Positions 1 to 64,000 of a stretch of DNA of 64,000 nt are shown here, piece after piece; positions within the stretch are counted from its first letter, which is position 1, and every line of letters begins with the position of its first letter. Both the position numbers and the translations under genes were made by a program. The stretch comes from a virus (Duplodnaviria > Caudoviricetes). The DNA lies in the IMG/VR virus record IMGVR_UViG_3300028393_004061, positions 1 through 64,000 of that record; one strand, 5' to 3'. The notes under the pieces are model-generated. The model was given only the letters and a program-made list of their open reading frames with translations. It made no database searches and was not told where the DNA came from.

Positions 1-304
1 GATTTACTGTCAAGGTGTAAACTGAAGGAAAATTATTTTCTGCTGGGTTTTCACTATAAATAGAACCATCATCAGAAACGACTTCGATGAAAGCCTGTTC
101 TTGTTCTATTTGGGGATATGCAAATTTTTTCCAGTAATTGCAATCAATAAATGTTTGACCATCAAATAATTTTCGATATTTTCTCCTCGGCCCTTGAACA
201 AAGATAGTTCTTTGAACAGAAGTAGAGAATTGAGCCTGTGTGGAAGGGTTTACATCCATCATTCCTTGCTTACTATTGTTCAACTTAACTCTAAATTCGC
301 TCAT
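1..304 (-). CDS. Hypothetical protein, truncated by the window edge (not in ORF track)
   Basis: Hand translation from ATG at 304 (AGGAG at 313-309) gives MSEFRVKLNNSKQGMMDVNPSTQ..., open to position 1. Confidence 0.7.
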   Translation of the reverse strand, partial: MSEFRVKLNNSKQGMMDVNPSTQAQFSTSVQRTIFVQGPRRKYRKLFDGQTFIDCNYWKKFAYPQIEQEQAFIEVVSDDGSIYSENPAENNFPSVYTLTVN

Positions 305-392
305 ATTGCTCCTATTATGAAAAAATAAATTCTCAGTTATATAGCTTTTTGAAGTCATCTTATTTTTTATAAAATATAAAAATTTTCACCGA

Positions 393-998
393 TCATAGCG
401 AAATTAAATTTAATTCAGGAAATAAGGACTTATAGAAAGAAGTTCCCAATCCACTTTCTATTAAAGTACATTTGATTCCTTTGAAAATAGAAGCAGCAAA
501 TACTTCATTTTCTACAGAATATATTTGATTTGCATCTTCTAATTTATCAACATATGTAAGGCCTTTTTGCTGTATTGTTTTTTTTAATTTTTCTATTTGA
601 TTAAAATCTAATGATTTTGTTGGATATATGCCTTCAGTAAATACACTTACTCTATTTGAATTTACGCATTTATTGAATTCAAAACATGGAATTTTTATGT
701 CTGATTCCGTGATAAGTTCATGTATTGGGTGACTTTTTTTTTGTAAATTAACTTTTATTTCTCTTACATAACAAAAATCTTGTTTTACAAATTCACTTTT
801 TCTTATAACTCTTGGTTCGTCATGTAATAAATAATATGATTCGTCTTTACAGGCGATATATATTTGTATGCCATTAAATTTTTGTTCAATATATGGTCTA
901 AGATTTTTAAGTAATATTAGATAATCATTATTGCTTCCAAAATATGAACAACAATATTTGTTTTGCACACGCTTAAATTGATGAAAAGGTAAAAACAT
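393..998 (-). CDS. Hypothetical protein, possibly a degenerate GT9/GT-B-like protein
   Basis: Weak echoes of GT9 segments: YFGSNNDYLILL..RPYIEQKF..IQIYIAC; VSVFTEGIYPTKSL; IYSVENEVFAASIFKGIKCTLI. Confidence 0.45.
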   Translation of the reverse strand: MFLPFHQFKRVQNKYCCSYFGSNNDYLILLKNLRPYIEQKFNGIQIYIACKDESYYLLHDEPRVIRKSEFVKQDFCYVREIKVNLQKKSHPIHELITESDIKIPCFEFNKCVNSNRVSVFTEGIYPTKSLDFNQIEKLKKTIQQKGLTYVDKLEDANQIYSVENEVFAASIFKGIKCTLIESGLGTSFYKSLFPELNLISL

Positions 999-1158
999 GA
1001 GTTCAGATCTTCAAAAAACACAAGAATTTATTGAGGCTTTTGGCATATTATCAACTAATTTAGGACAAGATGATATTTATAAGAGAATACTTTTAGAGGT
1101 TATTTTCGAAGAATTATTTAAAAATTCAAAAAAGGATACGCATCATGGCAGTGAATGA
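997..1158 (+). CDS. Small hypothetical protein, 53 aa (not in ORF track)
   Basis: MSSDLQKTQEFIEAFGILSTNLGQDDIYKRILLEVIFEELFKNSKKDTHHGSE; AAGGT upstream; fills the gap and overlaps the next ATG at 1145. Confidence 0.55.
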   Translation: MSSDLQKTQEFIEAFGILSTNLGQDDIYKRILLEVIFEELFKNSKKDTHHGSE

Positions 1159-1516
1159 TTCAATTATTTGGATTTACATAGCAAGAAGAGATAAGACTGG
1201 TGTCAAATTGCTTACTCAATTAAGAGGCAAAAAAATACTTGCATCTCACCTTGAAAGTGTAGACGATTTAAGACTTCCTTTGGATTATAAAGACTTTATA
1301 AAAAAATCAATTTATGAAAACAGATTATTGTTTGAACCATGGATTGAATCGGCAAATGATTATCTGGCATTAAGATCGCAATTGAAATTAAGAGGGTATT
1401 CGAATATTCCTTTATCCAACATTCAAGAATATGGATCAATTACTTCTACAATTTCCCCAGAGATATACACGAAAAATATAAATCAAATTAAAGTCATGGT
1501 AAGAAAGTCTAGTTGA
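1145..1516 (+). CDS. Hypothetical protein
   Basis: 123-aa ORF, AAGGA upstream, no recognised family. Confidence 0.7.
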   Translation: MAVNDSIIWIYIARRDKTGVKLLTQLRGKKILASHLESVDDLRLPLDYKDFIKKSIYENRLLFEPWIESANDYLALRSQLKLRGYSNIPLSNIQEYGSITSTISPEIYTKNINQIKVMVRKSS

Positions 1517-1802
1517 TTTTTTTCAAAAATCTTTTATGACAAATGAAATTCCCAGATTTAACTTCAATCATGAATTTATTGCCATCTTGTTCAATTATTT
1601 TTCCACCATTTTTGCTAAACTCTTCAACTATTTCTTTTTCATCTCCTATTTCGATTTGTATTTTCTCTTCGAAATTTTCTATATTGCTTTTTGGTTTTAT
1701 TCTTTTTCCGATAAATGATTCTTTTTCTTGATTGTTATCATCATGGTTTTTTATCCATTTTTTGAAATCAGATAAATTAAAAAAATTAAATGGGTTGTTC
1801 AT
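1509..1802 (-). CDS. Hypothetical protein with an N-terminal FKKWI motif
   Basis: 97-aa ORF at the end of the fibre/GT gene run. Confidence 0.7.
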   Translation of the reverse strand: MNNPFNFFNLSDFKKWIKNHDDNNQEKESFIGKRIKPKSNIENFEEKIQIEIGDEKEIVEEFSKNGGKIIEQDGNKFMIEVKSGNFICHKRFLKKIN

Positions 1803-1806
1803 ATTT

Positions 1807-2664
1807 TCACTTCATAACATTAAGTATTTCATCTTCTTCTATATATGTTGCATTTTCAAACTTTAAACCATTCGAGTTATAAAATATTTTAATTTCTTGA
1901 TAAGGCAACATCTTTAGCCAAAACAATTTTGCATCAATTATTTCATGAGCTATTCTTTGTTGCGGGTATTGATACAATCCATTTTCTAATTTTTCTGCAC
2001 CTGGTCTTTCGCCTTCAAAACTGTCATCGCAACAATATAAAAATATTTTATATGCATTGAACATAAATGCCAGTTGAATGGCTGCACAAATTGGATTTCT
2101 GTAGTCGTCAATTTGTGCGTCTGTTTCCTTGGCATATTTAGAAGTATATCCACCTTCGTATACGGGAAGATATTTTAAAATTCTGCCTCTATAATTCGCT
2201 ATGAAATCGGAATTGGTTTTTAACGATGCTATACATTTTGGGAAGTTTCTGATGTGTCTTTTTCCAAAATATTTAACACAATCTTTATAAGGATTGTTAA
2301 CAACATAATAATCCATATTTCTATTGTTTGTATTCCATTTAGCTAAAGAACCTAACACCCCAATTACTGTTATGTCTTTTGGAATAGATGCTAAAATTTT
2401 TTGTTTTTTTTCAAAATTAAATCCATCACTAATAATTAAAATCTTATCATGATTTAAATTTTCATGATTAACCCACATGTGTTTTTGCATACTATTTTGA
2501 ATTTCATTTTTCAAAAAAACAAAATAATCACTTGGATTGTATGTTTTATTTAAATCAATTTGTGGGCAGTTTGTTTTTGTAAAGTTCCTTACCCACATAT
2601 TGCTATCGGTTTTTATATATTCATTTCCATATTGGTAAATTTTAATTCTTTTTGATGTTTTCAT
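1807..2664 (-). CDS. DUF115/Maf/CstII-like nucleotide-sugar-utilising protein
   Basis: KILIISDG..., ITVIGV, DYYVVN and ICAAIQLAFMFNAYKIFLYCCD resemble the A-I-Q-L-A...G-x-K-x-I-x-L-x-G-x-D signature. Confidence 0.55.
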   Translation of the reverse strand: MKTSKRIKIYQYGNEYIKTDSNMWVRNFTKTNCPQIDLNKTYNPSDYFVFLKNEIQNSMQKHMWVNHENLNHDKILIISDGFNFEKKQKILASIPKDITVIGVLGSLAKWNTNNRNMDYYVVNNPYKDCVKYFGKRHIRNFPKCIASLKTNSDFIANYRGRILKYLPVYEGGYTSKYAKETDAQIDDYRNPICAAIQLAFMFNAYKIFLYCCDDSFEGERPGAEKLENGLYQYPQQRIAHEIIDAKLFWLKMLPYQEIKIFYNSNGLKFENATYIEEDEILNVMK

Positions 2665-2667
2665 GTT

Positions 2668-3573
2668 CTAAAAGAGTATTTTGTTTTTAGTATTTAGATC
2701 TAATATCAATTCTTCAAATGTGTAACATTTTATATTTTTCCATATGCTTTTATTTAAAAATATTTGGTCTGAAACATCTATTCCAAAATCTTTATATTTG
2801 CCATCAAATGTAGTTCTAATTACTTTGGTTTTTTTTTGTAAAAGTAAAATTAATGTTTTTAAGTATGTGTCAACACTTATGCAATCAGTGGATGAATTAA
2901 TTATTTGTAAAAAATCTAAAAATTTAATATCTTTTTTTTCATTCAAACTGTATAAAAAACTGTTTGTTAGCCAATAGCAATTTTTGTTTTTATATAGTTT
3001 ATAGTAATCATAATCGTCTACGCTCCCAGTTGTCACAATATAATATTTTAATTCAAGAAGCGTTTCTATTAAAACATTATATTCATCGTGAGTTAGGAAT
3101 TTCTTTTTTGAAATATCTCTCAAACCACCTGAAGGTGCAATAATTATATATTTTGATGGAACTATATTACTTGTTCCTATAACTTTATTCCAATTAGTTT
3201 TGGTTTTTATTCTTGGAATATATTTTGAAGTATCGTGCCAATCCTTATACGGAAATGTAATTATATCTGGTAAATGTGCAGATTGCTTAAAACATGGCAT
3301 GCTTGTAAATTTTTTATAAATGAAATCATAGCCATCACTAAATACGATATTTTTGTAAAATAAACATTTTACATTAAAAAAATCACAAAAACATTTTGCA
3401 AATATGTTTTTATCATCATTTGACAAGAACAATATTCTTGGATCATGTTGATCATATGCAGTTGCGAGTAATAATAAAAGATCGCCAACTCCACCAGCGA
3501 CCATAAAAGCACTGCAACTATTGTCAAAAAATTTATCTATTTCGTAAGATAATTTTTCAATTTCTTCTAACAC
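2668..3573 (-). CDS. GT9 (heptosyltransferase-like, GT-B) glycosyltransferase
   Basis: GGVGDLLL, IIIAPSGG...K, YIVTTGS, IINSSTDCISVDT; GTG start. Confidence 0.65.
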   Translation of the reverse strand: MLEEIEKLSYEIDKFFDNSCSAFMVAGGVGDLLLLLATAYDQHDPRILFLSNDDKNIFAKCFCDFFNVKCLFYKNIVFSDGYDFIYKKFTSMPCFKQSAHLPDIITFPYKDWHDTSKYIPRIKTKTNWNKVIGTSNIVPSKYIIIAPSGGLRDISKKKFLTHDEYNVLIETLLELKYYIVTTGSVDDYDYYKLYKNKNCYWLTNSFLYSLNEKKDIKFLDFLQIINSSTDCISVDTYLKTLILLLQKKTKVIRTTFDGKYKDFGIDVSDQIFLNKSIWKNIKCYTFEELILDLNTKNKILF

Positions 3574-3580
3574 AATTAGA

Positions 3581-6454
3581 TTAATCCCCGCAAGGAACTA
3601 TTGCCACACATTGCTGCTTACTATTGTTTTCTCCATTTAACTTGCTTATGTCTAATTGTATTTTGACATCAATTGGAGAACCTTTATAAACTAGTTCTAT
3701 TTCTGGTTTTTCTGGCATTACCAATTTAATTTCAGAAGGTATATTTCCTACAATTTCAATAGAAGGAGGAATTCCAACAACTTGAATTTTATCTGGTATT
3801 CCACTTGCGTCAATTTTGATTGATCTTGGGAAATCTTCTGGAATGTCCAGTCTTATGAATTTCGGCAAATCAGATTCTAATTTAATTGTTGATGGTAAAT
3901 TTTCAGCTACTAATTTTATTTCAGAAATAATATTATCAGAAGTAATTTTAATTTCTTTCGGAATATCAAAATCAGATACAAGTGTTATTTTATCTGGTAT
4001 TTTAAATGATTCTATGCGAATCAATGCTGGAATGTCATGTAATATTTTTATATCTGGTATTATTGGTGCAATCACTTTTATTATCGATGGAATTCCAATG
4101 TCATTGATCTCAACGCTCAAAGATGGATCGTCAAGATCGTTTATTCCATCCATTGATCTGTAATTAAATGGAGTGCCACCAGGTGGACAAGCGACTGTAA
4201 CGGTACAGTTTAAACTTGGTGGAGTTCCCCAATCTACTGTTAAACTTGGTGGTGGCGTAAATGAAATCATAGTTGGAATATTCGGTGGCGTAAACGAAAT
4301 CATGGTCGGAACATTCGGTGGAGTAAATGAAATCATAGTTGGAATATTCGGTGGCGTAAACGAAATCATGGTCGGAATATTCGGTGGCGTAAATGAAATC
4401 ATGGTCGGAATATTCGGTGGAGTAAATGAAATCATAGTCGGAATATTCGGTGGAGTAAATGAAATCATAGTCGGAATATTCGGTGGAGTAAATGAAATCA
4501 TGGTCGGAACATTCGGTGGCGTAAATGAAATCATAGTCGGAACATTCGGTGGCGTAAATGAAATCATAGTCGGAACATTCGGTGGCGTAAATGAAATCAT
4601 AGTCGGAACATTCGGTGGCGTAAATGAAATCATAGTCGGAACATTCGGTGGTGTGAACGAAATCATGGTCGGAACATTCGGTGGAGTAAATGAAATCATA
4701 GTCGGAACATTCGGTGGAGTAAATGAAATCATGGTCGGAACATTCGGTGGCGTAAATGAAATCATGGTCGGAATATTCGGTGGAGTAAATGAAATCATGG
4801 TCGGAATATTCGGTGTAGTTATCGAAATCAAAGTTGGCATACTACAACCAGTAACAAATATTTCAGTTGGAATATTCGGTGGAGTAAATGAAATCATAGT
4901 CGGAATATTCGGTGGCGTAAATGAAATCATAGTCGGAACATTCGGTGGCGTAAATGAAATCATAGTCGGAACATTCGGTGGTGTGAACGAAATCATGGTC
5001 GGAACATTCGGTGGTGTAAATGAAATTACAGTTGGAACATTCGGTGGTGTAAACGAAATCATGGTAGGAATATTCGGTGGAGTTATCGAAATCATGGTAG
5101 GAATATTCGGTGGAGTAAATGAAATCATAGTCGGAATATTCGGTGGAGTAAATGAAATCATAGTCGGAATATTCGGTGGAGTAAATGAAATCATAGTTGG
5201 AATATTCGGTGGAGTAAATGAAATCATGGTCGGAATATTCGGTGGTGTTATCGAAATCATGGTCGGAATATTCGGTGGCGTTATCGAAATCATGGTCGGA
5301 ATATTAGGTGAAGTTATTGAAATTACACTTGGAATATTAGGTGAAGTTATCGAAATTACACTTGGAATATTAGGTGAAGTTATCGAAATTACACTTGGAA
5401 TATTAGGTGGTGTAAATGAAATTACAGTCGGGAAACTAGGTGAGGTTATTGAAATTACACTTGGTACATTCGGTGAAGTTATCGAAATTACACTTGGTAT
5501 ATTAAGTGGCCCAAAATTAATAGTCGATGGTATTGGAGGGTCAATTACAATTACAGAAGGAATATTGATTGGCCCTAAAGGTCCAATATCTAAACATGGA
5601 AATAAAATAGGTGGAGGCTGAACATTAACTGATGGCAAATTTAATTGCGGAATAATAAGTTGTGGAATATCTGGTATGTTTGGAATTATGATTTCTAAAG
5701 GAGGATTAACAGTTTTGATACTTGGTTGCGTTGCAACTTCTCTTTCTTTAGGACTTTGAACTATAGTGCAATTATTTGTATTTACTTGAATGACTGGATC
5801 TATTTTTCCATTTGCTGAATAAGTATGTGTTCCAGCCAAACTTGTAGTTGTAAATGATCCATCGCCAAAATCTATTCTGAAGTTTATATAAGATCCATTA
5901 ATTTCAACGCTATAATTTGCTATTGTTCCTCTAGTTGGATTGGATGATGCAATGGTAAAAAAGAAAGTAACATCAGGACATGTAAAATCATCGAGAATAA
6001 TTGGTAATTCGGCAAGATTTCTAATTCTCCAGTCTAAACTTGCTTTGTCACCTGTAAAATTATAACCAATAAAATTTTCCATATTGATTATTGCTGTGGC
6101 AAGTTGATTGTGATGTTCTGCAATTACAAATCCTCTAACTTCAGCACCAACATGATTAAATTTTGTTTTAGAACCAGCAATATTTCTTATGCAATTTGTA
6201 AATTTGAATATTTTTCCATTTTCATTTTTTTCAACATTATTGTAATAGAAAAGTTCTCCATTTATATTGGCATAGCCATTATCTGACCATATTTCATTTT
6301 TGTTTATTGCAACTGGTTTTATTTCAATTGAATCTTGCCAAGGATTGTTTTCAGATGTAGTAATTGATTCGGAAGTATTATAAACTAAAAACAATGTACG
6401 ATTGTTATCGTAGTTTTTAGGGTACACAGGTGTAGGAGGAAAGTAATTAGACAT
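3581..6454 (-). CDS. Putative tail fibre/appendage protein with PKD-like domain and a long 11-aa Pro/Thr repeat shaft
   Basis: N-terminal domain shared with the two upstream genes; IDFGDG...HTY PKD motif; TPPN(I/V)PTMISF repeats. Confidence 0.65.
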   Translation of the reverse strand: MSNYFPPTPVYPKNYDNNRTLFLVYNTSESITTSENNPWQDSIEIKPVAINKNEIWSDNGYANINGELFYYNNVEKNENGKIFKFTNCIRNIAGSKTKFNHVGAEVRGFVIAEHHNQLATAIINMENFIGYNFTGDKASLDWRIRNLAELPIILDDFTCPDVTFFFTIASSNPTRGTIANYSVEINGSYINFRIDFGDGSFTTTSLAGTHTYSANGKIDPVIQVNTNNCTIVQSPKEREVATQPSIKTVNPPLEIIIPNIPDIPQLIIPQLNLPSVNVQPPPILFPCLDIGPLGPINIPSVIVIDPPIPSTINFGPLNIPSVISITSPNVPSVISITSPSFPTVISFTPPNIPSVISITSPNIPSVISITSPNIPSVISITSPNIPTMISITPPNIPTMISITPPNIPTMISFTPPNIPTMISFTPPNIPTMISFTPPNIPTMISFTPPNIPTMISITPPNIPTMISFTPPNVPTVISFTPPNVPTMISFTPPNVPTMISFTPPNVPTMISFTPPNIPTMISFTPPNIPTEIFVTGCSMPTLISITTPNIPTMISFTPPNIPTMISFTPPNVPTMISFTPPNVPTMISFTPPNVPTMISFTPPNVPTMISFTPPNVPTMISFTPPNVPTMISFTPPNVPTMISFTPPNVPTMISFTPPNIPTMISFTPPNIPTMISFTPPNIPTMISFTPPNIPTMISFTPPNIPTMISFTPPNVPTMISFTPPNIPTMISFTPPPSLTVDWGTPPSLNCTVTVACPPGGTPFNYRSMDGINDLDDPSLSVEINDIGIPSIIKVIAPIIPDIKILHDIPALIRIESFKIPDKITLVSDFDIPKEIKITSDNIISEIKLVAENLPSTIKLESDLPKFIRLDIPEDFPRSIKIDASGIPDKIQVVGIPPSIEIVGNIPSEIKLVMPEKPEIELVYKGSPIDVKIQLDISKLNGENNSKQQCVAIVPCGD
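4252..5513 (-). repeat. In-frame 33-bp tandem repeat, about 38 units, encoding TPPN(I/V)PTMISF
   Basis: Plus-strand unit ~ GGTGG(A/C)GTAAATGAAATCAT(A/G)GTCGGAA(T/C)ATTC repeated head-to-tail with no spacers. Confidence 0.95.
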
Positions 6455-6459
6455 TGTAT

Positions 6460-6465
6460 TATTTA
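6460..6465 (-). promoter_or_regulatory. Putative T4-like late promoter core TAAATA, 5 nt before ATG 6454
   Basis: TAAATA-ATACA-ATG, no Shine-Dalgarno. Confidence 0.45.
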
Positions 6466-6476
6466 TTGTTTGGTTT

Positions 6477-8741
6477 TTAGAAAATACTCATAATCCATTG
6501 ATTGCCACTAGGCCTATTGGAAACATTGCTAAATGTAAGTGTTGTTTCATTAAATTTTATATATGCTTTATTGCTATAATCAAAACTTAAATAAGCAATT
6601 TTATCATTATCTGATGTTGCAACAAGAGTTTGTGCTGCATTATCATAACCAGAAACCGTATTATCTTGCAACAATCTAAATGAAGATGAATTCACCCCAG
6701 TTCCGCCAGTTTCCCAAACATTAGATGTTGGATTATAGGCAGAAATAGAACCGCTATTGTTGAAGAAATAAACTCCTTGACTTAAAGTAACAAGCTGGCC
6801 TTCTACTTTTGTCGGTCCAGACATATCATTTAATTTTCTAATATCGATAAAATAATCAGTTGTTGTGCCACTTGTCTTGTAAAAACTCTTGATTCGGAAA
6901 AAATCTCCTACACCTTGATTTCTCATAAGGAAACCAGCAGAATCTTTCCAACATGATCTATAGACACTCATGTTACCTTGATTGGAGTTTCCGCTTATAT
7001 CATAAGTGACTTCATTTTTAAGTAATTCATCTGCTCCATTTTTATAATTTGATGATGCAATTGTAGAGTTTGAAGAGCTAAGATTTTGTAAATTATAAGT
7101 AATTTTATTTTGATTGGTTAAACTGTTATTGGGCAATTGTGGTGTTGTGATTCCGCCCAATATAAAATACAAATTTGTTCCGCTACTCATACTTACCCAA
7201 TTCCATGGCCTCGACAATGAAGGTTGGTTAACATATGTTTGTGTGAATCCATTAAATTCATTCAAATGAATACTTTCGTTAGATGATGGATCTCCTATAC
7301 CTCTTCCTGATGCGTAAAATAATAAGCCAACTCCACCATTTCCAGATGTTGCTGCCGAACGAGGTGAAAATCCATTATTTCTATTGAATTCCATTTTTTG
7401 TTGAACTTCATTTGGTTGTCCAGTTAAAAAACTATCATTAATACTAACCGTTAATGGATTTGTAAAATTTGTTTTAAATGTCTCGCTAATAAGACCAAAT
7501 TCGTAGCTACTTACTTGATTTAGGCTTGTATAATTCCATAGCCACAAATTATATCTTTCAATAACATTGACAGCATTTTCATAGCTTGTTATTCGATATG
7601 ATCCATATGAAGTATCAACTCTAAGAATAAGATCATACAATCCACCAATACTATATGCAGCCCTTGCATTTGTAGAATTTGAGTGGATTAAATCATCAGA
7701 TAAATACCATGTATAATTACTAATCGGATCAATTGGACTTCCACCAGAAAGTTCTTCACCAGCATAAGATCTTGCTGTATTTGGATTTACCCCAAATGGT
7801 ATTTCCATATCTACAAATGTATTTATAGATGTTCTTATGATTGGAGTTGTAGTGTATGGGCCATTTGTTGGAACTCCACTTCGAATTAAAAATTGTCCAG
7901 CCCTTACATTAAAATTTATAATTGCTTCTTCTGGGGCTTGAACTCTTGCGTTTATATATTGGGGAAAAACAACTTCATCATATCCAAAGTTATTTTTAAT
8001 TGTAAGCTTAACATCATAGATTCCAGGTTTGGTATAAATCTTAGTTATTGTTCCGCCATTAAGATCTTCAACTATAACATTGTCTTGAGTTACTGGGCCT
8101 TCGGTTGTGCTTATCGTTACGATTGATGGGCCAGTATTATCGCCAAAATCCCAAATATAACTGATTGTTCCAGTAGTTCCATCTGTTCCTAATCTAAAAC
8201 TCAGATCAGTAAATTTAACAGTAAGAGGAATAAGACCAATTTTTTTGTTTGAAGTGAACCATCCTTTTGGAACTAGTGTAATTTTACGCAAATAATTTAT
8301 TCTTTCTTCCATTGTTCCAACCAATGGTTGATTTGCAATATCACCTTTTTTTCCAGTCATGTTTTGGACATTTACAATTGCATCTTTTAACATATTATGA
8401 TGTTGTGCCATCACATTTTGAGTAACATTTGTAATATCTTTTGGTTTGGCAGTATCGGTAAATCCATTCAATAATTCAAGCTGATCAAAAGAAATTACTG
8501 TACGACTTCCATAATAAAAAGATATTGCCCTTACATCAGCGTCACTGCATTGCTCTGTTAATGTAATAATACCAGTTGGTGGAAATCTATTTATGATTTC
8601 TGTATCACCATATATAGTTATAGTTTTATCCCCAACATTATAATCTCTTCCAAGTTTAACTCTGAGTCCATCATGAACTAGAAATAATGTATTATCGCCA
8701 TCTATGCTGGTAGGATAATTAGATGTTATTGGAATAGTCAT
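6477..8741 (-). CDS. PKD-domain tail/baseplate appendage protein
   Basis: VKFTDLS...YIWDFGDN...YTKPGIYDVKLTI PKD motif; shared N-terminal domain; beta-rich C-terminus. Confidence 0.65.
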   Translation of the reverse strand: MTIPITSNYPTSIDGDNTLFLVHDGLRVKLGRDYNVGDKTITIYGDTEIINRFPPTGIITLTEQCSDADVRAISFYYGSRTVISFDQLELLNGFTDTAKPKDITNVTQNVMAQHHNMLKDAIVNVQNMTGKKGDIANQPLVGTMEERINYLRKITLVPKGWFTSNKKIGLIPLTVKFTDLSFRLGTDGTTGTISYIWDFGDNTGPSIVTISTTEGPVTQDNVIVEDLNGGTITKIYTKPGIYDVKLTIKNNFGYDEVVFPQYINARVQAPEEAIINFNVRAGQFLIRSGVPTNGPYTTTPIIRTSINTFVDMEIPFGVNPNTARSYAGEELSGGSPIDPISNYTWYLSDDLIHSNSTNARAAYSIGGLYDLILRVDTSYGSYRITSYENAVNVIERYNLWLWNYTSLNQVSSYEFGLISETFKTNFTNPLTVSINDSFLTGQPNEVQQKMEFNRNNGFSPRSAATSGNGGVGLLFYASGRGIGDPSSNESIHLNEFNGFTQTYVNQPSLSRPWNWVSMSSGTNLYFILGGITTPQLPNNSLTNQNKITYNLQNLSSSNSTIASSNYKNGADELLKNEVTYDISGNSNQGNMSVYRSCWKDSAGFLMRNQGVGDFFRIKSFYKTSGTTTDYFIDIRKLNDMSGPTKVEGQLVTLSQGVYFFNNSGSISAYNPTSNVWETGGTGVNSSSFRLLQDNTVSGYDNAAQTLVATSDNDKIAYLSFDYSNKAYIKFNETTLTFSNVSNRPSGNQWIMSIF

Positions 8742-9790
8742 TATTGCACCATAATACTTTCAGATAAGAATGCTCTTTTGCTTGCAGCGTTTTCCAGAAT
8801 TGTCAACAGTGAAGGAATATAAGTTCCTGGCTTATCATATATGAACTTAATTGAATGTTTATTTGGATTTAATTGTTGATAACTTTGATTTACAACAGGA
8901 ATTCCACTAACAGTACCACTACCAGAAAATATCCAATATCTTTGTGTGATATCACCATCTGTTTGATCAACAAGTGTGAATTCAGTTGGTTGTATTGATT
9001 GTTCTGTGGCTGTTTGCAAAGATATTCCTTGTATTGGCGTTATATAAAAGAATGTTGTTATTTCTTGTTTACTTACAGTTATGTAGTTCCTTTTAGTCGC
9101 AACTGCTTGTCCTCCAAGGCTAGAAACAACATTTAATTGAACAGAATAAATTCCTTCACTTTGATATATATGAGTTGGATTTTTTTCTATAGATGTAGTG
9201 CCATCTCCAAAATCCCAAAGATGTCTAATTAATGGCCCTGTGCTAAAGTTTTGAAATTTTATTGCTAATGGTGGAGTTCCTATAATTTTATGCGCACGAA
9301 ATATTGCTTTCGGAGATAAAAATATATTTTCTTGTTTTTTAAGAATACCATTCAATGAAATTTCTGTAGGACTGACATCTGTTCCAAGATCTGTTTCTAT
9401 ATTGAATATGGAATCTCGTAATGCGTTATGATGCTCAGAAATTACTGCGTTTCCAACATGTGAATTTATAGGCCATACAGTTTGTCTAGATCCTGCAAAA
9501 CCACGAACTAGATCTTTAAAAATACCTTTATTTTTTTGTGCATAATAAATTATTTCGTAATTACCTAATTTATCATTAGGTAGATTTATTCTTATGCATC
9601 CTTGACTTGGAAAAAGATCGTTATTTTCGACAATAATGTATTTTCCATTATAAGATAATGACTGTTTAAGATTTGTTTCGGCATTATTCTTAACCTCATA
9701 AAGAGTTTCTCTATTATCAATACCTAATGGAAAAACAGATAGATTTCCTATTGCATATCCATTATCGAGTGTTGATATTCTAGTTGCCAT
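8741..9790 (-). CDS. PKD-domain tail/baseplate appendage protein
   Basis: FQNFSTG...WDFGDGTTSIEKNPTHIY..EGIYSVQL canonical PKD, plus a second degenerate PKD. Confidence 0.7.
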   Translation of the reverse strand: MATRISTLDNGYAIGNLSVFPLGIDNRETLYEVKNNAETNLKQSLSYNGKYIIVENNDLFPSQGCIRINLPNDKLGNYEIIYYAQKNKGIFKDLVRGFAGSRQTVWPINSHVGNAVISEHHNALRDSIFNIETDLGTDVSPTEISLNGILKKQENIFLSPKAIFRAHKIIGTPPLAIKFQNFSTGPLIRHLWDFGDGTTSIEKNPTHIYQSEGIYSVQLNVVSSLGGQAVATKRNYITVSKQEITTFFYITPIQGISLQTATEQSIQPTEFTLVDQTDGDITQRYWIFSGSGTVSGIPVVNQSYQQLNPNKHSIKFIYDKPGTYIPSLLTILENAASKRAFLSESIMVQ

Positions 9791-10466
9791 TTTTCCCCTG
9801 TTTTTTTTGTATTTCTTTTTCTGTTTGATTTTTCATTTCTAGCATTTGTTGATGCCTATTGTCTAAATTTTTGATTGTTTGCATTTTAATAGGCACATCA
9901 TCAGGAAGAGAAAGAACGGTTTCGATTAATTCGGTATCAACATGTGATTGCATAAGCATTTTCAAATTTATTTTCTGTAGTAGTTTTTCTCCCCAATATT
10001 CTTTTTGAACATTTATATCATCATAATTTTTTAGTGGCTCAACTTGTTCTAATCCTTTAAATAAAACTACAAAAAATTCAGCCTCTTCTTTTATGTATTT
10101 TTTCTTTTTTTGTAATATCTGCAAATTTTTATCTGCAATAAACCTTTTTCTATTTATTTTTTTCAAATGTATTTCAAATCTACGCAATTTTTCAACATTA
10201 AAATCTTTAGATTTTTTTTCAAATATACGATTTAACTTATTTATGTCTAAATCGATCAATTCTAAATTATCTTTACTATCTTCTATTTCCATATCTATGG
10301 CTTCTAGAGACTCATATCTTGCTTTAATTTCTCGTAAACATTGCCACATTTTCGCCTGTGTAGTCGGCTCTTTGTTTACAATAAAGTATTTCATCTGAAA
10401 ATAGCTATGTCTTTCAGCTATTTCGTTACTTAATATGCTTTGCATTTCGGACAATAAATTTTCCAT
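9780..10466 (-). CDS. Coiled-coil hypothetical protein
   Basis: 228-aa charged helical ORF; TAAATA followed by GAGGTG RBS upstream. Confidence 0.75.
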   Translation of the reverse strand: MENLLSEMQSILSNEIAERHSYFQMKYFIVNKEPTTQAKMWQCLREIKARYESLEAIDMEIEDSKDNLELIDLDINKLNRIFEKKSKDFNVEKLRRFEIHLKKINRKRFIADKNLQILQKKKKYIKEEAEFFVVLFKGLEQVEPLKNYDDINVQKEYWGEKLLQKINLKMLMQSHVDTELIETVLSLPDDVPIKMQTIKNLDNRHQQMLEMKNQTEKEIQKKQGKNGN

Positions 10467-10501
10467 TTTTCACCTCTATTTAAAAGAGTAAATTGTAAGC
10501 A

Positions 10502-10529
10502 TTGCTTTTATTTTATTTTGAATTATAAT
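10502..10529 (+). promoter_or_regulatory. Sigma70-like promoter TTGCTT-N16-TATAAT
   Basis: -35 at 10502-10507, -10 at 10524-10529, AGGGGG RBS at 10544-10549 before GTG 10555. Confidence 0.5.
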
Positions 10530-10554
10530 CTAATTTTTATCATAGGGGGCTAGT

Positions 10555-11064
10555 GTGATTTTAAATAATAAGCATTTTTATTTGAGTGGACCAATTGAAT
10601 TTAATCAAGGAGATTGGAGAGAAAAGCCAAAATCAGTATTAAAAAAAGAATTTGAAATTAATGTATTTGATCCTTATTTAGATCCAAAACAACAATGGAA
10701 AGATGAAATTGATAAAGCAAAAAACATAGGAGATTATGAAAAAATAGCCAAAATAGCTAAGTCATTCTTTATGAAAGACATGAATATGGTTCAAAAATGT
10801 GATGCTTTAATAGCATATTTGCCATATAAAGTTCCAACTATAGGAACACACCATGAAATCATAAAAAACTTTGAATTTAACAAGCCAACACTTTTGATAT
10901 GTCCAGAAGGAGTTAAGTTTTTACCTATATGGTACTTTGGATTTATACCATTAGAATATATGTTTGGATCTTGGGAAAGTCTTTTTTATTACTTAAAAGA
11001 AATAAATTCTGAAGAAAAACATTTAGATGATATTCGTTGGGATTTTATTAGGGGCAGAATTTAA
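10555..11064 (+). CDS. Nucleoside 2-deoxyribosyltransferase-family protein
   Basis: FYLSGPI..WRE..VFDPY; D..MV..CDALIAYL; GT..E; KPTLLI. Confidence 0.75.
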   Translation: MILNNKHFYLSGPIEFNQGDWREKPKSVLKKEFEINVFDPYLDPKQQWKDEIDKAKNIGDYEKIAKIAKSFFMKDMNMVQKCDALIAYLPYKVPTIGTHHEIIKNFEFNKPTLLICPEGVKFLPIWYFGFIPLEYMFGSWESLFYYLKEINSEEKHLDDIRWDFIRGRI

Positions 11065-11588
11065 AATTTTGTTCCTACAATAGCCTTAAATCTATATCCA
11101 GAACAAACAGCATTATGAGACCAAATCGTCTTTGATTTCTCAAGAGAATTTGATTCTAAAAAACAACCAATATTTTTAAATGCGTTCCTGTGCATAAGAA
11201 TTCCATTGAGTGTACCTTCAACAAAATTAATCTTTCTATTAACTACAGGGAAAAGTATATCTTTATCGCTTTCTACAAAATGTGAATATTTTTTTTGAAT
11301 TTTATTTTCAAAAAAAGTACCAGATAGAACATAAAGATTCCACTCAGAAGGACAATTTTCCATACCTTTTGTCAATAATGATGTATATGTGTTTTGTCCT
11401 TTGAAACACGCACAAATGCTTCTTATTTCTTTCTCAGAATCCGAATCAATATCATGTCTTGTGATGCAAATTATCGAAGCATCTGATTCCTTCGCTTTTA
11501 TAGAAGAAACAGTTATTTTGACCAATTTAGGGTCATTTTCTGGGGCTATTATTACATAACCATAATTTAAATTTTTATAATTGTACAT
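11061..11588 (-). CDS. Hypothetical protein, possibly GT-A-like
   Basis: GYVIIAPE...VKITVSSI N-terminus resembles the GT2 first strand and helix; no DxD seen. Confidence 0.5.
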   Translation of the reverse strand: MYNYKNLNYGYVIIAPENDPKLVKITVSSIKAKESDASIICITRHDIDSDSEKEIRSICACFKGQNTYTSLLTKGMENCPSEWNLYVLSGTFFENKIQKKYSHFVESDKDILFPVVNRKINFVEGTLNGILMHRNAFKNIGCFLESNSLEKSKTIWSHNAVCSGYRFKAIVGTKF

Positions 11589-11596
11589 TTGAATCT

Positions 11597-12448
11597 CTAA
11601 ATCAGTGATATATTAAAATCTATTCTAACAATATCGCTTGAAATTAGAGAATTTGCAAGAGAAAAAGTGCCATTTAAATGATTAGGCGTAAAACGATTTA
11701 ATTGCCAGCTTGAACTTGGCAAATAACTTGGAGCATAAATATCATATTCGCTATTGATTCTAATTCCATTAATATAAACCCTTAAACTTCCTTCAATATA
11801 AGGAGTATTTACTGATGTTACTAAATAATTTTGATAATCAATAGTTATAGGCTCTAAATCATAATAATGATTATGAGCAAAATCTGTAGATATATTCAAA
11901 ACTGGTTTTAAAATATATGGTGCTGCTGGGCTAATTGGAGGGGTTAAATCCCAAGCTATAGAATTGGATTGTTCGAGCGAAATAATTCCTTCATTTATAG
12001 CTACAATTACACTTGGAGTCTGAACTTGAAACCTAATGTCAGTCGCATTAGATGCAACCAAAGAAAGCTTTGATCTTTCTGCATCAAGCATTCTCACAAA
12101 AGATACTGGATTCACAACACTTTCAAACCCTAGTGTATTATTGATGTAATCTAATTCGGTATTGTCAACTTCTTTAGATGCATCAGTATGTTGGGCAATT
12201 GAATGCAATGCTTCGTCTATAGATGTGCCTTTAAGATTACCATCAGCATCAATTGACTGATCCATCCTATTAGCCATATTACCCTGTGTTCCAGCACCTA
12301 AGCGTAATATTCTTGAATTTTTTTCTAACTCACCATTTATTAGTTCATCTCTTAGTGCCAAGTTGTTGATAGGCACATTGTCAAATTCCCAATGATATGG
12401 TTGTAATGGACTATATTGTGGAACAGGTAGTTTTGATAAATCTGGCAT
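11597..12448 (-). CDS. Putative virion structural protein
   Basis: In the structural cluster; beta-rich C-terminus (EGSLRVYINGIRI). Confidence 0.5.
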   Translation of the reverse strand: MPDLSKLPVPQYSPLQPYHWEFDNVPINNLALRDELINGELEKNSRILRLGAGTQGNMANRMDQSIDADGNLKGTSIDEALHSIAQHTDASKEVDNTELDYINNTLGFESVVNPVSFVRMLDAERSKLSLVASNATDIRFQVQTPSVIVAINEGIISLEQSNSIAWDLTPPISPAAPYILKPVLNISTDFAHNHYYDLEPITIDYQNYLVTSVNTPYIEGSLRVYINGIRINSEYDIYAPSYLPSSSWQLNRFTPNHLNGTFSLANSLISSDIVRIDFNISLI

Positions 12449-12452
12449 AAAA

Positions 12453-12590
12453 TTATATAGGCTTTTTGGCAGACAAATTTTTTAAAGATTTCCACAAGAT
12501 AACTTGATATCTCCAAGCTTTGATATTTTTTTTGTACTCTTTTTTATGTTTTATTTTACTTTTCTTATCTTCTTCAAGCCAATGATTCAT
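12453..12590 (-). CDS. Small basic hypothetical protein, 45 aa (not in ORF track)
   Basis: ATGA overlap with the SET gene stop; MNHWLEEDKKSKIKHKKEYKKNIKAWRYQVILWKSLKNLSAKKPI. Confidence 0.4.
   Translation of the reverse strand: MNHWLEEDKKSKIKHKKEYKKNIKAWRYQVILWKSLKNLSAKKPI
12454..12459 (-). promoter_or_regulatory. Putative late promoter variant TATATA, 5 nt before ATG 12448
   Basis: TATATA-ATTTT-ATG, no SD. Confidence 0.4.
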
Positions 12591-13102
12591 CGCAACTCTC
12601 CTAATTCATATAAATTCAAATCTAAAAATCTTTCCCAAATTAACTTTTTTACTTTTTCACTTTTAAGCTGATCATTGGACCATTCGATCATAGCATTCCA
12701 AGTTTCTCCATAATTTCCCAATATCTCTTCATCTTTTTCTACATCTTTTAAAAATACATATGCAGCTTCGTTATTGGCAAGATATATTATTTCGACATTA
12801 TTATAATTTTCTTCACTATGATTGACCAAAGCTGCATATCCTAGAGGAATTATAAAAAATTGACCACAATCAATTTTTCCATCCCTAAGATTGCTAATGC
12901 TGGCTGCAAATTTATAACAATTAGCATATGTTGTGCATATGTCAGAGGAGCTTTTTTTTTCAACTAAAGCCCCAGATATCATTAATTTATCACCTTTAAA
13001 AACTTTTTCTTTTGCAAAAAGACCTTTTCCAGCATTTTTCATTTTAGAATCATTGATGTAAAATCTAGTATCATTTTCATGATATAAAAAATTAGAACTC
13101 AT
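12587..13102 (-). CDS. SET-domain protein-lysine methyltransferase
   Basis: GKGLFA (motif I), LVNHS (motif II/III), DEEILGNY (motif IV with catalytic Tyr). Confidence 0.85.
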   Translation of the reverse strand: MSSNFLYHENDTRFYINDSKMKNAGKGLFAKEKVFKGDKLMISGALVEKKSSSDICTTYANCYKFAASISNLRDGKIDCGQFFIIPLGYAALVNHSEENYNNVEIIYLANNEAAYVFLKDVEKDEEILGNYGETWNAMIEWSNDQLKSEKVKKLIWERFLDLNLYELGELR

Positions 13103-13371
13103 TGTATGATTCCTTTTTCTATTGAATTTATAATTTCTTCTAAATTAGTTTTTCTTCCTAAAAAATCTGAAAAACATTCTGAGAAATGATTTAAAATAGA
13201 CATGATTACAGATTCTTTCATGTCTGGCTTTTGTTCAATTAATTTTTTGGCTCTATTTAAAGACTCTTGATCTAAACCCCAATCAAATACTTCGTTGTTT
13301 AGAACTAAAAAATTAACATCTTTGTTTTTTTCTGTGTCTTTAATTTTTAAAATTCGTAATTTTTTTTCCAT
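13099..13371 (-). CDS. Hypothetical protein
   Basis: 90-aa ORF, ATGA overlap with the SET gene. Confidence 0.7.
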   Translation of the reverse strand: MEKKLRILKIKDTEKNKDVNFLVLNNEVFDWGLDQESLNRAKKLIEQKPDMKESVIMSILNHFSECFSDFLGRKTNLEEIINSIEKGIIQ

Positions 13372-13393
13372 TTTTAAATCTTATATCCATGTT

Positions 13394-13873
13394 TTAGACG
13401 AATGATAAACGCCAGTTGAATGTGACTTGTATATTCGAAGTTTTGTTGAGATCTGCAAATGTAACCATACTATAAAGATTACCATTTGCCATTTGAAGTG
13501 CCATTTCGTTTAACGCAAAACCATTAGCGTCATCAAATGTAAGAACTGATGTGAATACGACCTGTGTTTGAATGTTAGGATCAACAGTACTAATAACTGG
13601 CTTGCTTGCTCTTGTAATGCCAAACAATCCATTTCTTTGAGTTTCAACCGTTTTCAAAGATCCGCCAGATGTTCCACCATCACCAAACAACATTCGGTTG
13701 ATATAGTATTCGTAAATATCTGAAACATCGTTTGCTAGACTTCTTGCCAATGCCTCACGACCATTGCGAAGAACTGTATTTTTATATTCAAATACTTCTT
13801 TAGTTCCATCTTTATACTCAATGATTCGTTGGACTGTACCAATAACTTTCACTGGTTCATGTATATTGTTCAT
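13394..13873 (-). CDS. Baseplate/tail-fibre attachment protein (tail-collar N-terminal-like)
   Basis: GREALARSLA, MLFGDGG, DANGFALNEMAL, NWRLSF pattern; follows the wedge genes. Confidence 0.55.
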   Translation of the reverse strand: MNNIHEPVKVIGTVQRIIEYKDGTKEVFEYKNTVLRNGREALARSLANDVSDIYEYYINRMLFGDGGTSGGSLKTVETQRNGLFGITRASKPVISTVDPNIQTQVVFTSVLTFDDANGFALNEMALQMANGNLYSMVTFADLNKTSNIQVTFNWRLSFV

Positions 13874-16800
13874 AATTTTCCTTTTTCTTCTTTGCCATCT
13901 TTATATTCTATTGTAAATTCAATGCTTTCATCTTGATTTAAATATTCTACAAAATTATCAGGTTTTTTTGTAGACATATAATTTAAAGGAGTAACCACTT
14001 CTTCTTCTGTGTAAGTTACTTCTGAACCTCTACGATCTAAAGTTTTAAATGTAGCCTGTGGAAGACTAAATTGCTGTGTTGGAATAGTTATGTCCTCTGT
14101 CTTTAAATATCTATATATTGTAAAAGATACTGAAGTTCCACCACCAGAAATAGTTTCCCAATAAGTATCTGGACCATTTAATGTTATCAAATTTCCATTA
14201 ATTTCTGCCATAAAATACAATTTATCATTTATATCAATTAAATAATTTTCTTTAAAATGATTGTCTTCTAATGGAACTGCAACCAAATTATTAAACCCAT
14301 TTGCAATTTCTAACGACAATTCCAAGTTACTAGAAGCTTGTAATTTCAATCCTTTGTGACTCAGATATCCTATTTGATTATTCACCAATCTAAAATACAC
14401 ATCTAATAAAACTCCAATTGAATCACCACCAGTGTAATTTTCTATATAAAATTGATCTAGTGTTTCTGGAACAAATCCCATTATTTTATATTCAGTTAAT
14501 GATATTTTTTGATAATTACCAACTTTAAATACTTTTCTGATATCTTGTAAGTCACTATTCAAAACCTTAGTTCTACCTCTTGAAATAACAGATATAACCC
14601 CAGAATTACTTGCGAATATGACATTATTATCTTTATCATATGCAGTATAAGATAAACCACTAGCGTTAGATGATGGTAAAGTTCCATTATCCTGTAATTG
14701 TATATTTCCATTTGGCAATATATTTACGATGCCATATGCAGTAGGAGAATACAAAGGTATTAGTATTTTCCAAGATCCTGTAGTATATCCTTGATTCACA
14801 TCCCATAATGATTTAAATGATTTAAAACTATTTCCTTTGTCGGAAAATTCATAAAAATTATCTTGATAAATATTACAATTCCCAACAGATTCTATAATCG
14901 GACTTGAAAGATTAAAAGAAAATACTTTTGGGCTTAAAGAAAGCATTGAAGAAAAATAAGTGTTTGTTTCAGATATTGGCTCAGTTACAGAAATTAATTC
15001 TACTGAATTTTTAAATGGGTTTTCAACAAAATATTCACCAGACAAAGAGCCAGTTAAAATATTTAAAATTGTAGATCCATCATTGCTCATGCCTAAAGAG
15101 TCAAAGAAAACATCTCCGCAATAAAGAACTATTTTGTCGTTATATGCGACCCCAGAACTAGTATGTACAGCAACAGAACTTGCTAATTCATTTCTTAAAA
15201 CTTTTGCGTCTGTCAATCCTTTTTTCATGGCTCTATTAAAATAGCTTTGAGCCTGTCCACTAATGATAAAATCATATACAGAATAACTAACAAGAGCTTC
15301 TATATTTTCTTGAGGAGATTCAATTAATTCTGTGAATCCACCATAAACATTCATAACATTTAACACAGCATGAAATGGAAGACTTTCTTTCAAAACTTCA
15401 GACGCTTCTATTATTCTATCATCGCTTAATGATTCTATTTCCAAATCAATATTGTATTTACTACTCAAACTACTAAAGCATGGATCTAAGAAATCTTTGT
15501 CTATATCGCATGGATTTTTTGAATTTCTAATAGAACCATTGTACTCATCCATGTTGTAAATATTTTCACTATAAGGAAATTCAGTTCTTACCTTTCCAAA
15601 TATAACATCATCATGAAATAAATTTCTTGTTGGAAGAACAACATCAAACAAAGGATCTCCTTCTTCGATTAATCTTATATTCCAATTTTTCAAAGGATAT
15701 TCTTGTTGCCTTTCATCTCTCAAATCAGATAATTGTAAGCTTCTAATATAATTTTCTATAGACTGCTCACCACCAGACATAATTTCTTTGTATTTATATA
15801 TAACTCTTATTGCATCTCCAACTTTTAAAGAAATTGGAGATATCGATAGTGATTCTCCAATCCATGTAACAGTAGAAAATCCTTCGGAAAAACCAAATTC
15901 AACATAATCAGAAGTTAATTCAATCCATTCATCTGAATCTACTGCCCTGTAATATAATTCGAAATTATCTAAATCTAAAGGCAAAGCAATTTTTTCTAAA
16001 AACCATGTGTTGCTATCACCGGAATAATCAAATACTTCTTGCCAAGTATGATTTGATATGACTTGCCATAATCTTGTGTATTTTATAAACTTTATCCCAG
16101 ATTGTTCCAATGATTCTTTCAATCCACCAATAGTTCCATTTTTTTTAAATAATGGTATTGCCCTCTTTATTTGTCTTCTCCAAAGATATGGATCATTTGA
16201 TTTTAACTTTAATGAAAACAAATTTGACAAATATGGCAAAAATGATTCGGTTAAAACATTAGCATCAAATAGATCAATAATTTGATTCGCATAATTTTCC
16301 AAAACAGTAAATCCATCAGCAACAGAAAGGTTCAATTTTTCTAAAGTTTCTGGAGTAACATCAGATGGACTCATTCTCATTTTGAAAATTTCTGGAGTAT
16401 ACTTTTCAAGGATTGTTTTATACTTTTCTGGTTTAGTAAAATGACTTGGTATTACAGTATTTATTGATGTATCACCAGCAACATAGAATTTTTGATGACT
16501 TGACAATGAATCCCCAGCAATCATTGGAGTCCAAGTGATACATACGAAATAATCTCCCTCTCTATAACCATTCGTATCCCAAAGATATGTAAAACTACCA
16601 TATATGGTATTACCATTGGGATCTTCTGTTTCATGCTTTATAAGAGCATTATTTTGATCTGTTGATAACCAAGCTGGATATTCTGGACTACCTATAATAA
16701 GTGCTGGAACAGCTTCTTTGTAGTAAAATTTTTGCTCTAAAGTAGAACTATCGAGTTCTGCTTTGGCTTTTTTGGCAGCAAAAATATTTAATTCAGTTGG

Positions 16801-17037
16801 ATTTTCACAAGCTAATTTTTCTGCCACAGTATAGGCAGCAAATTTACCCTTGTCATAGAAATTTTCTAAATATTGATTGAAAGTAGAATCTATAAAACTT
16901 CTTTCAATAAAATATATTATAACTTTATCTACTTTGTATGGATCTTGAAGAAGACAATTTTTACTATCTGGGCATGTAAACTCAAATAGTATTTGATCTG
17001 CTATTGTTGGATTTTGATCTATTTTTTTAATGTTCAT
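13870..17037 (-). CDS. Large baseplate wedge subunit (P2 gpI / T4 gp7-like domain)
   Basis: FLPYLSNLFSL...WRRQIKRAIPLFKKNGTIGGLK, typical of gpI-like domains; follows gp6/J. Confidence 0.7.
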   Translation of the reverse strand: MNIKKIDQNPTIADQILFEFTCPDSKNCLLQDPYKVDKVIIYFIERSFIDSTFNQYLENFYDKGKFAAYTVAEKLACENPTELNIFAAKKAKAELDSSTLEQKFYYKEAVPALIIGSPEYPAWLSTDQNNALIKHETEDPNGNTIYGSFTYLWDTNGYREGDYFVCITWTPMIAGDSLSSHQKFYVAGDTSINTVIPSHFTKPEKYKTILEKYTPEIFKMRMSPSDVTPETLEKLNLSVADGFTVLENYANQIIDLFDANVLTESFLPYLSNLFSLKLKSNDPYLWRRQIKRAIPLFKKNGTIGGLKESLEQSGIKFIKYTRLWQVISNHTWQEVFDYSGDSNTWFLEKIALPLDLDNFELYYRAVDSDEWIELTSDYVEFGFSEGFSTVTWIGESLSISPISLKVGDAIRVIYKYKEIMSGGEQSIENYIRSLQLSDLRDERQQEYPLKNWNIRLIEEGDPLFDVVLPTRNLFHDDVIFGKVRTEFPYSENIYNMDEYNGSIRNSKNPCDIDKDFLDPCFSSLSSKYNIDLEIESLSDDRIIEASEVLKESLPFHAVLNVMNVYGGFTELIESPQENIEALVSYSVYDFIISGQAQSYFNRAMKKGLTDAKVLRNELASSVAVHTSSGVAYNDKIVLYCGDVFFDSLGMSNDGSTILNILTGSLSGEYFVENPFKNSVELISVTEPISETNTYFSSMLSLSPKVFSFNLSSPIIESVGNCNIYQDNFYEFSDKGNSFKSFKSLWDVNQGYTTGSWKILIPLYSPTAYGIVNILPNGNIQLQDNGTLPSSNASGLSYTAYDKDNNVIFASNSGVISVISRGRTKVLNSDLQDIRKVFKVGNYQKISLTEYKIMGFVPETLDQFYIENYTGGDSIGVLLDVYFRLVNNQIGYLSHKGLKLQASSNLELSLEIANGFNNLVAVPLEDNHFKENYLIDINDKLYFMAEINGNLITLNGPDTYWETISGGGTSVSFTIYRYLKTEDITIPTQQFSLPQATFKTLDRRGSEVTYTEEEVVTPLNYMSTKKPDNFVEYLNQDESIEFTIEYKDGKEEKGKL

Positions 17038-17045
17038 TTTTTACC

Positions 17046-18599
17046 TTACTCATATACAAATCCTAAATCAATAATATCAGGTCTTATGATTTCAAAGAAT
17101 TTAACAGTTATTATATTAGATGCTTCTGCTGCAATATCCGTATTAAATGTTACATCAACTTTTTTAAGTTCTTTAATATCAGACAATTCTTTTGTTACAT
17201 CATTGTCTTTAAGGGCTTGTCCGTATTCCCAACGATAAATACTAAAGAATGATGAAATTCTATTTAATATTTTCACTCTAATCTCGTCTTCGAACTTTTT
17301 ATAAAATTTGTCAATTGTTACAGATATATTAACATCTACATTTAATATAACTCCATCTTTTATACAAATAAAGTCGGTTATCATTTTCTTTGTTTCTAGA
17401 TAATTATATAATTCTGTTTTCAATTGATCACTTGCGATTTCTAAACCATCTACATTTTTTTTGGCAAGAACATAAAGATCTATTATATTGGCAGCACAAC
17501 CATGATTTCTTAAAACAGCTACAGACTTTCCTATTTGCCCTTGATATGGAGTTACAAATTGATCTGTAATAGTCTTATAGTCTAATCCAGTTACTGCCCT
17601 GTCTTGAGTTCTTAAATAAAAAGGTAACTTTCTACGGATATCTTCAATGGTATCTCCATCATATCCATATTGTGCTTTTGTGTAATTGTTAAAAAATATT
17701 GGAACTTGATAGCCTAATCCAGGGACTGTAACAAGTATCGATTGTTGAACAGAATTAGATACTAAATTACCTATTGTTCCTCCACCAATTCTATATTTCA
17801 AATTGATAATAGAACCCAAAGAAGGAACCATACCAGCAACTCCATTTCCAAAAATAAAATATGCAGAATAGTTTGAGTCATATTCAATTCTATATTCCTT
17901 GAGTGGCTTACCCTCAGAAAAGAAATCAACCTTATTCCACAAAGAACCATCTATTTCTACACTTGAAGAATCAAATATTACACCTTGATATCTTGATTGC
18001 AATACTTGATTTCTAGAACCAGTTCCAGAAATATTTTCTTTTCTGGTTTGTCCTTGCAATCCAATTATACTAGCATTTACCAAAGAATTTGCTGGTATTA
18101 TTATGTCTTCATTGAAAAGAGGATTACCCTCTGAATCTGCTGCAAACAATTCCATCGTAACAGATTCTCCGCCACCATTTACTACAACTTTTTGTGGCGT
18201 GACAATTGAAACATCAGTGGTTATTGCATTTGTTAGTGATGCTGTCCAATAACTTTTTGCAGCAATAGGAGGAAGTGGATTGTAACCAACTAATTTGCAC
18301 AATCTAAAAGCATTATCTATTTCAGTAACTGTATCTATAAATATTTCATTTGCTATCTGATCCATTTTAAATGAAAGAGTATCAGCGACAAATGCCCAAT
18401 TTTCAAGCAACATAACCGCTAAAGATGATTCGACAAAATCTGTGAATTCATTTCCAAATCTCTGTTGAGTAAATTCTACTAATCTTGTTTTCATGCTCCA
18501 AAAATCTTGATTAGTATAATTTAAATTAAATACATTTGGTTTTTTAAGGAGTTCCGATACAGCATACGGCTTTATGTCAAAAGGACAATTATTTATCAT
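17046..18599 (-). CDS. Baseplate wedge subunit (T4 gp6 / P2 gpJ-like)
   Basis: DFWSMK..L...FTDF.ESS..MLLE..AFV.DTLSF..DQ.ANE.FIDT; YRIGGG..GN; RAVT..DY. Confidence 0.85.
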   Translation of the reverse strand: MINNCPFDIKPYAVSELLKKPNVFNLNYTNQDFWSMKTRLVEFTQQRFGNEFTDFVESSLAVMLLENWAFVADTLSFKMDQIANEIFIDTVTEIDNAFRLCKLVGYNPLPPIAAKSYWTASLTNAITTDVSIVTPQKVVVNGGGESVTMELFAADSEGNPLFNEDIIIPANSLVNASIIGLQGQTRKENISGTGSRNQVLQSRYQGVIFDSSSVEIDGSLWNKVDFFSEGKPLKEYRIEYDSNYSAYFIFGNGVAGMVPSLGSIINLKYRIGGGTIGNLVSNSVQQSILVTVPGLGYQVPIFFNNYTKAQYGYDGDTIEDIRRKLPFYLRTQDRAVTGLDYKTITDQFVTPYQGQIGKSVAVLRNHGCAANIIDLYVLAKKNVDGLEIASDQLKTELYNYLETKKMITDFICIKDGVILNVDVNISVTIDKFYKKFEDEIRVKILNRISSFFSIYRWEYGQALKDNDVTKELSDIKELKKVDVTFNTDIAAEASNIITVKFFEIIRPDIIDLGFVYE

Positions 18600-18602
18600 A
18601 TT

Positions 18603-19031
18603 TTACACTCCTAATGGTATTTCTAACTTTAATTCGTTTATTTTTGTGATTTCCATTCTATCAAAGAATGTGATTCTTATAAGAAGAACTTGCTGATTGT
18701 TTTTGTCTTCTTCTAATTCGTTTGCACTGCTTGAATCTAATTTTGCTTGAATATAAATATTTTCAATAGCAACTCTTGGCTCCCAAGTTTGTAAAGACAA
18801 AGCAATCATATCCTTTGCTTTTCTTACAACAACTGGGTCGCTTGGATCAAAAAACAATTTTCTTAATGGAGTTCCATATTCTGGTAACATAACTCTTTCT
18901 CTTGGATTTGTTAAAAGCAAAATAAGCAAATCTGCTTTAATCAAATCAACATTGTTCTCAATATAAAAAAATCCTTTAGGATTTTTTGTAATTGGATATG
19001 GAATGCCTTTAAAATCTCTTGATATTACCAT
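18603..19031 (-). CDS. gp25-like baseplate wedge / sheath initiator
   Basis: LLILLLTNPRERVMLPEYGT.L..L.FDP...WEPRV. Confidence 0.9.
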   Translation of the reverse strand: MVISRDFKGIPYPITKNPKGFFYIENNVDLIKADLLILLLTNPRERVMLPEYGTPLRKLFFDPSDPVVVRKAKDMIALSLQTWEPRVAIENIYIQAKLDSSSANELEEDKNNQQVLLIRITFFDRMEITKINELKLEIPLGV

Positions 19032-19048
19032 TTTTTATTCACTTTTTA

Positions 19049-21196
19049 TTATTTACACTTCTTTTTAGCGAAAGGAAGCAACTGGAATATACTTACACAG
19101 GGATCACTCTTCCTGCAAGTTCCCATCACCCTAGTACTTGCTTTAATTGCACCACTAGATGTATCATACATTAATATTAATCCAATATTCGGTGCTGGTT
19201 TTCCATCAGCACCTGTCGCATCTTTACCAGCTAATAACAAAATATTGTCTTCTGCTATAAATAAATGAGACTTTTCAGTTATATTTACATAGTAACTTTT
19301 AGTATATACAAGTTTAAACTTGCTTATAATTTCAATTTTATTTGATTTAGGAGAAGATTCCCCTATATCTCCAATTACCTCAATTTTATTATCTGTAGTT
19401 AGAATTATATAGTTGCCAGCAACCCTTAAAAGAACTAATCCAGCACCACTAGCAGACTCCTGATATCTATGAATGTGTGGACCTCTTGGATTGTCATAAT
19501 GTGGACAATAAATTTGAATATGTTGAGTTTGTGTCTCTAATTGAGAATTATCATCTTTCATCAAAAATTCCAAACCATAACCAGACCTTATCTTTACATA
19601 AGCCTTTTTAGCAAATGGTGTTGGAACTCCACCTTCTCTTCTATCTGGCCCACATTGTTCATTTGTATGATCAATCATTTCAAAACGATGAGTGCTGGTT
19701 GATTCCATCGTAATTCCACGCTTTTCTCCAGCCACACATTTGGTTTCATCATGATCATTTAATTCAATTCTATTTCCATGAGCAGATAAAAGTTTTATTG
19801 CATTGTATTCACTTCTTACATTTGGAGTTCCCTCTTTCTCCAAATCACTCATTTCAATCATATGCCCAGTTGCAGATTTCATATACATTCTGCCATCAAA
19901 GTGATCTGTGCATCCAAAATCAAATGGCTTCATGCTCCTTTCCCACTCTGGTTTTCCAGTTGGATCTTCTACTGAATCATCCATCACTATCGTATGGCCA
20001 GCAACAGACATTAATTGTATTCCAGATTGTGGCAAATCACATTTATTATTTTGAGGTGTGCCTGTTCCTTTGTATGGACGACATTCATTTTGATTTTTGA
20101 AATAAGCATTTGCACCAATTTGCTTATTGTAATATTTGGATTTTGGATGACCTGTACTTGGATGACCACCAATGATTTTATCACCACAGACAGGAATTTC
20201 TTTTGCTCCTGTTATAATTGGGGCAATATTATGTGACTTCGCAGATTGTTCTGACAAAGCTATAGCTTGTTGTGATAAATCTTTATTATCTTTGTTGAAT
20301 TGTGCATCTGTAGCTATAATTCCTCTATCTATTCCTAATTGTCGTGCCAAGTCTGGATATGGTTGTTCTGAAACACCATCAACACAACTAACATCGGCAT
20401 CTATTAATCCGCATTCTGGATGCGACCATTGACCACAATAATGAAGATGATCATCTTTCATCATAAGCCAATTTCCGGTACTACTCATCAACTCTAATCT
20501 TTTCCATTTTCGATTACATTTTGGATCACCATCTACCATTTTTAACATATGCTTTTCTGGAGTTTTAAATCCATAAATGTTTGGATATGTGATAAGTTTT
20601 TGAGCTTCTGGCTTATCTGCAAAGTCTTGAACTGAGGTTAAGTCAAAACCATTGTAACTTTCTGTGTTCCAAGGAGGCAATACTTGAGATTCATCATTTG
20701 GTCCTACCAAATAACCTTTTCTATGACCTTCTGAAACTTTATAATATTCATCCATGAGTTGTTCACAACCCCATGTATGCTGCCCTTCTGGGCCTCTATT
20801 TCTATACCAAATTGTTCCTATATAATACGCAGCAGCCCTATGACCATTTTCAAAAACTATAGCAACAAATGAACCAGCAGGAGGAACCCAACTTAATCCA
20901 GAATCATCAAATCCTCCCATCGCAGATATTGGATTTGCCCATGGCAATTCTTTTACTGTTGCATTTGGATGATGTAGAATTGGACTGAAAAATCTAACTC
21001 TGTTTTGCTTCCATATGTCTATAGTTTCTAATACCAATCCAATATGCATTCCAAAAAGCATATCTTTCGTATCTGGAAATTTATTTCTTTGTTCCGATCT
21101 TCCTATTGCCATCTTTGTAAAGTCTGAGTCTCCAACTTGACTCTCTAAAGCTTGCAATTTTCTTTCTAATAAATCAATTTTTTCTTGTAATCCCAT
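19049..21196 (-). CDS. Baseplate central spike (gp5/VgrG OB-fold-like); no lysozyme domain recognised
   Basis: GLVLETID..KQNRVR...LPWA.P...VPP.GS.V.IVFENG OB-fold; GH.IEM.D-type beta repeats. Confidence 0.8.
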   Translation of the reverse strand: MGLQEKIDLLERKLQALESQVGDSDFTKMAIGRSEQRNKFPDTKDMLFGMHIGLVLETIDIWKQNRVRFFSPILHHPNATVKELPWANPISAMGGFDDSGLSWVPPAGSFVAIVFENGHRAAAYYIGTIWYRNRGPEGQHTWGCEQLMDEYYKVSEGHRKGYLVGPNDESQVLPPWNTESYNGFDLTSVQDFADKPEAQKLITYPNIYGFKTPEKHMLKMVDGDPKCNRKWKRLELMSSTGNWLMMKDDHLHYCGQWSHPECGLIDADVSCVDGVSEQPYPDLARQLGIDRGIIATDAQFNKDNKDLSQQAIALSEQSAKSHNIAPIITGAKEIPVCGDKIIGGHPSTGHPKSKYYNKQIGANAYFKNQNECRPYKGTGTPQNNKCDLPQSGIQLMSVAGHTIVMDDSVEDPTGKPEWERSMKPFDFGCTDHFDGRMYMKSATGHMIEMSDLEKEGTPNVRSEYNAIKLLSAHGNRIELNDHDETKCVAGEKRGITMESTSTHRFEMIDHTNEQCGPDRREGGVPTPFAKKAYVKIRSGYGLEFLMKDDNSQLETQTQHIQIYCPHYDNPRGPHIHRYQESASGAGLVLLRVAGNYIILTTDNKIEVIGDIGESSPKSNKIEIISKFKLVYTKSYYVNITEKSHLFIAEDNILLLAGKDATGADGKPAPNIGLILMYDTSSGAIKASTRVMGTCRKSDPCVSIFQLLPFAKKKCK

Positions 21197-21205
21197 AAAA
21201 CATCC

Positions 21206-22690
21206 TTATAAAAAAGCACTTTCCCCAGCAAAATTACCATCACCCTGACCATCTGGATTATAGCCACTATCATTATTTCCAAGTGGAGCATTGGAAGAAA
21301 GTTCTGCGTTTCCTGCTGGGAGAGTGACTTTTAATTTTGTAACAAATTTCCCAGCTTCTATTTGATGATCTACACCTTGAACCATCCATCTTTTATTAGA
21401 CAAAACTGGATTCAATGGTGGATCTGCCAACCATACACATTCGCCAGATCCACCAGTAATTGCAAATGGACTTACTACTGCTATTGAAACATATCTTCCT
21501 GCAACATCAGCAAGAGTAAACCAACTCGGATCACCAATTATTGTCAATTCTGCTTCTATAGTCTTTTTTAATTCAAGGGATTTATTTGCCGTAATGTTAG
21601 CAGCATTAGCTTCTTCGGCATTTGCAGCACGAACTTCTGGTGGTATAGTATTTGCTTCGGCAGGTATTGATATAGTGTTACCAGAACCGCTTGGTTCAAT
21701 TGGAAGTGAGTCTAATGGTGGTTTTGCTTTTATAAGATTACCACTTGAAGATCCACCAGCTACACCGCCATGACCACCAGCATCTAAAACCCATTCTATA
21801 TCTGGGGTAAATGATAATACATTAGAGCAATTTCCCCCATTTACTATGTAGCTTGCTTTAATACCAGAACATCCACAATTTTCACCATCGCCAGTACAAG
21901 CATCATCTTCTTGTATGATTAATTTTACATCTACTGGGTCATATTTAAAATAAACGCCTTTACCTGATAGTGTTTTAACAACACTTACCCAATTTCTTAT
22001 TGTTGAAAGAAGTGGAAGTTCATTCGCTTGCCATGCTGACTTTGGTCCTTTTCCTTCTTTGTCTTCGCTCAATTCAAATTCTAAGTTACCACCATCAGCA
22101 CTCCTAAATTCAACATCAATAACTGGATCATTGTTATCACAAAGCTGTTTTACTGCTTGTTTTAAATCAATAAGATTATCTTCGCTTCCCTCGTCTTTTT
22201 CCACTCTTCTACTAAAACTTCTGATGAGCAAATCAGTACATGTTAATTTTATTTTCGTAACACCAGAATCAATATTTGTACTTAACTTTGTTGGCAAAAT
22301 TTTTATATGTGGTGACTCCGAACCAATCTGGGCTGCTTCTCCACAATTTCTTTTAATCCATCCAAATTTAAACCAACATTGATTTATATCTTCGGGAGCT
22401 TCTTTAATTGATTTGTTTATTACATCTAAAAGCTCTTTATATCCAGTTGCACCCTCTGCAATAAGTTCGAATTCACAAGTTATTCCACCCTGACCTTGAG
22501 CAAGACCATATTGCATTGACTTTAATGCAACTTTATGAGGATCTTTATCATATGATTCATTTCCACATTTAAATAACATTCCTTTTAAATATAATTCAAA
22601 AAAAGGAGCAAAAACATGTCCAGCCATTGGTTTTTCTGGTGGCAAACATTTAAGATATTTAGCTGCTTCTTTTCCTACAGTACAAGCCAT
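21206..22690 (-). CDS. Baseplate hub protein (gp27/gpD-like)
   Basis: Lies between gp53-like and gp5-like genes; AELTIIGDP...WMVQGVDHQIEAGKFVTKLKV C-terminal barrel. Confidence 0.65.
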   Translation of the reverse strand: MACTVGKEAAKYLKCLPPEKPMAGHVFAPFFELYLKGMLFKCGNESYDKDPHKVALKSMQYGLAQGQGGITCEFELIAEGATGYKELLDVINKSIKEAPEDINQCWFKFGWIKRNCGEAAQIGSESPHIKILPTKLSTNIDSGVTKIKLTCTDLLIRSFSRRVEKDEGSEDNLIDLKQAVKQLCDNNDPVIDVEFRSADGGNLEFELSEDKEGKGPKSAWQANELPLLSTIRNWVSVVKTLSGKGVYFKYDPVDVKLIIQEDDACTGDGENCGCSGIKASYIVNGGNCSNVLSFTPDIEWVLDAGGHGGVAGGSSSGNLIKAKPPLDSLPIEPSGSGNTISIPAEANTIPPEVRAANAEEANAANITANKSLELKKTIEAELTIIGDPSWFTLADVAGRYVSIAVVSPFAITGGSGECVWLADPPLNPVLSNKRWMVQGVDHQIEAGKFVTKLKVTLPAGNAELSSNAPLGNNDSGYNPDGQGDGNFAGESAFL

Positions 22691-22699
22691 ATCGCCTCA

Positions 22700-23023
22700 T
22701 TAGAAAATTGAATTTGGTATGTATATGCTAATACCAGATTTGAAATCATATATGTCTTTTATGTTATTTGCTTCCATAATTTTCCACCAAAATATGGTTG
22801 TTCCATAGAAATCAGCAGATACTAAATCTGGTCTATATTCATATGATTTATTTATTACTGTGTATTTGTCTTGACTACTTGATTCTATGTCACTTTTTTT
22901 ATATGTTGGAAATGTTATGTACTTTTGCGCACCATAGTAAATTACTTCTGAGTCATAATACCTACTACCAGAAGGAACAAATTTTTTAGCTTTTATTTTT
23001 GTATACTCTATATTGTTTGCCAT
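22700..23023 (-). CDS. gp53/LysM-like baseplate wedge protein
   Basis: YEYRPDLVS..FYG...FWW.IMEAN.I.D.Y.F..G..I.IP. Confidence 0.8.
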   Translation of the reverse strand: MANNIEYTKIKAKKFVPSGSRYYDSEVIYYGAQKYITFPTYKKSDIESSSQDKYTVINKSYEYRPDLVSADFYGTTIFWWKIMEANNIKDIYDFKSGISIYIPNSIF

Positions 23024-23595
23024 TATTCGGTTTCTCCCCTTACAACATCATCTGCATATGGTAATTTACTAGATTTATATACAGCTTCAAAAGTCAAAGA
23101 AACATCTAATTTATAAGGTATTCCAGTATCTTCATCCCATGGAACGCCTGGATCAAACTTAACATTATAACTTTTTAAAACTACGCACAAATCGTTTTTT
23201 TCCAATAGATCAAAACATTTTAATTTCATTATTGGAGGAGGAGAATAAAAGCCACCAGTTCCTTTTTCTGGATAGACATGAGCCTCTAGCCATCTTAATG
23301 TTTCTAAAATGGCTTGGGCAGATTGATTTCCACTTTCTTCTTGTACAAACATATGTAAATCTACATTTATAGATCTATTTTCAGAATAAGCATAGTTTTT
23401 AAATGGTGCAGTTCTTCCTATTGCTGATTCATCTGTATAATTTGCTGATTTAGAATCACTTATATCTGGGATATTATCAAAAATTAATTTAGTGTTATTA
23501 CCCATCGAATACATTGGTCCATTTGATTGTAAATCGCTTTCTATATAGCAGTTTTCTATTGGTTGTAAATTGCCACCTTTAAGTGTTGCTTTCAT
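23023..23595 (-). CDS. Tail tube initiator (gp48/gp54 / CIS-tube-like)
   Basis: ISDSKSANY....IGRT.P...YAYSENRSI; YSPPPI; V...Y.V.FD; P..LDVSLTF. Confidence 0.75.
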   Translation of the reverse strand: MKATLKGGNLQPIENCYIESDLQSNGPMYSMGNNTKLIFDNIPDISDSKSANYTDESAIGRTAPFKNYAYSENRSINVDLHMFVQEESGNQSAQAILETLRWLEAHVYPEKGTGGFYSPPPIMKLKCFDLLEKNDLCVVLKSYNVKFDPGVPWDEDTGIPYKLDVSLTFEAVYKSSKLPYADDVVRGETE

Positions 23596-23609
23596 GTCAT
23601 CCTTTTATT

Positions 23610-26600
23610 TTAGATAGTACCAGATCCAATATTGCCAACTTGCTTATTGGCTCCTTGGAAGAACCCACCATAAGGCCATTTTGGATTCATTAAAGGCTTA
23701 TTTCCTACTTTTTTATTCGATGTATCTGGTTGTGGGCCTGTTCCTGTCTGAGTCACATTACTTGACTTTCCCATCGCTGCAACTAACTTAGTAAGAAGTT
23801 CTACCATTTGTTGATTTAAAACAGTTTGCTCATGACTTTCTTTTGCTATATTGGCAAGTTCTGGAGAAGATACCACAGATGAAGATGGTTCGGATGTTGT
23901 TTTATCCTTCTTTACTTTATCTTCAGTTGATCCAGCCATAGGAGGAACAACTGATACGCTTGCTGCTGGTTTGGCTTCGCTCGTAGCAAAAGAACCGCCA
24001 CTGCCACTATAAGTAGTATCTTTTGCACCTACAGAATTTACATTCTTTATAAGTTCACTCATCTTGCCAAAATCAACACTCTTGAAGTCCATTGTTCCAG
24101 ACAAACCAGACATTGCTTTTTGAATTGATTCCATTACTTGCGTAATCAACTGTATTCTCAACAAAGCTTCGGTCAACTCTGTTGTGTTGGGAAGATTATT
24201 CATAATTGGATTTATAATGCCATCTTTTAAAAATACAGTTATGCTATTCCACCAACCCTTAAACAATTCTGCTTGGCTATCAATTGTTTGCACTGGTGCT
24301 TTTCCAAAAGGCATCTTACTCAACAAAGGACTTATTTTTTCTGAGAAAGCTGTCAAAGTATTACCTACTTCAGAAATTATACTTGATGTAAATATTATCT
24401 TTTTATTTGTATCTTCTAAAACTGAAGTGGAAGGAAGATTATTTATAATAGGATTTATTATCCCTTCAGTTAGAAGTCCAGTTATGCTATTCCACCAGCC
24501 TTTAAACAGTTCTGCTTGTCTATCAATTTTTTCTATTGGTGATTCTGAAACCCATCCACGACTTAATAGAGGTGTTAGATTTTGCGAAAATTTATCACAA
24601 ACATTTTTTACACCAACTATTGAATCTGCAACTAATCCCAATCTTTTATTTACTTCTTCAAGCATTACAGAATCTGGCATTTCCTTAATTGGATTTATAA
24701 TGCCATCTATAATGGCATGAGCAATTCCATAAAACCATGATCCAACCGTTACTGCTGCACTTAAAAGTGAAGGATCAAAAGATGGAGATGATATTAGTTC
24801 GTAAATTGCAACTGAGAATTTGGCAATGAATTTAGGAACTTCCTTCATTGCAATAGCTATTTGATCTATGGCCAAATATGCCATTTCAATTTCTTCTTTT
24901 GTAATCATTCCTTCGAATATAGGATTTATAATTCCATTTCTCATGAATGTAGCAACAGTATAAAACCAAGAAGAGAACAATTCAACATTTGAAGCTAGTA
25001 CGGCTATTGGAGAATCTTTGAAACACTTGTCTGGTGTCATCAATCCAAAAGATTTAGACAAATTGTTTATGATCGTTGGTATCAAATTTATAATTGTATT
25101 CATAGCAGACAAAGTTGTAGCTGCTTGTCTAATTGTTTTAACATCAGGAAGTTCAGTTATTATTGGTTTAACTATTCCATCTCTCATAAATATTGCAACT
25201 TGAGTAAGATATTTGGTAAACTCATCTTTTGCTGCCATGATTTTAGGCAATGGAGCTAAATCTTGACTTTCAACCAATGGGATTAAACCAGTAGCAGTTC
25301 CATTTATAACTTGTGGCAGAGTTCTTATAATGTTATTCATTGCACTTAATATCGTTGATGCATTTCTAATTGCCTTTATGTCCTGTAATTCTGTTACTAT
25401 AGGATTAACAACGCCATCTCTTAAAAATGCTGCGACTTGTCTGAAATAACTTCCAAACCTTTCTTTATTCTTCATGATTATACCGATAGAAGAATCATCG
25501 AAATCTCCTTCTTCTCCCAGTAAATCTATAGATGTAACCATTCCTTTTATTACTTTTGGTATAGAAGTCAGTATTATTTCCAAACTCCTCATAATGGTTG
25601 CAGCTTCAGTTATTTTCTTTGGAGGAGTATCTGCAAAAACTTCTCTTATTTTGTTTACTATTCCATCACGAATAAATTCAGAAATAGATTTGAAATAACT
25701 TCCAAATACTTCTTTATTCTTATCTATTTTTGGTATCGGAGCTTCGCCAAAAAAATCAGATCCTGCGAACAACATATTTATAGCTGTTCCAAGATTTGTC
25801 AAAACAGGAGGAACAGAAGAAATTGTTTTTGCCAATGCAATCATAATTGTACTAGCTTTAACTATATCTTTTTCATTACCAAATACATTATTTATTGGCT
25901 CTACAATGCCACTTCTTACAAATGCAGCTATAGCAGCAAAATAAGTGGCAAATAATTCTTTATTTTGATATATCTTTTTCATAGGTGATATTTCCCAAGG
26001 AGCTTTAGTCTCCAAGAATTGCATCACAGTTCCAAGACTTGTCAATACTCCAGCAGTTCCTCTCAATGCACCAGAAATTAAGCATGCTTGTTGGGCAGCT
26101 TGTTTTAGTTCCTCTGGGTTACCTGCCTTCTTAGCACCACCAACAATTCCAACATTTATAAATTCTGCTATAGAACCAAACCATTCAGCAAATTGATCCT
26201 TATATTTTACTATTTTACCTAAATCCATTCCTTCTTTAAAGAAGCCGGGATCCATGGTCTGCATCACAACGCCTAAACTCTTTAATACTGTTCCTGTTTG
26301 CGTAATAATGACTGCCATAGCAGCTAATTTTCTAGCAGCATCAGATAAAGACTTTGGATCTGCTATTTGTTTAGATACTGGATTTACAATACCTTCCATG
26401 ATAAACATTGCAATACTTCCAAAGAAATCCTTAAGAGTCTTCATGGAAGCTTCAATGTTTTGTGCCATAGTCTTCTGGTTGCCAACTACATCTGCACTTG
26501 TCAAAGGAAGAATAACAGTTTTCATTTGTGTAAGAACTGGGCCGACATATTGAATGATGCTCGCCATATTTTTTAATTTATTTGACGCATCTCTCAATTC

Positions 26601-29600
26601 ACTTCCTTTCTTGAATTTTTCTCTTACCTCGTCCACAATACCAGTCTTTATAAAGTCTGCTAATTTGCCAAAGAAACCTTTGAAGCTATTTTGCGATTCT
26701 TCAAGTCTTGAAATCATTGATGCACCACCAACTATCTTTACATCGGTAAGTGGCATAATTTGTTTTATCATTACATCAACAACTTTAACTACTTCTTGAA
26801 CCAATTTGCCAATATTTGTCATAACTGTTACAAGTTTTGCCGATTGTTTGACACTAGTTTTACCTTCTAAATCTTTAGCTATAGTTACTAATTCATTCAT
26901 AAAACCAATCAAAGGAGGTTTAAGCTTTGAAAATGAAGTTGTAGCTTGTGATATAGATTTAACTTCTTTTTCTGATGATTTTATATCGCCAAATGAAATT
27001 AATTTATCTTTAGTCTTTTTTATATCATCTGCAACTTGACCAGTAGCGGTAAATATAGAAGCTATACCTTTTCCCATACTTACAGCTTGACTTGGATTTA
27101 TTATTGTTCCAATTGCTTTGGAAAATTCAACAATTACTGAAACAAATGTTTTTATTGGCTCTATTAATTTTTTAAGTGCTTCTGCTCCACTTGTCATGTT
27201 ATCGCTGACATTTTTTCCCCATCCACCCCATGTTTTATTTGTGACACCAGTAAGTCTATCTCTAGATTTTAAAATCTCATCTGTTACAGAACCACAAGCT
27301 CCAAGAATTTCAGCAGCACCTTTACCCATTTGTATGGCTTTGCTTGGTTCTACCATAGTTCCTATTTTCTTAGAAAATTCAACAACTATTTTTATAAATC
27401 CATATACTGGTCCCATTAATTGAGACAATGCTTTTGTTCCATTTATCATCTGTTCGCTAACAGATTTTCCTAAGCCCCAATAAGACTTAGAATTATCAAT
27501 ATTTTTAAGCTTATCTCTAGTTTTCATTATCTCTTCAGTAACAGAACCACTAGCTCCCAAAACCGCAGCTACACCTTTACCCATTTCTGCTGCCTTTTTA
27601 GGTTCGACAATAGTTCCGATTTGTTTGGAGAATTCAACTATAAGACCAACATATTCAACTGTTGGTTCCATCATTTTTCTCAAAGCACGATTTCCCTCTT
27701 CCATTCTCTTGCTTACTCTCGAACCAAGGAACCAATACTTTTTAGAGTCCTCAATTTTTATAAGCTTATCTTTTATTTTCATTATCTCGTCTGAAACAGA
27801 TCCACAAGCAGATAAAATCTCAGCAACATCTCTTCCCATTTGAACTGCTTTTTTGGGATCTACTGTTCTTCCGATTCTTTTTGCAAAATCAACAACTGTG
27901 TATATAAAATAAATAACTGGTTCCATCATTTTTTTCAAAGCAAATACGCCATCCCACATTGCCTCTGGAATATTATAACTCCAAACCCAGAATCCTCCAT
28001 AAAGAGGTATATTTACAAGCCTATCTTTGGCTTTCATTATTTCATCTGTAACAATTCCACAACTAGCAAGAACTTCTCCAACATCTCTTCCCATTTCTGC
28101 TGCTTTTTTAGGATCTATTAAAGAACCAATTCTTTTTGCAAAATCAACAACTGTGTATATAAAATAAATAACTGGACTCATCATATCTTCCAAAGCAAAT
28201 ATGCCAGCCCACATTGCCTTTGGAATATTATAACTCCAACCCCAAAATCCACCATAAAGAGGTATATTTAAAAGCTTATCTTTTGCTTTCATTATTTCAT
28301 CTGTAACAATTCCACAAGCCCCAAGTATATCTGCAATTCCTTGACCCATTTCCTTTGCCGAAGATGGATCTATTACTGAAGAAAGAACTTTGTGAAAAGT
28401 AGCTATTGCTTCTGCATATAAATAAATAGGTGTCATTAAAAACTTTAATGCCCAATATCCCAATAATAAAAGAGGAGAAAGAAGAACGGCAGCAATAGCC
28501 ATAAAACCTAAAACTGAAAGTGCTGCTGCTGCCGAAATAATACTAAGTGATATTCTTGCTGTTGCAAATAATATTCCATCAACTGCTTCGACAATTTTAT
28601 CTGCTTCTGATTTATCAAATCCATCTGTTAATTCTGCTGACATTGCTAAAATTGCATTTCCAAGTGTTAGAATTGCTGGAGTTAAGGCCAATAATGCCAC
28701 ACCGCCCAATATCATAAGGCCTATCAATACTGGCAAGCCCCACCCAAAACCAGCGATTAATGTTCCTAATGATGTTAAGCCCCATGCAGCAGCTAATACA
28801 CCAGCAGATATTGCTGCTGCACTAAGCAACACAGCACCTACTGTTTCTCCAATTTCTATAGCTTTATCATAAGACAAACCAAATCCACCTATGATTCCAT
28901 CTGATACAAATAAAATTGCTGAGGCCAATAAAAGAACTGCTGGAGTAAGACCTATCAAAGCTGCTGCCCCACCTAATATTAGCCATAGGTTTGCCCATAT
29001 CATTGGAGCCATCAGACCTAAGCCAGCAAGACCATACATTGCACCTATAATTGCACCTGCTATAAATGCGGCACTAATTAACACAGCAGCAACAGTAAGT
29101 CCTACATCCATGGCTTTTTTAGCATCTAAATCAAATGATCCAAGTATCATCTGACTCATTTCTAATATTGTTGCACCTAATAATAAAATAATAGGAGTAA
29201 GAAATGCCAAAGCTGCTGCTCCAACAAGCATGGTCAATCCGCCATCAGCAAATGCTCCATAAGCTAATAATCCAAGACCCCATAAACCAGCCATTGCACC
29301 TATACAAGCAACAGCTATCATGGCGGCACTTAACAATATTGCAGTAACAGTAAGTCCTACTTCCATAGCTGTTTTAGAATCCAGATTAAATGCACCAAGT
29401 ATTGCTTGACTCATTTGTAATACTACTGAACCTAATAATAAAATTACAGGAGTGACAAATAGTAGTGCTGCTGCTCCTAGCAACATATTAGGAATAAATT
29501 TAGCGGATTCTTTTACAAAATCGCCTAAAACTTTCAATCCTTTCATGGCTCCATATATGCCAAAAGCAATAGCGGTAACAGCAGCAGCTATGGCAGCAAT

Positions 29601-32600
29601 TGTTGCAGCGGTTTCACCAATAGTTGATGGATCTAAATTAAAAGCAGATAATATAAGTTGCGACAATTTGATAATAGTGGCACCAAGTAATACCATAGCT
29701 GGGCCAACTACCATCAAAACAGCAATTGGTGTTATAATGTCTTGATAATTAAAGTTCTCAATAAAATCTTTTACTTCTGGTCCTTGTATTTGTTTTACAA
29801 ACTCCATTCCAGCAATAGTAATTGCAGTTGCTGCTGCACCTAATGCTGCTACTATTGCTGCTGTTTCAGTAATTGTTGCAAGATTTAAATTTAATTTAGA
29901 TGTAATTAGTTGTGCCAATGCAATAATTACAGCACCAAATAAAACCATTGCTGGGCCAAGAAGTGCAATTACTTTTGCAGCCTTAAATAATTTTTTCCAA
30001 CTAAATTCATCTACAAATTTTTGAGTATCATCACTTTGAAGTTGTTCTGCTAATTCCATTGCTCCTATAGAAATAGCTGCTGCTGCTGCTCCTACGGCAG
30101 CTATTATTGCAGCAGTTTCTGTCACCTTACCCAAATCAAGATTTAATTTAGATACTAGCTTACTTCCTATGAACATAATTCCGAATCCCAATATCAATAG
30201 ACCACCTGCTAGTGCTGCTATAATTCCACCTAATTTTGCTAATTCTTTGGGATTTATTCCTTCTACTTGTTTCAATAATTTTTGAATTATATTGTCTTCT
30301 GTTTCTGGAGTTTCTACCTTGATTGTCTTTTTTTCTTCTTTAACTATTTGCTTTTCTTGTTTTTGTAACCATTTCTCATGTTTTATTTCTGATTTTATTT
30401 TTTTGTCATATCCTTTTTTCAATTTTGGATCAATGCCTAAATCCATGGTTTGTTTTTTTACCATTAGGCCTTTACCAACTTCTTCCATTTTATTTTCTGG
30501 TATCGCCTTTCCACCTTTTGCAACTCTATCATCAGACATTTTTCTAGCTTCGATCATGGCCTCTTTTAATTTATCACCATCTGAGCTTGGCTGTATTCCA
30601 CTTTTAATTGCCTTCATCTGATCTTCTGTCATTCCACCACGAAGTGCTTCTGTTGGAGCTTTAACTACTGCCCCTTCTCTTTCTGCTCTTTTTGCCAGTA
30701 ACTTTTCTTTTAATGCTTGGTTTTTCAACATCTGATCAGCCTTATCGGTTGTCGCTTCAGATGTACTTCCTGATATTACTGGTTTTAAATTAGTTGGATC
30801 AACTGCTGGTTTGGTTGCAAATTGTTTCAACATCTGATCGGCTTGAGAAGTTTGTACCTCAGATGTTTTTGCAAGTAATGCTTCTGTACTAGATGCAGTT
30901 TGACTTAACTTTGCTATGATTGGATCAACTGTTGGTTTAGCTTGTGTCAATGAAGCCATTGCATCTGGCTTCTCTGTTGCCATCACAGGTTTAAGATTCA
31001 TTGGATCAACTGCTGGTTTGGCTTGTGTCAATGAAGCCATTGCGTCTGGCTTCTCTGTTGCTATCACTGGCTTAAGATTCATTGGATCAACTGTTGATTT
31101 AGCTCCAATTTGTTTCAGCATTGCATCAGTTTTAGAAGTTTGTATCTCAGATGATTTTCCAATTATTGCTTCTGTGCTAGATGCAGTTTTCTCAAATTTA
31201 TCTTCCATAACATCAAAAGCTTTGGATGAAGCTCCAGTAACCTTTGACATAAATGATCCAATTATATTTGTGGAAGATGCTCCAATCGTTGCAAGAAAAG
31301 CTTTAATTGGTGCTGCGAAGCCGCCAGCGAATTTGTCTAAAAATGAATTAATCATGTCTGAGATCATATTTGAATTGTCAGCAATCGGTTCTGCTGGAGG
31401 AGCAATATTAGATGCACTTAATTTTGTCGTGTCCATTGCACTAGCTTTTGGAGGAACAATGCTAGATGCACTTAATGCTTTCATGTCCATCGCACTAGTT
31501 TTTGGAGGAGGAACAATACTAGATGCACTTAATGCTTTCATGTCCATCGCACTAGATTCTACTGGTTTGACTTGCTTCAATGCAGCCGTTGCATCTGTTT
31601 TTACTGCTTCTGGTTTGGCTCCAAGTTTCTTCAACATTTCATTGGCTTGAGAAGTTTGTATCTCAGATGTTTTTGCAATTACCTTTTCAGTATTGGATGA
31701 ACTTTGGCTTAATTTTGCCATCATTGGATCGACTGTTGGTTTGGCTGCAAAATGTTTCAACATTTCATTGGCTATTTTTTCCATATGAATGTCATGAGTA
31801 TAGATCGAACCAGGTTCGGTGGCTTCGTCTGTAAGTTTTCCTGATGATTTGCCAACCAATTCAACCCCCATCTGCGTAGCTTCGTTGGCTTTTACTTGTG
31901 ATCGCATCATGGCATCTCTACCAACATTGCCTTTCTCGACTTCATCCATATAGGCTGTATATTGATTTTTCCATTTCAATGCCTCTTTTCTGTCTTCGTT
32001 GATCCCAGTATTCCAATCTTCCCATTTAATGCTCCAATATTTCCAAGTTTGGTATGCACTTGAAAACATAGTTCCAAGAACAATAAGTGGAACTAAAATT
32101 GAACCAAGAGCAGAATTGAATATGGAACTTAAACCAGAATTAGATAAATTTCTAAGTGTATCATTAATTTCTTTTAATGATTGTGCAGCAGCAGTTGCTG
32201 GATCTAATTGTGATTTCGCAGCAGTTGAAGCCTCTTGTTCTGCTTTATTTATTTGTGCCGTTAATTCTCTGAAAGCAACTGGATCTTTTAATGCCTTTTC
32301 AATTGAAGATGCATCTATTTTTAATTCTTTTTTACCAGTATCTTTAAGTTGTTTGTTTACACTCGACAATGCATTTGTTATTGCTCCTCTAGCCACATCC
32401 GTTTCATTTGTCCAAGCTATTCCCAAGGCATTTAGATCTTCTTCAAATTCTCCTCTTTTTTTACTAAACTTACCAAGGGCTTCTCCCATGTTCTTGGCGG
32501 ATGAAGCGGCTTTGTCTATAGATGTTAAAACTTCCATGGATTTAGAAAGTTTTAATTTTCTTTCTTCTTCTGCAATACCTGCTTTTTCTTCTAAAGTTAT

Positions 32601-34223
32601 ATTTGTTTTTTTCTTTGAGTTTAAATCTCTAAGCCTATCTGAAAGAGTTTTACTTGATGCATCTATTGCTTCGAATTGACTAATCAATTGGCCAGACTCA
32701 ATTCCCATTGATGATTCCAAAGCAAGATTTATTTGCATTTTTCTTTCATCACTCAATCCTTCTAAGCTTGCTCGCATTTCTTCTGCACTATCACCAGCAA
32801 TTCCAAATTGATTTGCAATACTCTTAATACCATCCGACATTCCTTTTATACTTTTCTTATTTTTTAAAATACTTCCTCTCAACAATTCAGATTGCAGACC
32901 TGCTCTTCCAGCAGCAATTGCAAGTAAGCTGAACATTTTGCTATCTGCTGCAAGAAGTTTATTTGTGCTTGAAAGAGCTTCAATTATGCCATCGCCTTCA
33001 ACCCCTACCTTTTTGAAGTTGGCTTGTAATTCTATGATATTTTTATAAGCACCTGTTGTAAGAGTTCCAGCATTACGCATGATATTTGCAAATTTTGCAC
33101 TTGATTTTACAACATCGGTTAATGATGATCCAGTTAATCCTGTATATCTGGCTACATCTCGCATTCCTCTTCCCATATCACTAATTTGATTGTTATTCAT
33201 TTTCATATGCATAAACATATTTTGAAAATCATCACTTAATGCTCCAGCTTCCATGCCTAATTGTTTTTCTGTGTTTAATTGACTTACAGTTAATTTGTTC
33301 GCAGCTTTAGCATCTTTTATTCCAATTTTAAGAGTTTTTAAATATTCTTTAGAAAACTCATCTCGATCAGCACCTGTTAATTGAACTGTTTTTCCCAAAT
33401 TTTCAAAAGATCGATTTAATCCATAGCTATTTTTAGTCGCACCTTCAATTTCATAAGATATGGCTCTTGTGTCTTGAATTACTTGTCTTTCTTTTTTTAT
33501 AACTCCGTCAAACATTACCTTCAAAGGTTCTTCTATTCCTATAAGACTACTGCTAAACTCTTGCATAGAATCACTTACTAGCTTTGCCCTCAGTACTAAA
33601 AATTTTCTATTTGCTTTTCGAAGTTCTTCATCAGCCTTTTCTTTTCTAGCTTGAACTTGTGCTTCTATTTTTCCAGCTTCAAAGGCATCTTTAGCTTTTG
33701 TTGGGCAATCACCTCCTGTGTCTGCTGGTGCTGCTGGCGGTGCTGGCGGTGTGATAGTTTCGTGTTTTACAACTACACTAAAATGTTTTGCGATAGCATC
33801 TAAAGTATTTGCTATAGCGGCTAACAGAATTCCCGCTTTCGTATCATGAGTGTAAATCGAACCTTTTTTCAAACCAGCTTGCGTAAACTTTTCCATCAAA
33901 GATGTAACTTTTTCTTCTTTAGGAGATTTCTTTTCTTCTTTATCTGATTTTTTTTCTTTTTTATCATTTAGAACCTTAATCATTTCATTAAGGTATTTTT
34001 TTTGTTCATCAACATCTTTTCCAAAACTGTTTGAAAACTTTTGGAATAATTCAGTTATTTTATTTATTGCTGGGTCTTGTGAAGCAGACTTTCCAACTGG
34101 TTTTGCTGCTCCGACAGGTTTATTTAAGCCTTCTGACAATAGGCCTTTGATTTCGCTTAATGTTAAATTAGCAATGTTTTGCCCTTGTATAAACCGACCT
34201 AAACTATCAGATACATCAGCCAT
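23610..34223 (-). CDS. Tape measure protein, about 3,537 aa
   Basis: Helical Ala/Lys-rich giant ORF immediately upstream of the tube initiator; multi-TM central region; 80-85-aa repeats. ATG at 34223 preferred over the TTG at 34226. Confidence 0.8.
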   Translation of the reverse strand: MADVSDSLGRFIQGQNIANLTLSEIKGLLSEGLNKPVGAAKPVGKSASQDPAINKITELFQKFSNSFGKDVDEQKKYLNEMIKVLNDKKEKKSDKEEKKSPKEEKVTSLMEKFTQAGLKKGSIYTHDTKAGILLAAIANTLDAIAKHFSVVVKHETITPPAPPAAPADTGGDCPTKAKDAFEAGKIEAQVQARKEKADEELRKANRKFLVLRAKLVSDSMQEFSSSLIGIEEPLKVMFDGVIKKERQVIQDTRAISYEIEGATKNSYGLNRSFENLGKTVQLTGADRDEFSKEYLKTLKIGIKDAKAANKLTVSQLNTEKQLGMEAGALSDDFQNMFMHMKMNNNQISDMGRGMRDVARYTGLTGSSLTDVVKSSAKFANIMRNAGTLTTGAYKNIIELQANFKKVGVEGDGIIEALSSTNKLLAADSKMFSLLAIAAGRAGLQSELLRGSILKNKKSIKGMSDGIKSIANQFGIAGDSAEEMRASLEGLSDERKMQINLALESSMGIESGQLISQFEAIDASSKTLSDRLRDLNSKKKTNITLEEKAGIAEEERKLKLSKSMEVLTSIDKAASSAKNMGEALGKFSKKRGEFEEDLNALGIAWTNETDVARGAITNALSSVNKQLKDTGKKELKIDASSIEKALKDPVAFRELTAQINKAEQEASTAAKSQLDPATAAAQSLKEINDTLRNLSNSGLSSIFNSALGSILVPLIVLGTMFSSAYQTWKYWSIKWEDWNTGINEDRKEALKWKNQYTAYMDEVEKGNVGRDAMMRSQVKANEATQMGVELVGKSSGKLTDEATEPGSIYTHDIHMEKIANEMLKHFAAKPTVDPMMAKLSQSSSNTEKVIAKTSEIQTSQANEMLKKLGAKPEAVKTDATAALKQVKPVESSAMDMKALSASSIVPPPKTSAMDMKALSASSIVPPKASAMDTTKLSASNIAPPAEPIADNSNMISDMINSFLDKFAGGFAAPIKAFLATIGASSTNIIGSFMSKVTGASSKAFDVMEDKFEKTASSTEAIIGKSSEIQTSKTDAMLKQIGAKSTVDPMNLKPVIATEKPDAMASLTQAKPAVDPMNLKPVMATEKPDAMASLTQAKPTVDPIIAKLSQTASSTEALLAKTSEVQTSQADQMLKQFATKPAVDPTNLKPVISGSTSEATTDKADQMLKNQALKEKLLAKRAEREGAVVKAPTEALRGGMTEDQMKAIKSGIQPSSDGDKLKEAMIEARKMSDDRVAKGGKAIPENKMEEVGKGLMVKKQTMDLGIDPKLKKGYDKKIKSEIKHEKWLQKQEKQIVKEEKKTIKVETPETEDNIIQKLLKQVEGINPKELAKLGGIIAALAGGLLILGFGIMFIGSKLVSKLNLDLGKVTETAAIIAAVGAAAAAISIGAMELAEQLQSDDTQKFVDEFSWKKLFKAAKVIALLGPAMVLFGAVIIALAQLITSKLNLNLATITETAAIVAALGAAATAITIAGMEFVKQIQGPEVKDFIENFNYQDIITPIAVLMVVGPAMVLLGATIIKLSQLILSAFNLDPSTIGETAATIAAIAAAVTAIAFGIYGAMKGLKVLGDFVKESAKFIPNMLLGAAALLFVTPVILLLGSVVLQMSQAILGAFNLDSKTAMEVGLTVTAILLSAAMIAVACIGAMAGLWGLGLLAYGAFADGGLTMLVGAAALAFLTPIILLLGATILEMSQMILGSFDLDAKKAMDVGLTVAAVLISAAFIAGAIIGAMYGLAGLGLMAPMIWANLWLILGGAAALIGLTPAVLLLASAILFVSDGIIGGFGLSYDKAIEIGETVGAVLLSAAAISAGVLAAAWGLTSLGTLIAGFGWGLPVLIGLMILGGVALLALTPAILTLGNAILAMSAELTDGFDKSEADKIVEAVDGILFATARISLSIISAAAALSVLGFMAIAAVLLSPLLLLGYWALKFLMTPIYLYAEAIATFHKVLSSVIDPSSAKEMGQGIADILGACGIVTDEIMKAKDKLLNIPLYGGFWGWSYNIPKAMWAGIFALEDMMSPVIYFIYTVVDFAKRIGSLIDPKKAAEMGRDVGEVLASCGIVTDEIMKAKDRLVNIPLYGGFWVWSYNIPEAMWDGVFALKKMMEPVIYFIYTVVDFAKRIGRTVDPKKAVQMGRDVAEILSACGSVSDEIMKIKDKLIKIEDSKKYWFLGSRVSKRMEEGNRALRKMMEPTVEYVGLIVEFSKQIGTIVEPKKAAEMGKGVAAVLGASGSVTEEIMKTRDKLKNIDNSKSYWGLGKSVSEQMINGTKALSQLMGPVYGFIKIVVEFSKKIGTMVEPSKAIQMGKGAAEILGACGSVTDEILKSRDRLTGVTNKTWGGWGKNVSDNMTSGAEALKKLIEPIKTFVSVIVEFSKAIGTIINPSQAVSMGKGIASIFTATGQVADDIKKTKDKLISFGDIKSSEKEVKSISQATTSFSKLKPPLIGFMNELVTIAKDLEGKTSVKQSAKLVTVMTNIGKLVQEVVKVVDVMIKQIMPLTDVKIVGGASMISRLEESQNSFKGFFGKLADFIKTGIVDEVREKFKKGSELRDASNKLKNMASIIQYVGPVLTQMKTVILPLTSADVVGNQKTMAQNIEASMKTLKDFFGSIAMFIMEGIVNPVSKQIADPKSLSDAARKLAAMAVIITQTGTVLKSLGVVMQTMDPGFFKEGMDLGKIVKYKDQFAEWFGSIAEFINVGIVGGAKKAGNPEELKQAAQQACLISGALRGTAGVLTSLGTVMQFLETKAPWEISPMKKIYQNKELFATYFAAIAAFVRSGIVEPINNVFGNEKDIVKASTIMIALAKTISSVPPVLTNLGTAINMLFAGSDFFGEAPIPKIDKNKEVFGSYFKSISEFIRDGIVNKIREVFADTPPKKITEAATIMRSLEIILTSIPKVIKGMVTSIDLLGEEGDFDDSSIGIIMKNKERFGSYFRQVAAFLRDGVVNPIVTELQDIKAIRNASTILSAMNNIIRTLPQVINGTATGLIPLVESQDLAPLPKIMAAKDEFTKYLTQVAIFMRDGIVKPIITELPDVKTIRQAATTLSAMNTIINLIPTIINNLSKSFGLMTPDKCFKDSPIAVLASNVELFSSWFYTVATFMRNGIINPIFEGMITKEEIEMAYLAIDQIAIAMKEVPKFIAKFSVAIYELISSPSFDPSLLSAAVTVGSWFYGIAHAIIDGIINPIKEMPDSVMLEEVNKRLGLVADSIVGVKNVCDKFSQNLTPLLSRGWVSESPIEKIDRQAELFKGWWNSITGLLTEGIINPIINNLPSTSVLEDTNKKIIFTSSIISEVGNTLTAFSEKISPLLSKMPFGKAPVQTIDSQAELFKGWWNSITVFLKDGIINPIMNNLPNTTELTEALLRIQLITQVMESIQKAMSGLSGTMDFKSVDFGKMSELIKNVNSVGAKDTTYSGSGGSFATSEAKPAASVSVVPPMAGSTEDKVKKDKTTSEPSSSVVSSPELANIAKESHEQTVLNQQMVELLTKLVAAMGKSSNVTQTGTGPQPDTSNKKVGNKPLMNPKWPYGGFFQGANKQVGNIGSGTI
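24180..26700 (-). repeat. About 11 diverged ~81-aa modules (G-I/V-V/I-x-P-I) in the TMP C-terminal third
   Basis: GIVDEV, GIVNPV...GIINPI spaced ~243 nt; last two copies share AELFKGWWNSIT (24243 vs 24486). Confidence 0.8.
27000..28360 (-). repeat. Five to six ~85-aa tandem modules in the TMP
   Basis: MGx(G/D)...CG.V.DEI.K.KD.L every 255 nt; near-identical DNA at 27881 and 28136. Confidence 0.9.
30780..31760 (-). repeat. Nested short tandem duplications (81-bp and 54/57-bp) in a low-complexity TMP insert
   Basis: ATTGGATCAACTG at 30919/31000/31081; TAGATGCACTTAAT at 31409/31463/31520. Confidence 0.9.
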
Positions 34224-34292
34224 CAATTACCTTATTTTAAAAATATATTTTAATAGACTGTTATTTACTTTATTTATGTCAGTATCTACAAA

Positions 34293-34829
34293 TTATGTTG
34301 CAGATGCAGCAGGATTTGTCATCCTTGATATTTGCTCTCGCACAGATTGTCTTATAGCTTCAACTTCTGATGGGCTAATCGCCCTTACTGATGCAAGAAC
34401 ATTTAAAAGAAATGCACAATCTAAAACTTTTATTTGTCTTATACCATTACGCTTATATTGCCTAAAAGCCTTAATCAATCCTATATATTCTCCCTGCTTT
34501 AAAGTATTGTAAGAAAAACCAGTATTATTACAGTTTGGTTGTAAAAGCTTTTTAATGTCATTGAAAGTAAGATAGTGTAGATTTACTCCACGAATATCCA
34601 TTCTTCCTTTTGTTGGAAAACCAATATCTGTAATTAAAACTAATGGGTAAGGATCATGATTTGGCTTGTGAAATGTATAATTAAATGTAACAAGACTGCC
34701 TTTTTGGACAATCTGATTCATTTTAACTACGGATGGGCCATACTGATTTGCAGTTATAGCTTTTCCATAAATACCTTTTCCATAAGCACTTGCGTCTAAT
34801 TGTGCTGGTTTAAATAAATTTGCAACCAT
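34293..34829 (-). CDS. T4 gp2-like DNA end protector protein
   Basis: G.LVTFNY...HDPYPLVL...RGVNLHYL...FRQY matches the gp2 G.NLHYL signature. Confidence 0.6.
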   Translation of the reverse strand: MVANLFKPAQLDASAYGKGIYGKAITANQYGPSVVKMNQIVQKGSLVTFNYTFHKPNHDPYPLVLITDIGFPTKGRMDIRGVNLHYLTFNDIKKLLQPNCNNTGFSYNTLKQGEYIGLIKAFRQYKRNGIRQIKVLDCAFLLNVLASVRAISPSEVEAIRQSVREQISRMTNPAASAT

Positions 34830-34834
34830 TTTAT

Positions 34835-34840
34835 TATTTA
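34835..34840 (-). promoter_or_regulatory. Putative late promoter (CA)TAAATA, 5 nt before ATG 34829
   Basis: ACATAAATA-ATAAA-ATG, first gene of the tail operon, no SD. Confidence 0.5.
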
Positions 34841-34911
34841 TGTCTTACTTACGCAAAAATTGTAATATAGTTAAATAGAAGTTTTGATATTCATAAACAA
34901 AGGAGAATAAC

Positions 34912-35172
34912 ATGGGTGGTTTATTAGGAGTTTGGAATTGGGTTACTGGAAAAAAGAAGTGTGACAAATGCGGATCGTATGACACTCAACAAGTTGAGAA
35001 GAAATTACTTGAATCGGAACAGAGATGGGAAACTGATTTTGCTTATATAGATTTTAAAAATAATACAAGACCTCAAGCTGTATTTACTCGTTCCTATTAT
35101 GGCATAGTTAGCAAATGTAATGATTGTGAAGATTTATTTTACGATGTTGATTTTGTAAAAAGAAGAGCATAA
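34912..35172 (+). CDS. Small zinc-ribbon protein
   Basis: CDKC ... CNDC pairs; AAGGAG RBS. Confidence 0.7.
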   Translation: MGGLLGVWNWVTGKKKCDKCGSYDTQQVEKKLLESEQRWETDFAYIDFKNNTRPQAVFTRSYYGIVSKCNDCEDLFYDVDFVKRRA

Positions 35173-35200
35173 TTTTATACATATGATCAAAGGAGAATTC

Positions 35201-36019
35201 ATGGCAAAGAAAATACCAAGCATAGCATTACAAAAAGGGCCAGATTTATTTTACCCTGGCTCAAGAACTCAAATGACTCATCGTGGAGTTGGTTCTCAAA
35301 CATTTATTTATACCAAGTATGCCGACCCCAAAGGCAAAAGAATATTTGTAGCACCAGCTAGTGTTTCGCATGTGAGTTTGATTGAAAAAAATCCTGATAT
35401 ATTAAAGGCTTTATTTGGCCCTAAACTTGATACTGTGATGCCAGAAATTACAGAAAAAATTAATGGCAAAGTCACACTTGATGGTTATGCGATCAGATCA
35501 AAAACCATAGATGATAATGTTTATGGAAGAACTGGATACTATCAAGGTCATAAAGTTATTATGTTCTGGTATGTTAAAAACTGGGCCATGGCTTTAGAGG
35601 CATTAGATCAACTTGATGTTTCTGATGACGATATTATCACTGTTGGAACTAGCGAAGTTGGTTCGGTTGCAAGTGTTAAAAAAAAGCACTTTAAAAAACA
35701 ATCAAAGGTGATAGTAGATAAAAAGGCTGATGATAAACAAAAGGCTTTGGATCTTATAAAATATCATACTGCCACTGGAATTGAAAAAGAAGCTTTAAGA
35801 AAAAAGTTATTTTCTAATGATAGTGGAGTACAGTATCCAGATGTGAGTAAAATGTCGCCAGAGGAAATACAAGAATATCCATGGAAAAGACAACATTGGA
35901 GACAAAAGGCGAAAGAAGAAGGATTACCAGATCCTTTTGATTATGGGGAATCTACTGATCATGACAAAAAGAAAGGTTTTTCACAATGGATGAAGAAACG
36001 ATTGAAAAAAGACTCTTAG
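35201..36019 (+). CDS. Hypothetical protein
   Basis: Start moved to 35201 (AGGAG RBS); basic, no family recognised. Confidence 0.7.
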   Translation: MAKKIPSIALQKGPDLFYPGSRTQMTHRGVGSQTFIYTKYADPKGKRIFVAPASVSHVSLIEKNPDILKALFGPKLDTVMPEITEKINGKVTLDGYAIRSKTIDDNVYGRTGYYQGHKVIMFWYVKNWAMALEALDQLDVSDDDIITVGTSEVGSVASVKKKHFKKQSKVIVDKKADDKQKALDLIKYHTATGIEKEALRKKLFSNDSGVQYPDVSKMSPEEIQEYPWKRQHWRQKAKEEGLPDPFDYGESTDHDKKKGFSQWMKKRLKKDS

Positions 36020-36258
36020 AAAATGAATTCCTTGCTTTAAAACTTGGGATTAAAGTCGAAAAAGATATATCGACTGAATCTAAGAACTTTAAATTTAGTG
36101 TTAAAGATAAAATTTACAAGATTCGTGGTCGAAAATGTAATATTTTAGAAACAATTTTATTTGATGTGCAAAACGGCACTGGAAATTGGGTCAAAGATGT
36201 TGCTAATGAACTAGGAATTGAAGAATGTCTACTTGGAAAAATAAAGGTAAAGTCATGA
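35986..36258 (+). CDS. Hypothetical protein
   Basis: 90-aa ORF. Confidence 0.6.
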   Translation: MDEETIEKRLLENEFLALKLGIKVEKDISTESKNFKFSVKDKIYKIRGRKCNILETILFDVQNGTGNWVKDVANELGIEECLLGKIKVKS

Positions 36259-36419
36259 AATATTTAATATTTGTTCTTACTTTGTGTGTTTTTGGTTGTA
36301 GAGTAACAGAAGAGTCGAAGTGGGAAAGTTCTGTTCAATCTAATACAAGAATTTGGACAGATAGACCTCAAGCTGTTGAATACATTGATTTGACAGCAAC
36401 ATTAAAAAGAAACTGGTAA
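36255..36419 (+). CDS. Small putative lipoprotein
   Basis: ATGA overlap at 36255; MKYLIFVLTLCVFG-C lipobox-like signal. Confidence 0.6.
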   Translation: MKYLIFVLTLCVFGCRVTEESKWESSVQSNTRIWTDRPQAVEYIDLTATLKRNW

Positions 36420-36434
36420 CATAAGGAGAATGTC

Positions 36435-36833
36435 TTGTCTTTTTTAAAAATTTATAATGGCGAAGAAGAAACTAATGTTTCAACTGAAGTGTTTAATGTT
36501 CCAAACAACAATTCAAACAAAATGGTTGGAACTTCTAAAAGTGTAATCGATACTTCGAAAGAAATTGATCGTACTCAAAGCAAGGTAAATAATGCTCGTG
36601 TCGATTTTGTTGGAGAGCATGTGATTTTAGAGCCATTCGTAAAAAATGAATGTGAATATGAGACACAACAAGTTGCAGAAAATAAATGTGAGATGCAACA
36701 AGTTGTAGAAAATGAATCATGCCTTAAAAAAGACATTGAAGAATTCTTTGAGTGGAGTCTTAAAATTCAACAAGAAAAAAAAGATAATGGTTTAATGAAA
36801 AAAATCACATCTTTTTTTTCTTGTGTAGTTTAA
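36435..36833 (+). CDS. Hypothetical acidic protein with a short internal duplication
   Basis: AAGGAG RBS, TTG start; CEYETQQVAENK / CEMQQVVENE. Confidence 0.65.
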   Translation: MSFLKIYNGEEETNVSTEVFNVPNNNSNKMVGTSKSVIDTSKEIDRTQSKVNNARVDFVGEHVILEPFVKNECEYETQQVAENKCEMQQVVENESCLKKDIEEFFEWSLKIQQEKKDNGLMKKITSFFSCVV

Positions 36834-37309
36834 AGCTTGTTGAATACTAGGCTGCTGTAATCGCTTCCACCAGTTTTAAGAATGTATCCTTTATCTGGTA
36901 AGGTTCCAGCCATATCTTCTTCTGCTTTTCCTGTCAGTTCAAAAAAGCGATTTATTTCTCTTCTGACACTTTCAGAAACTTTTTTAGCTGCTTCATCTGC
37001 ATCCATGGTTTCGCCCATGAAATCGGCAAACATTTTGTCTATATTGAGTCCATAAGCTTTTCCAAAAGGCTGTGTCTCTTCTGCATTTTGAATTCGGAAT
37101 GCCATAATCTTTCCTCTTGGATATATTCTTATGCCTTCAAATGAAAAGTTCTCATTTGGTGCTTTGACAAACAAATAAGGATCTCCATCATTAAACAATT
37201 CTTTAACTTCTAACTTTTGACTGCCAGATGTTAAAATTTTAGATATCAAGCTTAGATGTTCTCTATCTTCTCTCTCTTTGTGATTTATAAATTCATTGAA
37301 TAACAACAT
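36830..37309 (-). CDS. Hypothetical protein, putative internal head protein
   Basis: GGAG 6 nt upstream of ATG 37309 gives the start MLLFNEFINHKE. Confidence 0.65.
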   Translation of the reverse strand: MLLFNEFINHKEREDREHLSLISKILTSGSQKLEVKELFNDGDPYLFVKAPNENFSFEGIRIYPRGKIMAFRIQNAEETQPFGKAYGLNIDKMFADFMGETMDADEAAKKVSESVRREINRFFELTGKAEEDMAGTLPDKGYILKTGGSDYSSLVFNKL

Positions 37310-37328
37310 ATCATTCTCCATAATTTGG

Positions 37329-38654
37329 TTAGCAAACACGCAAGAGACATTCGCTTGCACTAGGAACACATCTCATTAAGACTCTTAGGTCGCTTGGATT
37401 TCCGTTATATGGAATTTCTTGCCACAACAACCCAGTAAATGAAGATGATGCTTCTTTTAGTATTTGTTGCGATGCTGTCAGGTACAAAATACCATCAATT
37501 CTTTCCATGAAATCATTTTCTTCTATGACAGGCTTTCCATCTTTGTCTAATGATCCTGTATTCTTCAAATAGACAACTTTCATATCAACTGCTGGAAGAA
37601 TCTTACCATCATCATCAATCATGGCTTCTGAATTTTGAGAAAGTATGGTTTTTACCAATAGCTTTCCTTCGGTATAAGCATTTCGAAGTGATGTGCCTAA
37701 ATCCCAGCCAATAGAATTTATAGTTCCATCTTTAGAAACAACATGAATTATAAATGCTCTTTTCTTAAATGTATTGCTAATACTTTCCATAACAATTCTT
37801 CTTCTTAGAACATCTCTTTCTTCTGGACTACCTTCTTCTAGTCTCTTAATTTCTGGTTCGGATAAGTACTTTTCTGGATCTTCTTCTTTTAAGCACCATT
37901 TTCCAATTTCAACTCTTCCCCATTTGTCATTAAATCTTGTTGAAATTCTAATGGAATAATCTTTTTCGTTGTAGATAAGATCTTCTGTATTTGCTCCACT
38001 TCCAACTTGAACCGCACCAATGAGTGATGATATAAATTTTCTATGCATATCACCTTTAGCACCAAGCAAACCTTTTATTTTTATAAATACATTGTTTAAT
38101 TCTGGCATTGTTTGCAATGTAGAATTAATGTGAGCAGCCAAAGAACTTGCTGGACTATTTTGATCTAATTCGCCCTTGGTTAATTTTCTTATTTCTTTAG
38201 CAGCCTTATCAATGTTTGCATTTTGTCTTAAAAACAAAATTTGAAGATTGTCTTCAACAAATTTACGAGGATATGATTCAAGATCACGATCACGAATTTG
38301 ATGAATCAGATCAATTAGCTTGTTTACATCATTCTTGGTTGATTCTCTGAAGAATGTATCTTGCCATTCTTCAAATGCCATATCTTTTTCTTCTTTTGGC
38401 ATATCGGGAGATTGGGGATCTTGCGATACATCTGGGATTTCCGTATCTTTTTCAATTCCTTTTCCCTGAGTTGGGGAATCTTTAGCCATACTAACATTAT
38501 CTGCTGGAGGATTATTAGGATCTGTGGCATTATTTGTAGTTGGTTGCTCTTGGGCAGGTGGAACTCCTAATCCTACTTGTGGAGGGCCACCTGATGGATT
38601 AACATTTGGATCACCAACTTCATTCAACCATTCTTCGATTGCGATATTATACAT
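37329..38654 (-). CDS. Hypothetical protein, putative virion protein with a disordered Pro/Gln/Asp N-terminus
   Basis: 441 aa; starts MYNIAIEEWLNE; AAGGA RBS. Confidence 0.7.
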   Translation of the reverse strand: MYNIAIEEWLNEVGDPNVNPSGGPPQVGLGVPPAQEQPTTNNATDPNNPPADNVSMAKDSPTQGKGIEKDTEIPDVSQDPQSPDMPKEEKDMAFEEWQDTFFRESTKNDVNKLIDLIHQIRDRDLESYPRKFVEDNLQILFLRQNANIDKAAKEIRKLTKGELDQNSPASSLAAHINSTLQTMPELNNVFIKIKGLLGAKGDMHRKFISSLIGAVQVGSGANTEDLIYNEKDYSIRISTRFNDKWGRVEIGKWCLKEEDPEKYLSEPEIKRLEEGSPEERDVLRRRIVMESISNTFKKRAFIIHVVSKDGTINSIGWDLGTSLRNAYTEGKLLVKTILSQNSEAMIDDDGKILPAVDMKVVYLKNTGSLDKDGKPVIEENDFMERIDGILYLTASQQILKEASSSFTGLLWQEIPYNGNPSDLRVLMRCVPSASECLLRVC

Positions 38655-39156
38655 TTTGTTCCTTTTTATTCTTCGCCTTATTCACAGCCTCAATCAATGC
38701 TCTACGGGAACCAGTTTCACTAATGTTAATTGTGTTATTTTGATTAGCTGCTAAGTATTTAGGGAATGTGTCTTTATCTTTTAACTTTACTCTTGTCATT
38801 AAATCCGCAACTTTTGACATTTTGTCTGTCATATCTGATTTTATTTTAACAAGATTTACAAGTGCCTCTTTGCTTGAGCTTGTTGCGTCTCCCTCATTGA
38901 TAACCATTTCTGCCATAGTATCTATAAATCCAGCAACCTGTTGTCTATCTTCTCTGATACATCCTAAAATTTCAGAGTATATATCAACAAGCTGATCATC
39001 GGAAACAATATTACTTGGTTCCATTTCAGGAAGTTGATTGCCGACACTTACATTCATTTTTGGCATAAGGTGTTGAAGATTTTGTTCTTCAATAATGTCA
39101 ATTGTCGATAATTCTTCCAAATTTTCAATTTCTTCAGTAATGTCTTTGGTCATCAT
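38647..39156 (-). CDS. Coiled-coil protein, candidate terminase small subunit-like
   Basis: Helical hairpin followed by an NQNNTINI tail, loosely like T4-type gp16; weak. Confidence 0.3.
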   Translation of the reverse strand: MMTKDITEEIENLEELSTIDIIEEQNLQHLMPKMNVSVGNQLPEMEPSNIVSDDQLVDIYSEILGCIREDRQQVAGFIDTMAEMVINEGDATSSSKEALVNLVKIKSDMTDKMSKVADLMTRVKLKDKDTFPKYLAANQNNTINISETGSRRALIEAVNKAKNKKEQNV

Positions 39157-39193
39157 ATAATATATAGTTTATCCATGGAAGAAATGAACTAAT

Positions 39194-39529
39194 ATGACAC
39201 AACAAAAACAAAATTCGAGAGAGATTGAATATTTTCAAATCCAAATAACTGATTCATTACAGAAGTGTATTGAAATAACAACAAGACTTGATGAAAGAAT
39301 ACAAGTTTTATTTGATGATAGCAGCGAATTTGCTTCGGATATTAAGGAAATGAAAAACAAATTACATGAACTTGATATAAAAACTTCTAATTTGGCACTT
39401 AAAATGGAAAGCCATTCTTCTAAAATAGAAAGCCATTCTGACAAGTGGTCAAAGCTATTAGACTGGACTTTTAAAATAGCATTGACAGCAATTTCGACAT
39501 TTGCAGCATATAAACTTGGACTAAATTAA
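39194..39529 (+). CDS. Coiled-coil protein with a C-terminal TM helix (XhlA/holin-like)
   Basis: Heptads followed by WTFKIALTAISTFAAYKLG. Confidence 0.45.
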   Translation: MTQQKQNSREIEYFQIQITDSLQKCIEITTRLDERIQVLFDDSSEFASDIKEMKNKLHELDIKTSNLALKMESHSSKIESHSDKWSKLLDWTFKIALTAISTFAAYKLGLN

Positions 39530-39579
39530 AAAAAATAGAGATAGAACAGTAAATATTATGATAAACTTTTTTGGGGTAA

Positions 39580-41052
39580 ATGATGAAAAATAAATTTGCT
39601 AATTATATTGCGTATAGAGAACAGAATGAAGACAAGCCAAATAACAATGTATTGTCTAAAATAAAACTTAAAAAGAATGATGGTTCTAATGACTTTTTAC
39701 CATTCTCAGTATCGAAATCATCAAGGCCAAATCTTAGGATTTTGCTTAAGGCTTTTGATATAAGCGATCAAGTTTCTCTTGGCTATACAACTATTGAAAA
39801 AAATAAAGGCGAAGTAGAGCCAACTCTTAAAAAGAAAGTTATTTATCTTACTGGTGGTGCCGTAAGAGATCACTTGAAAAATAAAACTCCAAAAAACTAC
39901 AATCTCGTCACCAATGCTACGGCTAGTGAAATTAAATTAATATTAAAGCACCCAGATAATAGATTTATTGAAATAGCACCACAAAAACCAGAAAAAGCAT
40001 CACTTGAAAAGTACAATCGATTACCAGAAGCATCTGAAAAAAATAAAATGTTTTATGCTTCGAGATGGGATAAAAGCGGAAAAGAAATTGAATTCACAAT
40101 TGTAATCAATGATGAAAAGTTTAATTTGGCAACCATGAGCAAGGCATCTAAAAGTGGAATGGTAGAACCAGAATCGGCAGATAGTACTGATTCTATTGAA
40201 GATGATGCTCACAATAGAGACTTTACAATTAATTCTCTTTACTTGCCTTTGAATAACTCAGATGGAGATAATACAGACTTAATTGATATGTATGGTGGCG
40301 CACATCACCTTAAAAACAATCAGATTGTTAGCGTAAATGATGATTTCGAATCCAGAGTAAACGAAGATCCAAGTACTGCACTTCGATATATTCGAATGAT
40401 ATCAAAATTTGGAGATTCTGATAGACCTTCCAAAAAACATATAAGTATCATCAAGAAAAATGATAAATTATTTGATCTTCCAAAAGATGTTTTGAAAAAA
40501 GAATTTTTATCTAATCTCGAAGATCCAGATATCGATACAAGAAAGTATTTAAAGTTACTTGATGGTCTTGGTATTCTACATCACATTCATCCAGCTTCAA
40601 ATTTAGATGATATGCCACCAAATCTAGTTGGTGATCGTTGGTTAACTCCAGCTTGGTTGGCAAAAGATGAAGATGCAGAAAGCCTTAAAGATATGCTTAT
40701 AGATCATGGTTGGAGCAAACAAGAAGCTTCTGATATTTCACATCTTGTTAAAATGCATCAATGGGCAAAAAATAAATATGATCCTAATATGTTTTATGAT
40801 TTAAAGAATCACAAGCATGGTATGACATCAAATAAAGTCAAAGAATGGATGAAGATGAGCAATTTCAAAGATCCTCAAGTAGCCGCCTTCTTTATGCATG
40901 ATGATTCTGATTTAAAACCATATGTTGATACCAGCATGGGCAAAAAGATTAACCCAGAATATATAAATTCTCTTGGTCGCACTCCACAAGGTGATGATTT
41001 TGAAAAAACAAAAAGACATTTATCAACAAAAAGATTTATGGATAGCTATTGA
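39580..41052 (+). CDS. CCA-adding/poly(A) polymerase-fold protein with degenerate catalytic motifs
   Basis: YLTGGAVRD, KNYNLVTNA (DxD replaced by NxN), NRDFTINSL, DMYGG..HL, EDPSTALRYIR. Confidence 0.8.
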   Translation: MMKNKFANYIAYREQNEDKPNNNVLSKIKLKKNDGSNDFLPFSVSKSSRPNLRILLKAFDISDQVSLGYTTIEKNKGEVEPTLKKKVIYLTGGAVRDHLKNKTPKNYNLVTNATASEIKLILKHPDNRFIEIAPQKPEKASLEKYNRLPEASEKNKMFYASRWDKSGKEIEFTIVINDEKFNLATMSKASKSGMVEPESADSTDSIEDDAHNRDFTINSLYLPLNNSDGDNTDLIDMYGGAHHLKNNQIVSVNDDFESRVNEDPSTALRYIRMISKFGDSDRPSKKHISIIKKNDKLFDLPKDVLKKEFLSNLEDPDIDTRKYLKLLDGLGILHHIHPASNLDDMPPNLVGDRWLTPAWLAKDEDAESLKDMLIDHGWSKQEASDISHLVKMHQWAKNKYDPNMFYDLKNHKHGMTSNKVKEWMKMSNFKDPQVAAFFMHDDSDLKPYVDTSMGKKINPEYINSLGRTPQGDDFEKTKRHLSTKRFMDSY

Positions 41053-41150
41053 TAATATTGTGGTAAATAAATTATATAAATTTAATATTTTTGTATTAAT
41101 CAATAATTTAAATATTTATCAATAAAACTTATTTTTAATAAAAATCAATT

Positions 41151-41852
41151 ATGATAATACAATCTTTATGGATAGGAAATAATTTAAGCAGAATGGAGGT
41201 TTCATCCATAAAGTCATTTTTATCTTTAGGATATACTTATCATTTGTATTCTTATTCACATATAAATAATGTTCCCAAAGGCGTAAAAATTTTAGATGGA
41301 AATGAAATTATAGATAGATCTGAAATTTTTACTTATAATCTTCCAGATCATCTAGGGGGCAATAGCTTTTCTGCATTTTCTAATTTTTTTAGATACAAAT
41401 TACTTTATGAAAAAGGTGGCTGGTGGGTTGATACTGATGTTTATGCTTTGAGACATTTGCCTTTAAATGAATATGTTTTGGCAAAAGAAAATGAAAATAA
41501 AATTTCTTCATGTATATTAAAATTTCCTCCAAAACATAAATTTAGTAAGATTTGTTTTGAAAAATGCAAAGAGAAAAATAAAGATAATTTAAAATGGGGA
41601 GAGACTGGACCATTATTGGTTACTGAGGTTGCCAAACAAATGAAATTAGAAACTTTTAAAGTACAAGAATTTTTTCCTATAAATTATGATGAGATTGAAA
41701 TGTTTTTTAAACCGATAAATATTCCAAGTTCTTATACGATTCATTTTTGGAATGAAATGTGGAGAAGAAAAAAAATATATAAAAATAAAGTATATGATAA
41801 AAAAACTTTGTATGAAAGACTTATTTCTACTTTTGAAACAAAACTTTTATAA
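41151..41852 (+). CDS. GT32-like (DxD sugar-binding) glycosyltransferase
   Basis: IQSLWIG; FSNFFRYKLLYEKGGWWVDTD; WGETGP.L; YTIHFWN. Confidence 0.85.
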   Translation: MIIQSLWIGNNLSRMEVSSIKSFLSLGYTYHLYSYSHINNVPKGVKILDGNEIIDRSEIFTYNLPDHLGGNSFSAFSNFFRYKLLYEKGGWWVDTDVYALRHLPLNEYVLAKENENKISSCILKFPPKHKFSKICFEKCKEKNKDNLKWGETGPLLVTEVAKQMKLETFKVQEFFPINYDEIEMFFKPINIPSSYTIHFWNEMWRRKKIYKNKVYDKKTLYERLISTFETKLL

Positions 41853-42401
41853 TAATAAATTTAAAAAACTTTTTTTACTTTTAATCTTTAGTAAAAAAGT
41901 ATAATCTTTTGTCCACAATAAATCATAAATGTTTTGTTGAATTACACGCATGACAGCTTTTTGTACTTGTTTTTTTTGCCAGTCATCTCCAAGTAATAAA
42001 CCGTCTTTTTTCAATAGCGGAAAACATTCTAGTAAATCCCAATACACGCTTTCCTCTTTGTGGCAAGCATCCAAATAAATAAAATCAATACTTTCTTTTT
42101 TAAAATATTTTTTTATATTTATAGATTTATCTTCTATGATATTTACTCTATTCAAAAAATCATATTTAAATAAATTATTTTTAAAATATTGTTTTGTTTT
42201 ATTTGGCCATATATCAAAACAATTCAATTTTATATATTCGTTTTTTTTAAGCATAAATATGGCAGATCTTCCTTTCCAACTTCCAATTTCTACTATAGTT
42301 GATTGAAGATTGTATGAGGCTAACAATTCACTAATTACATTTTCATGTTCTTCAACCATCCAATTTTCATGTAAATCATCATATTTATTTGTAATTGCCA
42401 T
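41847..42401 (-). CDS. Class I SAM methyltransferase (Methyltransf_24-like)
   Basis: IVEIGSWKGRS; IDFIYLDACH..V..D....LK..G...GDDW. Confidence 0.85.
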   Translation of the reverse strand: MAITNKYDDLHENWMVEEHENVISELLASYNLQSTIVEIGSWKGRSAIFMLKKNEYIKLNCFDIWPNKTKQYFKNNLFKYDFLNRVNIIEDKSINIKKYFKKESIDFIYLDACHKEESVYWDLLECFPLLKKDGLLLGDDWQKKQVQKAVMRVIQQNIYDLLWTKDYTFLLKIKSKKSFLNLLL

Positions 42402-43078
42402 TATATCTCTATTTTTTTGGGCAAATGTTTTTCTATAATTTTTTTATATTTATCTAAATTCAATTTTGGAATATTGTAAATAGACTTTGTAAGTTTATCA
42501 TGTTCTGTGAATGGTAAAATGTATTTATCTATCATTTTTTTATCATATGAATCTGCGTATTTATAAGAATTTTTTAAATTTATGCTATGATATCTTATAA
42601 GCCATAAATAATTTTCTGATAAATATGGTTTTAATTTCATGTATGCAAACTCATCATGATTCCAATTCGTTATACAATTTTTCCAACCAATATTTTCTTT
42701 ATGCTCACCAACTATTCCGTTGTCGCAAACAATATTTTCTGGTAATTCATCCGTAAGAAGTAATATTTTTCCAAAATCATGAAGAATTCCTGCCACAATG
42801 AATTCTTCATCAATAACTTTTTTATTTTCCATACTTTCTACAACTTGTAAAGTATGTATCCATTGATTCGTACAATAAAGTTCCTTATCGGTAGGATCGA
42901 TGCACAATGAAAGTTTTTCAATAAGACTCCATGGTTCGACTAATCCAAAAATTACATTTTTATATTTTTTGTTTAAATCTTCTATTTGATTGGCACTTTG
43001 ATTCCAATGAGCCTTTTTGATTTTTCTAGCATTGCCATCGAATTCCATCTGATTTAAATTATTGTTAGACTTTAGCAT
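42401..43078 (-). CDS. myo-inositol oxygenase (MIOX)-like HD-domain di-iron enzyme
   Basis: IDPTD, QWIHTLQ, LHDFGK, IVCDN, WNHDEF, IRYHS, EHDKLTK match the MIOX substrate and metal motifs in order. Confidence 0.75.
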   Translation of the reverse strand: MLKSNNNLNQMEFDGNARKIKKAHWNQSANQIEDLNKKYKNVIFGLVEPWSLIEKLSLCIDPTDKELYCTNQWIHTLQVVESMENKKVIDEEFIVAGILHDFGKILLLTDELPENIVCDNGIVGEHKENIGWKNCITNWNHDEFAYMKLKPYLSENYLWLIRYHSINLKNSYKYADSYDKKMIDKYILPFTEHDKLTKSIYNIPKLNLDKYKKIIEKHLPKKIEI

Positions 43079-43092
43079 TTTTTCTCTTTGAC

Positions 43093-43785
43093 TTATAAAA
43101 GAATATCTTTATATTGTTGGCCTTTAAGCCATATATCATTTTTATAATGAATAATTTTTACATTAGATGGAAAAACTTCTTTAAAATAGTAAAAATTATA
43201 AATATCAGTTGGTACTGTTAAAATTTTCAATTCATTATAATAAATTAAATCATTTCTCTGAAAATCTAAATTTAAAATAATATTTAATGCTAATTGATCA
43301 TTTTTATGTGTTTCAGACATTTTTATCCATTTAGATAAGAAGTTTATGGTTTGTTGTGTGTATTTGAAAAACATAACTCCTGCATTTATTTTTCCCATAA
43401 CGAATCTATGATCTTTTACAGGTTCATTTTTTAATTCTGATTCTCTACGAATTGTTAAACCTATGTCAAAATCTTTTTCTTTTATTTCGTTCAAAGGTTG
43501 ATATAGAACTGCGTCTGCATCAAGATAGACTATTGTTTTTTTATATTCCAGCAAAGCATCAAAAATAATTTGTGGTTTATGTATAGCCTTAGATTTCCAT
43601 GTGTTGTTTACATGGCAATAAAACCCATCTTTTTGAAATGTTTGATTTTTAACAATATATGACTTTCCATAACCAAGATTTCCAAGATCATAAATAACTG
43701 GTGTGTAATTTAATTTGATTGTATTTTTAATAGACAATTCAACAATTTTTTTAAATTTTTTATTAGCAGCAGTTAATATAATCAT
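43093..43785 (-). CDS. Nucleotide-diphospho-sugar transferase (GT77-like)
   Basis: KPQII..AL.....IVYLDAD; INAGVMFF; NDQ.ALN; KIIHY. Confidence 0.75.
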   Translation of the reverse strand: MIILTAANKKFKKIVELSIKNTIKLNYTPVIYDLGNLGYGKSYIVKNQTFQKDGFYCHVNNTWKSKAIHKPQIIFDALLEYKKTIVYLDADAVLYQPLNEIKEKDFDIGLTIRRESELKNEPVKDHRFVMGKINAGVMFFKYTQQTINFLSKWIKMSETHKNDQLALNIILNLDFQRNDLIYYNELKILTVPTDIYNFYYFKEVFPSNVKIIHYKNDIWLKGQQYKDILL

Positions 43786-43786
43786 T

Positions 43787-44770
43787 TTATAAATTCTTTA
43801 TAAATTTTGCAAAATCATATGTTAATTTATTTATATTCCAAGATTCTATTAATTTATTTTTATTGTCTTCTAAAGTTTCATGAATATTTTCATAATTTGA
43901 TAAAACCATTTCTATTTTTTGCTCCAAGTCGCAAAAATCTGGCGAACATGGAATATATCTTTTTCCATTTTCAAATATATCAATAGGATAGCAAAAAACA
44001 TGATTACTATTTGGTTTAATCAAAACTGTTTTGGTATACATAGATTGAAAATCTCTATAATTCCATTCCCCCATACCCCATGGAGATAAGCAAATTTTAG
44101 ATTTATTTAATATGTCTTGATATGTTTTTTGATCAAGTGTTATTTTTCCATTTTTTTCTGCATACAAAAAAACATTATATTTTGATTTCAATTCGTTTAA
44201 TTTTTTTACAACTATATTACGATGCCAATTCAATATATTTGGTTTACTTATACCATCATAACAAATATTTCCAACAAACATCACATCATATTCTTTTTTA
44301 CATGATGGCAAATTTTTATAAGATAAAAATCTATCTTGTATTGATGTTGGTATTAGACATTTAATTTTTTTTAAATTGTCACAAGATATTTTTATATTTT
44401 GCTCTTCATTTTCACCTAATTTTGCATAATTATTTAGTAATTTGCAATGGTATCTTCCAGAATACACATCTGAATTATGCAACTTTTCATCTCTTAAAGT
44501 TGTTGTTTTTATTATAGATAAAACATCATTTCTATCAATTGCCTCCCTAACATGTTTATGATATAATATCGAAGAATCTGCTCTCTCTATAATAATTTTA
44601 GGTTGTTTGTTTTCAATATATTCAGGATATAATCTGCTATGTATTAGTAAAATGTCTGCATTATTTTTTGTAAAGCTTATTCCATAGTCCTCTAAATTAT
44701 ATTTAAGTATTGGCGAAGGCTCCGTTTTTTCTGTTCCAATATCACCCAAAATAGGATTTATTCGAATCAT
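43787..44770 (-). CDS. GT-B glycosyltransferase (Glyco_trans_1_2-like), paralog A
   Basis: YDVMFVG; SKICLSPWGMGEWNYRDF...VLIKP. Confidence 0.7.
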   Translation of the reverse strand: MIRINPILGDIGTEKTEPSPILKYNLEDYGISFTKNNADILLIHSRLYPEYIENKQPKIIIERADSSILYHKHVREAIDRNDVLSIIKTTTLRDEKLHNSDVYSGRYHCKLLNNYAKLGENEEQNIKISCDNLKKIKCLIPTSIQDRFLSYKNLPSCKKEYDVMFVGNICYDGISKPNILNWHRNIVVKKLNELKSKYNVFLYAEKNGKITLDQKTYQDILNKSKICLSPWGMGEWNYRDFQSMYTKTVLIKPNSNHVFCYPIDIFENGKRYIPCSPDFCDLEQKIEMVLSNYENIHETLEDNKNKLIESWNINKLTYDFAKFIKNL

Positions 44771-45486
44771 AATTTTATCCTATTTTTTAAAAACAAATTA
44801 AGCTCATTTTTTCTATATCCATGAAAATGTATTATTTTTGTTTTTGAATTAAAATATTCACATATTGGAGCATAAGTATTACCTATGCTCCAACTTGTAT
44901 TATATTCTTTATTTAAAATCAATCCATTTAATTTTATACATATAAATGTAAAAATTAATTCATCTAAAAATGTAATACTCAATAAGTTTTTCTTTTTTTC
45001 CCAATATTCTTTAAAAAGAGAAGAAATCAAATTTGAGTTTTGAAAAATACATCCTCCATTTAACTTTTCTCCTATTTCTGGCCATGCTGCAAAAGTCTTT
45101 TGGCCTAATTCTTTTGGCATAGCCATGCAGGTTTCTAAATCATCTATTTCATCTATATTCCTAATAATTAAACAATCTAGATCAAGAACTAGGCATCTCC
45201 CTAGATAATCAAAGGATTGAGATTTCATCCAACCAACCTTATGCAATACATCACTTTTGTAAGGTGGTTCATGATCAATTATCTTTACCACATCATATTT
45301 CCATATTTTGGGAATTTTTGTAGTCTCATCGGTCAATAATATTGGTTCCATTTTTGTTTCGCTTCTTTTATAAAAATCTAACCATATATTTAAAAGATTT
45401 TCCGAAACAGAGTGATGTTTTCTTTTAGTGTCTAACTTTTCATCAAAGTATATAATGCTTATTTTTGTTTTCATAATACAATCCAA
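44767..45486 (-). CDS. GT8-like glycosyltransferase
   Basis: LVLDLDC (DxD), NGGCI, DELI, IIHFHG. Confidence 0.65.
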   Translation of the reverse strand: MDCIMKTKISIIYFDEKLDTKRKHHSVSENLLNIWLDFYKRSETKMEPILLTDETTKIPKIWKYDVVKIIDHEPPYKSDVLHKVGWMKSQSFDYLGRCLVLDLDCLIIRNIDEIDDLETCMAMPKELGQKTFAAWPEIGEKLNGGCIFQNSNLISSLFKEYWEKKKNLLSITFLDELIFTFICIKLNGLILNKEYNTSWSIGNTYAPICEYFNSKTKIIHFHGYRKNELNLFLKNRIKL

Positions 45487-46213
45487 TAGTTTTTTCTATA
45501 AATGGCTTTGCCCAAAAAATGCAAAAAGGTATATTGACTTTTTTTATGTTTTTGTGAATATATAATATATTTTTTATATTTTTTATATTCCTTAAACATG
45601 ATATAGAACATATTGTTTTATTTCCCACATTTAAATTTTTTTTTATATGTATAAAATTTAGAAAATCAATATGATCATTTACTGATTGGCTTGTTTTGAA
45701 AACTTCTTCCTGTAGCTTAAGAACACCTTTTTTAGTCATGGCAAAATTATTTGAATGAAGTTTTCTTTTTTGTTTGAAATTGAACCATGGCTGACTAGGC
45801 AATTCTTCGTTTGGATACATGACACTTGTAATAAACTCACAAGAATCCCAATATATCAAATCGTAGGAAAAAATATCTTTCACATTCAACAAACTATCAA
45901 TTAAATCTGGTGAATATAAATCATCATCGTCTGTAAATAAAAAAATAGAATTTGAGTCACAATCTAATACTTCAGACCAAGTAAATAATTGTTTAGATGG
46001 AATCTTTTTCCAATTATCTAATGCTATATCAACTATTTTTTGTCTAAATTCAAAGTACTTATATAATAATTTTTTATCCCATTCTTTTATCAAGTCTAGA
46101 ATTATTTTCATATCCCATGGTCTATTTTGTTGTAAGAAATTTTCATAATTTAATTCTTTATAATTCACTTTATTGCTTACATAAGTATAAACATTGATAT
46201 TTTTATATGCCAT
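45443..46213 (-). CDS. Hypothetical GT-A-like protein
   Basis: FLFTDDDD acidic motif; start moved to 46213 (MAYKN) because the longer version overlaps the divergent gene. Confidence 0.55.
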   Translation of the reverse strand: MAYKNINVYTYVSNKVNYKELNYENFLQQNRPWDMKIILDLIKEWDKKLLYKYFEFRQKIVDIALDNWKKIPSKQLFTWSEVLDCDSNSIFLFTDDDDLYSPDLIDSLLNVKDIFSYDLIYWDSCEFITSVMYPNEELPSQPWFNFKQKRKLHSNNFAMTKKGVLKLQEEVFKTSQSVNDHIDFLNFIHIKKNLNVGNKTICSISCLRNIKNIKNILYIHKNIKKVNIPFCIFWAKPFIEKTIGLYYENKNKHYIL

Positions 46214-46226
46214 GATTTGATTATTT

Positions 46227-46778
46227 ATGATTATAAAACCAAAAAATAGAATTGAACTTTTAAACATTTTACCTAAAAATGGCATAGTTGCTGAAATAGG
46301 AGTTAAAAGTGGTCTGTTTGCCAAGCACATTTATGAGATTTCACAACCCAAAAAAATATTTTTGATAGATTGTTGGGAAAGTCAGAAAGGATCTTACGAA
46401 ATTGATTCTACAAATAATCAAAATCATGAAAAGTGCTATAAAGATGTATTAAATCATTTTGGTAAATATAAAAACGCAATAATCATAAAAGATTATTCGC
46501 ATAATGCTTGCAAATGCTTTGAAAATAACTTTTTTGATTGGGTTTATATTGATGCCAATCATACTTATGATGCAATTTTTAACGATATAAATAATTGGTG
46601 GCCACTGATTAAAAATAATGGGTACATATGTGGACATGATTATTTTACAGATTATTGGGTCGATGTTGAATTGGCAGTTAATAACTTTTTAAAATTAAAT
46701 AAAAAAAATCTATATGCTTTAACCTTATCGAAATATCCTAGTTGGTGCATTAAGAAAAATGAAATTAAATTAATATGA
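46227..46778 (+). CDS. Class I SAM methyltransferase (Methyltransf_24-like)
   Basis: VAEIGVKSG; IDCW; FDWVYIDANHTY...D...W...K..G.I.GHDY. Confidence 0.9.
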   Translation: MIIKPKNRIELLNILPKNGIVAEIGVKSGLFAKHIYEISQPKKIFLIDCWESQKGSYEIDSTNNQNHEKCYKDVLNHFGKYKNAIIIKDYSHNACKCFENNFFDWVYIDANHTYDAIFNDINNWWPLIKNNGYICGHDYFTDYWVDVELAVNNFLKLNKKNLYALTLSKYPSWCIKKNEIKLI

Positions 46779-47488
46779 AAGAAATTAGAATAATAGGCAT
46801 GATGCGATCTGGACATCATGCAATTGCAAACTGGATTTTCAATCAAGCCAAGGAAACTGTTTTTTTTATAAATAGGATTCAAGGAAAGAAAATTCACTAT
46901 ACAAATATAGATTTTACCTTTTGGAAACCAGACTATTTTATCTACAATTTTGAAGATGAAAAAATTGAACAGGTTATTGAGGCAATATCAAGAATTAAGT
47001 TTTTTTATGACTTAGAAGAAAACTATAAATATATAGTAGTAATTAGAGATCCATATAATTTATTTGCAAGTAGAGCAAAAAAAGAAGAAGATCTTAAAAG
47101 TGTTGGCAAGAATACAACTTCTATGGTTGGAAATTTAACTTCCGAAGCAATTGAATTGTGGAAAGAATTAGCCTATGAATATTTAGATAATAAATCCATA
47201 CTTAAAAACAAAATATGTGTAAATTATAATTTATGGTCATCATGTAAAAAATATAGACAAAAATTAGCTAAAAAAATTGGAATTTATTTTACAGATGAAG
47301 GATTTAGAGAGGTACCAGTTTTTGGCAATGGAAGTAGTTTTGATTTCATGAAATACAATGGTAATGCACAAAATATGAAAATACATGAAAGATATAAGGA
47401 ATACTCAAACTGTTCTTGGTTCAAATCTATATTCGATAAAGAGACTAAAGAATTAAGTCAACATATATTTAAAATATCTCCATTTTAA
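46775..47488 (+). CDS. Sulfotransferase-like protein
   Basis: GMMRSGHHAI 5'-PSB loop; VIRDPYN..ASR 3'-PB motif. Confidence 0.7.
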   Translation: MKEIRIIGMMRSGHHAIANWIFNQAKETVFFINRIQGKKIHYTNIDFTFWKPDYFIYNFEDEKIEQVIEAISRIKFFYDLEENYKYIVVIRDPYNLFASRAKKEEDLKSVGKNTTSMVGNLTSEAIELWKELAYEYLDNKSILKNKICVNYNLWSSCKKYRQKLAKKIGIYFTDEGFREVPVFGNGSSFDFMKYNGNAQNMKIHERYKEYSNCSWFKSIFDKETKELSQHIFKISPF

Positions 47489-47505
47489 AACACATAAACA
47501 TTATA

Positions 47506-48486
47506 TTAATTTTTTTGTAAATATTGATTGTATGACTCTATAATTTCTTTTGCCCAAATTTCAGCCAACCAATTTTCATTCCATGAAGATAAAATTTTAT
47601 TTCTAGCTTGGACTCTCATGAATTCTAAATTTTTCCAATTATTTAAAATATAATAAATTTTATCCATTAAATCTGAACAATCAACATTAAAAGGAACATA
47701 ATAATTATTTTTAAAAATATTTGGTAATGAAACAACATGGTCACTATTTGGCTTTAGAAGAATTGCACCACAATAAATTGCATCAAAATCTCTATAACAC
47801 ATTTCTCCCCATCCCCAAGGAGAAATACAAATTTTCGAATTCAACAAAGAATTTATCCAATCTTTTCTTTTTAAAATTTTATTTACAAGTTTACTACAAT
47901 TTAATTGTTCTAATTTTTGACTTATAGATTTTCTATGACAAAAAATTACAGGGGAATCTTGCCACATATTGCAAAGATAATTTACATCTATTTTTCTTTC
48001 TTGTTTGTAATTTATTTTTTGTCTTCTTACTTCATTGAATAATTCTTGACAACAAAGAGGAACCATACATTTTATTTTATTTAATGCTTTTTCAGACATC
48101 GAATTAGTAAAAACCAATGAATCATTCAATTTAAAAGCATTTTTGATTAATTCAAAATGATATCTATCTGTTCCGCAATTATTTATTTTTTTTGGATCAC
48201 ATATAGATGTTTTAAATATTCCCAAAACATTTTTTTCTTCGGCCATTTCTCTTACACATTCATTATGCACTATGCAAGAATCTGCTCTTTCTAAAATAAT
48301 CGTAGGTTTTTTTACTGATAATGCTTTTTTATGATGTGATATAAGTATGTCATAATTAAAGTCGCTAATAGTAATTCCATATTGTGCAAATTTTTCTTTA
48401 CATCTTAGTAAAGGAATTATTTGATCTATTGCTTCTTTTCTTTCTTCCAAATTAAATTTTACTTTTATATTTTTATATTTCAACAT
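47506..48486 (-). CDS. GT-B glycosyltransferase, paralog B of 43787-44770
   Basis: Shares IxERADS, KC.(I/V)P, SKIC.SPWG.GE..YRDF, KPNS.HV. Confidence 0.7.
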   Translation of the reverse strand: MLKYKNIKVKFNLEERKEAIDQIIPLLRCKEKFAQYGITISDFNYDILISHHKKALSVKKPTIILERADSCIVHNECVREMAEEKNVLGIFKTSICDPKKINNCGTDRYHFELIKNAFKLNDSLVFTNSMSEKALNKIKCMVPLCCQELFNEVRRQKINYKQERKIDVNYLCNMWQDSPVIFCHRKSISQKLEQLNCSKLVNKILKRKDWINSLLNSKICISPWGWGEMCYRDFDAIYCGAILLKPNSDHVVSLPNIFKNNYYVPFNVDCSDLMDKIYYILNNWKNLEFMRVQARNKILSSWNENWLAEIWAKEIIESYNQYLQKN

Positions 48487-48494
48487 ATGCTAAA

Positions 48495-49340
48495 TTATAA
48501 CAAATTAATATAATTTTTTCCATGTTTGTTTAAAAACTCTTTTAAGCTTACTTGGTTTGATAAATTGCTTATATTTAATTCTTCTGCCGAACTCAAAATA
48601 GAATCGTGTATTGGTAAATTCCATTTTTTGCAAAATTTTACACCATTGTATAATCCCATCAACCTAACTAAGCTTCTTGAATCGGAATAATTATAATCAA
48701 TATAATTGTGATGCAAATGAAGCTCGTTGCACTCAATTGGAATAAAATTATATTTTTGATTGTAAGCACTCATGTAAAAATCAATGTCTGGAAATCCCCA
48801 ACCAACAAAACTACCATCAAATCCACCACTCTTGTAATATCCTTTTTTGGTAAAAGCAACACAACCAGACATAGGATTTTTTCTTCTTATGGCATCTATA
48901 GGATTTGAATATACTCTTTGATCTTCTATTACAAAATGTTTATTTTCTTTAAAATTATCACGCACACTTTTTATTGTTTTAAAATCATGATCTTTCAAAA
49001 ATTGATATAGATACTTTGGAAAAACAAATGATTTGTCATCAACTTTTGAATAAATTAATTCAAAGTAGTTTTTAGGCAAAATTCTATCTGAATCAATATA
49101 AATGATTTTATCATTATTTGATTTTTCTATACCAGCCTCAATAGAATTTTTCCAACAATAAAAATTATGATTTCTTTTGACCTCTACATATTCATAATCA
49201 CAATTAAAATTAATTTTACCATCAACACTTATTATAATTTGACATGATTCAAATCCATCCATCTCTTTTAAAAAATCTAATGTTTGCAAAAGGTTTCTTT
49301 TTCTGTCAGTAGAATATAAAATTAAAATGCTATATTTCAT
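48495..49340 (-). CDS. GT2/GT7C-like glycosyltransferase
   Basis: IYIDSD; GGFDGSFVGWGFPDIDF (GT7 GWGxED-like); LHLHH. Confidence 0.75.
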   Translation of the reverse strand: MKYSILILYSTDRKRNLLQTLDFLKEMDGFESCQIIISVDGKINFNCDYEYVEVKRNHNFYCWKNSIEAGIEKSNNDKIIYIDSDRILPKNYFELIYSKVDDKSFVFPKYLYQFLKDHDFKTIKSVRDNFKENKHFVIEDQRVYSNPIDAIRRKNPMSGCVAFTKKGYYKSGGFDGSFVGWGFPDIDFYMSAYNQKYNFIPIECNELHLHHNYIDYNYSDSRSLVRLMGLYNGVKFCKKWNLPIHDSILSSAEELNISNLSNQVSLKEFLNKHGKNYINLL

Positions 49341-49409
49341 TTTTCTTTTTTTAAATTGTGTAAACTTAAACTTATATATCTATAACAATTAAAATATTTT
49401 TAATCTATT

Positions 49410-50093
49410 ATGAAACCTTTAGTAAGATGGACAATTGGATTTGACAAAGAAGATTCTTATAAAATTTTAAAATTATCAATTTCTAATTTTTATAAACTTT
49501 ATGGCGACACATTTGATTATGCGGTTTGTTACAATAAATGTAATGTTGAAAAAATAAAAATGGATATCGATCTAATAACAATAGATCAAACAAAATATAT
49601 GGAAACTTTAAAAGTTTTACCATTTTCGACCTCTTGGAAGTTATATCCTCCAAGAATAAGACTTACACAACATGAAATATTTTTAGATAATGATGTTGTT
49701 ATTTATAAAAAAATTCCCTTAATCGATGAGTTTCTTAAAAGCAAAAAAATAACATTTGCTACAGAAGCAAAAAAAAGAAATTATGGAAGTTTTGATAAAG
49801 CCATACCAGAAAAAACACTTATAAATACAGGTGTATTTGGTTTGCCTCCTTATTTTGACATTAAAAGTAAAATAAATGAAATGTTAAAAGACGGATGGAA
49901 TAATTGGTATGACGAACAAGGATTAATAGCATCAATATTATTTAAAGAAAATAACTTTAAAATAATATCAATTAATGATATTTTCGTATGTTTCGATGAA
50001 TTAAAATTTGGTCAATATGGAATACATTTTGTTGGTTTGAATATAAATGACAATAAATATTGGACAAAACACTTCAAAAATTTCAAACTATAA
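49410..50093 (+). CDS. GT-A-like glycosyltransferase
   Basis: WKL..PR....EIFLDND; INTG.FG; DEQG; GIHF.G. Confidence 0.65.
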   Translation: MKPLVRWTIGFDKEDSYKILKLSISNFYKLYGDTFDYAVCYNKCNVEKIKMDIDLITIDQTKYMETLKVLPFSTSWKLYPPRIRLTQHEIFLDNDVVIYKKIPLIDEFLKSKKITFATEAKKRNYGSFDKAIPEKTLINTGVFGLPPYFDIKSKINEMLKDGWNNWYDEQGLIASILFKENNFKIISINDIFVCFDELKFGQYGIHFVGLNINDNKYWTKHFKNFKL

Positions 50094-50705
50094 AATAGTC
50101 AAAATGTTTTTTTTAATTTTTTTAGAGTTTAGTTTTAAATCGTGGAATCCAAATGATTTATTGTCTTCGTAATTGCCATGTTCTGTTGAAAACCTATAAG
50201 CAATATCAGAAGGAGCATACTTACAACCATGATTCTCAAATTCCTTACGCAAAATATCAGAAAGCATAACATCATCTGGGTTGTCTACTTCTAGATCTTT
50301 TGTAATTATTTTTTGTGCTTCTAAAAACTTTTTACTTTTTAAACAGAATCCACCATTTCCAACAAGATCGTTTAACCAAGGCCATGGCGCACCAATATAA
50401 TCATAATCAAAAAATGTATCATCCCAAGCATTTGGATTTACAACAAAACCATCCCATTGAACAGTAAGACAAAAATCAGAATCTATTTCATATGGCAAAT
50501 TCTTCACAATGAAATTATCATAATCTCTTTTTGAATTTATTTTTTCGATTAACTTGTAATTCATGTCAACTGGTTTGTGAGTGAATATAATCGTATCATA
50601 AAAATCACAATACTTATTGCACATTTTTAATGCATATATGCTTTCTACTATTTTACTAGAAGATACAGAAATACATGTGACATTTTTTAAATTAATTTTA
50701 CTCAT
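50088..50705 (-). CDS. DUF5672-like protein
   Basis: LTVQWDGFV.NP..W...F..YDYIGAPW; VGNGGF.L.S; FGFH. Confidence 0.75.
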   Translation of the reverse strand: MSKINLKNVTCISVSSSKIVESIYALKMCNKYCDFYDTIIFTHKPVDMNYKLIEKINSKRDYDNFIVKNLPYEIDSDFCLTVQWDGFVVNPNAWDDTFFDYDYIGAPWPWLNDLVGNGGFCLKSKKFLEAQKIITKDLEVDNPDDVMLSDILRKEFENHGCKYAPSDIAYRFSTEHGNYEDNKSFGFHDLKLNSKKIKKNILTIL

Positions 50706-50742
50706 AAACTTAAAAGTATTTATGAATAATATTAAAATTTTA

Positions 50743-52158
50743 CTACAAATTATAATATCCCAAGATATGTTTTATTTCATCGGTATTAAATTCTTCTGTA
50801 TCAACATATGGTTTATCGTTTTTTTCATCGACTTGCAATAAAATTAGATTTTGCTTTGCAGATGAATCTTTTGGAGTAACCCAACTTTGTGGATGACCGC
50901 TTGGTTTCCACCAAGTTTGAGGATCTTTTACTGAATTTTTTTCTAGTTGGTTCATCAATTGGTAAAAATCAGATATAACTAATGAATATTCGATATTATT
51001 TTCTAAAGCTAAGTTTTTCTCTTCTTTTGGATCTTTTTCAATATCGTACAATTCAACAATATTATTTTTTAAATGTATTTTGTAATTATCTTTTCTTATA
51101 ACAGCATATGCTGCTATTTTTCTCTTACCGTCAATATATCTTTCAAAATTACCAAAAAACAAATCATAAATGATTGTTTTTCCTTTAGGACTTTGTTGGT
51201 ACTCAATAAATTTAGATATATCAGAACCATCTATTTTATCATCATGATTTACGCCAATTAATTTGCATAATGTCGGAACAAAATCAACGGCATGATACAA
51301 GCCATTATTTATCAATCCATTATTCCAAGGTTTATAATTTATAAAATTTATTGCTTTAATGCCACCCTCATAGTTAGTGGTTTTTCCTCCACGATATATG
51401 CCATTATCACTACCAGCATTTAAAAAGCCACCATTATCACTTGTAAACCATATTAGTGTATCTTCCCTAAGATTATTGTCATCTAAAGCAACCAATATTT
51501 TCCCTATGCAATCATCTAAATGTGTGACCATAGACAACAAATCTAGCCTTTTACCATTTAGCTTATCTTTATAAACTTCTTTGTATTTTGATGGGTATTG
51601 CAATGGAGTGTGAGGGGAATTGTATGCTATATAATAAAAGAAAGGTTTTGTTTCGGTTTTTAAATTTTCTACAATCTTATTCGTAAGACAATCAGCATTA
51701 TGACCCTCGCAATATGTTGGTTCATTATTTTCTAACAAATCATGAATTGCTCCGTTTTTATTTGTCCAATGATCTATATTTCCATAATAATTTCCATAAT
51801 GATAATCAAAGCCACGATTAATTGGTATGTATTTGACATCTGAATGACCTAAATTCCACTTTCCAAACATTTTTGTCGTATAATTTGCATCTTTGAAATA
51901 TTGTGGCAAAAACTTTGCATCTGAATTTATAGAATTTGTATTCCATGGCCAAATAACCCTTTGCATTCCCAATCGATAACAGTACATCCCAGTCATGAGT
52001 GCTGCTCTAGTAGGAGAACAACTACTCTGAACATAAAAATTTTCTAATCTTGTTCCTTCTAAAGCCAACTTGTCAATGTTTGGAGTTATAGCATCTGCAT
52101 TTTTATATCCAACATCACCATAACCCAAGTCATCTGCGATAATAATAATAATATTCAT
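50743..52158 (-). CDS. Cys-type S1 sulfatase (arylsulfatase B-like), no signal peptide
   Basis: IADDLGYGD, TPNID.LA..G, CSPTR (CxPxR), GKWNLG, SPHTP, SDNGG, GGK..NYEGG. Confidence 0.9.
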   Translation of the reverse strand: MNIIIIIADDLGYGDVGYKNADAITPNIDKLALEGTRLENFYVQSSCSPTRAALMTGMYCYRLGMQRVIWPWNTNSINSDAKFLPQYFKDANYTTKMFGKWNLGHSDVKYIPINRGFDYHYGNYYGNIDHWTNKNGAIHDLLENNEPTYCEGHNADCLTNKIVENLKTETKPFFYYIAYNSPHTPLQYPSKYKEVYKDKLNGKRLDLLSMVTHLDDCIGKILVALDDNNLREDTLIWFTSDNGGFLNAGSDNGIYRGGKTTNYEGGIKAINFINYKPWNNGLINNGLYHAVDFVPTLCKLIGVNHDDKIDGSDISKFIEYQQSPKGKTIIYDLFFGNFERYIDGKRKIAAYAVIRKDNYKIHLKNNIVELYDIEKDPKEEKNLALENNIEYSLVISDFYQLMNQLEKNSVKDPQTWWKPSGHPQSWVTPKDSSAKQNLILLQVDEKNDKPYVDTEEFNTDEIKHILGYYNL

Positions 52159-52163
52159 GTTTT

Positions 52164-52169
52164 TATATA
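52164..52169 (-). promoter_or_regulatory. Putative late promoter variant TATATA, 5 nt before the sulfatase ATG
   Basis: TATATA-AAAAC-ATG, no SD. Confidence 0.4.
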
Positions 52170-52201
52170 TGATAATTGCAAATGTTTAATCTATTAAATT
52201 C

Positions 52202-52978
52202 ATGAAGGATTTATTGATAGGTTCTGTTTATTCAACAAGCGATAGAAACAACTATTGGTATAAACTACAAACAGATTTTATAAAAAAAAACACAACAAAT
52301 GTAGAATATGATTTTTCTATTTTTTTTAATTGTAAAAAAGAAGAATACGAAGAAGAACAAATATTTGAAAAAAACATTATAGCAAGAGGATTAAATGGTT
52401 ATTACTTATCTGAAAATCATAAAAATGGATTAAACCATATCATAAAATATGCAAAAGAAAATAAATATAAGAATTTGCTTTTGCTAGATAGTGATTGCTT
52501 TCCTATTAAAGAAAAATGGTTTAATGAACTATTGTGGCTAACAAAAGATGTACATTATGCTGCTCCCATTAGATTTGAAAATCTTGATAATTTCCCACAT
52601 CCATGTTGCTTTTTTATAAAAAACATTACTGATAGCAATGTATTTTTTTTATTCCAAGAAATAACCACTTTGGTTGGACAAAAACTTAACGAATGCATCC
52701 CAAATATTGATAATTTTTATCCATTGATTAGATCAAATTACAATAACCCAGACCCAATTATGTGTGGAATATATAAAGATATGTTTTATCATCATGGCTG
52801 TGGAAGTAGAATTACAAAATCATCTAGATGTAATGATTTAAATTATTATGGAATGCTCAATAGTTTAAATAGAATCAATAAACATGAAAACGCTCTATAT
52901 GAAAAACTTATAAACCATCCAGAAGAATTTATTTCAAGTCTCATGCGTAATAATCAAAATAAAGAAAATTTAATATGA
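52202..52978 (+). CDS. Hypothetical GT-A-like protein
   Basis: LLLLDSDCFP (DxD); FYHHGCGS. Confidence 0.55.
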   Translation: MKDLLIGSVYSTSDRNNYWYKLQTDFIKKNTTNVEYDFSIFFNCKKEEYEEEQIFEKNIIARGLNGYYLSENHKNGLNHIIKYAKENKYKNLLLLDSDCFPIKEKWFNELLWLTKDVHYAAPIRFENLDNFPHPCCFFIKNITDSNVFFLFQEITTLVGQKLNECIPNIDNFYPLIRSNYNNPDPIMCGIYKDMFYHHGCGSRITKSSRCNDLNYYGMLNSLNRINKHENALYEKLINHPEEFISSLMRNNQNKENLI

Positions 52979-54402
52979 CAGTACTATTAGGATTTTATCT
53001 TGGTCATGACAGCAATATCGCAGTTTCTATAAATGGAAAAATAAAATATAGAAAGTCAGAAAGATATTTTCAAAAAAAACACCATAAAGCAAATTTACAA
53101 TTCGTATTTGACACTTTGAATGATTGGGGAATTGATAAAGTTGACTATTGTGCATACACAGATGGAAATAGACAAAATTTAGGTATATGTCAAAAAAATG
53201 AATTTTTTTGCGATGGATCATTGAAACAATTTAAAAGCTATTGTCTAGATCATCATTATGCTCATGCTTTAAGTCTTTGGCCTGTAATTGACACAGAAAA
53301 AATAAACTATTCCGTATCAATCGATGGAAGAGGAGATTGGAATAGAAGCATGATGGTAATAAAAAACCCAGCTAGAAATCCAACAATAGTAAAGTCGCAA
53401 GATTCCCTTGGCATGGGATATGAGTTTTATCTAATGGGTAAAATGCTTGGGTTTACAGGAATGGAATATGACTTTGCTGGTAAACTTATGGGATTACAAT
53501 CATATTCAGAAGATGATATTGTTAAATTTGGTTTGCCAAAATTGAAAAATACAAGTTATAAAACAAGCCTTCTGTATGGAGATAACAATGCTTATTCTAC
53601 CTACAAAGAATGGCATGAGTATTGGTGGAATTATGTAAAAAATGTATTTGATTTTCCTAAAGATTCTATCATTTCATATACTGGAGGATGCGCACAAAAT
53701 TCTGTTTATAACTATAGATTAAAAAAAATGTTTGAAAATATACATATACCACCACATGCTTATGATGGTGGACTTTCTTTAGGATGTTTGGAATTCTTAA
53801 GAATAAAATATGATTTAAATCAATTTGAAAATACTGATTTTCCATTTTGGCAAGACGATTCAATAGATGAACAACCAACATTAAAAACAATAAAATATGC
53901 AGCAGAATGCATCTCCAGAGGCAAAATAATAGGTTGGATGCAAGGATCTGGCGAACTCGGCCCTAGATCTTTAGGAAATAGATCGATTTTAATGAATGCT
54001 ATAAATCCAAAAAACAAAGATATATTAAACGATAGAGTTAAAAAAAGAGAAATGTGGAGACCATATGCTGGTTCAATACTCTCAGACTTTACCACACAAT
54101 ATTTCGACATGGATAAAAGTGAATATATGTTATATGCCTGTAATGTCACAAATGGGAACATACCAGCGGTAACACATGTTGACAACACTTGCAGAATGCA
54201 AACCGTTAAAGGTGGAATATTCGCAGAGCTTATTTATCAATACTACAAATTGACAGGAATTCCATTAGTTTTAAATACTTCTTTAAATGTTATGGGAAAA
54301 CCAATAAAATCCAAAATAGAAAACCCAATAGAACTATTGCAACAATGTAATCTTGATTACCTTTTTGTTGGAAATAAAATATATCACCAATTAAAACTAT
54401 GA
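52975..54402 (+). CDS. O-carbamoyltransferase (NodU/CmcH/TobZ family)
   Basis: GHDS, DHH.AHA, IDG.GD, GKLMGL, GG.AQN, GELGPRSLGNRSIL, KKRE.WRP, HVD.T.R.QTV, LNTSLN. Confidence 0.9.
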   Translation: MTVLLGFYLGHDSNIAVSINGKIKYRKSERYFQKKHHKANLQFVFDTLNDWGIDKVDYCAYTDGNRQNLGICQKNEFFCDGSLKQFKSYCLDHHYAHALSLWPVIDTEKINYSVSIDGRGDWNRSMMVIKNPARNPTIVKSQDSLGMGYEFYLMGKMLGFTGMEYDFAGKLMGLQSYSEDDIVKFGLPKLKNTSYKTSLLYGDNNAYSTYKEWHEYWWNYVKNVFDFPKDSIISYTGGCAQNSVYNYRLKKMFENIHIPPHAYDGGLSLGCLEFLRIKYDLNQFENTDFPFWQDDSIDEQPTLKTIKYAAECISRGKIIGWMQGSGELGPRSLGNRSILMNAINPKNKDILNDRVKKREMWRPYAGSILSDFTTQYFDMDKSEYMLYACNVTNGNIPAVTHVDNTCRMQTVKGGIFAELIYQYYKLTGIPLVLNTSLNVMGKPIKSKIENPIELLQQCNLDYLFVGNKIYHQLKL

Positions 54403-55109
54403 TACCAGTTATAATAAATAATAGAAACAGATTGACTCATTTTAAAAGTCTTATAAATTGGCTTCAAAAAATAAATTGTAGAATTATTGTTCTCGATAAT
54501 GATTCTACATATGAACCATTAATTGAATATTATTCAAATATATCCAATGATGTTGAGATTTGTTTTCTCGGACAAAACTTAGGACATCAAGCTTTGTATA
54601 GTTGGAAATTACATCAAAAATTTAATGAAAAGTTTTTCATATACACCGATTCCGATGTTGTTCCAACCGATCTATGCCCATTGAATGTTCTTGATTATCT
54701 TGTAGAAAATAAAAGCAAATATAGAGATTATCACAAAATAGGACTTTCACTTAAAACTGACGACATACCAGATCACTACCAACATAAAAAATTAGTTTTA
54801 AAATGGGAAAACGATTTCAAGAAAAAAAACTTAAATGATTTTTATATTTGCCCAGTAGACACTACATTTGCCATCTATGAAACAAAAAGCTTGGCATCTG
54901 AAAACCATATTTTATCGCCATGCCTAAGAACAAAAATACCATACGAAGCAAGACATATGCCTTGGTACAATGATACCAATAAATTAAATGATGAAGAAGC
55001 ATATTACATATCTCATGCAAATGCAAGGTTTCAAAACATACATGGAAAAAACATACCAGTTGGAATGTGGACTCAACTAGATAAGAATAAAGTTATAAAA
55101 GTTTTTTAA
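54399..55109 (+). CDS. GT2-family glycosyltransferase
   Basis: IVLDNDST, YTDSD, VDTTFA. Confidence 0.75.
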   Translation: MIPVIINNRNRLTHFKSLINWLQKINCRIIVLDNDSTYEPLIEYYSNISNDVEICFLGQNLGHQALYSWKLHQKFNEKFFIYTDSDVVPTDLCPLNVLDYLVENKSKYRDYHKIGLSLKTDDIPDHYQHKKLVLKWENDFKKKNLNDFYICPVDTTFAIYETKSLASENHILSPCLRTKIPYEARHMPWYNDTNKLNDEEAYYISHANARFQNIHGKNIPVGMWTQLDKNKVIKVF

Positions 55110-55926
55110 AACCTTTAACTGCAAAATGACAATCACGAAAGCAAGGCAAGTCAGATGAACAATCTTTTTGTAAATTTATAATTCTTTCAAAATCAAGAGA
55201 TGACCATTTGCTTTCGTATAAATTTCCTATCTTCATTTCACATCCATAATCATTAGTACAAGCCAAAGCGGTGCCATCTGGAAGCACTACTGGCCTTTTT
55301 TTCTCATGAAGCTTATCGCAAGTAACAGGATGTAATGATTTTTTTATATTCAATTGTATTAATCCGACACTTTGCAAATTACCAGACCTAGAAATAATTT
55401 CTTGAAACTTATGATTAAGTTTATGTTTGTTTAATTTTTCATTTATGCTTTCAAAATCTTTTTCATTAAATCCAACTTCTAAAAAACATGAATTAGGTAA
55501 ATACTTTTTTATTAAACCCAACTTTTGCCAAATACTCTCATCGAAATTTGGCATCATTGTTTTTTCTCCAACATGGAAATTGACATGAACTTTCTTGCAA
55601 TTGGCCAAAAAGATTAAATCGTCTTCTGTAATTTGATAACCAGTTGTAAAAATCACATATCTATAAACCAATTCTGTGGCTTCGCACAAGGAAACTAAAT
55701 TTCTCCAATCCTTCAAAGCTAACGGCTCACTAAAACCAGCAAAATAAACTTCAATTAAGTGTTTGTCTTCTGTGGCGTTATCGATAATTCTTTTTAAGTA
55801 ATCAACCGATAAAGTTTTATTTTTTCCGTAATCTGATTTTAAAAACTTTGATTGAGGACAATAACTGCAATTTATTGGACATCCAATTCTTAAATTTAAT
55901 TCAATAGATCTATAATTATGGTTCAT
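55093..55926 (-). CDS. Radical SAM protein with C-terminal SPASM/Twitch-like domain
   Basis: CPINCSYC; FAGFSEP; C...VVLPDG....C..D....IGNL...C..C; likely start MNHNY at 55926. Confidence 0.8.
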   Translation of the reverse strand: MNHNYRSIELNLRIGCPINCSYCPQSKFLKSDYGKNKTLSVDYLKRIIDNATEDKHLIEVYFAGFSEPLALKDWRNLVSLCEATELVYRYVIFTTGYQITEDDLIFLANCKKVHVNFHVGEKTMMPNFDESIWQKLGLIKKYLPNSCFLEVGFNEKDFESINEKLNKHKLNHKFQEIISRSGNLQSVGLIQLNIKKSLHPVTCDKLHEKKRPVVLPDGTALACTNDYGCEMKIGNLYESKWSSLDFERIINLQKDCSSDLPCFRDCHFAVKGFKKLL

Positions 55927-56560
55927 AAAAAAATTGTTTATTCTCCAACTCTTTTGGGCCATTCGCACCATATTTTGTCACATCGACACTTTTATAATAA
56001 TCGACAATTCTCTGAAATCCTGTTCCATATACATCCATTTTTCTAGTTATATTAAATGATGTTGCGTTGGGATAAAACGAAGGAACGCAATCAAAAAAAT
56101 ATCCTTCTATTCTAATTCCTTGTAATTTACTTATAAATTTAATATCACGAAGCTTTTCTTTTATACATATCAAATGATTGGTTTGATATGCACCCATGTT
56201 TGTCCATCTCTTCTCATGAGCCAAAATAACTTTATGTCCTGATACTATTTTTTGAGACAGCTTTTTGAAGTTACTTCCACATGACATTGTATCATGTAAC
56301 AGAAAAACATATTCAGATCCTCGATATTCAATTTCAGATAAATGAATTAAGGCAGAATATTCATATGCGTTATAAGGAACGCAATAAGTCTCAATGTTTT
56401 GATATTGAATAACTTCATTACATTTGCAAATTACAATTATTATTTCATTATCTAAAACTCCACAATTGCTTAAACTTTTTATGATCACAGGCAAAGTTTT
56501 TAAATAATATATTGAATTTGAAGCAACAAGATATTTTATCTTTTTTTGATTCTTTAACAT
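55916..56560 (-). CDS. Hypothetical protein, possibly GT-A-like
   Basis: YE..AL....YVFLLHDT, a pattern common in glycan loci. Confidence 0.5.
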   Translation of the reverse strand: MLKNQKKIKYLVASNSIYYLKTLPVIIKSLSNCGVLDNEIIIVICKCNEVIQYQNIETYCVPYNAYEYSALIHLSEIEYRGSEYVFLLHDTMSCGSNFKKLSQKIVSGHKVILAHEKRWTNMGAYQTNHLICIKEKLRDIKFISKLQGIRIEGYFFDCVPSFYPNATSFNITRKMDVYGTGFQRIVDYYKSVDVTKYGANGPKELENKQFFYEP

Positions 56561-57033
56561 AATTTATACCAAATTGGAATATTTCTTTTTTTCCAAGTGG
56601 CTATGTGAGATTTTCCTTTTATGTAATAGTTTTTATAACCTTCAATTGGATCTTTAAGCTTTAATTCTTCTGGCATCGCTTGGACAAATTCAGTCATTTC
56701 TATATTGAGTATGCTACAAGCGTTTTTTAGACATTCCTCTATAATAGATCTGCACTTATGATCTTTTTCATATCTATATGAATATTCCTTGCAAAGCTCC
56801 ATGCCCAATTCACAAAGCCAAATGAAATTACCCATACTTTTACCAGCCCAAATTGTACATGGATGATTGATATGAGTAGATTTATATGGAGTCTTTATAT
56901 CCTTTTGATTTAATACAGTACAAAGAATTTGTGCAGTCTCTAATGACATCTTAACAACATGTTTGTCCATATGCCATTGAGCAGCTTGCTTTGGATTTTT
57001 ATCTAATGCAAATATATTCACGATTAAATTCAT
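56554..57033 (-). CDS. Pyrimidine-dimer DNA glycosylase family protein
   Basis: NIFALD.NP..AAQ.H.DKHVVKM.LE.AQ.L; H.NHPC..W; F.QAMP; Y..YY. Confidence 0.8.
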   Translation of the reverse strand: MNLIVNIFALDKNPKQAAQWHMDKHVVKMSLETAQILCTVLNQKDIKTPYKSTHINHPCTIWAGKSMGNFIWLCELGMELCKEYSYRYEKDHKCRSIIEECLKNACSILNIEMTEFVQAMPEELKLKDPIEGYKNYYIKGKSHIATWKKRNIPIWYKLC

Positions 57034-57048
57034 CCTTGTCTTTGAAAT

Positions 57049-57462
57049 CTAAATAAGTTTGCGGAAACTAATGCCAATACTTAAAAGCTTTTCTTTTATT
57101 TCCATGATGGTCGCATTACCGCAATTTCTTAATGCTCTGATTTCATTTTCAGTTTTTTTAGTTATTTCGCCAACAGTAGCCAATCCAGACCTTCTCAAAG
57201 CTTTCCTAGCCCTAGTTGAAAAACAAAGCGTCTCAATCGACATATTCATGACTTCATTTATTGCATCAGCAGGAACAGTTTGCATCTTGCTCAAAAGCCA
57301 GTTGTTGATATCTTTGACATGATACATTTCCATATCTGTTAATTTACGATATTTCTCCAAAACATATATAGGTTTAGGAAAACCATCACTAGACACCAAT
57401 TCATCGATATCATTATCATGAACAGATAGCATAATCACAAGATCTTGTTTGCGTATGAACAT
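57049..57462 (-). CDS. AlpA-like HTH fused to an RNA polymerase alpha-CTD domain
   Basis: FIRKQDL...L........FPKP (AlpA); SIETLCFSTRA..AL...G..TV..I......I...RN.G.....EI...L (alpha-CTD). Confidence 0.75.
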   Translation of the reverse strand: MFIRKQDLVIMLSVHDNDIDELVSSDGFPKPIYVLEKYRKLTDMEMYHVKDINNWLLSKMQTVPADAINEVMNMSIETLCFSTRARKALRRSGLATVGEITKKTENEIRALRNCGNATIMEIKEKLLSIGISFRKLI

Positions 57463-57473
57463 TTCAAATTTCC

Positions 57474-58019
57474 TTATTTGTTAGATTTAGATTGACTGAT
57501 CTGTGGCTTGATAATTATCTTCTTTTTTTCAAGCATAGCCTTATCAAACCATACCTTCCACAACAACCCAATAGAGTTCTTCGTTTCTTCCTCGTGAATA
57601 ACCAAAGGGCCAAAATCAACGAAGTTTTTACCACCTAAATACAAGTTACTAATCTGAACAAGACTATATCTAGCACATTGACTAACTAATGCATCTTCAT
57701 CGCTGACAAGTTCAACTAATTCAGTCACATACTTTTCTTGATACTTATGTGCAGCCAAAGCAGCGGCAGCCTTAACCCTTTTGTCGGAACGCCCAAGAGA
57801 TGCAGTAAGCATGACTTCATCGCAACGACATAATTGATTGGCTAAAAACAAAACATATTGCCAATCAGCTATTATCTTTTGCTGCTCATTCGAAGGAAGC
57901 CTACTCATTCCACCAACTGGAGGAGATTTAGGCGGGGGTAATGGAGGTCAGCCAGCGTAAATTTTGGCATTTAAACCAAGATATAGGCCTACCAATAAAA
58001 TAAACATAATTTTTTTCAT
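57474..58019 (-). pseudogene. Secreted HEAT-repeat-like protein interrupted by one in-frame TGA (pseudogene, readthrough or error)
   Basis: AAGGA RBS, MKKIMFILLVGLYLGLNAKIYAG-[TGA 57948-57950]-PPLPPPKSPPVGG-MSRLPS...; HEAT-like D.RVK.AAALA. Confidence 0.55.
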
Positions 58020-58089
58020 GGAAATCAATCCTTTCTTATATTTAATTTACTGCACTTATCACTAATTTAAAGTAATAAAAGGAGAATTA

Positions 58090-58950
58090 ATGAAATACTT
58101 TGTTAGTGCTACGCTTTCGCCACAAGTGCAATGGCAATTAGAACTTATGATAGAGAGCTTCAAATCACTTGGAATTGAAGATAAATTATTTATTTATTTG
58201 GCAGTAGATGGAACACCAAATTACCTCGATAATTATTCGAAAAATATCAAATCTCATAAGAATCTTATAAAACATATTAATTATGGAAGAAAAAAAGGAT
58301 TCGAACCATTAAATACGGTTTTTAGTATCGTTAATGCAATAAACGATGGAATCATTCAAGATGAATTCGTGTTACTTCCTACCGATTGCATCATTTATAA
58401 AGAACTTGAAGAAATTGAAGAAGTTGATAATATATCTTTTTGTAAGTTCCAAACAGATCCATTGTTTACACCAGAACTAATCAATAAAGAAATAGATCTT
58501 AAAAACTTTGACTTAAATGTTTCTGAGATATCATCAGATTCTTGGCCATATGCTAGTAGCGTTTTTCACTTCAGAAATTTTTCAATAGATTTCTTCAATG
58601 AACTTGGAATAATAAGTGAAGAATATGTGTTTAATCAAATTAAAAACAAACTAGAACCTTGGAACAAAACAGTTCAAATCGCATTAAATGTAGAACTTAA
58701 AAAGTATCTTGGAAAATATTCATCATTACAAACAAGTGAAATGACATGTAATCTATCATCCAACAAAGTAAATAACTTTATTCATTACGAAAGTGGATAC
58801 TATCCAATATTTAACAAAAATATGTTTCTATTCAACCCGATTTCTTTCGGCAACCCAATTGAAATACTAGCATACAACGCACCAACACTTGCGTTCGCTT
58901 ATACCAGTGGAATTGCACAAAAATATCTAAAGAAAAACAAAAATGTATAA
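58090..58950 (+). CDS. GT-A-like protein resembling peptide O-glycosyltransferases (GT95/GT96-like)
   Basis: WQ.E....SF..LG; Y....F.PLN; EFVLLPTDC; IHY; strong AAGGAG RBS. Confidence 0.4.
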   Translation: MKYFVSATLSPQVQWQLELMIESFKSLGIEDKLFIYLAVDGTPNYLDNYSKNIKSHKNLIKHINYGRKKGFEPLNTVFSIVNAINDGIIQDEFVLLPTDCIIYKELEEIEEVDNISFCKFQTDPLFTPELINKEIDLKNFDLNVSEISSDSWPYASSVFHFRNFSIDFFNELGIISEEYVFNQIKNKLEPWNKTVQIALNVELKKYLGKYSSLQTSEMTCNLSSNKVNNFIHYESGYYPIFNKNMFLFNPISFGNPIEILAYNAPTLAFAYTSGIAQKYLKKNKNV

Positions 58951-59551
58951 AAAAGTAAATATAGATCCAAAAATTAAAATAAAAGTGGAAGACATTATAG
59001 AACAACCAGTAATTGTTCGTGTTAGAAGATTTACAGAATCAGCATGTGCCGATTTTACAAATCAATTAAACAAAGCAATAAATACAGGCCAACCATTTAT
59101 ACCAATAGTTATAGATTCCTATGGAGGTCAAGTCTATAGCCTCATGGAAATGATTAACAAAATACAAACATGCTGCATCCCTTGTTACACTGTCGTTGAA
59201 AGCAAAGCTATGTCTTGTGGAGCTATTCTTTTTGGAATGGGCCAAAAAAGATTCATGGCACCAAATGCAACTATTATGCTTCATGAAGTATCCTCCGCAT
59301 CTACAGGCAAAACAGAAGAAATTAAAGCAGATGCAAAAGAAACAGATAGACTTAACAAATTAATCTTTAAAATCATGGCAGAAAATTGCAAAAAAAAATC
59401 TGACTTTTTTCTAAGTCTTGTTCACGATAGAAGTCATGCAGATTGCTACTTCAGTGCAAAAGAAGCCAAAAGAATTAATCTCTGTACCGAAATAGGAATA
59501 CCACAACTCACCATAAATGTCGATCTTTCATACAAATTAGAAAAGATTTAA
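58943..59551 (+). CDS. clpP: ATP-dependent Clp protease proteolytic subunit
   Basis: IDSYGG, AMSCG (Ser), IMLHE (His), D.Y.SA.EA (Asp). Confidence 0.9.
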   Translation: MYKKVNIDPKIKIKVEDIIEQPVIVRVRRFTESACADFTNQLNKAINTGQPFIPIVIDSYGGQVYSLMEMINKIQTCCIPCYTVVESKAMSCGAILFGMGQKRFMAPNATIMLHEVSSASTGKTEEIKADAKETDRLNKLIFKIMAENCKKKSDFFLSLVHDRSHADCYFSAKEAKRINLCTEIGIPQLTINVDLSYKLEKI

Positions 59552-59622
59552 TTTAAGGTTGAAATAGTTTTTCTTTGTGGTATCTTTCTCAGAGGTCAAC
59601 AACAATCACTTGGAGTCTTATC

Positions 59623-60021
59623 ATGGAATCGAAAAAACCTTTATTGGTTGTAGGTGCAGCTTTCATAGCAGCTTTTGGATTTAGTGTGTATAAACAACTT
59701 GAGTTAAACCAATTGCGATATGAAAATACTACTATTCGCTTTGAAAATAGTATGGCTTTAAATCAAATCAGAACAATGGAATCTATGCCAAATTATGACG
59801 ATGGATATAGAGACGCAATTGTTAAAATTGGCGGACCACAAAGTGCTGGAAGCTATCAAGATGGATGGGATGCAGCTTTTAAAGTCGTAGGATCTAGCAC
59901 CTATTCAGAAGGATATCACACGGCAATCAAACAATTTGGCTATACAAAAGATGGAAATACCAAATGGATCATACAAGAATCTATACCAGTAAATAACCCA
60001 ATTAACACACCAAAGAAGTAA
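59623..60021 (+). CDS. Membrane-anchored hypothetical protein
   Basis: GGAG RBS before 59623; N-terminal TM; repeated Y.DG(Y/W) motifs. Confidence 0.65.
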   Translation: MESKKPLLVVGAAFIAAFGFSVYKQLELNQLRYENTTIRFENSMALNQIRTMESMPNYDDGYRDAIVKIGGPQSAGSYQDGWDAAFKVVGSSTYSEGYHTAIKQFGYTKDGNTKWIIQESIPVNNPINTPKK

Positions 60022-60032
60022 AGGATACTTTA

Positions 60033-60284
60033 ATGTTTAAGGAACAAGAATCGAACGAAATACTTGGCATTGGCAATGAAGTTGTAAAATTCATTGAAAA
60101 GGATAGCGATGATGTGATCTGCTATATCGGAAAGAAAGATGAGAAAGATGTTATCTTCTTCCATAAGCCAATGACACCAGAAATTATAATTGCTATCTCA
60201 AATATTCTAAGCAAAAAGAAAATGAGAAAAGCCCTTGTGAAAGGCAATTATAAAAAGGCACAAAAAATAGCACAAGAACTTTAA
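60033..60284 (+). CDS. Hypothetical protein
   Basis: 83 aa, AAGGA RBS. Confidence 0.65.
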   Translation: MFKEQESNEILGIGNEVVKFIEKDSDDVICYIGKKDEKDVIFFHKPMTPEIIIAISNILSKKKMRKALVKGNYKKAQKIAQEL

Positions 60285-60377
60285 AACTAATCAATAATAT
60301 TGCGAAATAAAATTTTAGTTTTTATTGTGGATAGTAAATAATATAACAAGGATGTTTTATTTTGGCATGGATGCCAA

Positions 60378-60383
60378 TATATA
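60378..60383 (+). promoter_or_regulatory. Putative late promoter variant TATATA, 5 nt before ATG 60389
   Basis: TATATA-TTTTC-ATG. Confidence 0.4.
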
Positions 60384-60388
60384 TTTTC

Positions 60389-61090
60389 ATGATAAATTAT
60401 TATAAAAAATTAATTTATATCCATCCTCCAAAAACTGGTGGATCTTCTATTGTTGATCTTTGGGGAGAAAAATCACCCATACCAGAAGAACAAGGAAAAT
60501 ACGAATCACTTCCAGTACATCATTCAATAAGATTTTATAAAAACTTTAATTTTAATCTAAATAATTACTTCATTTTTGCAACAACAAGAAACCCTTGGGA
60601 TAGAATTGTATCAGCATATTTTTGGCTGGTAAAAAATGAGGAAGGAAGATTACCTAAAAATATAGAAGGTAAAGATTGTAACTTTGAAGAATATGTCGAA
60701 TGGCTTATGGTAAATAATACCAGTATAAATCATAATAAAAACAATCGACATTGGTCTCACCCCAATCCAGTATGGGATTGGATTACTATAGACGATCAAG
60801 TGTCTGTAGATTATTTTTGCAATATCCATACATTCAAAGAAGACTTTCAATTCGTTATTGATATTTTAGGCACAAAGAAAATTTTGCTCCATTCTAATAA
60901 ATCATCACACGATGATTACAGAAAATATTACACAGATAAATTGGCCGAGAAAGTCGCATTTATCTTTAATAAAGATATCGAATACTTTAAGTATAAATTT
61001 GATGATAAAAATTATTCTGACTTTAATCGAATCGTAAATCTAGAAAAAATAGAAGAATATAAAAGGCTTAAAAAATTTATAAAAATTTAA
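60389..61090 (+). CDS. Sulfotransferase family 2 (Sulfotransfer_2) protein
   Basis: IYIHPPKTGGSS (5'-PSB), RNPWDRIVSAY (3'-PB), KD.E.F.Y; start moved to MINYY. Confidence 0.85.
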   Translation: MINYYKKLIYIHPPKTGGSSIVDLWGEKSPIPEEQGKYESLPVHHSIRFYKNFNFNLNNYFIFATTRNPWDRIVSAYFWLVKNEEGRLPKNIEGKDCNFEEYVEWLMVNNTSINHNKNNRHWSHPNPVWDWITIDDQVSVDYFCNIHTFKEDFQFVIDILGTKKILLHSNKSSHDDYRKYYTDKLAEKVAFIFNKDIEYFKYKFDDKNYSDFNRIVNLEKIEEYKRLKKFIKI

Positions 61091-61896
61091 ATTCCAAATA
61101 TTTTTTTTACCCAATCATTACCATATTTCTTTTTGACGAATGTACGCAATGGTTCCGCATCAGAAGCAGTCTTGAATTTTTCCAAATATTCTGTCGCCTC
61201 TTGTTCGTTATTGTAAATCAACATTCCTCTTTCTATATTCCAACGAACAAAAACAGATAAATTTTCAGAATTATAACTCGACTCATTAGAATCTAAAACC
61301 ATAAGCAATGTTAGAACATATATATCAAACTCTAACATGTACCTTACAGTTTCTGCCCTACTCTTAATCTGTAAATCCTTTCGCACTTTACTTCCATTTG
61401 TGTAACTTACCCATTCATCCAAAAGATATAAAGATCTATCGCCCCAACTAGATGCCTGTTCCACCAAATAAAGATTATAAACACTTCCTCGCAAACTTCT
61501 TGGAACTTTAGAAGCAACAGTTTCAATTCTAGTCTTTGGCTCATTCAAAATAATCGCACGATCCTCCAAACAATAAAATGCATTAATTGGAGTTCCATCA
61601 TAATACTTGTTGCGAATAAAAGAATTTATACCATGCGTAGTCTCATGACCAGCAGTAATTAAATCCGAATCATTATAGTAACCACCATCATCTATGTGAC
61701 ACCTAATGTCAGACAAAACACTATAAGATTTTGATTTTTTTATGGCAGGATAAATAATCCATTTTGGTTGCTCATACTTTTCTTCTTTTTTAATTTCATT
61801 TTCTACTACTTTTCCTTCTGGCCTCTCTTTCATACATATGCCAATCGCAGAACCAGCTAAAAAACCTATAATTAACAAAAATATTAGCTTTTGCAT
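61087..61896 (-). CDS. Exported protein with a HExxH zincin-like motif
   Basis: Signal/TM MQKLIFLLIIGFLAGSAIG; HETTH; downstream DE. Confidence 0.6.
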   Translation of the reverse strand: MQKLIFLLIIGFLAGSAIGICMKERPEGKVVENEIKKEEKYEQPKWIIYPAIKKSKSYSVLSDIRCHIDDGGYYNDSDLITAGHETTHGINSFIRNKYYDGTPINAFYCLEDRAIILNEPKTRIETVASKVPRSLRGSVYNLYLVEQASSWGDRSLYLLDEWVSYTNGSKVRKDLQIKSRAETVRYMLEFDIYVLTLLMVLDSNESSYNSENLSVFVRWNIERGMLIYNNEQEATEYLEKFKTASDAEPLRTFVKKKYGNDWVKKIFGI

Positions 61897-61906
61897 TTAT
61901 ACCCCT

Positions 61907-62587
61907 TTATTTCCCACTATTTGGAACTATCATCGTATAAGAGTAAATGCCAGCAGATAATATCGCACTTCTATAACCATCCATGTAACCATTTCCAAGA
62001 CATATATCACAAGGCAAATATAAAAAACTACCACTACCTTTGCACAACCAACATAAATTACCAACAGGATTACCTTCCATGTCTGATTTAAATGACCAAG
62101 ATCTTAAAAAAACATCTTGTAACATCCATTCTTTTTTACCACTGTCTGGATCTGCTACACATATATCATCCTGTGTGTATCCTATTACAACAACATAATG
62201 CCATAAATCATTAGCACTTCGTAACAAAACAATCGTAGGCTTATTGTTACTCACATGACATTTAAGCTCATCTATATTGCCTCTTAATATCCTGTTTTTC
62301 ACATCGTAATGACGCAATCCCTTACTGACACCAGCAGGAAGAGAAAAACCAAATCTTTTACCAGCTAATGTCGCTTTAGATAAAACATAAGCCTCTAAAT
62401 CAGAACAATTTACATTTTTTCCGTAATAACCAACAACCATTGAGGCACATGTTGGGCCACAAGTAATATCGTCAGGTTGCTTTTCAAATTTTAAAAAATC
62501 TTTCAATTGATGTGAATTAGGATACTCTTTTAAGCCACATCCAGATAGTAATAAACATAACACAAGATATAAGACTCGAATTAACAT
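61907..62587 (-). CDS. C39-like cysteine peptidase lipoprotein with a DnaJ-type Zn finger
   Basis: LLLSG-C lipobox; Q.....CGPTC, HYVVV, ADP; CWLCKGSG and CDICLGNG; GAGGT RBS. Confidence 0.75.
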   Translation of the reverse strand: MLIRVLYLVLCLLLSGCGLKEYPNSHQLKDFLKFEKQPDDITCGPTCASMVVGYYGKNVNCSDLEAYVLSKATLAGKRFGFSLPAGVSKGLRHYDVKNRILRGNIDELKCHVSNNKPTIVLLRSANDLWHYVVVIGYTQDDICVADPDSGKKEWMLQDVFLRSWSFKSDMEGNPVGNLCWLCKGSGSFLYLPCDICLGNGYMDGYRSAILSAGIYSYTMIVPNSGK

Positions 62588-63221
62588 GATTCAATACCTC
62601 GTTACAAACCAAGAAGATGAGTTTTTCCCAAATAAAAAAATTATTGCGGGAATTACAATGCATGAAGAAAATCCAAACTATATATTCGCTACATACAAAG
62701 ATATTCTTACCGCAAAGTTTATCCAACCAACATTAGAAAACATTGAAAATCCAAAATTTTGGGCAGTTGAGACATCAAACCTTGTTAAAAAAAATGTCCT
62801 TAGAGAATATCACTCAACATGCAAAGGAATCGAAGTAAAAGAATCAAACATTCCAACAGACGAACAATACTTTAACTTTGCTTCACTACTCTGTATGAAT
62901 TATGTTAAAAACAAAGTTTTCAAAAATTGGATTTTAAAATATCTGAAAAATGAAGATCGCTCGAAAAGGACTGCTGATGCTATGTCGGAAAAAGTAAGAC
63001 TTCAAAGCTATATGGATATTCCACATGAAGAAACATATCTAGCACCTACTCACGCTCTGATAAATTCTGTTGTAACTGGAAATTTTAAAACGAAATGCTC
63101 TCACTCAGCACACAAAATGATATTTGATTCTCCTCCAACATTAAATGTTCAAGCATTTGCACATGCTGCCATTACTATGAACACTGAAGAAATAACAAAA
63201 CTCATAGAACAATTTGCATGA
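62586..63221 (+). CDS. Hypothetical protein
   Basis: 211-aa ORF. Confidence 0.7.
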   Translation: MIQYLVTNQEDEFFPNKKIIAGITMHEENPNYIFATYKDILTAKFIQPTLENIENPKFWAVETSNLVKKNVLREYHSTCKGIEVKESNIPTDEQYFNFASLLCMNYVKNKVFKNWILKYLKNEDRSKRTADAMSEKVRLQSYMDIPHEETYLAPTHALINSVVTGNFKTKCSHSAHKMIFDSPPTLNVQAFAHAAITMNTEEITKLIEQFA

Positions 63222-63379
63222 AAAAAAATATAGACTTTTATTTTGATGAAAATGGACTTATGGTTTTGACTGAATCATTTCTAAAAAAAAGAGGACACTG
63301 CTGCAAAAATGGATGCAAGCATTGTCCTTATGGATTTGAAAAAGAAAAAAAAGATATAACCAAATCACCTAAAAAATAA
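63218..63379 (+). CDS. Small Cys-rich DUF5522-like protein, 53 aa (not in ORF track)
   Basis: ATGA overlap; FYFDENG.MV.TE..L..RG.CC..GC.HCPY. Confidence 0.75.
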   Translation: MKKNIDFYFDENGLMVLTESFLKKRGHCCKNGCKHCPYGFEKEKKDITKSPKK

Positions 63380-63391
63380 TCTTTTTTTTTA

Positions 63392-64000
63392 TTATTCAAT
63401 TTCTGGATTAGGCATTCTTTTTCGATTATAAAATTTTCCCTTTTTATCTTTTTCATCATTTTGCTTGGATACTTTAGCTGCTAAACCACGAGCTTGGTGT
63501 CCAGCATCATCGGGAATATCTTTCCCAGTACGAAGATAATCGAATAGAGGATGAAAAACCTTATTTTTATATCTCCATAAATCTTTAGGCATTATTTGAA
63601 GCTCACATTGCATACCATCTATATTCAAATCAATATGATACGATCCACGCCAACCAGTTTTATCTTTTTCAATTTTACCTGTTTTTGGATTTTTAATATT
63701 TCCGACATCATCTTTAGCCTCATAACCAACAGCAGTTATGTTTTTAGGAAATAAAGGATCATGTTTAAACTTACTATTTAAAAAAGCTGTAATTTCTTTA
63801 GATTGTTCTTTGGTATCCGTTACAATTGTAGCACGAAGAATATCACCTATGCCTTCAACTCCTCTTCCTTTGTCTCTCATTTTTCTTTCAATTGAACTTT
63901 TCGACTTTATGTCCATAATAACTTCACCTTTATCGCCAACGAACCTTTTTTTTACCATATTAAGAATATCTTCAAATTTCATATATCTATCTTTTGCCAT
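63392..64000 (-). CDS. RelA/SpoT-fold (alarmone synthetase-like) nucleotidyltransferase, possibly N-terminally truncated
   Basis: IKS.SSI.RK, DILRAT, GWRGSYH, CELQI, K..FH..FD; the ATG coincides with the window edge. Confidence 0.7.
   Translation of the reverse strand: MAKDRYMKFEDILNMVKKRFVGDKGEVIMDIKSKSSIERKMRDKGRGVEGIGDILRATIVTDTKEQSKEITAFLNSKFKHDPLFPKNITAVGYEAKDDVGNIKNPKTGKIEKDKTGWRGSYHIDLNIDGMQCELQIMPKDLWRYKNKVFHPLFDYLRTGKDIPDDAGHQARGLAAKVSKQNDEKDKKGKFYNRKRMPNPEIE

Follow-up and report, generated by a model that had tools for sequence, protein, structure and literature searches.

Genomic Context of the Island

The DNA analyzed here (the window) is a 64,000-nucleotide stretch of a virus contig from IMG/VR. 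Between two backbone genes it contains an accessory variable region (41053–57473), which comprises a glycan island and a few extra cargo genes, among them one DenV-like and one alpha-CTD-like gene. The left flank is a CCA-adding-enzyme-like gene (39580–41052, plus strand) that matches phrog_2244. Of 15 related phage contigs, 14 have this gene, with identities of 44–65%, and the copy in the sister strain L278 is 98% identical. The right flank is a HEAT-like gene (57474–57908, minus strand), 53% identical orthologues of which bound the variable region in the relatives G002 and G003.

Backbone synteny in four relatives leaves 1–4.5 kb at the site that holds 16.4 kb in the window, and the gap from the CCA-like gene to ClpP is 17.9 kb here versus 2.5–6 kb in nine relatives. 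The GC content is 24–29% within the island and 31–37% in its flanks. In G002 this hotspot is occupied by DNA methyltransferases, and in G003 by an SNF2-like gene. The DNA of L278 is 96.6–98.3% identical to ours up to window position 41047 and unrelated beyond it, where different low-GC glycan genes follow, including those for a WbqC family protein and a Sulfotransfer_2-like protein. Insertion at the hotspot and swapping between strains are both observed, and the region is best read as a horizontally acquired, strain-variable cargo island. A block of sugar-adding, methylating, sulfating, and desulfating enzymes, at a site where a near-identical sister strain has another set of sugar genes, favors a decorated glycan that varies between strains over a glycosaminoglycan (GAG)-like polymer.

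These borders differ from those of the preliminary description, which had placed a single 20-kb pathway at 41151–61090. Positions 57474–63221 belong to the conserved backbone, as does the Sulfotransfer_2 gene within them (60362–61090, plus strand; Pfam 3.9e-12), which has syntenic orthologues in the island-free relatives G003 (81% identity) and G002 (46%). The genes at 56–60 kb bear no relation to glycans, and the single-pathway claim was not supported.

A baseplate module in the window (Phage_base_V, baseplate J, and Tail_P2_I genes) identifies a tailed huge phage, and its baseplate protein is 43% identical to the counterpart in the 595-kb uncultured phage LR756511. Among the IMG/VR relatives (n = 298), a length of 340 kb has a completeness rating of 69%. 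The genome is roughly half a megabase in size and myovirus-type. No integrase was seen within the window. A fiber protein with Pro/Thr-rich repeats (3581–6454) is equally present in island-free relatives and so does not covary with the island, which counts against the reading that we favor below. The location of the island among non-structural genes, outside the structural module, counts against it as well.

Glycosyltransferases and Unassigned Open Reading Frames

The island encodes at least seven supported GT-A glycosyltransferases (GTs), two weak GT-B-like paralogs, and a DUF5672 protein. Pfam calls were taken as confirmed when they exceeded the curated cut-off. This applies to a GT32-type enzyme with a DXD sugar-binding region (41151–41852, plus strand; Gb3_synth 44.9 bits, 1.6e-11; Gly_transf_sug 1.1e-6), a GT77/Nucleotid_trans enzyme (43093–43785, minus strand; 2.4e-8), a GT2 enzyme (54399–55109, plus strand; Glycos_transf_2, 24.3 bits versus a cut-off of 23.3), and the DUF5672 protein (50088–50705, minus strand; 1.3e-16), all of which had been named in the preliminary description. 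Its GT8 call is borne out by ESM Atlas structure matches, which mark 44767–45486 (minus strand) as GT8-like (GT8 clusters, TM 0.74–0.78) and 49410–50093 (plus strand) as a GT8/GT77-like GT-A fold (viral and bacterial nucleotide-diphospho-sugar transferase clusters, TM 0.71–0.89). Another GT-A fold enzyme, from a family without a Pfam model, opens a three-gene unit (52202–52978, plus strand; AF2 pLDDT 89.1). The Foldseek matches listed for it are GT-A enzymes (RmlT, TarS, GT8, glycogenin, and Mimivirus R699), and its DSD motif (D96-S97-D98) is invariant. The protein at 48495–49340 (minus strand) matches four GT-A Pfam families, all just below their cut-offs; because the GT7C and CHGN matches that had suggested a chondroitin-type enzyme are among these sub-threshold hits, we treat it as a generic GT2-like GT-A enzyme.

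Two putative GTs, paralogs A (43787–44770, minus strand) and B (47506–48486, minus strand), are 36% identical to one another. Their sub-threshold RXYLT1_C matches (E = 0.023 and E = 0.0011, respectively) hint at a GT-B nature. The ORF at 45443–46330 (minus strand) encodes a conserved protein of no assigned family with an acidic DDDD motif, in which D93 and D95 never vary and D94 and D96 hardly do. Its homologues align only from residue 42–47 onward, and the true start is probably internal, giving a gene at 45443–46207. No PDB or profile match was found for this ORF; a weak match to KfiA, the heparosan GlcNAc transferase (E = 0.026), disappeared with a family profile. No supported GT assignment was obtained for 45443–46330, 55916–56560, or 58090–58950, and the earlier figure of about 13 GT-like proteins shrinks to the seven GT-A enzymes, DUF5672, and the two weak paralogs. 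The island products are soluble: the only hydrophobic segment or signal peptide candidate in its ORFs is one short stretch in 44767–45486.

Tailoring Enzymes

The two Methyltransf_24 enzymes, the sulfatase, the carbamoyltransferase, and the radical SAM protein were all recovered above curated Pfam cut-offs, in agreement with the preliminary description. The first Methyltransf_24 O-methyltransferase (41847–42401, minus strand; 1.8e-18) abuts the gene for a myo-inositol oxygenase (MIOX)-like protein here and in contigs L002 and L003, and lies at most 2 kb from it in L001; the second is at 46227–46778 (plus strand; 6.3e-15). Two sulfotransferases of different type are likewise present in the window, the backbone enzyme by Pfam and the island enzyme (46775–47488, plus strand; AF2 pLDDT 91.1) by its predicted fold. 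The latter belongs to a family without a Pfam model, and among the matches listed with E ≤ 0.001 in a Foldseek search of the PDB, all are PAPS sulfotransferases. Its RSG-H loop and RDP...S motif are invariant or nearly so across 38 homologues, its family occurs in 51 IMG/VR contigs, and its orthologue adjoins the MIOX-like gene in L002 and L003.

The sulfatase (50743–52158, minus strand; Pfam Sulfatase 171 bits, 4.6e-50) is of the cytoplasmic, formylglycine-forming Cys type: the domain begins at residue 2, and the protein lacks a signal peptide. In the PDB it matches human GalNAc-4-sulfatase best (1fsu, 8.8e-57) and 4S-carrageenan sulfatases next. The CSPTR motif is present, and GKWN replaces GKWH, as it also does in the L002 and L003 orthologues. 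The loss of the GKWH histidine is an observation that counts against our preferred reading.

The NodU/CmcH-type carbamoyltransferase (52975–54402, plus strand; Carbam_trans_C 170 bits, 4.2e-50; NodU 8.2e-30) is 36–39% identical to the "Nol-like carbamoyltransferase" of T4-like cyanophages and pelagiphage HTVC008M. The cyanophage homologue adjoins a C5 DNA methyltransferase and 2OG oxygenases. The radical SAM protein (55093–55971, minus strand; Pfam Radical_SAM 8.4e-10) has a Cys-rich, twitch/SPASM-like C-terminus, with CxxxCxxC at residues 31–38 and further Cys at 218, 238, 244, 271, 277, and 281. Its NCBIfam matches are weak and confined to SPASM-type maturases, and its best PDB match is BtrN (E = 0.009).

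A MIOX-like Oxygenase

The presence of a MIOX homologue was confirmed as a short HD-domain diiron oxygenase (42401–43078, minus strand; Pfam MIOX 57.6 bits, above the curated cut-off). It shares with MIOX the H...HD...H...H...D ligand set and the Lys after the HD dyad. Aligned to mouse MIOX (2huo), it retains the catalytic Lys and the full set of six metal ligands. None of these residues varies among 18 homologues apart from H75, whose conservation is at least 90%. The phage protein has 225 aa, whereas MIOX has about 285; it carries about 26 aa less ahead of the aligned core and misses an internal segment of about 30 aa. No PhnY/TmpA partner accompanies it.

The phage copies form one clade (SH-aLRT 99). 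Around about 140 homologues we found UDP-galactopyranose mutase (GLF), DUF707, GT2, Methyltransf_24, and sulfotransferases, and not genes for inositol or phosphonate catabolism. Within 1.5 kb of the homologue, GLF occurs at 35 of the 81 metagenome loci and in 22 of the 60 species genomes, and DUF707 at 27 and in 20 of them, respectively; elsewhere the neighbors are GT2 and a flavoprotein. GLF adjacency is spread over three separate clades of the tree. The bacterial MIOX-like family is located in glycan clusters, never with inositol genes. The proposal that this enzyme supplies glucuronate from inositol was not upheld, as no inositol gene, glucuronokinase, or UDP-sugar pyrophosphorylase occurs in the window or beside these homologues.

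Recurrence of the Module

The core of the island (MIOX-like, methyltransferase, GT32/GT77/GT8-like, sulfotransferase, and sulfatase genes) was found again in three other contigs. A MIOX-like gene with GT77 and/or GT8-like genes is common to L001, L002, L003, and L036, all four of which also carry sulfotransferases; L001 is an IMG/VR contig, and the others are not proven viral. Methyltransf_24, GT32, and the GT2-like gene are further shared by L001–L003. Orthologues of 41151–41852 and 48495–49340 occur in L001, L002, and L003, and those of 43093–43785 and 44767–45486 in L001, L002, and L036; in L036 the orthologue of 44767–45486 is fused to a Sulfotransfer_3-like domain. Paralog A has an orthologue in L001, and L002 has orthologues of paralog B and 45443–46330 together with three paralogues of 49410–50093. 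Both L002 and L003 contain the sulfatase and UDP-galactopyranose mutase, and no sulfatase was found within the stretch fetched of L001 or L036. Four island genes have no counterpart in L001–L003: those for the carbamoyltransferase, DUF5672, the GT2 enzyme at 54399, and the radical SAM protein.

Island genes are absent from the phylogenetic relatives of this phage, but other contigs carry them jointly, as a module, so that the co-occurrence proposed as a check in the preliminary description gave a mixed outcome and not a refutation. The broader idea of a phage-borne glycan pathway with both addition and removal of sulfate gains support. In L002 and L003, the MIOX-like gene and GT core are accompanied by both sulfotransferases and the sulfatase.

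Discussion

The best overall explanation, to which we assign a probability of about 0.55, is a strain-variable island for a decorated hetero-oligosaccharide, most likely placed on a virion protein. That the island makes a decorated glycan is, on its own, highly probable; the virion protein as its acceptor is tentative, somewhat short of even odds. We infer a common product, built in the infected-cell cytoplasm from host nucleotide sugars by soluble Leloir enzymes, with at least seven GT-A enzymes and probably ten or more GTs in all participating. The two Methyltransf_24 enzymes would O-methylate this glycan, the new-family sulfotransferase would sulfate it with PAPS, and the NodU-like enzyme would probably carbamoylate it. 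The MIOX-like protein may act as a pathway enzyme that oxidizes a diol of a sugar or cyclitol, yielding an acidic or aldehyde sugar, and not as a catabolic inositol oxygenase. The sulfatase could trim or edit sulfate esters, perhaps after maturation by the neighboring radical SAM protein. Sulfotransferase and sulfatase activities that share one compartment look futile unless separated in time or by substrate, a point against this explanation, as is the absence of nucleotide-sugar synthesis genes from the island and of UDP-galactopyranose mutase from the 64 kb.

Remodeling of the host surface is an unlikely alternative, in which the enzymes would act at the inner membrane face on lipid-linked intermediates of the host (O-antigen, capsule, or teichoic acid), extending or decorating them for export by host machinery. 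The changed surface would block superinfection or keep progeny from sticking to debris, and the sulfatase would act on sulfated glycan precursors of the host itself, removing their sulfate. In bacteria, cell-surface polysaccharide clusters do contain homologues of the MIOX-like gene, the new sulfotransferase, and WbqC: a Wzt ABC transporter adjoins the Cyanothece homologue, and PMT_2 and Polysacc_synt families are among the neighbors. Strain-level swapping would also fit an arms race over receptors or serotypes at the cell surface. The location of the island outside the structural module speaks for this alternative as well. Against this, the island lacks a flippase, polymerase, ligase, GtrA/B/C-type or priming enzyme, or any membrane protein, and some ten GTs imply a largely foreign glycan that host exporters must accept. 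Huge phages of this kind are not known to be lysogens, and the window shows no integrase. The GAG-like model of the preliminary description, a sulfated uronic-acid polymer from MIOX-derived glucuronate edited by chondroitin-type sulfotransferase and arylsulfatase-B-type sulfatase, is very improbable. The MIOX-like protein retains its metal ligands, catalytic Lys, and several inositol-contacting positions; the closest solved relatives of the sulfatase act on GalNAc-4-sulfate or 4-sulfo-galactose (carrageenan); and KfiA was weakly matched, if only until the family profile was applied. However, we found no processive or bifunctional polymerase, Ugd (UDP-glucose dehydrogenase), inositol supply or UDP-glucuronate-forming genes (glucuronokinase, UDP-sugar pyrophosphorylase), exporter, priming enzyme, or membrane protein, the GT7C and CHGN matches are sub-threshold, and the Sulfotransfer_2 gene is backbone. 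The MIOX-like family has neighbors that point to galactofuranose-type heteroglycans, and many different small GTs suggest a hetero-oligosaccharide and not a disaccharide repeat.

It is also improbable, slightly less so than the GAG-like polymer, that the hotspot has gathered unrelated genes and that the unit at 52202–55109 (GT-A, carbamoyltransferase, and GT2) glycosylates or carbamoylates hydroxymethylated pyrimidines, thereby hypermodifying the phage DNA, with the other genes making a glycan. The DNA methyltransferases and SNF2-like gene at the hotspot in relatives, and the DenV-like and alpha-CTD-like genes here, are consistent with such mixed cargo, as is the absence from L001–L003 of four genes including the carbamoyltransferase and GT2. 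Both a 5hmC carbamoyltransferase and DNA glycosyltransferases are established in phages (PMC8670742, PMC13326640); together with the C5 DNA methyltransferase and 2OG oxygenases beside the cyanophage homologue, this means that part of the island could act on DNA. In the source paper, however, GT-flanked carbamoyltransferases are those on unmodified contigs. The ORFs scanned in the window included no thymidylate-synthase-like hydroxymethylase, TET/JBP, or DNA methyltransferase, which is weak evidence because the window covers just 64 kb of a genome of about 500 kb.

The decorated hetero-oligosaccharide that we favor has partial precedents. The island resembles swappable bacterial O-antigen and capsule serotype cassettes in its low GC, its fixed position between conserved flanking genes, its differing glycan gene sets in near-identical strains, and its content (WbqC, GLF, GT2, GT8, and methyltransferase genes), but it is phage-borne and has no Wzx, Wzy, ABC exporter, or priming phosphoglycosyl transferase. 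Rhizobial Nod factors are tailored with carbamoyl (NodU), sulfate (NodH/NoeE), and methyl (NoeI/NodS) groups, likewise placed on one oligosaccharide by soluble enzymes. The island carbamoyltransferase matches the NodU model, although its score of 104 bits is far below the equivalog cut-off of 1000, and the island lacks a chitin-oligomer synthase (NodC), deacetylase, and acyltransferase. Mycobacteriophage GTs reportedly glycosylate capsid or tail proteins, and are similarly phage-encoded, soluble, and active on virion proteins in the cytoplasm; those phages have small genomes with one to few GTs near structural genes and no sulfation, methylation, or oxygenase module. A genome announcement mentions mycobacteriophage virion glycosylation (PMC11256854).

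Giant viruses provide clade-specific virion glycosylation clusters that include methyltransferases and a sulfotransferase (PMC10117803). The Megavirinae fibril-glycosylation clusters and the chlorovirus capsid-glycan machinery are, like the island, virus-encoded and lineage-variable (6–33 genes), with many soluble GTs, sugar methyltransferases, a sulfotransferase in some clades, and cytoplasmic synthesis independent of host secretory glycosylation. Unlike the island, they belong to eukaryotic viruses and hold nucleotide-sugar synthesis pathways and APS kinase, and no sulfatase, MIOX-like oxygenase, or carbamoyltransferase has been reported in them. Unlike the glycan predicted for the island, their glycans are chemically demonstrated on virions. 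If its acceptor is a virion protein, the island would be a serotype-like glycan coat locus comparable to the fibril-glycosylation clusters of Megavirinae.

The glycan genes fill a variable interval in a conserved backbone

Orthologues of the genes that flank the island were placed in 15 related contigs, and the corresponding regions of four of these were fetched. To the left, the backbone order is 37329 - 38647 - 39194 - 39580, the last being a CCA-like gene (39580-41052) followed by a variable interval. To the right of that interval, the order is 57474 (HEAT-like, 57474-57908) - 58090 - ClpP - 59575 - 60033 - Sulfotransfer_2 - 61087 - C39 peptidase - 62586. In the window the interval spans 16.4 kb and holds the glycan island (41053-57473). 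In relatives without the island it is about 4.3 kb in G003 (L274 3659-7837; a 948-aa SNF2-like protein and two small genes), about 4.5 kb in G002 (L275 10474-14642; two DNA cytosine-5 methyltransferases), and about 1 kb in both G007 and G012. A small ORF at the G003 site resembles, by eye, an acylneuraminate/KDO cytidylyltransferase. The MIOX-like gene, the sulfatase, and the new sulfotransferase of the island were found in 0 of the 15 relatives, which are 8-69% complete. GC content across 42-56 kb is 24-29% versus 31-37% elsewhere in the window.

The sister strain L278 (IMGVR_UViG_3300023184_006956) matches window 29808-41047 at 96.6-98.3% DNA identity, and this similarity ends exactly at the stop codon of the CCA-like gene. 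Beyond it, at least 9.6 kb of other low-GC genes follow in L278 before the contig stops short of the right border. This alternative cassette (L278 11503-20848) encodes WbqC-family, Sulfotransfer_2-like, and leucine-rich-repeat proteins, and translations read by eye add a DegT-like fragment, a DxD glycosyltransferase, an SDR, and two 2OG-type oxygenases. A TIM-barrel/methyltransferase fusion was also seen there by eye. L278 was recovered by protein query; an exact-match search of IMG/VR with the terminal 29-mer of the CCA-like gene was negative. A search for flanking repeats as a mark of insertion returned only AT-rich chance matches and a paralog pair.

An assembly chimera was ruled out as the source of the island, because conserved phage backbone lies on both sides of it and island proteins are recorded on other contigs: one is letter-for-letter identical on nine contigs, and two others are recorded at 95% identity. 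In GenBank phages, near and protein searches found no counterpart of the island, the MIOX-like gene, the new sulfotransferase, or 49410-50093, so isolated phages do not represent the island in those searches; Sulfotransfer_2 gave one weak match there.

The preliminary description had drawn one pathway of about 20 kb across 41151-61090. Its gene content largely holds, and its borders do not: backbone synteny shows that the coherent unit is 41053-57473. The Sulfotransfer_2 gene (Pfam above cut-off; 60362-61090) had been counted in that pathway. It has syntenic orthologues in G003 (81% identity) and G002 (46%), both of which are without the MIOX-like gene, sulfatase, and new sulfotransferase. Since it is 81% identical in the island-free G003, it is a backbone gene and cannot be counted toward the island. 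These comparisons show that the island was acquired as a cassette and that cassettes are exchanged between near-identical strains, and 41053-57473 behaves like a serotype cassette. Such hotspot-cassette behavior in a huge phage is new here.

A core module recurs in other contigs

An alignment-based search with the MIOX-like protein retrieved one IMG/VR contig (L001) and three metagenome contigs (L002, L003, and L036). All four share a core module with the island at 31-59% identity and in rearranged order. This recurrent core contains the MIOX-like gene (4/4 contigs), GT32, GT77, a GT8-like protein, the paralogous putative glycosyltransferase, a GT2-like protein, and the 49410 family. Methyltransf_24 adjoins the MIOX-like gene in L002 and L003 and lies at most 2 kb from it in L001. 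L002 and L003 additionally carry the sulfatase and the new sulfotransferase, the latter adjoining the MIOX-like gene. The clusters also hold UDP-galactopyranose mutase (GLF; L002 and L003), DUF707 (L002), a Sulfotransfer_1-type gene (L001 and L002), further methyltransferases, and a second sulfatase (L003). In L036, the GT8-like orthologue (10669-12054, 461 aa) carries a fused Sulfotransfer_3-like domain at its C terminus, physically tying a predicted glycosyl transfer activity to a predicted sulfation activity. Judged by the distribution of sulfotransferases and sulfatase across these contigs, sulfation is a consistent property of the module, and a sulfatase frequently accompanies it. None of L001, L002, L003, and L036 has the carbamoyltransferase, DUF5672, the GT2 gene at 54399, or the radical SAM gene.

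Glycosyltransferases and unassigned ORFs

Within the island, Pfam matches above cut-off identify a GT32-type enzyme (41151), GT77 (43093), DUF5672 (50088), GT2 (54399), and two Methyltransf_24 genes (41847 and 46227). Structures from the ESM Atlas show 44767-45486 and 49410-50093 to be GT8/GT77-like GT-A proteins (TM 0.71-0.89), and 52202-52978 is a GT-A fold protein whose DSD motif is invariant. The paralogs 43787-44770 and 47506-48486 share 36% identity and match RXYLT1_C below threshold only. The ORF at 48495-49340 matches four GT-A families, every score falling under the Pfam cut-off, and its earlier GT7C/CHGN label is therefore uninformative on specificity. The set is rich in glycosyltransferases, as originally noted, and the count of about 13 needs correction.

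An internal Met is the probable start of the ORF at 45443-46330, judging from homologues, which align only from residue 42-47 on. The protein has a conserved DDDD motif. Both a comparison of its family profile with PDB sequences and an hhalign comparison with the 52202 family were negative for its fold. The 104-bp overlap between the divergent ORFs 45443-46330 (-) and 46227-46778 (+) is probably an artifact of longest-ORF calling. Pfam assigned no family to 55916-56560 or 58090-58950, and PHROGs and permissive Pfam searches on the ORFs lacking an assignment gave nothing useful. Prediction of membrane segments and signal peptides on the island ORFs found none, save a short hydrophobic stretch in 44767-45486.

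The MIOX-like protein has glycan enzymes as neighbors

The MIOX-like protein (42401) scores 57.6 bits against PF05153 (cut-off 25), in two stretches that fall mainly in the model's C-terminal half, and matches mouse MIOX with E = 8e-8. Its six metal-ligand residues H75, H100, D101, H141, H164, and D194, together with the catalytic Lys K104 (mouse K127), which follows the HD dyad, align to mouse MIOX. Across 18 homologues, H100, D101, K104, H141, H164, D194, and both Asp residues of the DxxD loop are invariant, and H75 is kept in at least 90%. At 225 aa, the protein differs from MIOX in being about 26 residues shorter ahead of the aligned core and in missing an internal segment of ~30 aa. In the alignment with 2huo, the core begins at query residue 38 (chain position 66), the N-terminal lid being absent, and query residue 123 is matched twice, to chain position 150 by the first stretch and to 180 by the second, so that segment 151-179 is absent.

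At 81 metagenome loci, GLF lies within 1.5 kb of the MIOX-like homologue in 35 and DUF707 in 27; among 60 species-representative genomes, mostly Betaproteobacteria and some Alphaproteobacteria, the counts are 22 and 20. In other lineages (Actinomycetota, Eremiobacterota, and others) the neighbors include GT2 (16/119 ORFs) and an amine-oxidase/NAD_binding_8 flavoprotein (14/119). Methyltransf_24, sulfotransferases, PMT_2, and polysaccharide-export families also occur near the homologues. The four phage-type sequences form one clade (SH-aLRT 99) nested among bacterial ones, including a Myxococcota MAG. GLF adjacency appears in three separate clades of the tree, the phage clade included; most cases belong to one betaproteobacterial clade and thus represent few independent events. 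GLF itself is absent from the window. In Betaproteobacteria/Casimicrobiaceae MAGs (L084-L141), a triad of GLF (-), MIOX-like (+), and DUF707 (-) was observed in 18 species genomes.

The gene had been read as a supply of glucuronate from inositol. This reading failed the test of context: the neighbors are GLF, DUF707, GT2, Methyltransf_24, and sulfotransferases, and no family for inositol synthesis or catabolism, sugar kinase, or UDP-sugar pyrophosphorylase is among the 25 most frequent neighbor families of about 140 homologues. Making glucuronate from inositol for a glycosaminoglycan (GAG) is not the parsimonious reading of this gene. As judged from its neighborhoods, the predicted enzyme belongs to glycan synthesis; this glycan-cluster context of the family is new here. 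Oxidation of a diol on a sugar is hypothesized as its reaction. More specifically, MIOX-like proteins may be new glycan diiron oxygenases that, with a GLF-type flavoenzyme and GT-A enzymes, oxidize or cleave a vicinal diol of a sugar (e.g., C5-C6 of galactofuranose). Huge phages would then build the resulting novel acidic or aldehydic sugar, alongside sulfate, methyl, and carbamoyl groups, into serotype-like glycan coats that differ between strains and are swapped as cassettes at the fixed hotspot. We give this full proposal a probability of roughly 0.2.

Sulfation, desulfation, and the radical SAM protein

A search with the new sulfotransferase (46775-47488) gave 445 homologues, none with a Pfam domain save one fused form, and the family reaches 51 viral contigs. 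The protein itself matches nothing in Pfam, NCBIfam, or PDB sequences and thus stands outside any named family. An AF2 model built on 38 homologues has a pLDDT of 91, and the Foldseek PDB matches listed with E <= 0.001 are all PAPS sulfotransferases (TM 0.42-0.55). The motifs that bind the 5'-phosphosulfate and the 3'-phosphate contain the invariant residues R11, G13, H15, R91, D92, and S99 and the almost invariant S12 and P93. By its modeled fold and motifs, the protein is assigned as a PAPS-dependent sulfotransferase. P0094 (310 aa, on a 2.2-kb metagenome contig) is 100% identical to 76% of it and has a Glyco_transf_25 domain in addition; it may be a fused or rearranged island variant from another strain.

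The sulfatase (50743, Pfam above cut-off) has human GalNAc-4-sulfatase as its nearest solved relative (8.8e-57), followed by iota- and kappa-carrageenan 4-sulfatases, a mild hint that its substrates could be 4-sulfated galacto-configured sugars. Its CSPTR formylglycine motif and IIADDLGYGD metal ligands align to ARSB and are kept in the L002 and L003 orthologues. These orthologues also share GKWN in place of the family GKWH, a His-to-Asn change in the catalytic Lys/His pair that retains the Lys; the second L003 sulfatase retains the His. The catalytic domain begins at residue 2, so the enzyme is predicted to be cytoplasmic or carried with the virion. As a single query against IMG/VR, the sulfatase found no match.

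The radical SAM protein (55093, Pfam above cut-off; 292 aa) has a CxxxCxxC motif and six C-terminal Cys residues. It is possible that it serves as the sulfatase maturase. Against NCBIfam it gave weak matches to other SPASM maturases only and none to an anSME model, and its best PDB match, to the twitch dehydrogenase BtrN, is weak (E = 0.009). It is also shorter than anSME, which is roughly 370 aa, and its gene is not conserved in L002 and L003.

Carbamoyltransferase

The carbamoyltransferase (52975, Pfam above cut-off) has a C-terminal Carbam_trans_C domain scoring 170 bits; its N-terminal Pfam (ASKHA-type) domain gave no match. Its whole length (98%) aligns, with 36-39% identity, to the "Nol-like carbamoyltransferase" known in T4-like cyanophages and in pelagiphage HTVC008M. 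In phage S-SZBM1, the homologue adjoins a C5 DNA methyltransferase and 2OG oxygenases, and a 5hmC carbamoyltransferase is known from phage (PMC8670742). In that study, the carbamoyltransferases with glycosyltransferase genes beside them were those on unmodified contigs. No hydroxymethylase, TET, or methylase is among the scanned ORFs of the window.

Phage identity and genes outside the island

The baseplate module of the window is myovirus-type, with Tail_P2_I (13870-17037), a baseplate J/gp6-like protein (17046-18599), and Phage_base_V (19049-21196). A baseplate protein is 43% identical to its counterpart in the 595-kb uncultured phage LR756511, and IMG/VR contains 298 relatives of it (58-97% identity). 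CheckV completeness is 50-69% for related contigs 251-340 kb long, which places the genomes near 0.5 Mb. A search for tRNA genes across the window found none. L275 (IMGVR_UViG_3300049009_000811) has 54% GC over 18 kb versus 31% in the window, with backbone proteins 36-69% identical, a very large compositional shift inside one phage group.

The 957-aa fibre-like protein at 3581-6454 (-) contains about 45 tandem Pro/Thr-rich 11-residue repeats (consensus PPN[IV]PTMISFT). These repeats explain both a long antisense ORF at 4173-5621 and an odd GC skew. The protein shares its N-terminal domain with two paralogs that lie upstream (6477-8741 and 8741-9790). Downstream of the baseplate genes, 23610-34226 (-) is one ORF of 3538 aa with repeat-like internal similarity, seen as self-matches between L278 and the window, and is probably a giant fibre or tail protein. 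In the backbone beside Sulfotransfer_2, 61087-62587 (-) encodes an N-terminally membrane-anchored protein and a C39-peptidase lipoprotein (lipobox-like LLSGC), and a RelA/SpoT-like fragment ends the window (63392-64000, -).

Proposed product and acceptor of the pathway

A dense set of soluble glycosyltransferases and tailoring enzymes is present in the island, and its core recurs in other contigs. These enzymes would jointly build one decorated hetero-oligosaccharide in the cytoplasm, on a protein acceptor destined for the virion. The preliminary description had instead proposed a GAG-like, uronic-acid-containing sulfated polymer, which would be striking if true; the evidence gives it no support. 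An alternating-sugar polymerase (HAS, KfiA/KfiC, KfoC, or PmHS), a UDP-GlcA supply, and an exporter are all absent from 41-64 kb in Pfam and NCBIfam searches, and a KfiA match in 45443-46330 (E = 0.026, 37 residues) was not reproduced with the family profile. The uronic-acid part is likewise unsupported, since the most frequent neighbors of the MIOX-like family are glycan enzymes and include no inositol families. We also considered an aminocyclitol natural-product pathway, suggested by the BtrN-like radical SAM protein, a TobZ-like carbamoyltransferase, and the MIOX-like protein together; it was rejected because neither an inosose synthase nor an aminotransferase is present and the similarity to BtrN is weak.

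For the hetero-oligosaccharide, the main rival to a virion acceptor is that host carriers are used to remodel the glycans of the host envelope. The virion acceptor is preferred because the island has no membrane step, because it encodes many different glycosyltransferases, as do the capsid and fibril machineries of giant viruses, and because the variability of the cassette recalls that of surface antigens. Soluble virus-encoded glycosyltransferases with lineage-variable content, the mark of a virion glycosylation cluster, are what the island contains. The fibre-like protein at 3581-6454 was an attractive acceptor candidate. Its repeats are equally present in island-free relatives, so it does not co-vary with the island and gives the virion reading no support. 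Virus-encoded glycan coats are established in eukaryotic giant viruses and a few mycobacteriophages; we know of no swappable, serotype-like glycan locus established in huge phages. The closest precedent is the Megavirinae clusters, which include methyltransferases and a sulfotransferase (PMC10117803).

Implications

The island offers three leads for enzymology: a MIOX-like oxygenase family with glycan enzymes as conserved neighbors, a large sulfotransferase-fold family without a Pfam model, and a cytoplasmic sulfatase of the formylglycine type, paired with sulfotransferases, in which His is changed to Asn in a lineage-specific manner. The bacterial triad of GLF, MIOX-like, and DUF707 genes could be an experimental system for the MIOX-like family. 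For the phages themselves, backbones that are 97-98% identical and carry different glycan cassettes at one site provide a handle on the pressure that diversifies them, for which host receptors, grazers, defense systems, and superinfection are candidates.

What the first reader, a model, noticed from the sequence alone, without database searches (positions are those of the whole stretch)
42401..43078. myo-inositol oxygenase homologue in a phage
All motifs expected of MIOX appear in order: substrate loop DPTD (cf. DxSD), H in QWIH, HD plus K in LHDFGK, D in IVCDN, H in WNHDEF, H in IRYHS, D in EHDK. MIOX is mainly known from eukaryotes and some bacteria and converts inositol + O2 to glucuronate. 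As a viral auxiliary gene inside a GT island it could supply the uronic acid. No glucuronokinase or pyrophosphorylase is visible in this window.
Basis: partly seen in the sequence, partly recalled or inferred. Interest (0 to 1): 0.7.

Follow-up and report, generated by a model that had tools for sequence, protein, structure and literature searches.

The report
Divergent inositol-oxygenase-like enzyme in phage glycan module
A freshwater tailed phage carries a real but highly divergent relative of myo-inositol oxygenase that belongs to an unstudied branch of this iron-enzyme family, found in phages, bacteria and some eukaryotes inside sugar-chain-building gene clusters, so it more likely oxidises a sugar on the glycan pathway than free inositol.

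Summary
Window 42401-43078 (minus strand) is a 225-aa ORF that passes Pfam MIOX (57.6 bits, cut-off 25). It keeps all six iron ligands. Its model (pLDDT 94) superposes on mouse MIOX (Z 25.9) far better than on PhnZ/TmpB (Z 10-12) or any HD hydrolase (Z 7.3 or less).

It is not a canonical MIOX. It is about 20% identical to mouse and human MIOX and lies in a separate clade (SH-aLRT 100). It lacks the N-terminal lid and a ~30-residue segment, and several canonical-invariant pocket residues differ.

The clade sits in glycan loci. Of 59 well-flanked homologous loci, 44 carry a UDP-galactopyranose mutase of one of two distant types, often with GT2, DUF707 or Methyltransf_24. In five genomes checked, the best UGM match lies beside this gene, and it is the only match in four. 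Rotifer and other eukaryotic proteins fuse DUF707 to this domain. No sugar kinase or pyrophosphorylase appeared in the genes annotated.

In the phage it is a core gene of a ~12-gene glycosyltransferase module shared with three related low-GC contigs.

Best reading (about 0.55): an O2-dependent di-iron oxygenase that tailors a diol-bearing sugar or cyclitol in glycan synthesis. Classical inositol-to-glucuronate supply is a minority rival (about 0.2). First-reader notes of this scan on other genomes record MIOX-family genes beside glycosyltransferases.

The parts
42401..43078 (-). MIOX-like HD-domain di-iron oxygenase, 225 aa (the finding)
   Evidence: PF05153 57.6 bits. Six Fe ligands H75, H100, D101, H141, H164, D194 plus K104, D61, D64, S165 and K198 align to mouse MIOX. 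AF2 pLDDT 94. 2huo Foldseek TM 0.86 and VIA Z 25.9.
41847..42401 (-). Methyltransf_24 SAM-dependent methyltransferase; its start overlaps the MIOX-like stop (TAATG)
   Evidence: PF13578 E 1.8e-18. Overlap read. Orthologue directly after the MIOX-like gene in L057/L058. The same family lies directly upstream of the MIOX-like gene in 8 bacterial loci.
43093..43785 (-). GT-A glycosyltransferase of the Nucleotid_trans (GT77-like) type, immediately upstream and co-directional
   Evidence: PF03407 E 2.4e-8. Orthologues in L001 (adjacent to the MIOX-like gene), L057 and L085.
43787..44770 (-). GT-B-like protein (weak RXYLT1_C match), same operon
   Evidence: orthologues in L001 at 47% and L057 at 32%.
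44767..45486 (-). Conserved module protein with no Pfam family, same operon
   Evidence: No Pfam hit. Orthologues in L057 (55%), L085 (46%) and L001 (43%).
45443..46330 (-). Conserved module protein with no Pfam family, first gene of the minus-strand run
   Evidence: Orthologue in L057 at 39%.
41151..41852 (+). GT32-like glycosyltransferase (Gb3_synth / Gly_transf_sug), convergent with the operon
   Evidence: PF04572 E 1.6e-11 and PF04488 E 1.1e-6. Orthologues in L057/L058 (51%) and L001 (44%).
46227..46778 (+). Second Methyltransf_24 methyltransferase
   Evidence: PF13578 E 6.3e-15.
46775..47488 (+). Conserved module protein with no clear family
   Evidence: Orthologue in L057 at 52%.
47506..48486 (-). 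GT-B-like paralogue (RXYLT1_C / Glyco_trans_1_2, weak)
   Evidence: L057 orthologue at 48%.
48495..49340 (-). GT2 / Glyco_transf_7C-like glycosyltransferase
   Evidence: Orthologues in L057 and L001.
49410..50093 (+). Conserved module protein with no Pfam family
   Evidence: Orthologues in L001 and L057.
50088..50705 (-). DUF5672 protein (GT-like)
   Evidence: PF18922 E 1.3e-16.
50743..52158 (-). Sulfatase
   Evidence: PF00884 E 4.6e-50. Orthologue next to UGM in L057/L058 at 42%.
52975..54402 (+). NodU/CmcH-type carbamoyltransferase
   Evidence: phrog_1601 E 2e-121.
54399..55109 (+). GT2 glycosyltransferase
   Evidence: PF00535 E 3.4e-5.

Best explanation
The ORF encodes a MIOX-fold HD-domain enzyme with a complete H...HD...H...H...D di-iron site. 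It belongs to a divergent, uncharacterised clade of Pfam PF05153. That clade is a component of glycan-biosynthesis loci, not of inositol catabolism. In the phage it is the fifth gene of a six-gene minus-strand run (46330 down to 41847) that lies inside a ~12-gene glycosyltransferase module.

Inferred mechanism: like MIOX, it binds a vicinal diol of a polyhydroxylated substrate to one iron. It then uses O2 at the other iron for a four-electron oxidation with C-C cleavage, without an external reductant, giving an aldehyde and/or carboxylate. The substrate is most likely a sugar or cyclitol moiety of the glycan pathway (nucleotide-, lipid- or glycan-linked). The leading candidate is the exocyclic C5-C6 diol of galactofuranose. 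Free myo-inositol is less likely. The product would then be used or further modified by the adjacent GT-A transferase and the translationally coupled Methyltransf_24.

Shown: family, fold, ligand set, clade separation, gene neighbourhoods, domain fusions and module conservation. Inferred: oxygenase chemistry, the nature of the substrate, and the order of steps.
For: Family and fold:
- PF05153 is above its cut-off.
- AF2 pLDDT is 94.
- Mouse MIOX gives TM 0.86 and Z 25.9 over 215 residues.
- The next-best matches are the other HD oxygenases PhnZ and TmpB (Z 10-12). Hydrolases score Z 7.3 or less.
- The Fe ligands and the D85/K127 and D88/K257 pairs are invariant across the clade.

Separate clade:
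- SH-aLRT is 100, with a long branch to canonical MIOX.
- Identity to mouse and human MIOX is about 20% (19-21% in the structural alignments).

Open or altered pocket:
- The model starts at mouse residue 32.
- There is a ~30-residue gap between D142 and H194.
- Canonical-invariant S87/P89/D90, G141/T143/F144 and G193 are replaced.

Context:
- 44 of 59 well-flanked loci have a UGM within 6 kb. 21 are classical GLF and 23 are a eukaryote-type UGM-like gene placed immediately downstream.
- These loci span Pseudomonadota, Actinomycetota and at least five candidate phyla.
- In five genomes checked, the best GLF match lies beside the MIOX-like gene, and in four it is the only match.
- Other recurrent neighbours are GT2 (22 loci), DUF707 (18), Methyltransf_24 (8), PMT_2 GT-C (7), a Wzx-type flippase, GT4 and a sulfotransferase.
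- DUF707-MIOX-like and DUF3431-MIOX-like fusion proteins exist, including in Rotaria rotifers.

Phage module:
- 12 window genes have orthologues in L057/L058, 9 in L001 and 3 in L085. The MIOX-like gene is present in all of them.
- L057/L058 add a UGM 1.9 kb away.
- The MIOX-like stop overlaps the methyltransferase start as TAATG.
Against: No enzyme of this clade has been assayed, and I found no paper on it.

The phage-like clade keeps the D142 equivalent (D119) and the polar residues of MIOX that PMC2584100 ties to inositol binding (D85/K127, D88/K257), so a cyclitol or myo-inositol itself cannot be excluded.

The window has no UGM (tblastn). The galactofuranose idea therefore needs a host-supplied precursor, or a gene elsewhere in the unseen rest of the genome.

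Di-iron HD sites also occur in hydrolases (PMC8177086).

Neighbour ORFs were called with a crude ORF finder and clustered by BLAST, so the counts are approximate.
Confidence: 0.55

Rival explanations
1. It is a true myo-inositol oxygenase. It converts free myo-inositol and O2 to D-glucuronate, and the phage uses it as an auxiliary metabolic gene to raise the uronic-acid supply for its glycosyltransferases.
For: PF05153 is above its cut-off. The best and only strong PDB matches are MIOX. All six ligands are kept, and D85, D88, K127, D142, S221 and K257 equivalents are kept in the phage-like clade. Databases name relatives 'inositol oxygenase'.
Against: It lies in a separate clade at about 20% identity to mouse and human MIOX. 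The N-terminal lid (mouse 1-31) and the D92/R39 lid salt bridge are missing. A ~30-residue segment is absent. Canonical-invariant pocket residues are replaced, and D142 is not kept in the bacterial or fused members. No glucuronokinase, UDP-sugar pyrophosphorylase or uronate-pathway gene appears among the ORFs scanned in 39.5-62.6 kb of the window or among the annotated conserved neighbour clusters of 59 loci. Fusion to a GT-like domain fits a glycan-bound or activated substrate better.
Confidence: 0.2
2. It is a non-oxidative HD-domain phosphohydrolase. For example, it might hydrolyse a nucleotide, nucleotide-sugar by-product or polyprenyl-diphosphate in support of the glycosyltransferases, having kept the MIOX scaffold.
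For: Most HD-domain proteins are hydrolases, and some use di-iron sites (PMC8177086). There are weak sub-threshold HD and HDOD Pfam hits. JGI labels some relatives 'predicted HD phosphohydrolase'.
Against: PF01966 scores 16.6 bits, below its cut-off of 22. Structural similarity to hydrolases is only Z 7.3 or less, against 25.9 for MIOX and 10-12 for the oxygenases PhnZ and TmpB. The MIOX-specific D85/K127 and D88/K257 pairs are invariant.
Confidence: 0.1
3. It is a PhnZ/TmpB-like C-P bond-cleaving oxygenase acting on a hydroxy-phosphonate, for example a phosphonate decoration of a glycan.
For: PhnZ and TmpB are the second-best structural matches. There is a weak TIGR03276 hit, E 0.004.
Against: TIGR03276 scores 16.8 bits against a cut-off of 214.6. 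TM is about 0.45 and Z 10-12, against 0.86 and 25.9 for MIOX. No Fe/2OG PhnY/TmpA-like partner and no phosphonate-synthesis family appeared among the Pfam hits for the island or among the annotated conserved neighbours.
Confidence: 0.03

Closest known systems
Mammalian myo-inositol oxygenase (mouse 2HUO, human 2IBN; EC 1.13.99.1; Pfam PF05153)
   Same: Same all-helical HD fold (Z 25.9, 215 residues aligned, rmsd 2.5). Same six di-iron ligands. Same K127, D85, D88, S221 and K257 equivalents, and D142 is kept in the phage-like clade. It probably shares the reductant-independent, mixed-valent di-iron, four-electron diol-cleaving chemistry (inference from PMC8177086).
   Different: About 20% identity. 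225 aa against 285 aa. The N-terminal lid (mouse 1-31) and the D92/R39 pair have no counterpart. About 30 residues are missing between D142 and H194. SDPD becomes TDxx, GDTF becomes CDN, and WGHDEY becomes WNHDEF. It forms a separate clade. Its context is glycan synthesis (UGM, GTs, methyltransferase), not inositol catabolism or the UDP-GlcA salvage route.
PhnZ and TmpB, HD-domain mixed-valent di-iron oxygenases of phosphonate degradation
   Same: Same superfamily and ligand motif. They are the next-best structural matches (Z 10-12). Like them, this enzyme seems to work as a tailoring step within a multi-enzyme pathway.
   Different: Much lower structural similarity. TIGR03276 is far below its cut-off. 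No Fe/2OG hydroxylase partner was seen. The polar pocket residues are of the MIOX type.
MIOX-family proteins of giant viruses (e.g. UniProt A0A5J6VKA5, 'Myo-inositol oxygenase', Megaviridae environmental sample, 578 aa)
   Same: It is the only viral protein in BFVD with this fold (TM 0.81, 24% identity). An ESM-Atlas MIOX cluster is 61% viral, mostly Nucleocytoviricota.
   Different: Those are viruses of eukaryotes, and the listed protein is a longer, multi-domain form. No record among 50,697 GenBank phage genomes matches the query. Only one IMG/VR contig does.
Plant myo-inositol oxidation route to UDP-glucuronate (MIOX, glucuronokinase, UDP-sugar pyrophosphorylase)
   Same: An oxygenase of the same Pfam family that feeds glycan synthesis (PMC3123461, abstract seen).
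   Different: The kinase and pyrophosphorylase that define that route did not appear among the ORFs scanned in the window or among the annotated conserved neighbours of the clade.

Membership tests
MIOX family in the broad sense (Pfam PF05153) | Score above the Pfam gathering threshold | tested here: met
   57.6 bits against a cut-off of 25, E 1.9e-15, in two stretches.
MIOX family in the broad sense (Pfam PF05153) | HD-domain di-iron ligand set H...HD...H...H...D | tested here: met
   H75, H100, D101, H141, H164 and D194 align with mouse H98, H123, D124, H194, H220 and D253. They are invariant or nearly so in the family alignments.
MIOX family in the broad sense (Pfam PF05153) | MIOX three-dimensional fold | tested here: met
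   AF2 pLDDT 94. 2huo gives TMq 0.86, rmsd 2.1 and Z 25.9 over 215 residues.
Canonical myo-inositol oxygenase (EC 1.13.99.1) | Substrate-lid salt bridges D85/K127, D88/K257 and D92/R39 (as summarised in PMC2584100) | tested here: inconclusive
   The first two pairs are present (D61/K104, D64/K198). The third is absent: Y68 sits at the D92 position and G15 at the R39 position.
Canonical myo-inositol oxygenase (EC 1.13.99.1) | N-terminal lid segment covering the active site (mouse residues about 1-31) | tested here: not met
   The structural alignment starts at model residue 9, which matches mouse residue 32. The protein has only 225 aa. Bacterial relatives have unrelated N-terminal extensions.
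Canonical myo-inositol oxygenase (EC 1.13.99.1) | Residues invariant in canonical MIOX around the pocket (S87, P89, D90, G141, D142, T143, F144, G193) | tested here: not met
   In a comparison of 9 canonical and 71 clade sequences, only D142 is kept, and only in the phage-like clade. The other positions differ.
Canonical myo-inositol oxygenase (EC 1.13.99.1) | Groups with characterised MIOX in a phylogeny | tested here: not met
   The clade is separated from the canonical representatives by a long branch with SH-aLRT 100. This was a quick IQ-TREE run with LG+G4 on 75 rows, using only four canonical rows.
Canonical myo-inositol oxygenase (EC 1.13.99.1) | Pathway context: glucuronokinase/UDP-sugar pyrophosphorylase or uronate catabolism genes | tested here: not met
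   No such family among the ORFs scanned in window 39.5-62.6 kb or among the annotated conserved neighbour clusters of 59 well-flanked loci. The rest of the phage genome is not available.
Canonical myo-inositol oxygenase (EC 1.13.99.1) | Catalyses myo-inositol + O2 to D-glucuronate | not testable with these tools
   Needs an enzyme assay.
PhnZ/TmpB phosphonate oxygenases (TIGR03276) | Family model score, and a partner Fe/2OG hydroxylase | tested here: not met
   TIGR03276 scores 16.8 bits against a cut-off of 214.6. No 2OG oxygenase family among the Pfam hits for the island. Z is 10-12 only.
Generic HD phosphohydrolases (PF01966) | Score above the Pfam gathering threshold | tested here: not met
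   16.6 bits against a cut-off of 22. Solved hydrolases score Z 7.3 or less.

The most novel reading that the evidence does not exclude
This clade is a new kind of HD-domain di-iron oxygenase that acts on furanose sugars. It would cleave or oxidise the exocyclic C5-C6 diol of (UDP- or glycan-bound) galactofuranose made by the co-located mutase. The product would be a pentofuranose aldehyde or uronate plus formate or formaldehyde. This would be an O2-dependent route to L-arabinofuranose-like or furanuronic residues. Freshwater huge phages would have captured it, with GT77-like and methyltransferase partners, to build an unusual glycan on the host surface or on the virion.
Probability: 0.17. Interest if true: 0.85.

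Novelty: new variant of a known kind. Interest (0 to 1): 0.62.

Why it matters
A 2025 paper I could read states that only three Fe-utilising HD-domain oxygenases were known before it added a fourth: MIOX, PhnZ and TmpB, then the mono-iron SmaX (PMC12186529).

Here a whole clade of MIOX-fold proteins is tied to glycan assembly by three lines of evidence:
- conserved gene order in many bacterial phyla,
- two distantly related types of pyranose-furanose mutase as partners,
- fusions to a GT-like domain in eukaryotes.

The clade has 229 representatives at 50% identity. It occurs in bacteria of at least seven phyla, in freshwater phages and in eukaryotes such as rotifers.

This points to an undescribed oxidative sugar-tailoring reaction. 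It also offers cheap test objects: a 225-aa phage enzyme and a cultured carrier, Tateyamaria omphalii.

For phage biology, it adds an oxygenase to the repertoire of phage-encoded glycan modules. I found no MIOX-family gene in 50,697 GenBank phage genomes.

It also warns that automatic 'inositol oxygenase' labels on these proteins, and metabolic inferences drawn from them, are probably wrong for this clade.

Tried and rejected
Tools and collections that gave nothing:
Contexts of the closest homologues (P0001-P0004) could not be fetched, and I used the search for related loci instead.
- GenBank phages: tblastn with the protein and megablast with 14 kb of the island found nothing.
- IMG/VR: a single-sequence scan found nothing. 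Two profile scans found only L001.
- PHROGs has no family for the protein.
- NCBIfam gives only a far sub-threshold Phn-HD hit.
- No whole genome is held for the window, so absence of ugd, glf, ino1 or kinase genes holds only for this window.
- No UGM in the window by tblastn with the L057 enzyme (best E 1.6).

Comparisons that failed:
- The phage Nucleotid_trans GT has no detectable sequence similarity to bacterial or eukaryotic DUF707. I therefore do not claim they are orthologues, only that both have nucleotide-diphospho-sugar-transferase-type Pfam matches.
- The sigma-70 promoter and terminator scan of 41-47 kb was no better than shuffles.

Sequencing runs:
- No RNA holder was listed, so nothing can be said about expression.

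Literature:
- Searches found no paper on MIOX in phages, on MIOX with UGM, or on this clade.
- DUF707 is mentioned only as a putative plant or LOS-locus GT.
- The primary MIOX structure papers and the TmpB paper are not held. Residue roles rest on PMC2584100 and PMC8177086.

Methods caveat:
- Several apparent conserved 'neighbour' clusters (clusters 1, 4, 7 and 9) are antisense shadow ORFs of high-GC genes and were discarded.
Full report
**1. The observation**

Window 42401-43078 holds a 225-aa ORF on the minus strand. It starts at an ATG preceded by a purine-rich AAAGAGAAAAA. Its stop overlaps the start of the next gene as TAATG.

Pfam places it in PF05153 (MIOX) at 57.6 bits against a cut-off of 25. 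The HD and HDOD models are only sub-threshold. A sequence search of the PDB finds only mouse and human MIOX (E 8e-8 and 2e-7).

- The six iron ligands: H75=H98, H100=H123, D101=D124, H141=H194, H164=H220, D194=D253.
- Polar pocket residues: D61=D85, T63=S87, D64=D88, K104=K127, D119=D142, S165=S221, K198=K257.

These positions are invariant or nearly so in alignments of 18 and 24 relatives.

**2. Fold**

An AlphaFold2 model built on the 18-sequence alignment has mean pLDDT 94.

| Structure | Foldseek | VIA-align |
|---|---|---|
| Mouse MIOX 2huo | E 4e-10, TM 0.86, rmsd 2.1 | Z 25.9, 215 residues aligned |
| PhnZ, TmpB | TM about 0.45 | Z 10-12 |
| HD hydrolases | not significant (E 0.45 or more, TM 0.31 or less) | Z 7.3 or less |

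That criterion is not met.

**3. It is not a canonical MIOX**

- Identity to mouse and human MIOX is about 20% (19-21% in the structural alignments).
- The structural alignment begins at model residue 9, which matches mouse residue 32. The N-terminal lid of MIOX therefore has no counterpart.
- HMMER splits the match in two, with about 30 mouse residues (about 147-175) unmatched between D142 and H194.
- PMC2584100 summarises three salt bridges that close the lid over inositol: D85/K127, D88/K257 and D92/R39. The first two are kept and the third is not.
- I compared 9 canonical MIOX sequences with 71 clade members. Residues invariant in canonical enzymes are replaced: S87, P89, D90, G141, T143, F144 and the G of WGHDEY.
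- D142 is kept only in the phage-like subclade. It is M in most bacterial members and S in the most common fused forms.
- In a quick maximum-likelihood tree the short proteins form one clade, separated from canonical MIOX by a long branch (SH-aLRT 100).
- An exhaustive HMMER search of 1.8 billion cluster representatives finds 229 relatives at E 0.001 or better. Canonical-type MIOX sequences (P0208, P0223, P0225, P0230) appear only near the weak end of the list, at about E 1e-8 to 1e-11.

**4. What the clade is associated with**

I fetched 136 loci: 55 from GTDB species genomes, 80 metagenome contigs and 1 IMG/VR contig. I clustered all flanking ORFs by BLAST and annotated cluster representatives with Pfam, NCBIfam and the PDB.

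Of the 59 loci with at least 3 kb on both sides, 44 have a UDP-galactopyranose mutase within 6 kb. Two architectures recur.

Architecture A, mostly Pseudomonadota:
- a classical GLF mutase, divergent, about 190 bp upstream (TIGR00031, 339 bits);
- a DUF707 gene, convergent, about 30 bp downstream.

Architecture B, in Actinomycetota, Eremiobacterota, Omnitrophota, Binatota, Rokubacteria and Vulcanimicrobiota:
- a co-directional operon of the MIOX-like gene, a 425-445-aa flavoprotein and a GT2;
- the flavoprotein's closest solved relatives are eukaryote-type UGMs (3uka, E 9e-12).

Further points:
- The clade is linked to two only distantly related mutase lineages. This argues for a functional link to pyranose-furanose mutase chemistry rather than simple inheritance of one locus.
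- In five genomes checked whole, the best GLF match lies beside the MIOX-like gene. In four of them it is the only match.
- Other recurrent neighbours are a Methyltransf_24 directly upstream (8 loci), a PMT_2 GT-C transferase directly downstream (7 loci), a Wzx-type flippase, a GT4, sulfotransferases and SDRs.
- Loci without a mutase also show transferases. In the cultured Tateyamaria omphalii, a GT2-TPR gene overlaps the start of the MIOX-like gene.
- Longer relatives are fusions: DUF707 plus MIOX-like (P0143, P0158, P0161, P0181) and DUF3431 plus MIOX-like (P0156). The first group includes proteins of the bdelloid rotifers Rotaria magnacalcarata and R. socialis, and a EukProt entry.
- No kinase or nucleotidyltransferase family appeared among the conserved neighbours I annotated.

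**5. The phage context**

The window encodes a baseplate gp6/J-like protein (phrog_219, E 6.5e-27). Its best relative among GenBank phages is a 595-kb uncultured 'huge phage' (43% identity). G+C is 24-37%. The DNA occurs in several freshwater and lake metagenomes from different years and studies.

The MIOX-like gene is the fifth of six tightly packed minus-strand genes (46330 down to 41847). In order they are:
1. an unknown protein,
2. an unknown protein,
3. a GT-B-like protein,
4. a Nucleotid_trans (GT77-like) GT-A,
5. the MIOX-like gene,
6. a Methyltransf_24.

This run sits inside an island that also encodes:
- a GT32-like transferase, two GT2-type transferases and a second GT-B-like protein;
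- a DUF5672 protein and a second Methyltransf_24;
- a sulfatase, a carbamoyltransferase and a radical SAM/SPASM protein;
- a sulfotransferase further on.

Conservation of the module:
- Twelve of these genes have orthologues (32-59% identity) in two low-GC metagenome contigs (L057/L058).
- Nine have orthologues in the IMG/VR contig L001, and three in L085.
- The MIOX-like gene is present in all four.
- In L057/L058 it is again followed directly by the methyltransferase and lies 1.9 kb from a classical UGM and a sulfatase.
- L058 also carries a nucleotidyltransferase beside the module, like the PolyA_pol-head gene at 39580-41052 here.

In the tree the phage-like sequences form one clade (SH-aLRT 80), sister (88) to the eukaryote-type fused proteins. 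The window itself has no UGM.

**6. How it most likely works**

Shown: a MIOX-fold protein with an intact di-iron site and MIOX-type polar pocket residues. It lacks the lid and one surface segment. It is conserved as a core gene of glycan-assembly loci and is physically fused to a GT-like domain in some lineages.

From established knowledge of the family (PMC8177086, PMC12186529): HD-domain mixed-valent di-iron oxygenases bind the substrate's hydroxyl(s) to one iron and activate O2 at the other. They carry out a four-electron C-C or C-P cleavage next to a hydroxyl without external reductant. MIOX does this on a vicinal diol.

Inference: this clade performs the same kind of reaction on a diol-bearing sugar or cyclitol that is part of the glycan pathway. 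The missing lid is consistent with a bulkier substrate, such as a nucleotide-, lipid- or glycan-linked one. The strong mutase association makes the flexible exocyclic C5-C6 diol of galactofuranose the most attractive candidate. Cleavage would give a pentofuranose aldehyde or uronate plus a C1 fragment. SDRs occur in some loci, and the coupled methyltransferase or the GT77-like transferase could act next.

I rate the statements as follows:

| Statement | Probability |
|---|---|
| Glycan-tailoring oxygenase with a substrate other than free inositol | about 0.55 |
| The specific galactofuranose version | about 0.17 |
| Classical inositol-to-glucuronate function | about 0.2 |
| Phosphohydrolase role | about 0.1 |
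| PhnZ-like role | about 0.03 |

**7. Comparison with what is known, and novelty**

Membership in PF05153 and the MIOX fold is met. Membership among canonical inositol oxygenases fails on the lid, on several invariant residues, on phylogeny and on pathway context. Activity is untestable here.

I found no paper describing this clade, MIOX in phages, or a MIOX-UGM link.

Viral MIOX-family proteins are on record only for giant viruses of eukaryotes (BFVD hit A0A5J6VKA5; ESM-Atlas cluster). None of 50,697 GenBank phage genomes matches the query.

First-reader notes of this scan on other genomes record a GT2/FAD-oxidoreductase/MIOX-like operon (e1-2338768) and MIOX genes beside GT-A genes in other viruses (e1-5472580, e1-5472576). 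I recovered the first arrangement independently in 23 well-flanked loci. I did not check the other two.

I class the finding as a new variant of a known kind: a known fold and probable chemistry, with a new clade, context and probable substrate.

**8. Limits**

- Neighbour genes were called with a simple longest-ORF rule and grouped by BLAST. Antisense shadow ORFs were recognised and dropped by hand, so counts are approximate.
- The tree was a quick search with a simple model and only four canonical outgroups.
- The rest of the phage genome and its host are unknown.
- No expression data were found.

Noticed in passing
window 50743-52158 (-), 55093-55971 (-), 60362-61090 (+): The phage encodes a sulfatase (PF00884, E 4.6e-50), a radical SAM/SPASM protein that could be a sulfatase-maturing enzyme, and a Sulfotransfer_2 sulfotransferase. 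Sulfatase and sulfotransferase genes recur in the related loci L057, L001 and L085. This suggests that the module's glycan is both sulfated and desulfated.
   Followed up: partly
window 23610-34226 (-): A single ORF of 3,538 aa lies in the structural-gene region downstream of the baseplate genes. It was not analysed.
   Followed up: no
window 4251-5508, inside ORF 3581-6454 (-): A tandem array of about 36 copies of a 33-bp unit (89% matches) encodes an 11-residue repeat in a 957-aa protein. It explains the local G+C rise, the GC skew of +0.32 and a long antisense ORF at 4173-5621.
   Followed up: partly
window 39580-41052 (+): A 490-aa protein with a PolyA_pol (CCA-adding/poly(A) polymerase) head domain flanks the glycan island, yet no tRNA gene was found in the window. 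A nucleotidyltransferase (phrog_388) also flanks the module in L058.
   Followed up: partly
window 57049-57462 (-): A small 137-aa protein carries a bacterial RNA polymerase alpha-subunit C-terminal domain (PF03118, E 1.1e-14). It is a possible transcription take-over factor.
   Followed up: no
window 58943-59551 (+) and 61907-62587 (-): A ClpP-family protease and a Peptidase_C39 family protease are encoded close together.
   Followed up: no
proteins P0143, P0158, P0161, P0181, P0156 (not in the window): Eukaryotic proteins fuse a DUF707 or DUF3431 domain to the MIOX-like domain. They include proteins of the bdelloid rotifers Rotaria magnacalcarata and R. socialis. UniRef calls them 'Inositol oxygenase'.
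   Followed up: partly
L001 18437-20017 (-): The related IMG/VR contig encodes a 526-aa protein that combines a Mom-like/GNAT domain with a TnsA-like endonuclease N-terminal domain.
   Followed up: no
bacterial homologues in alignment A1 (e.g. P0049, P0052, P0065, P0066): Bacterial members carry a 30-70-residue basic N-terminal extension with a shared 'LGYE(F/I)RRID'-like motif. The extension is absent from the phage-like proteins. It might be a membrane or partner anchor.
   Followed up: no
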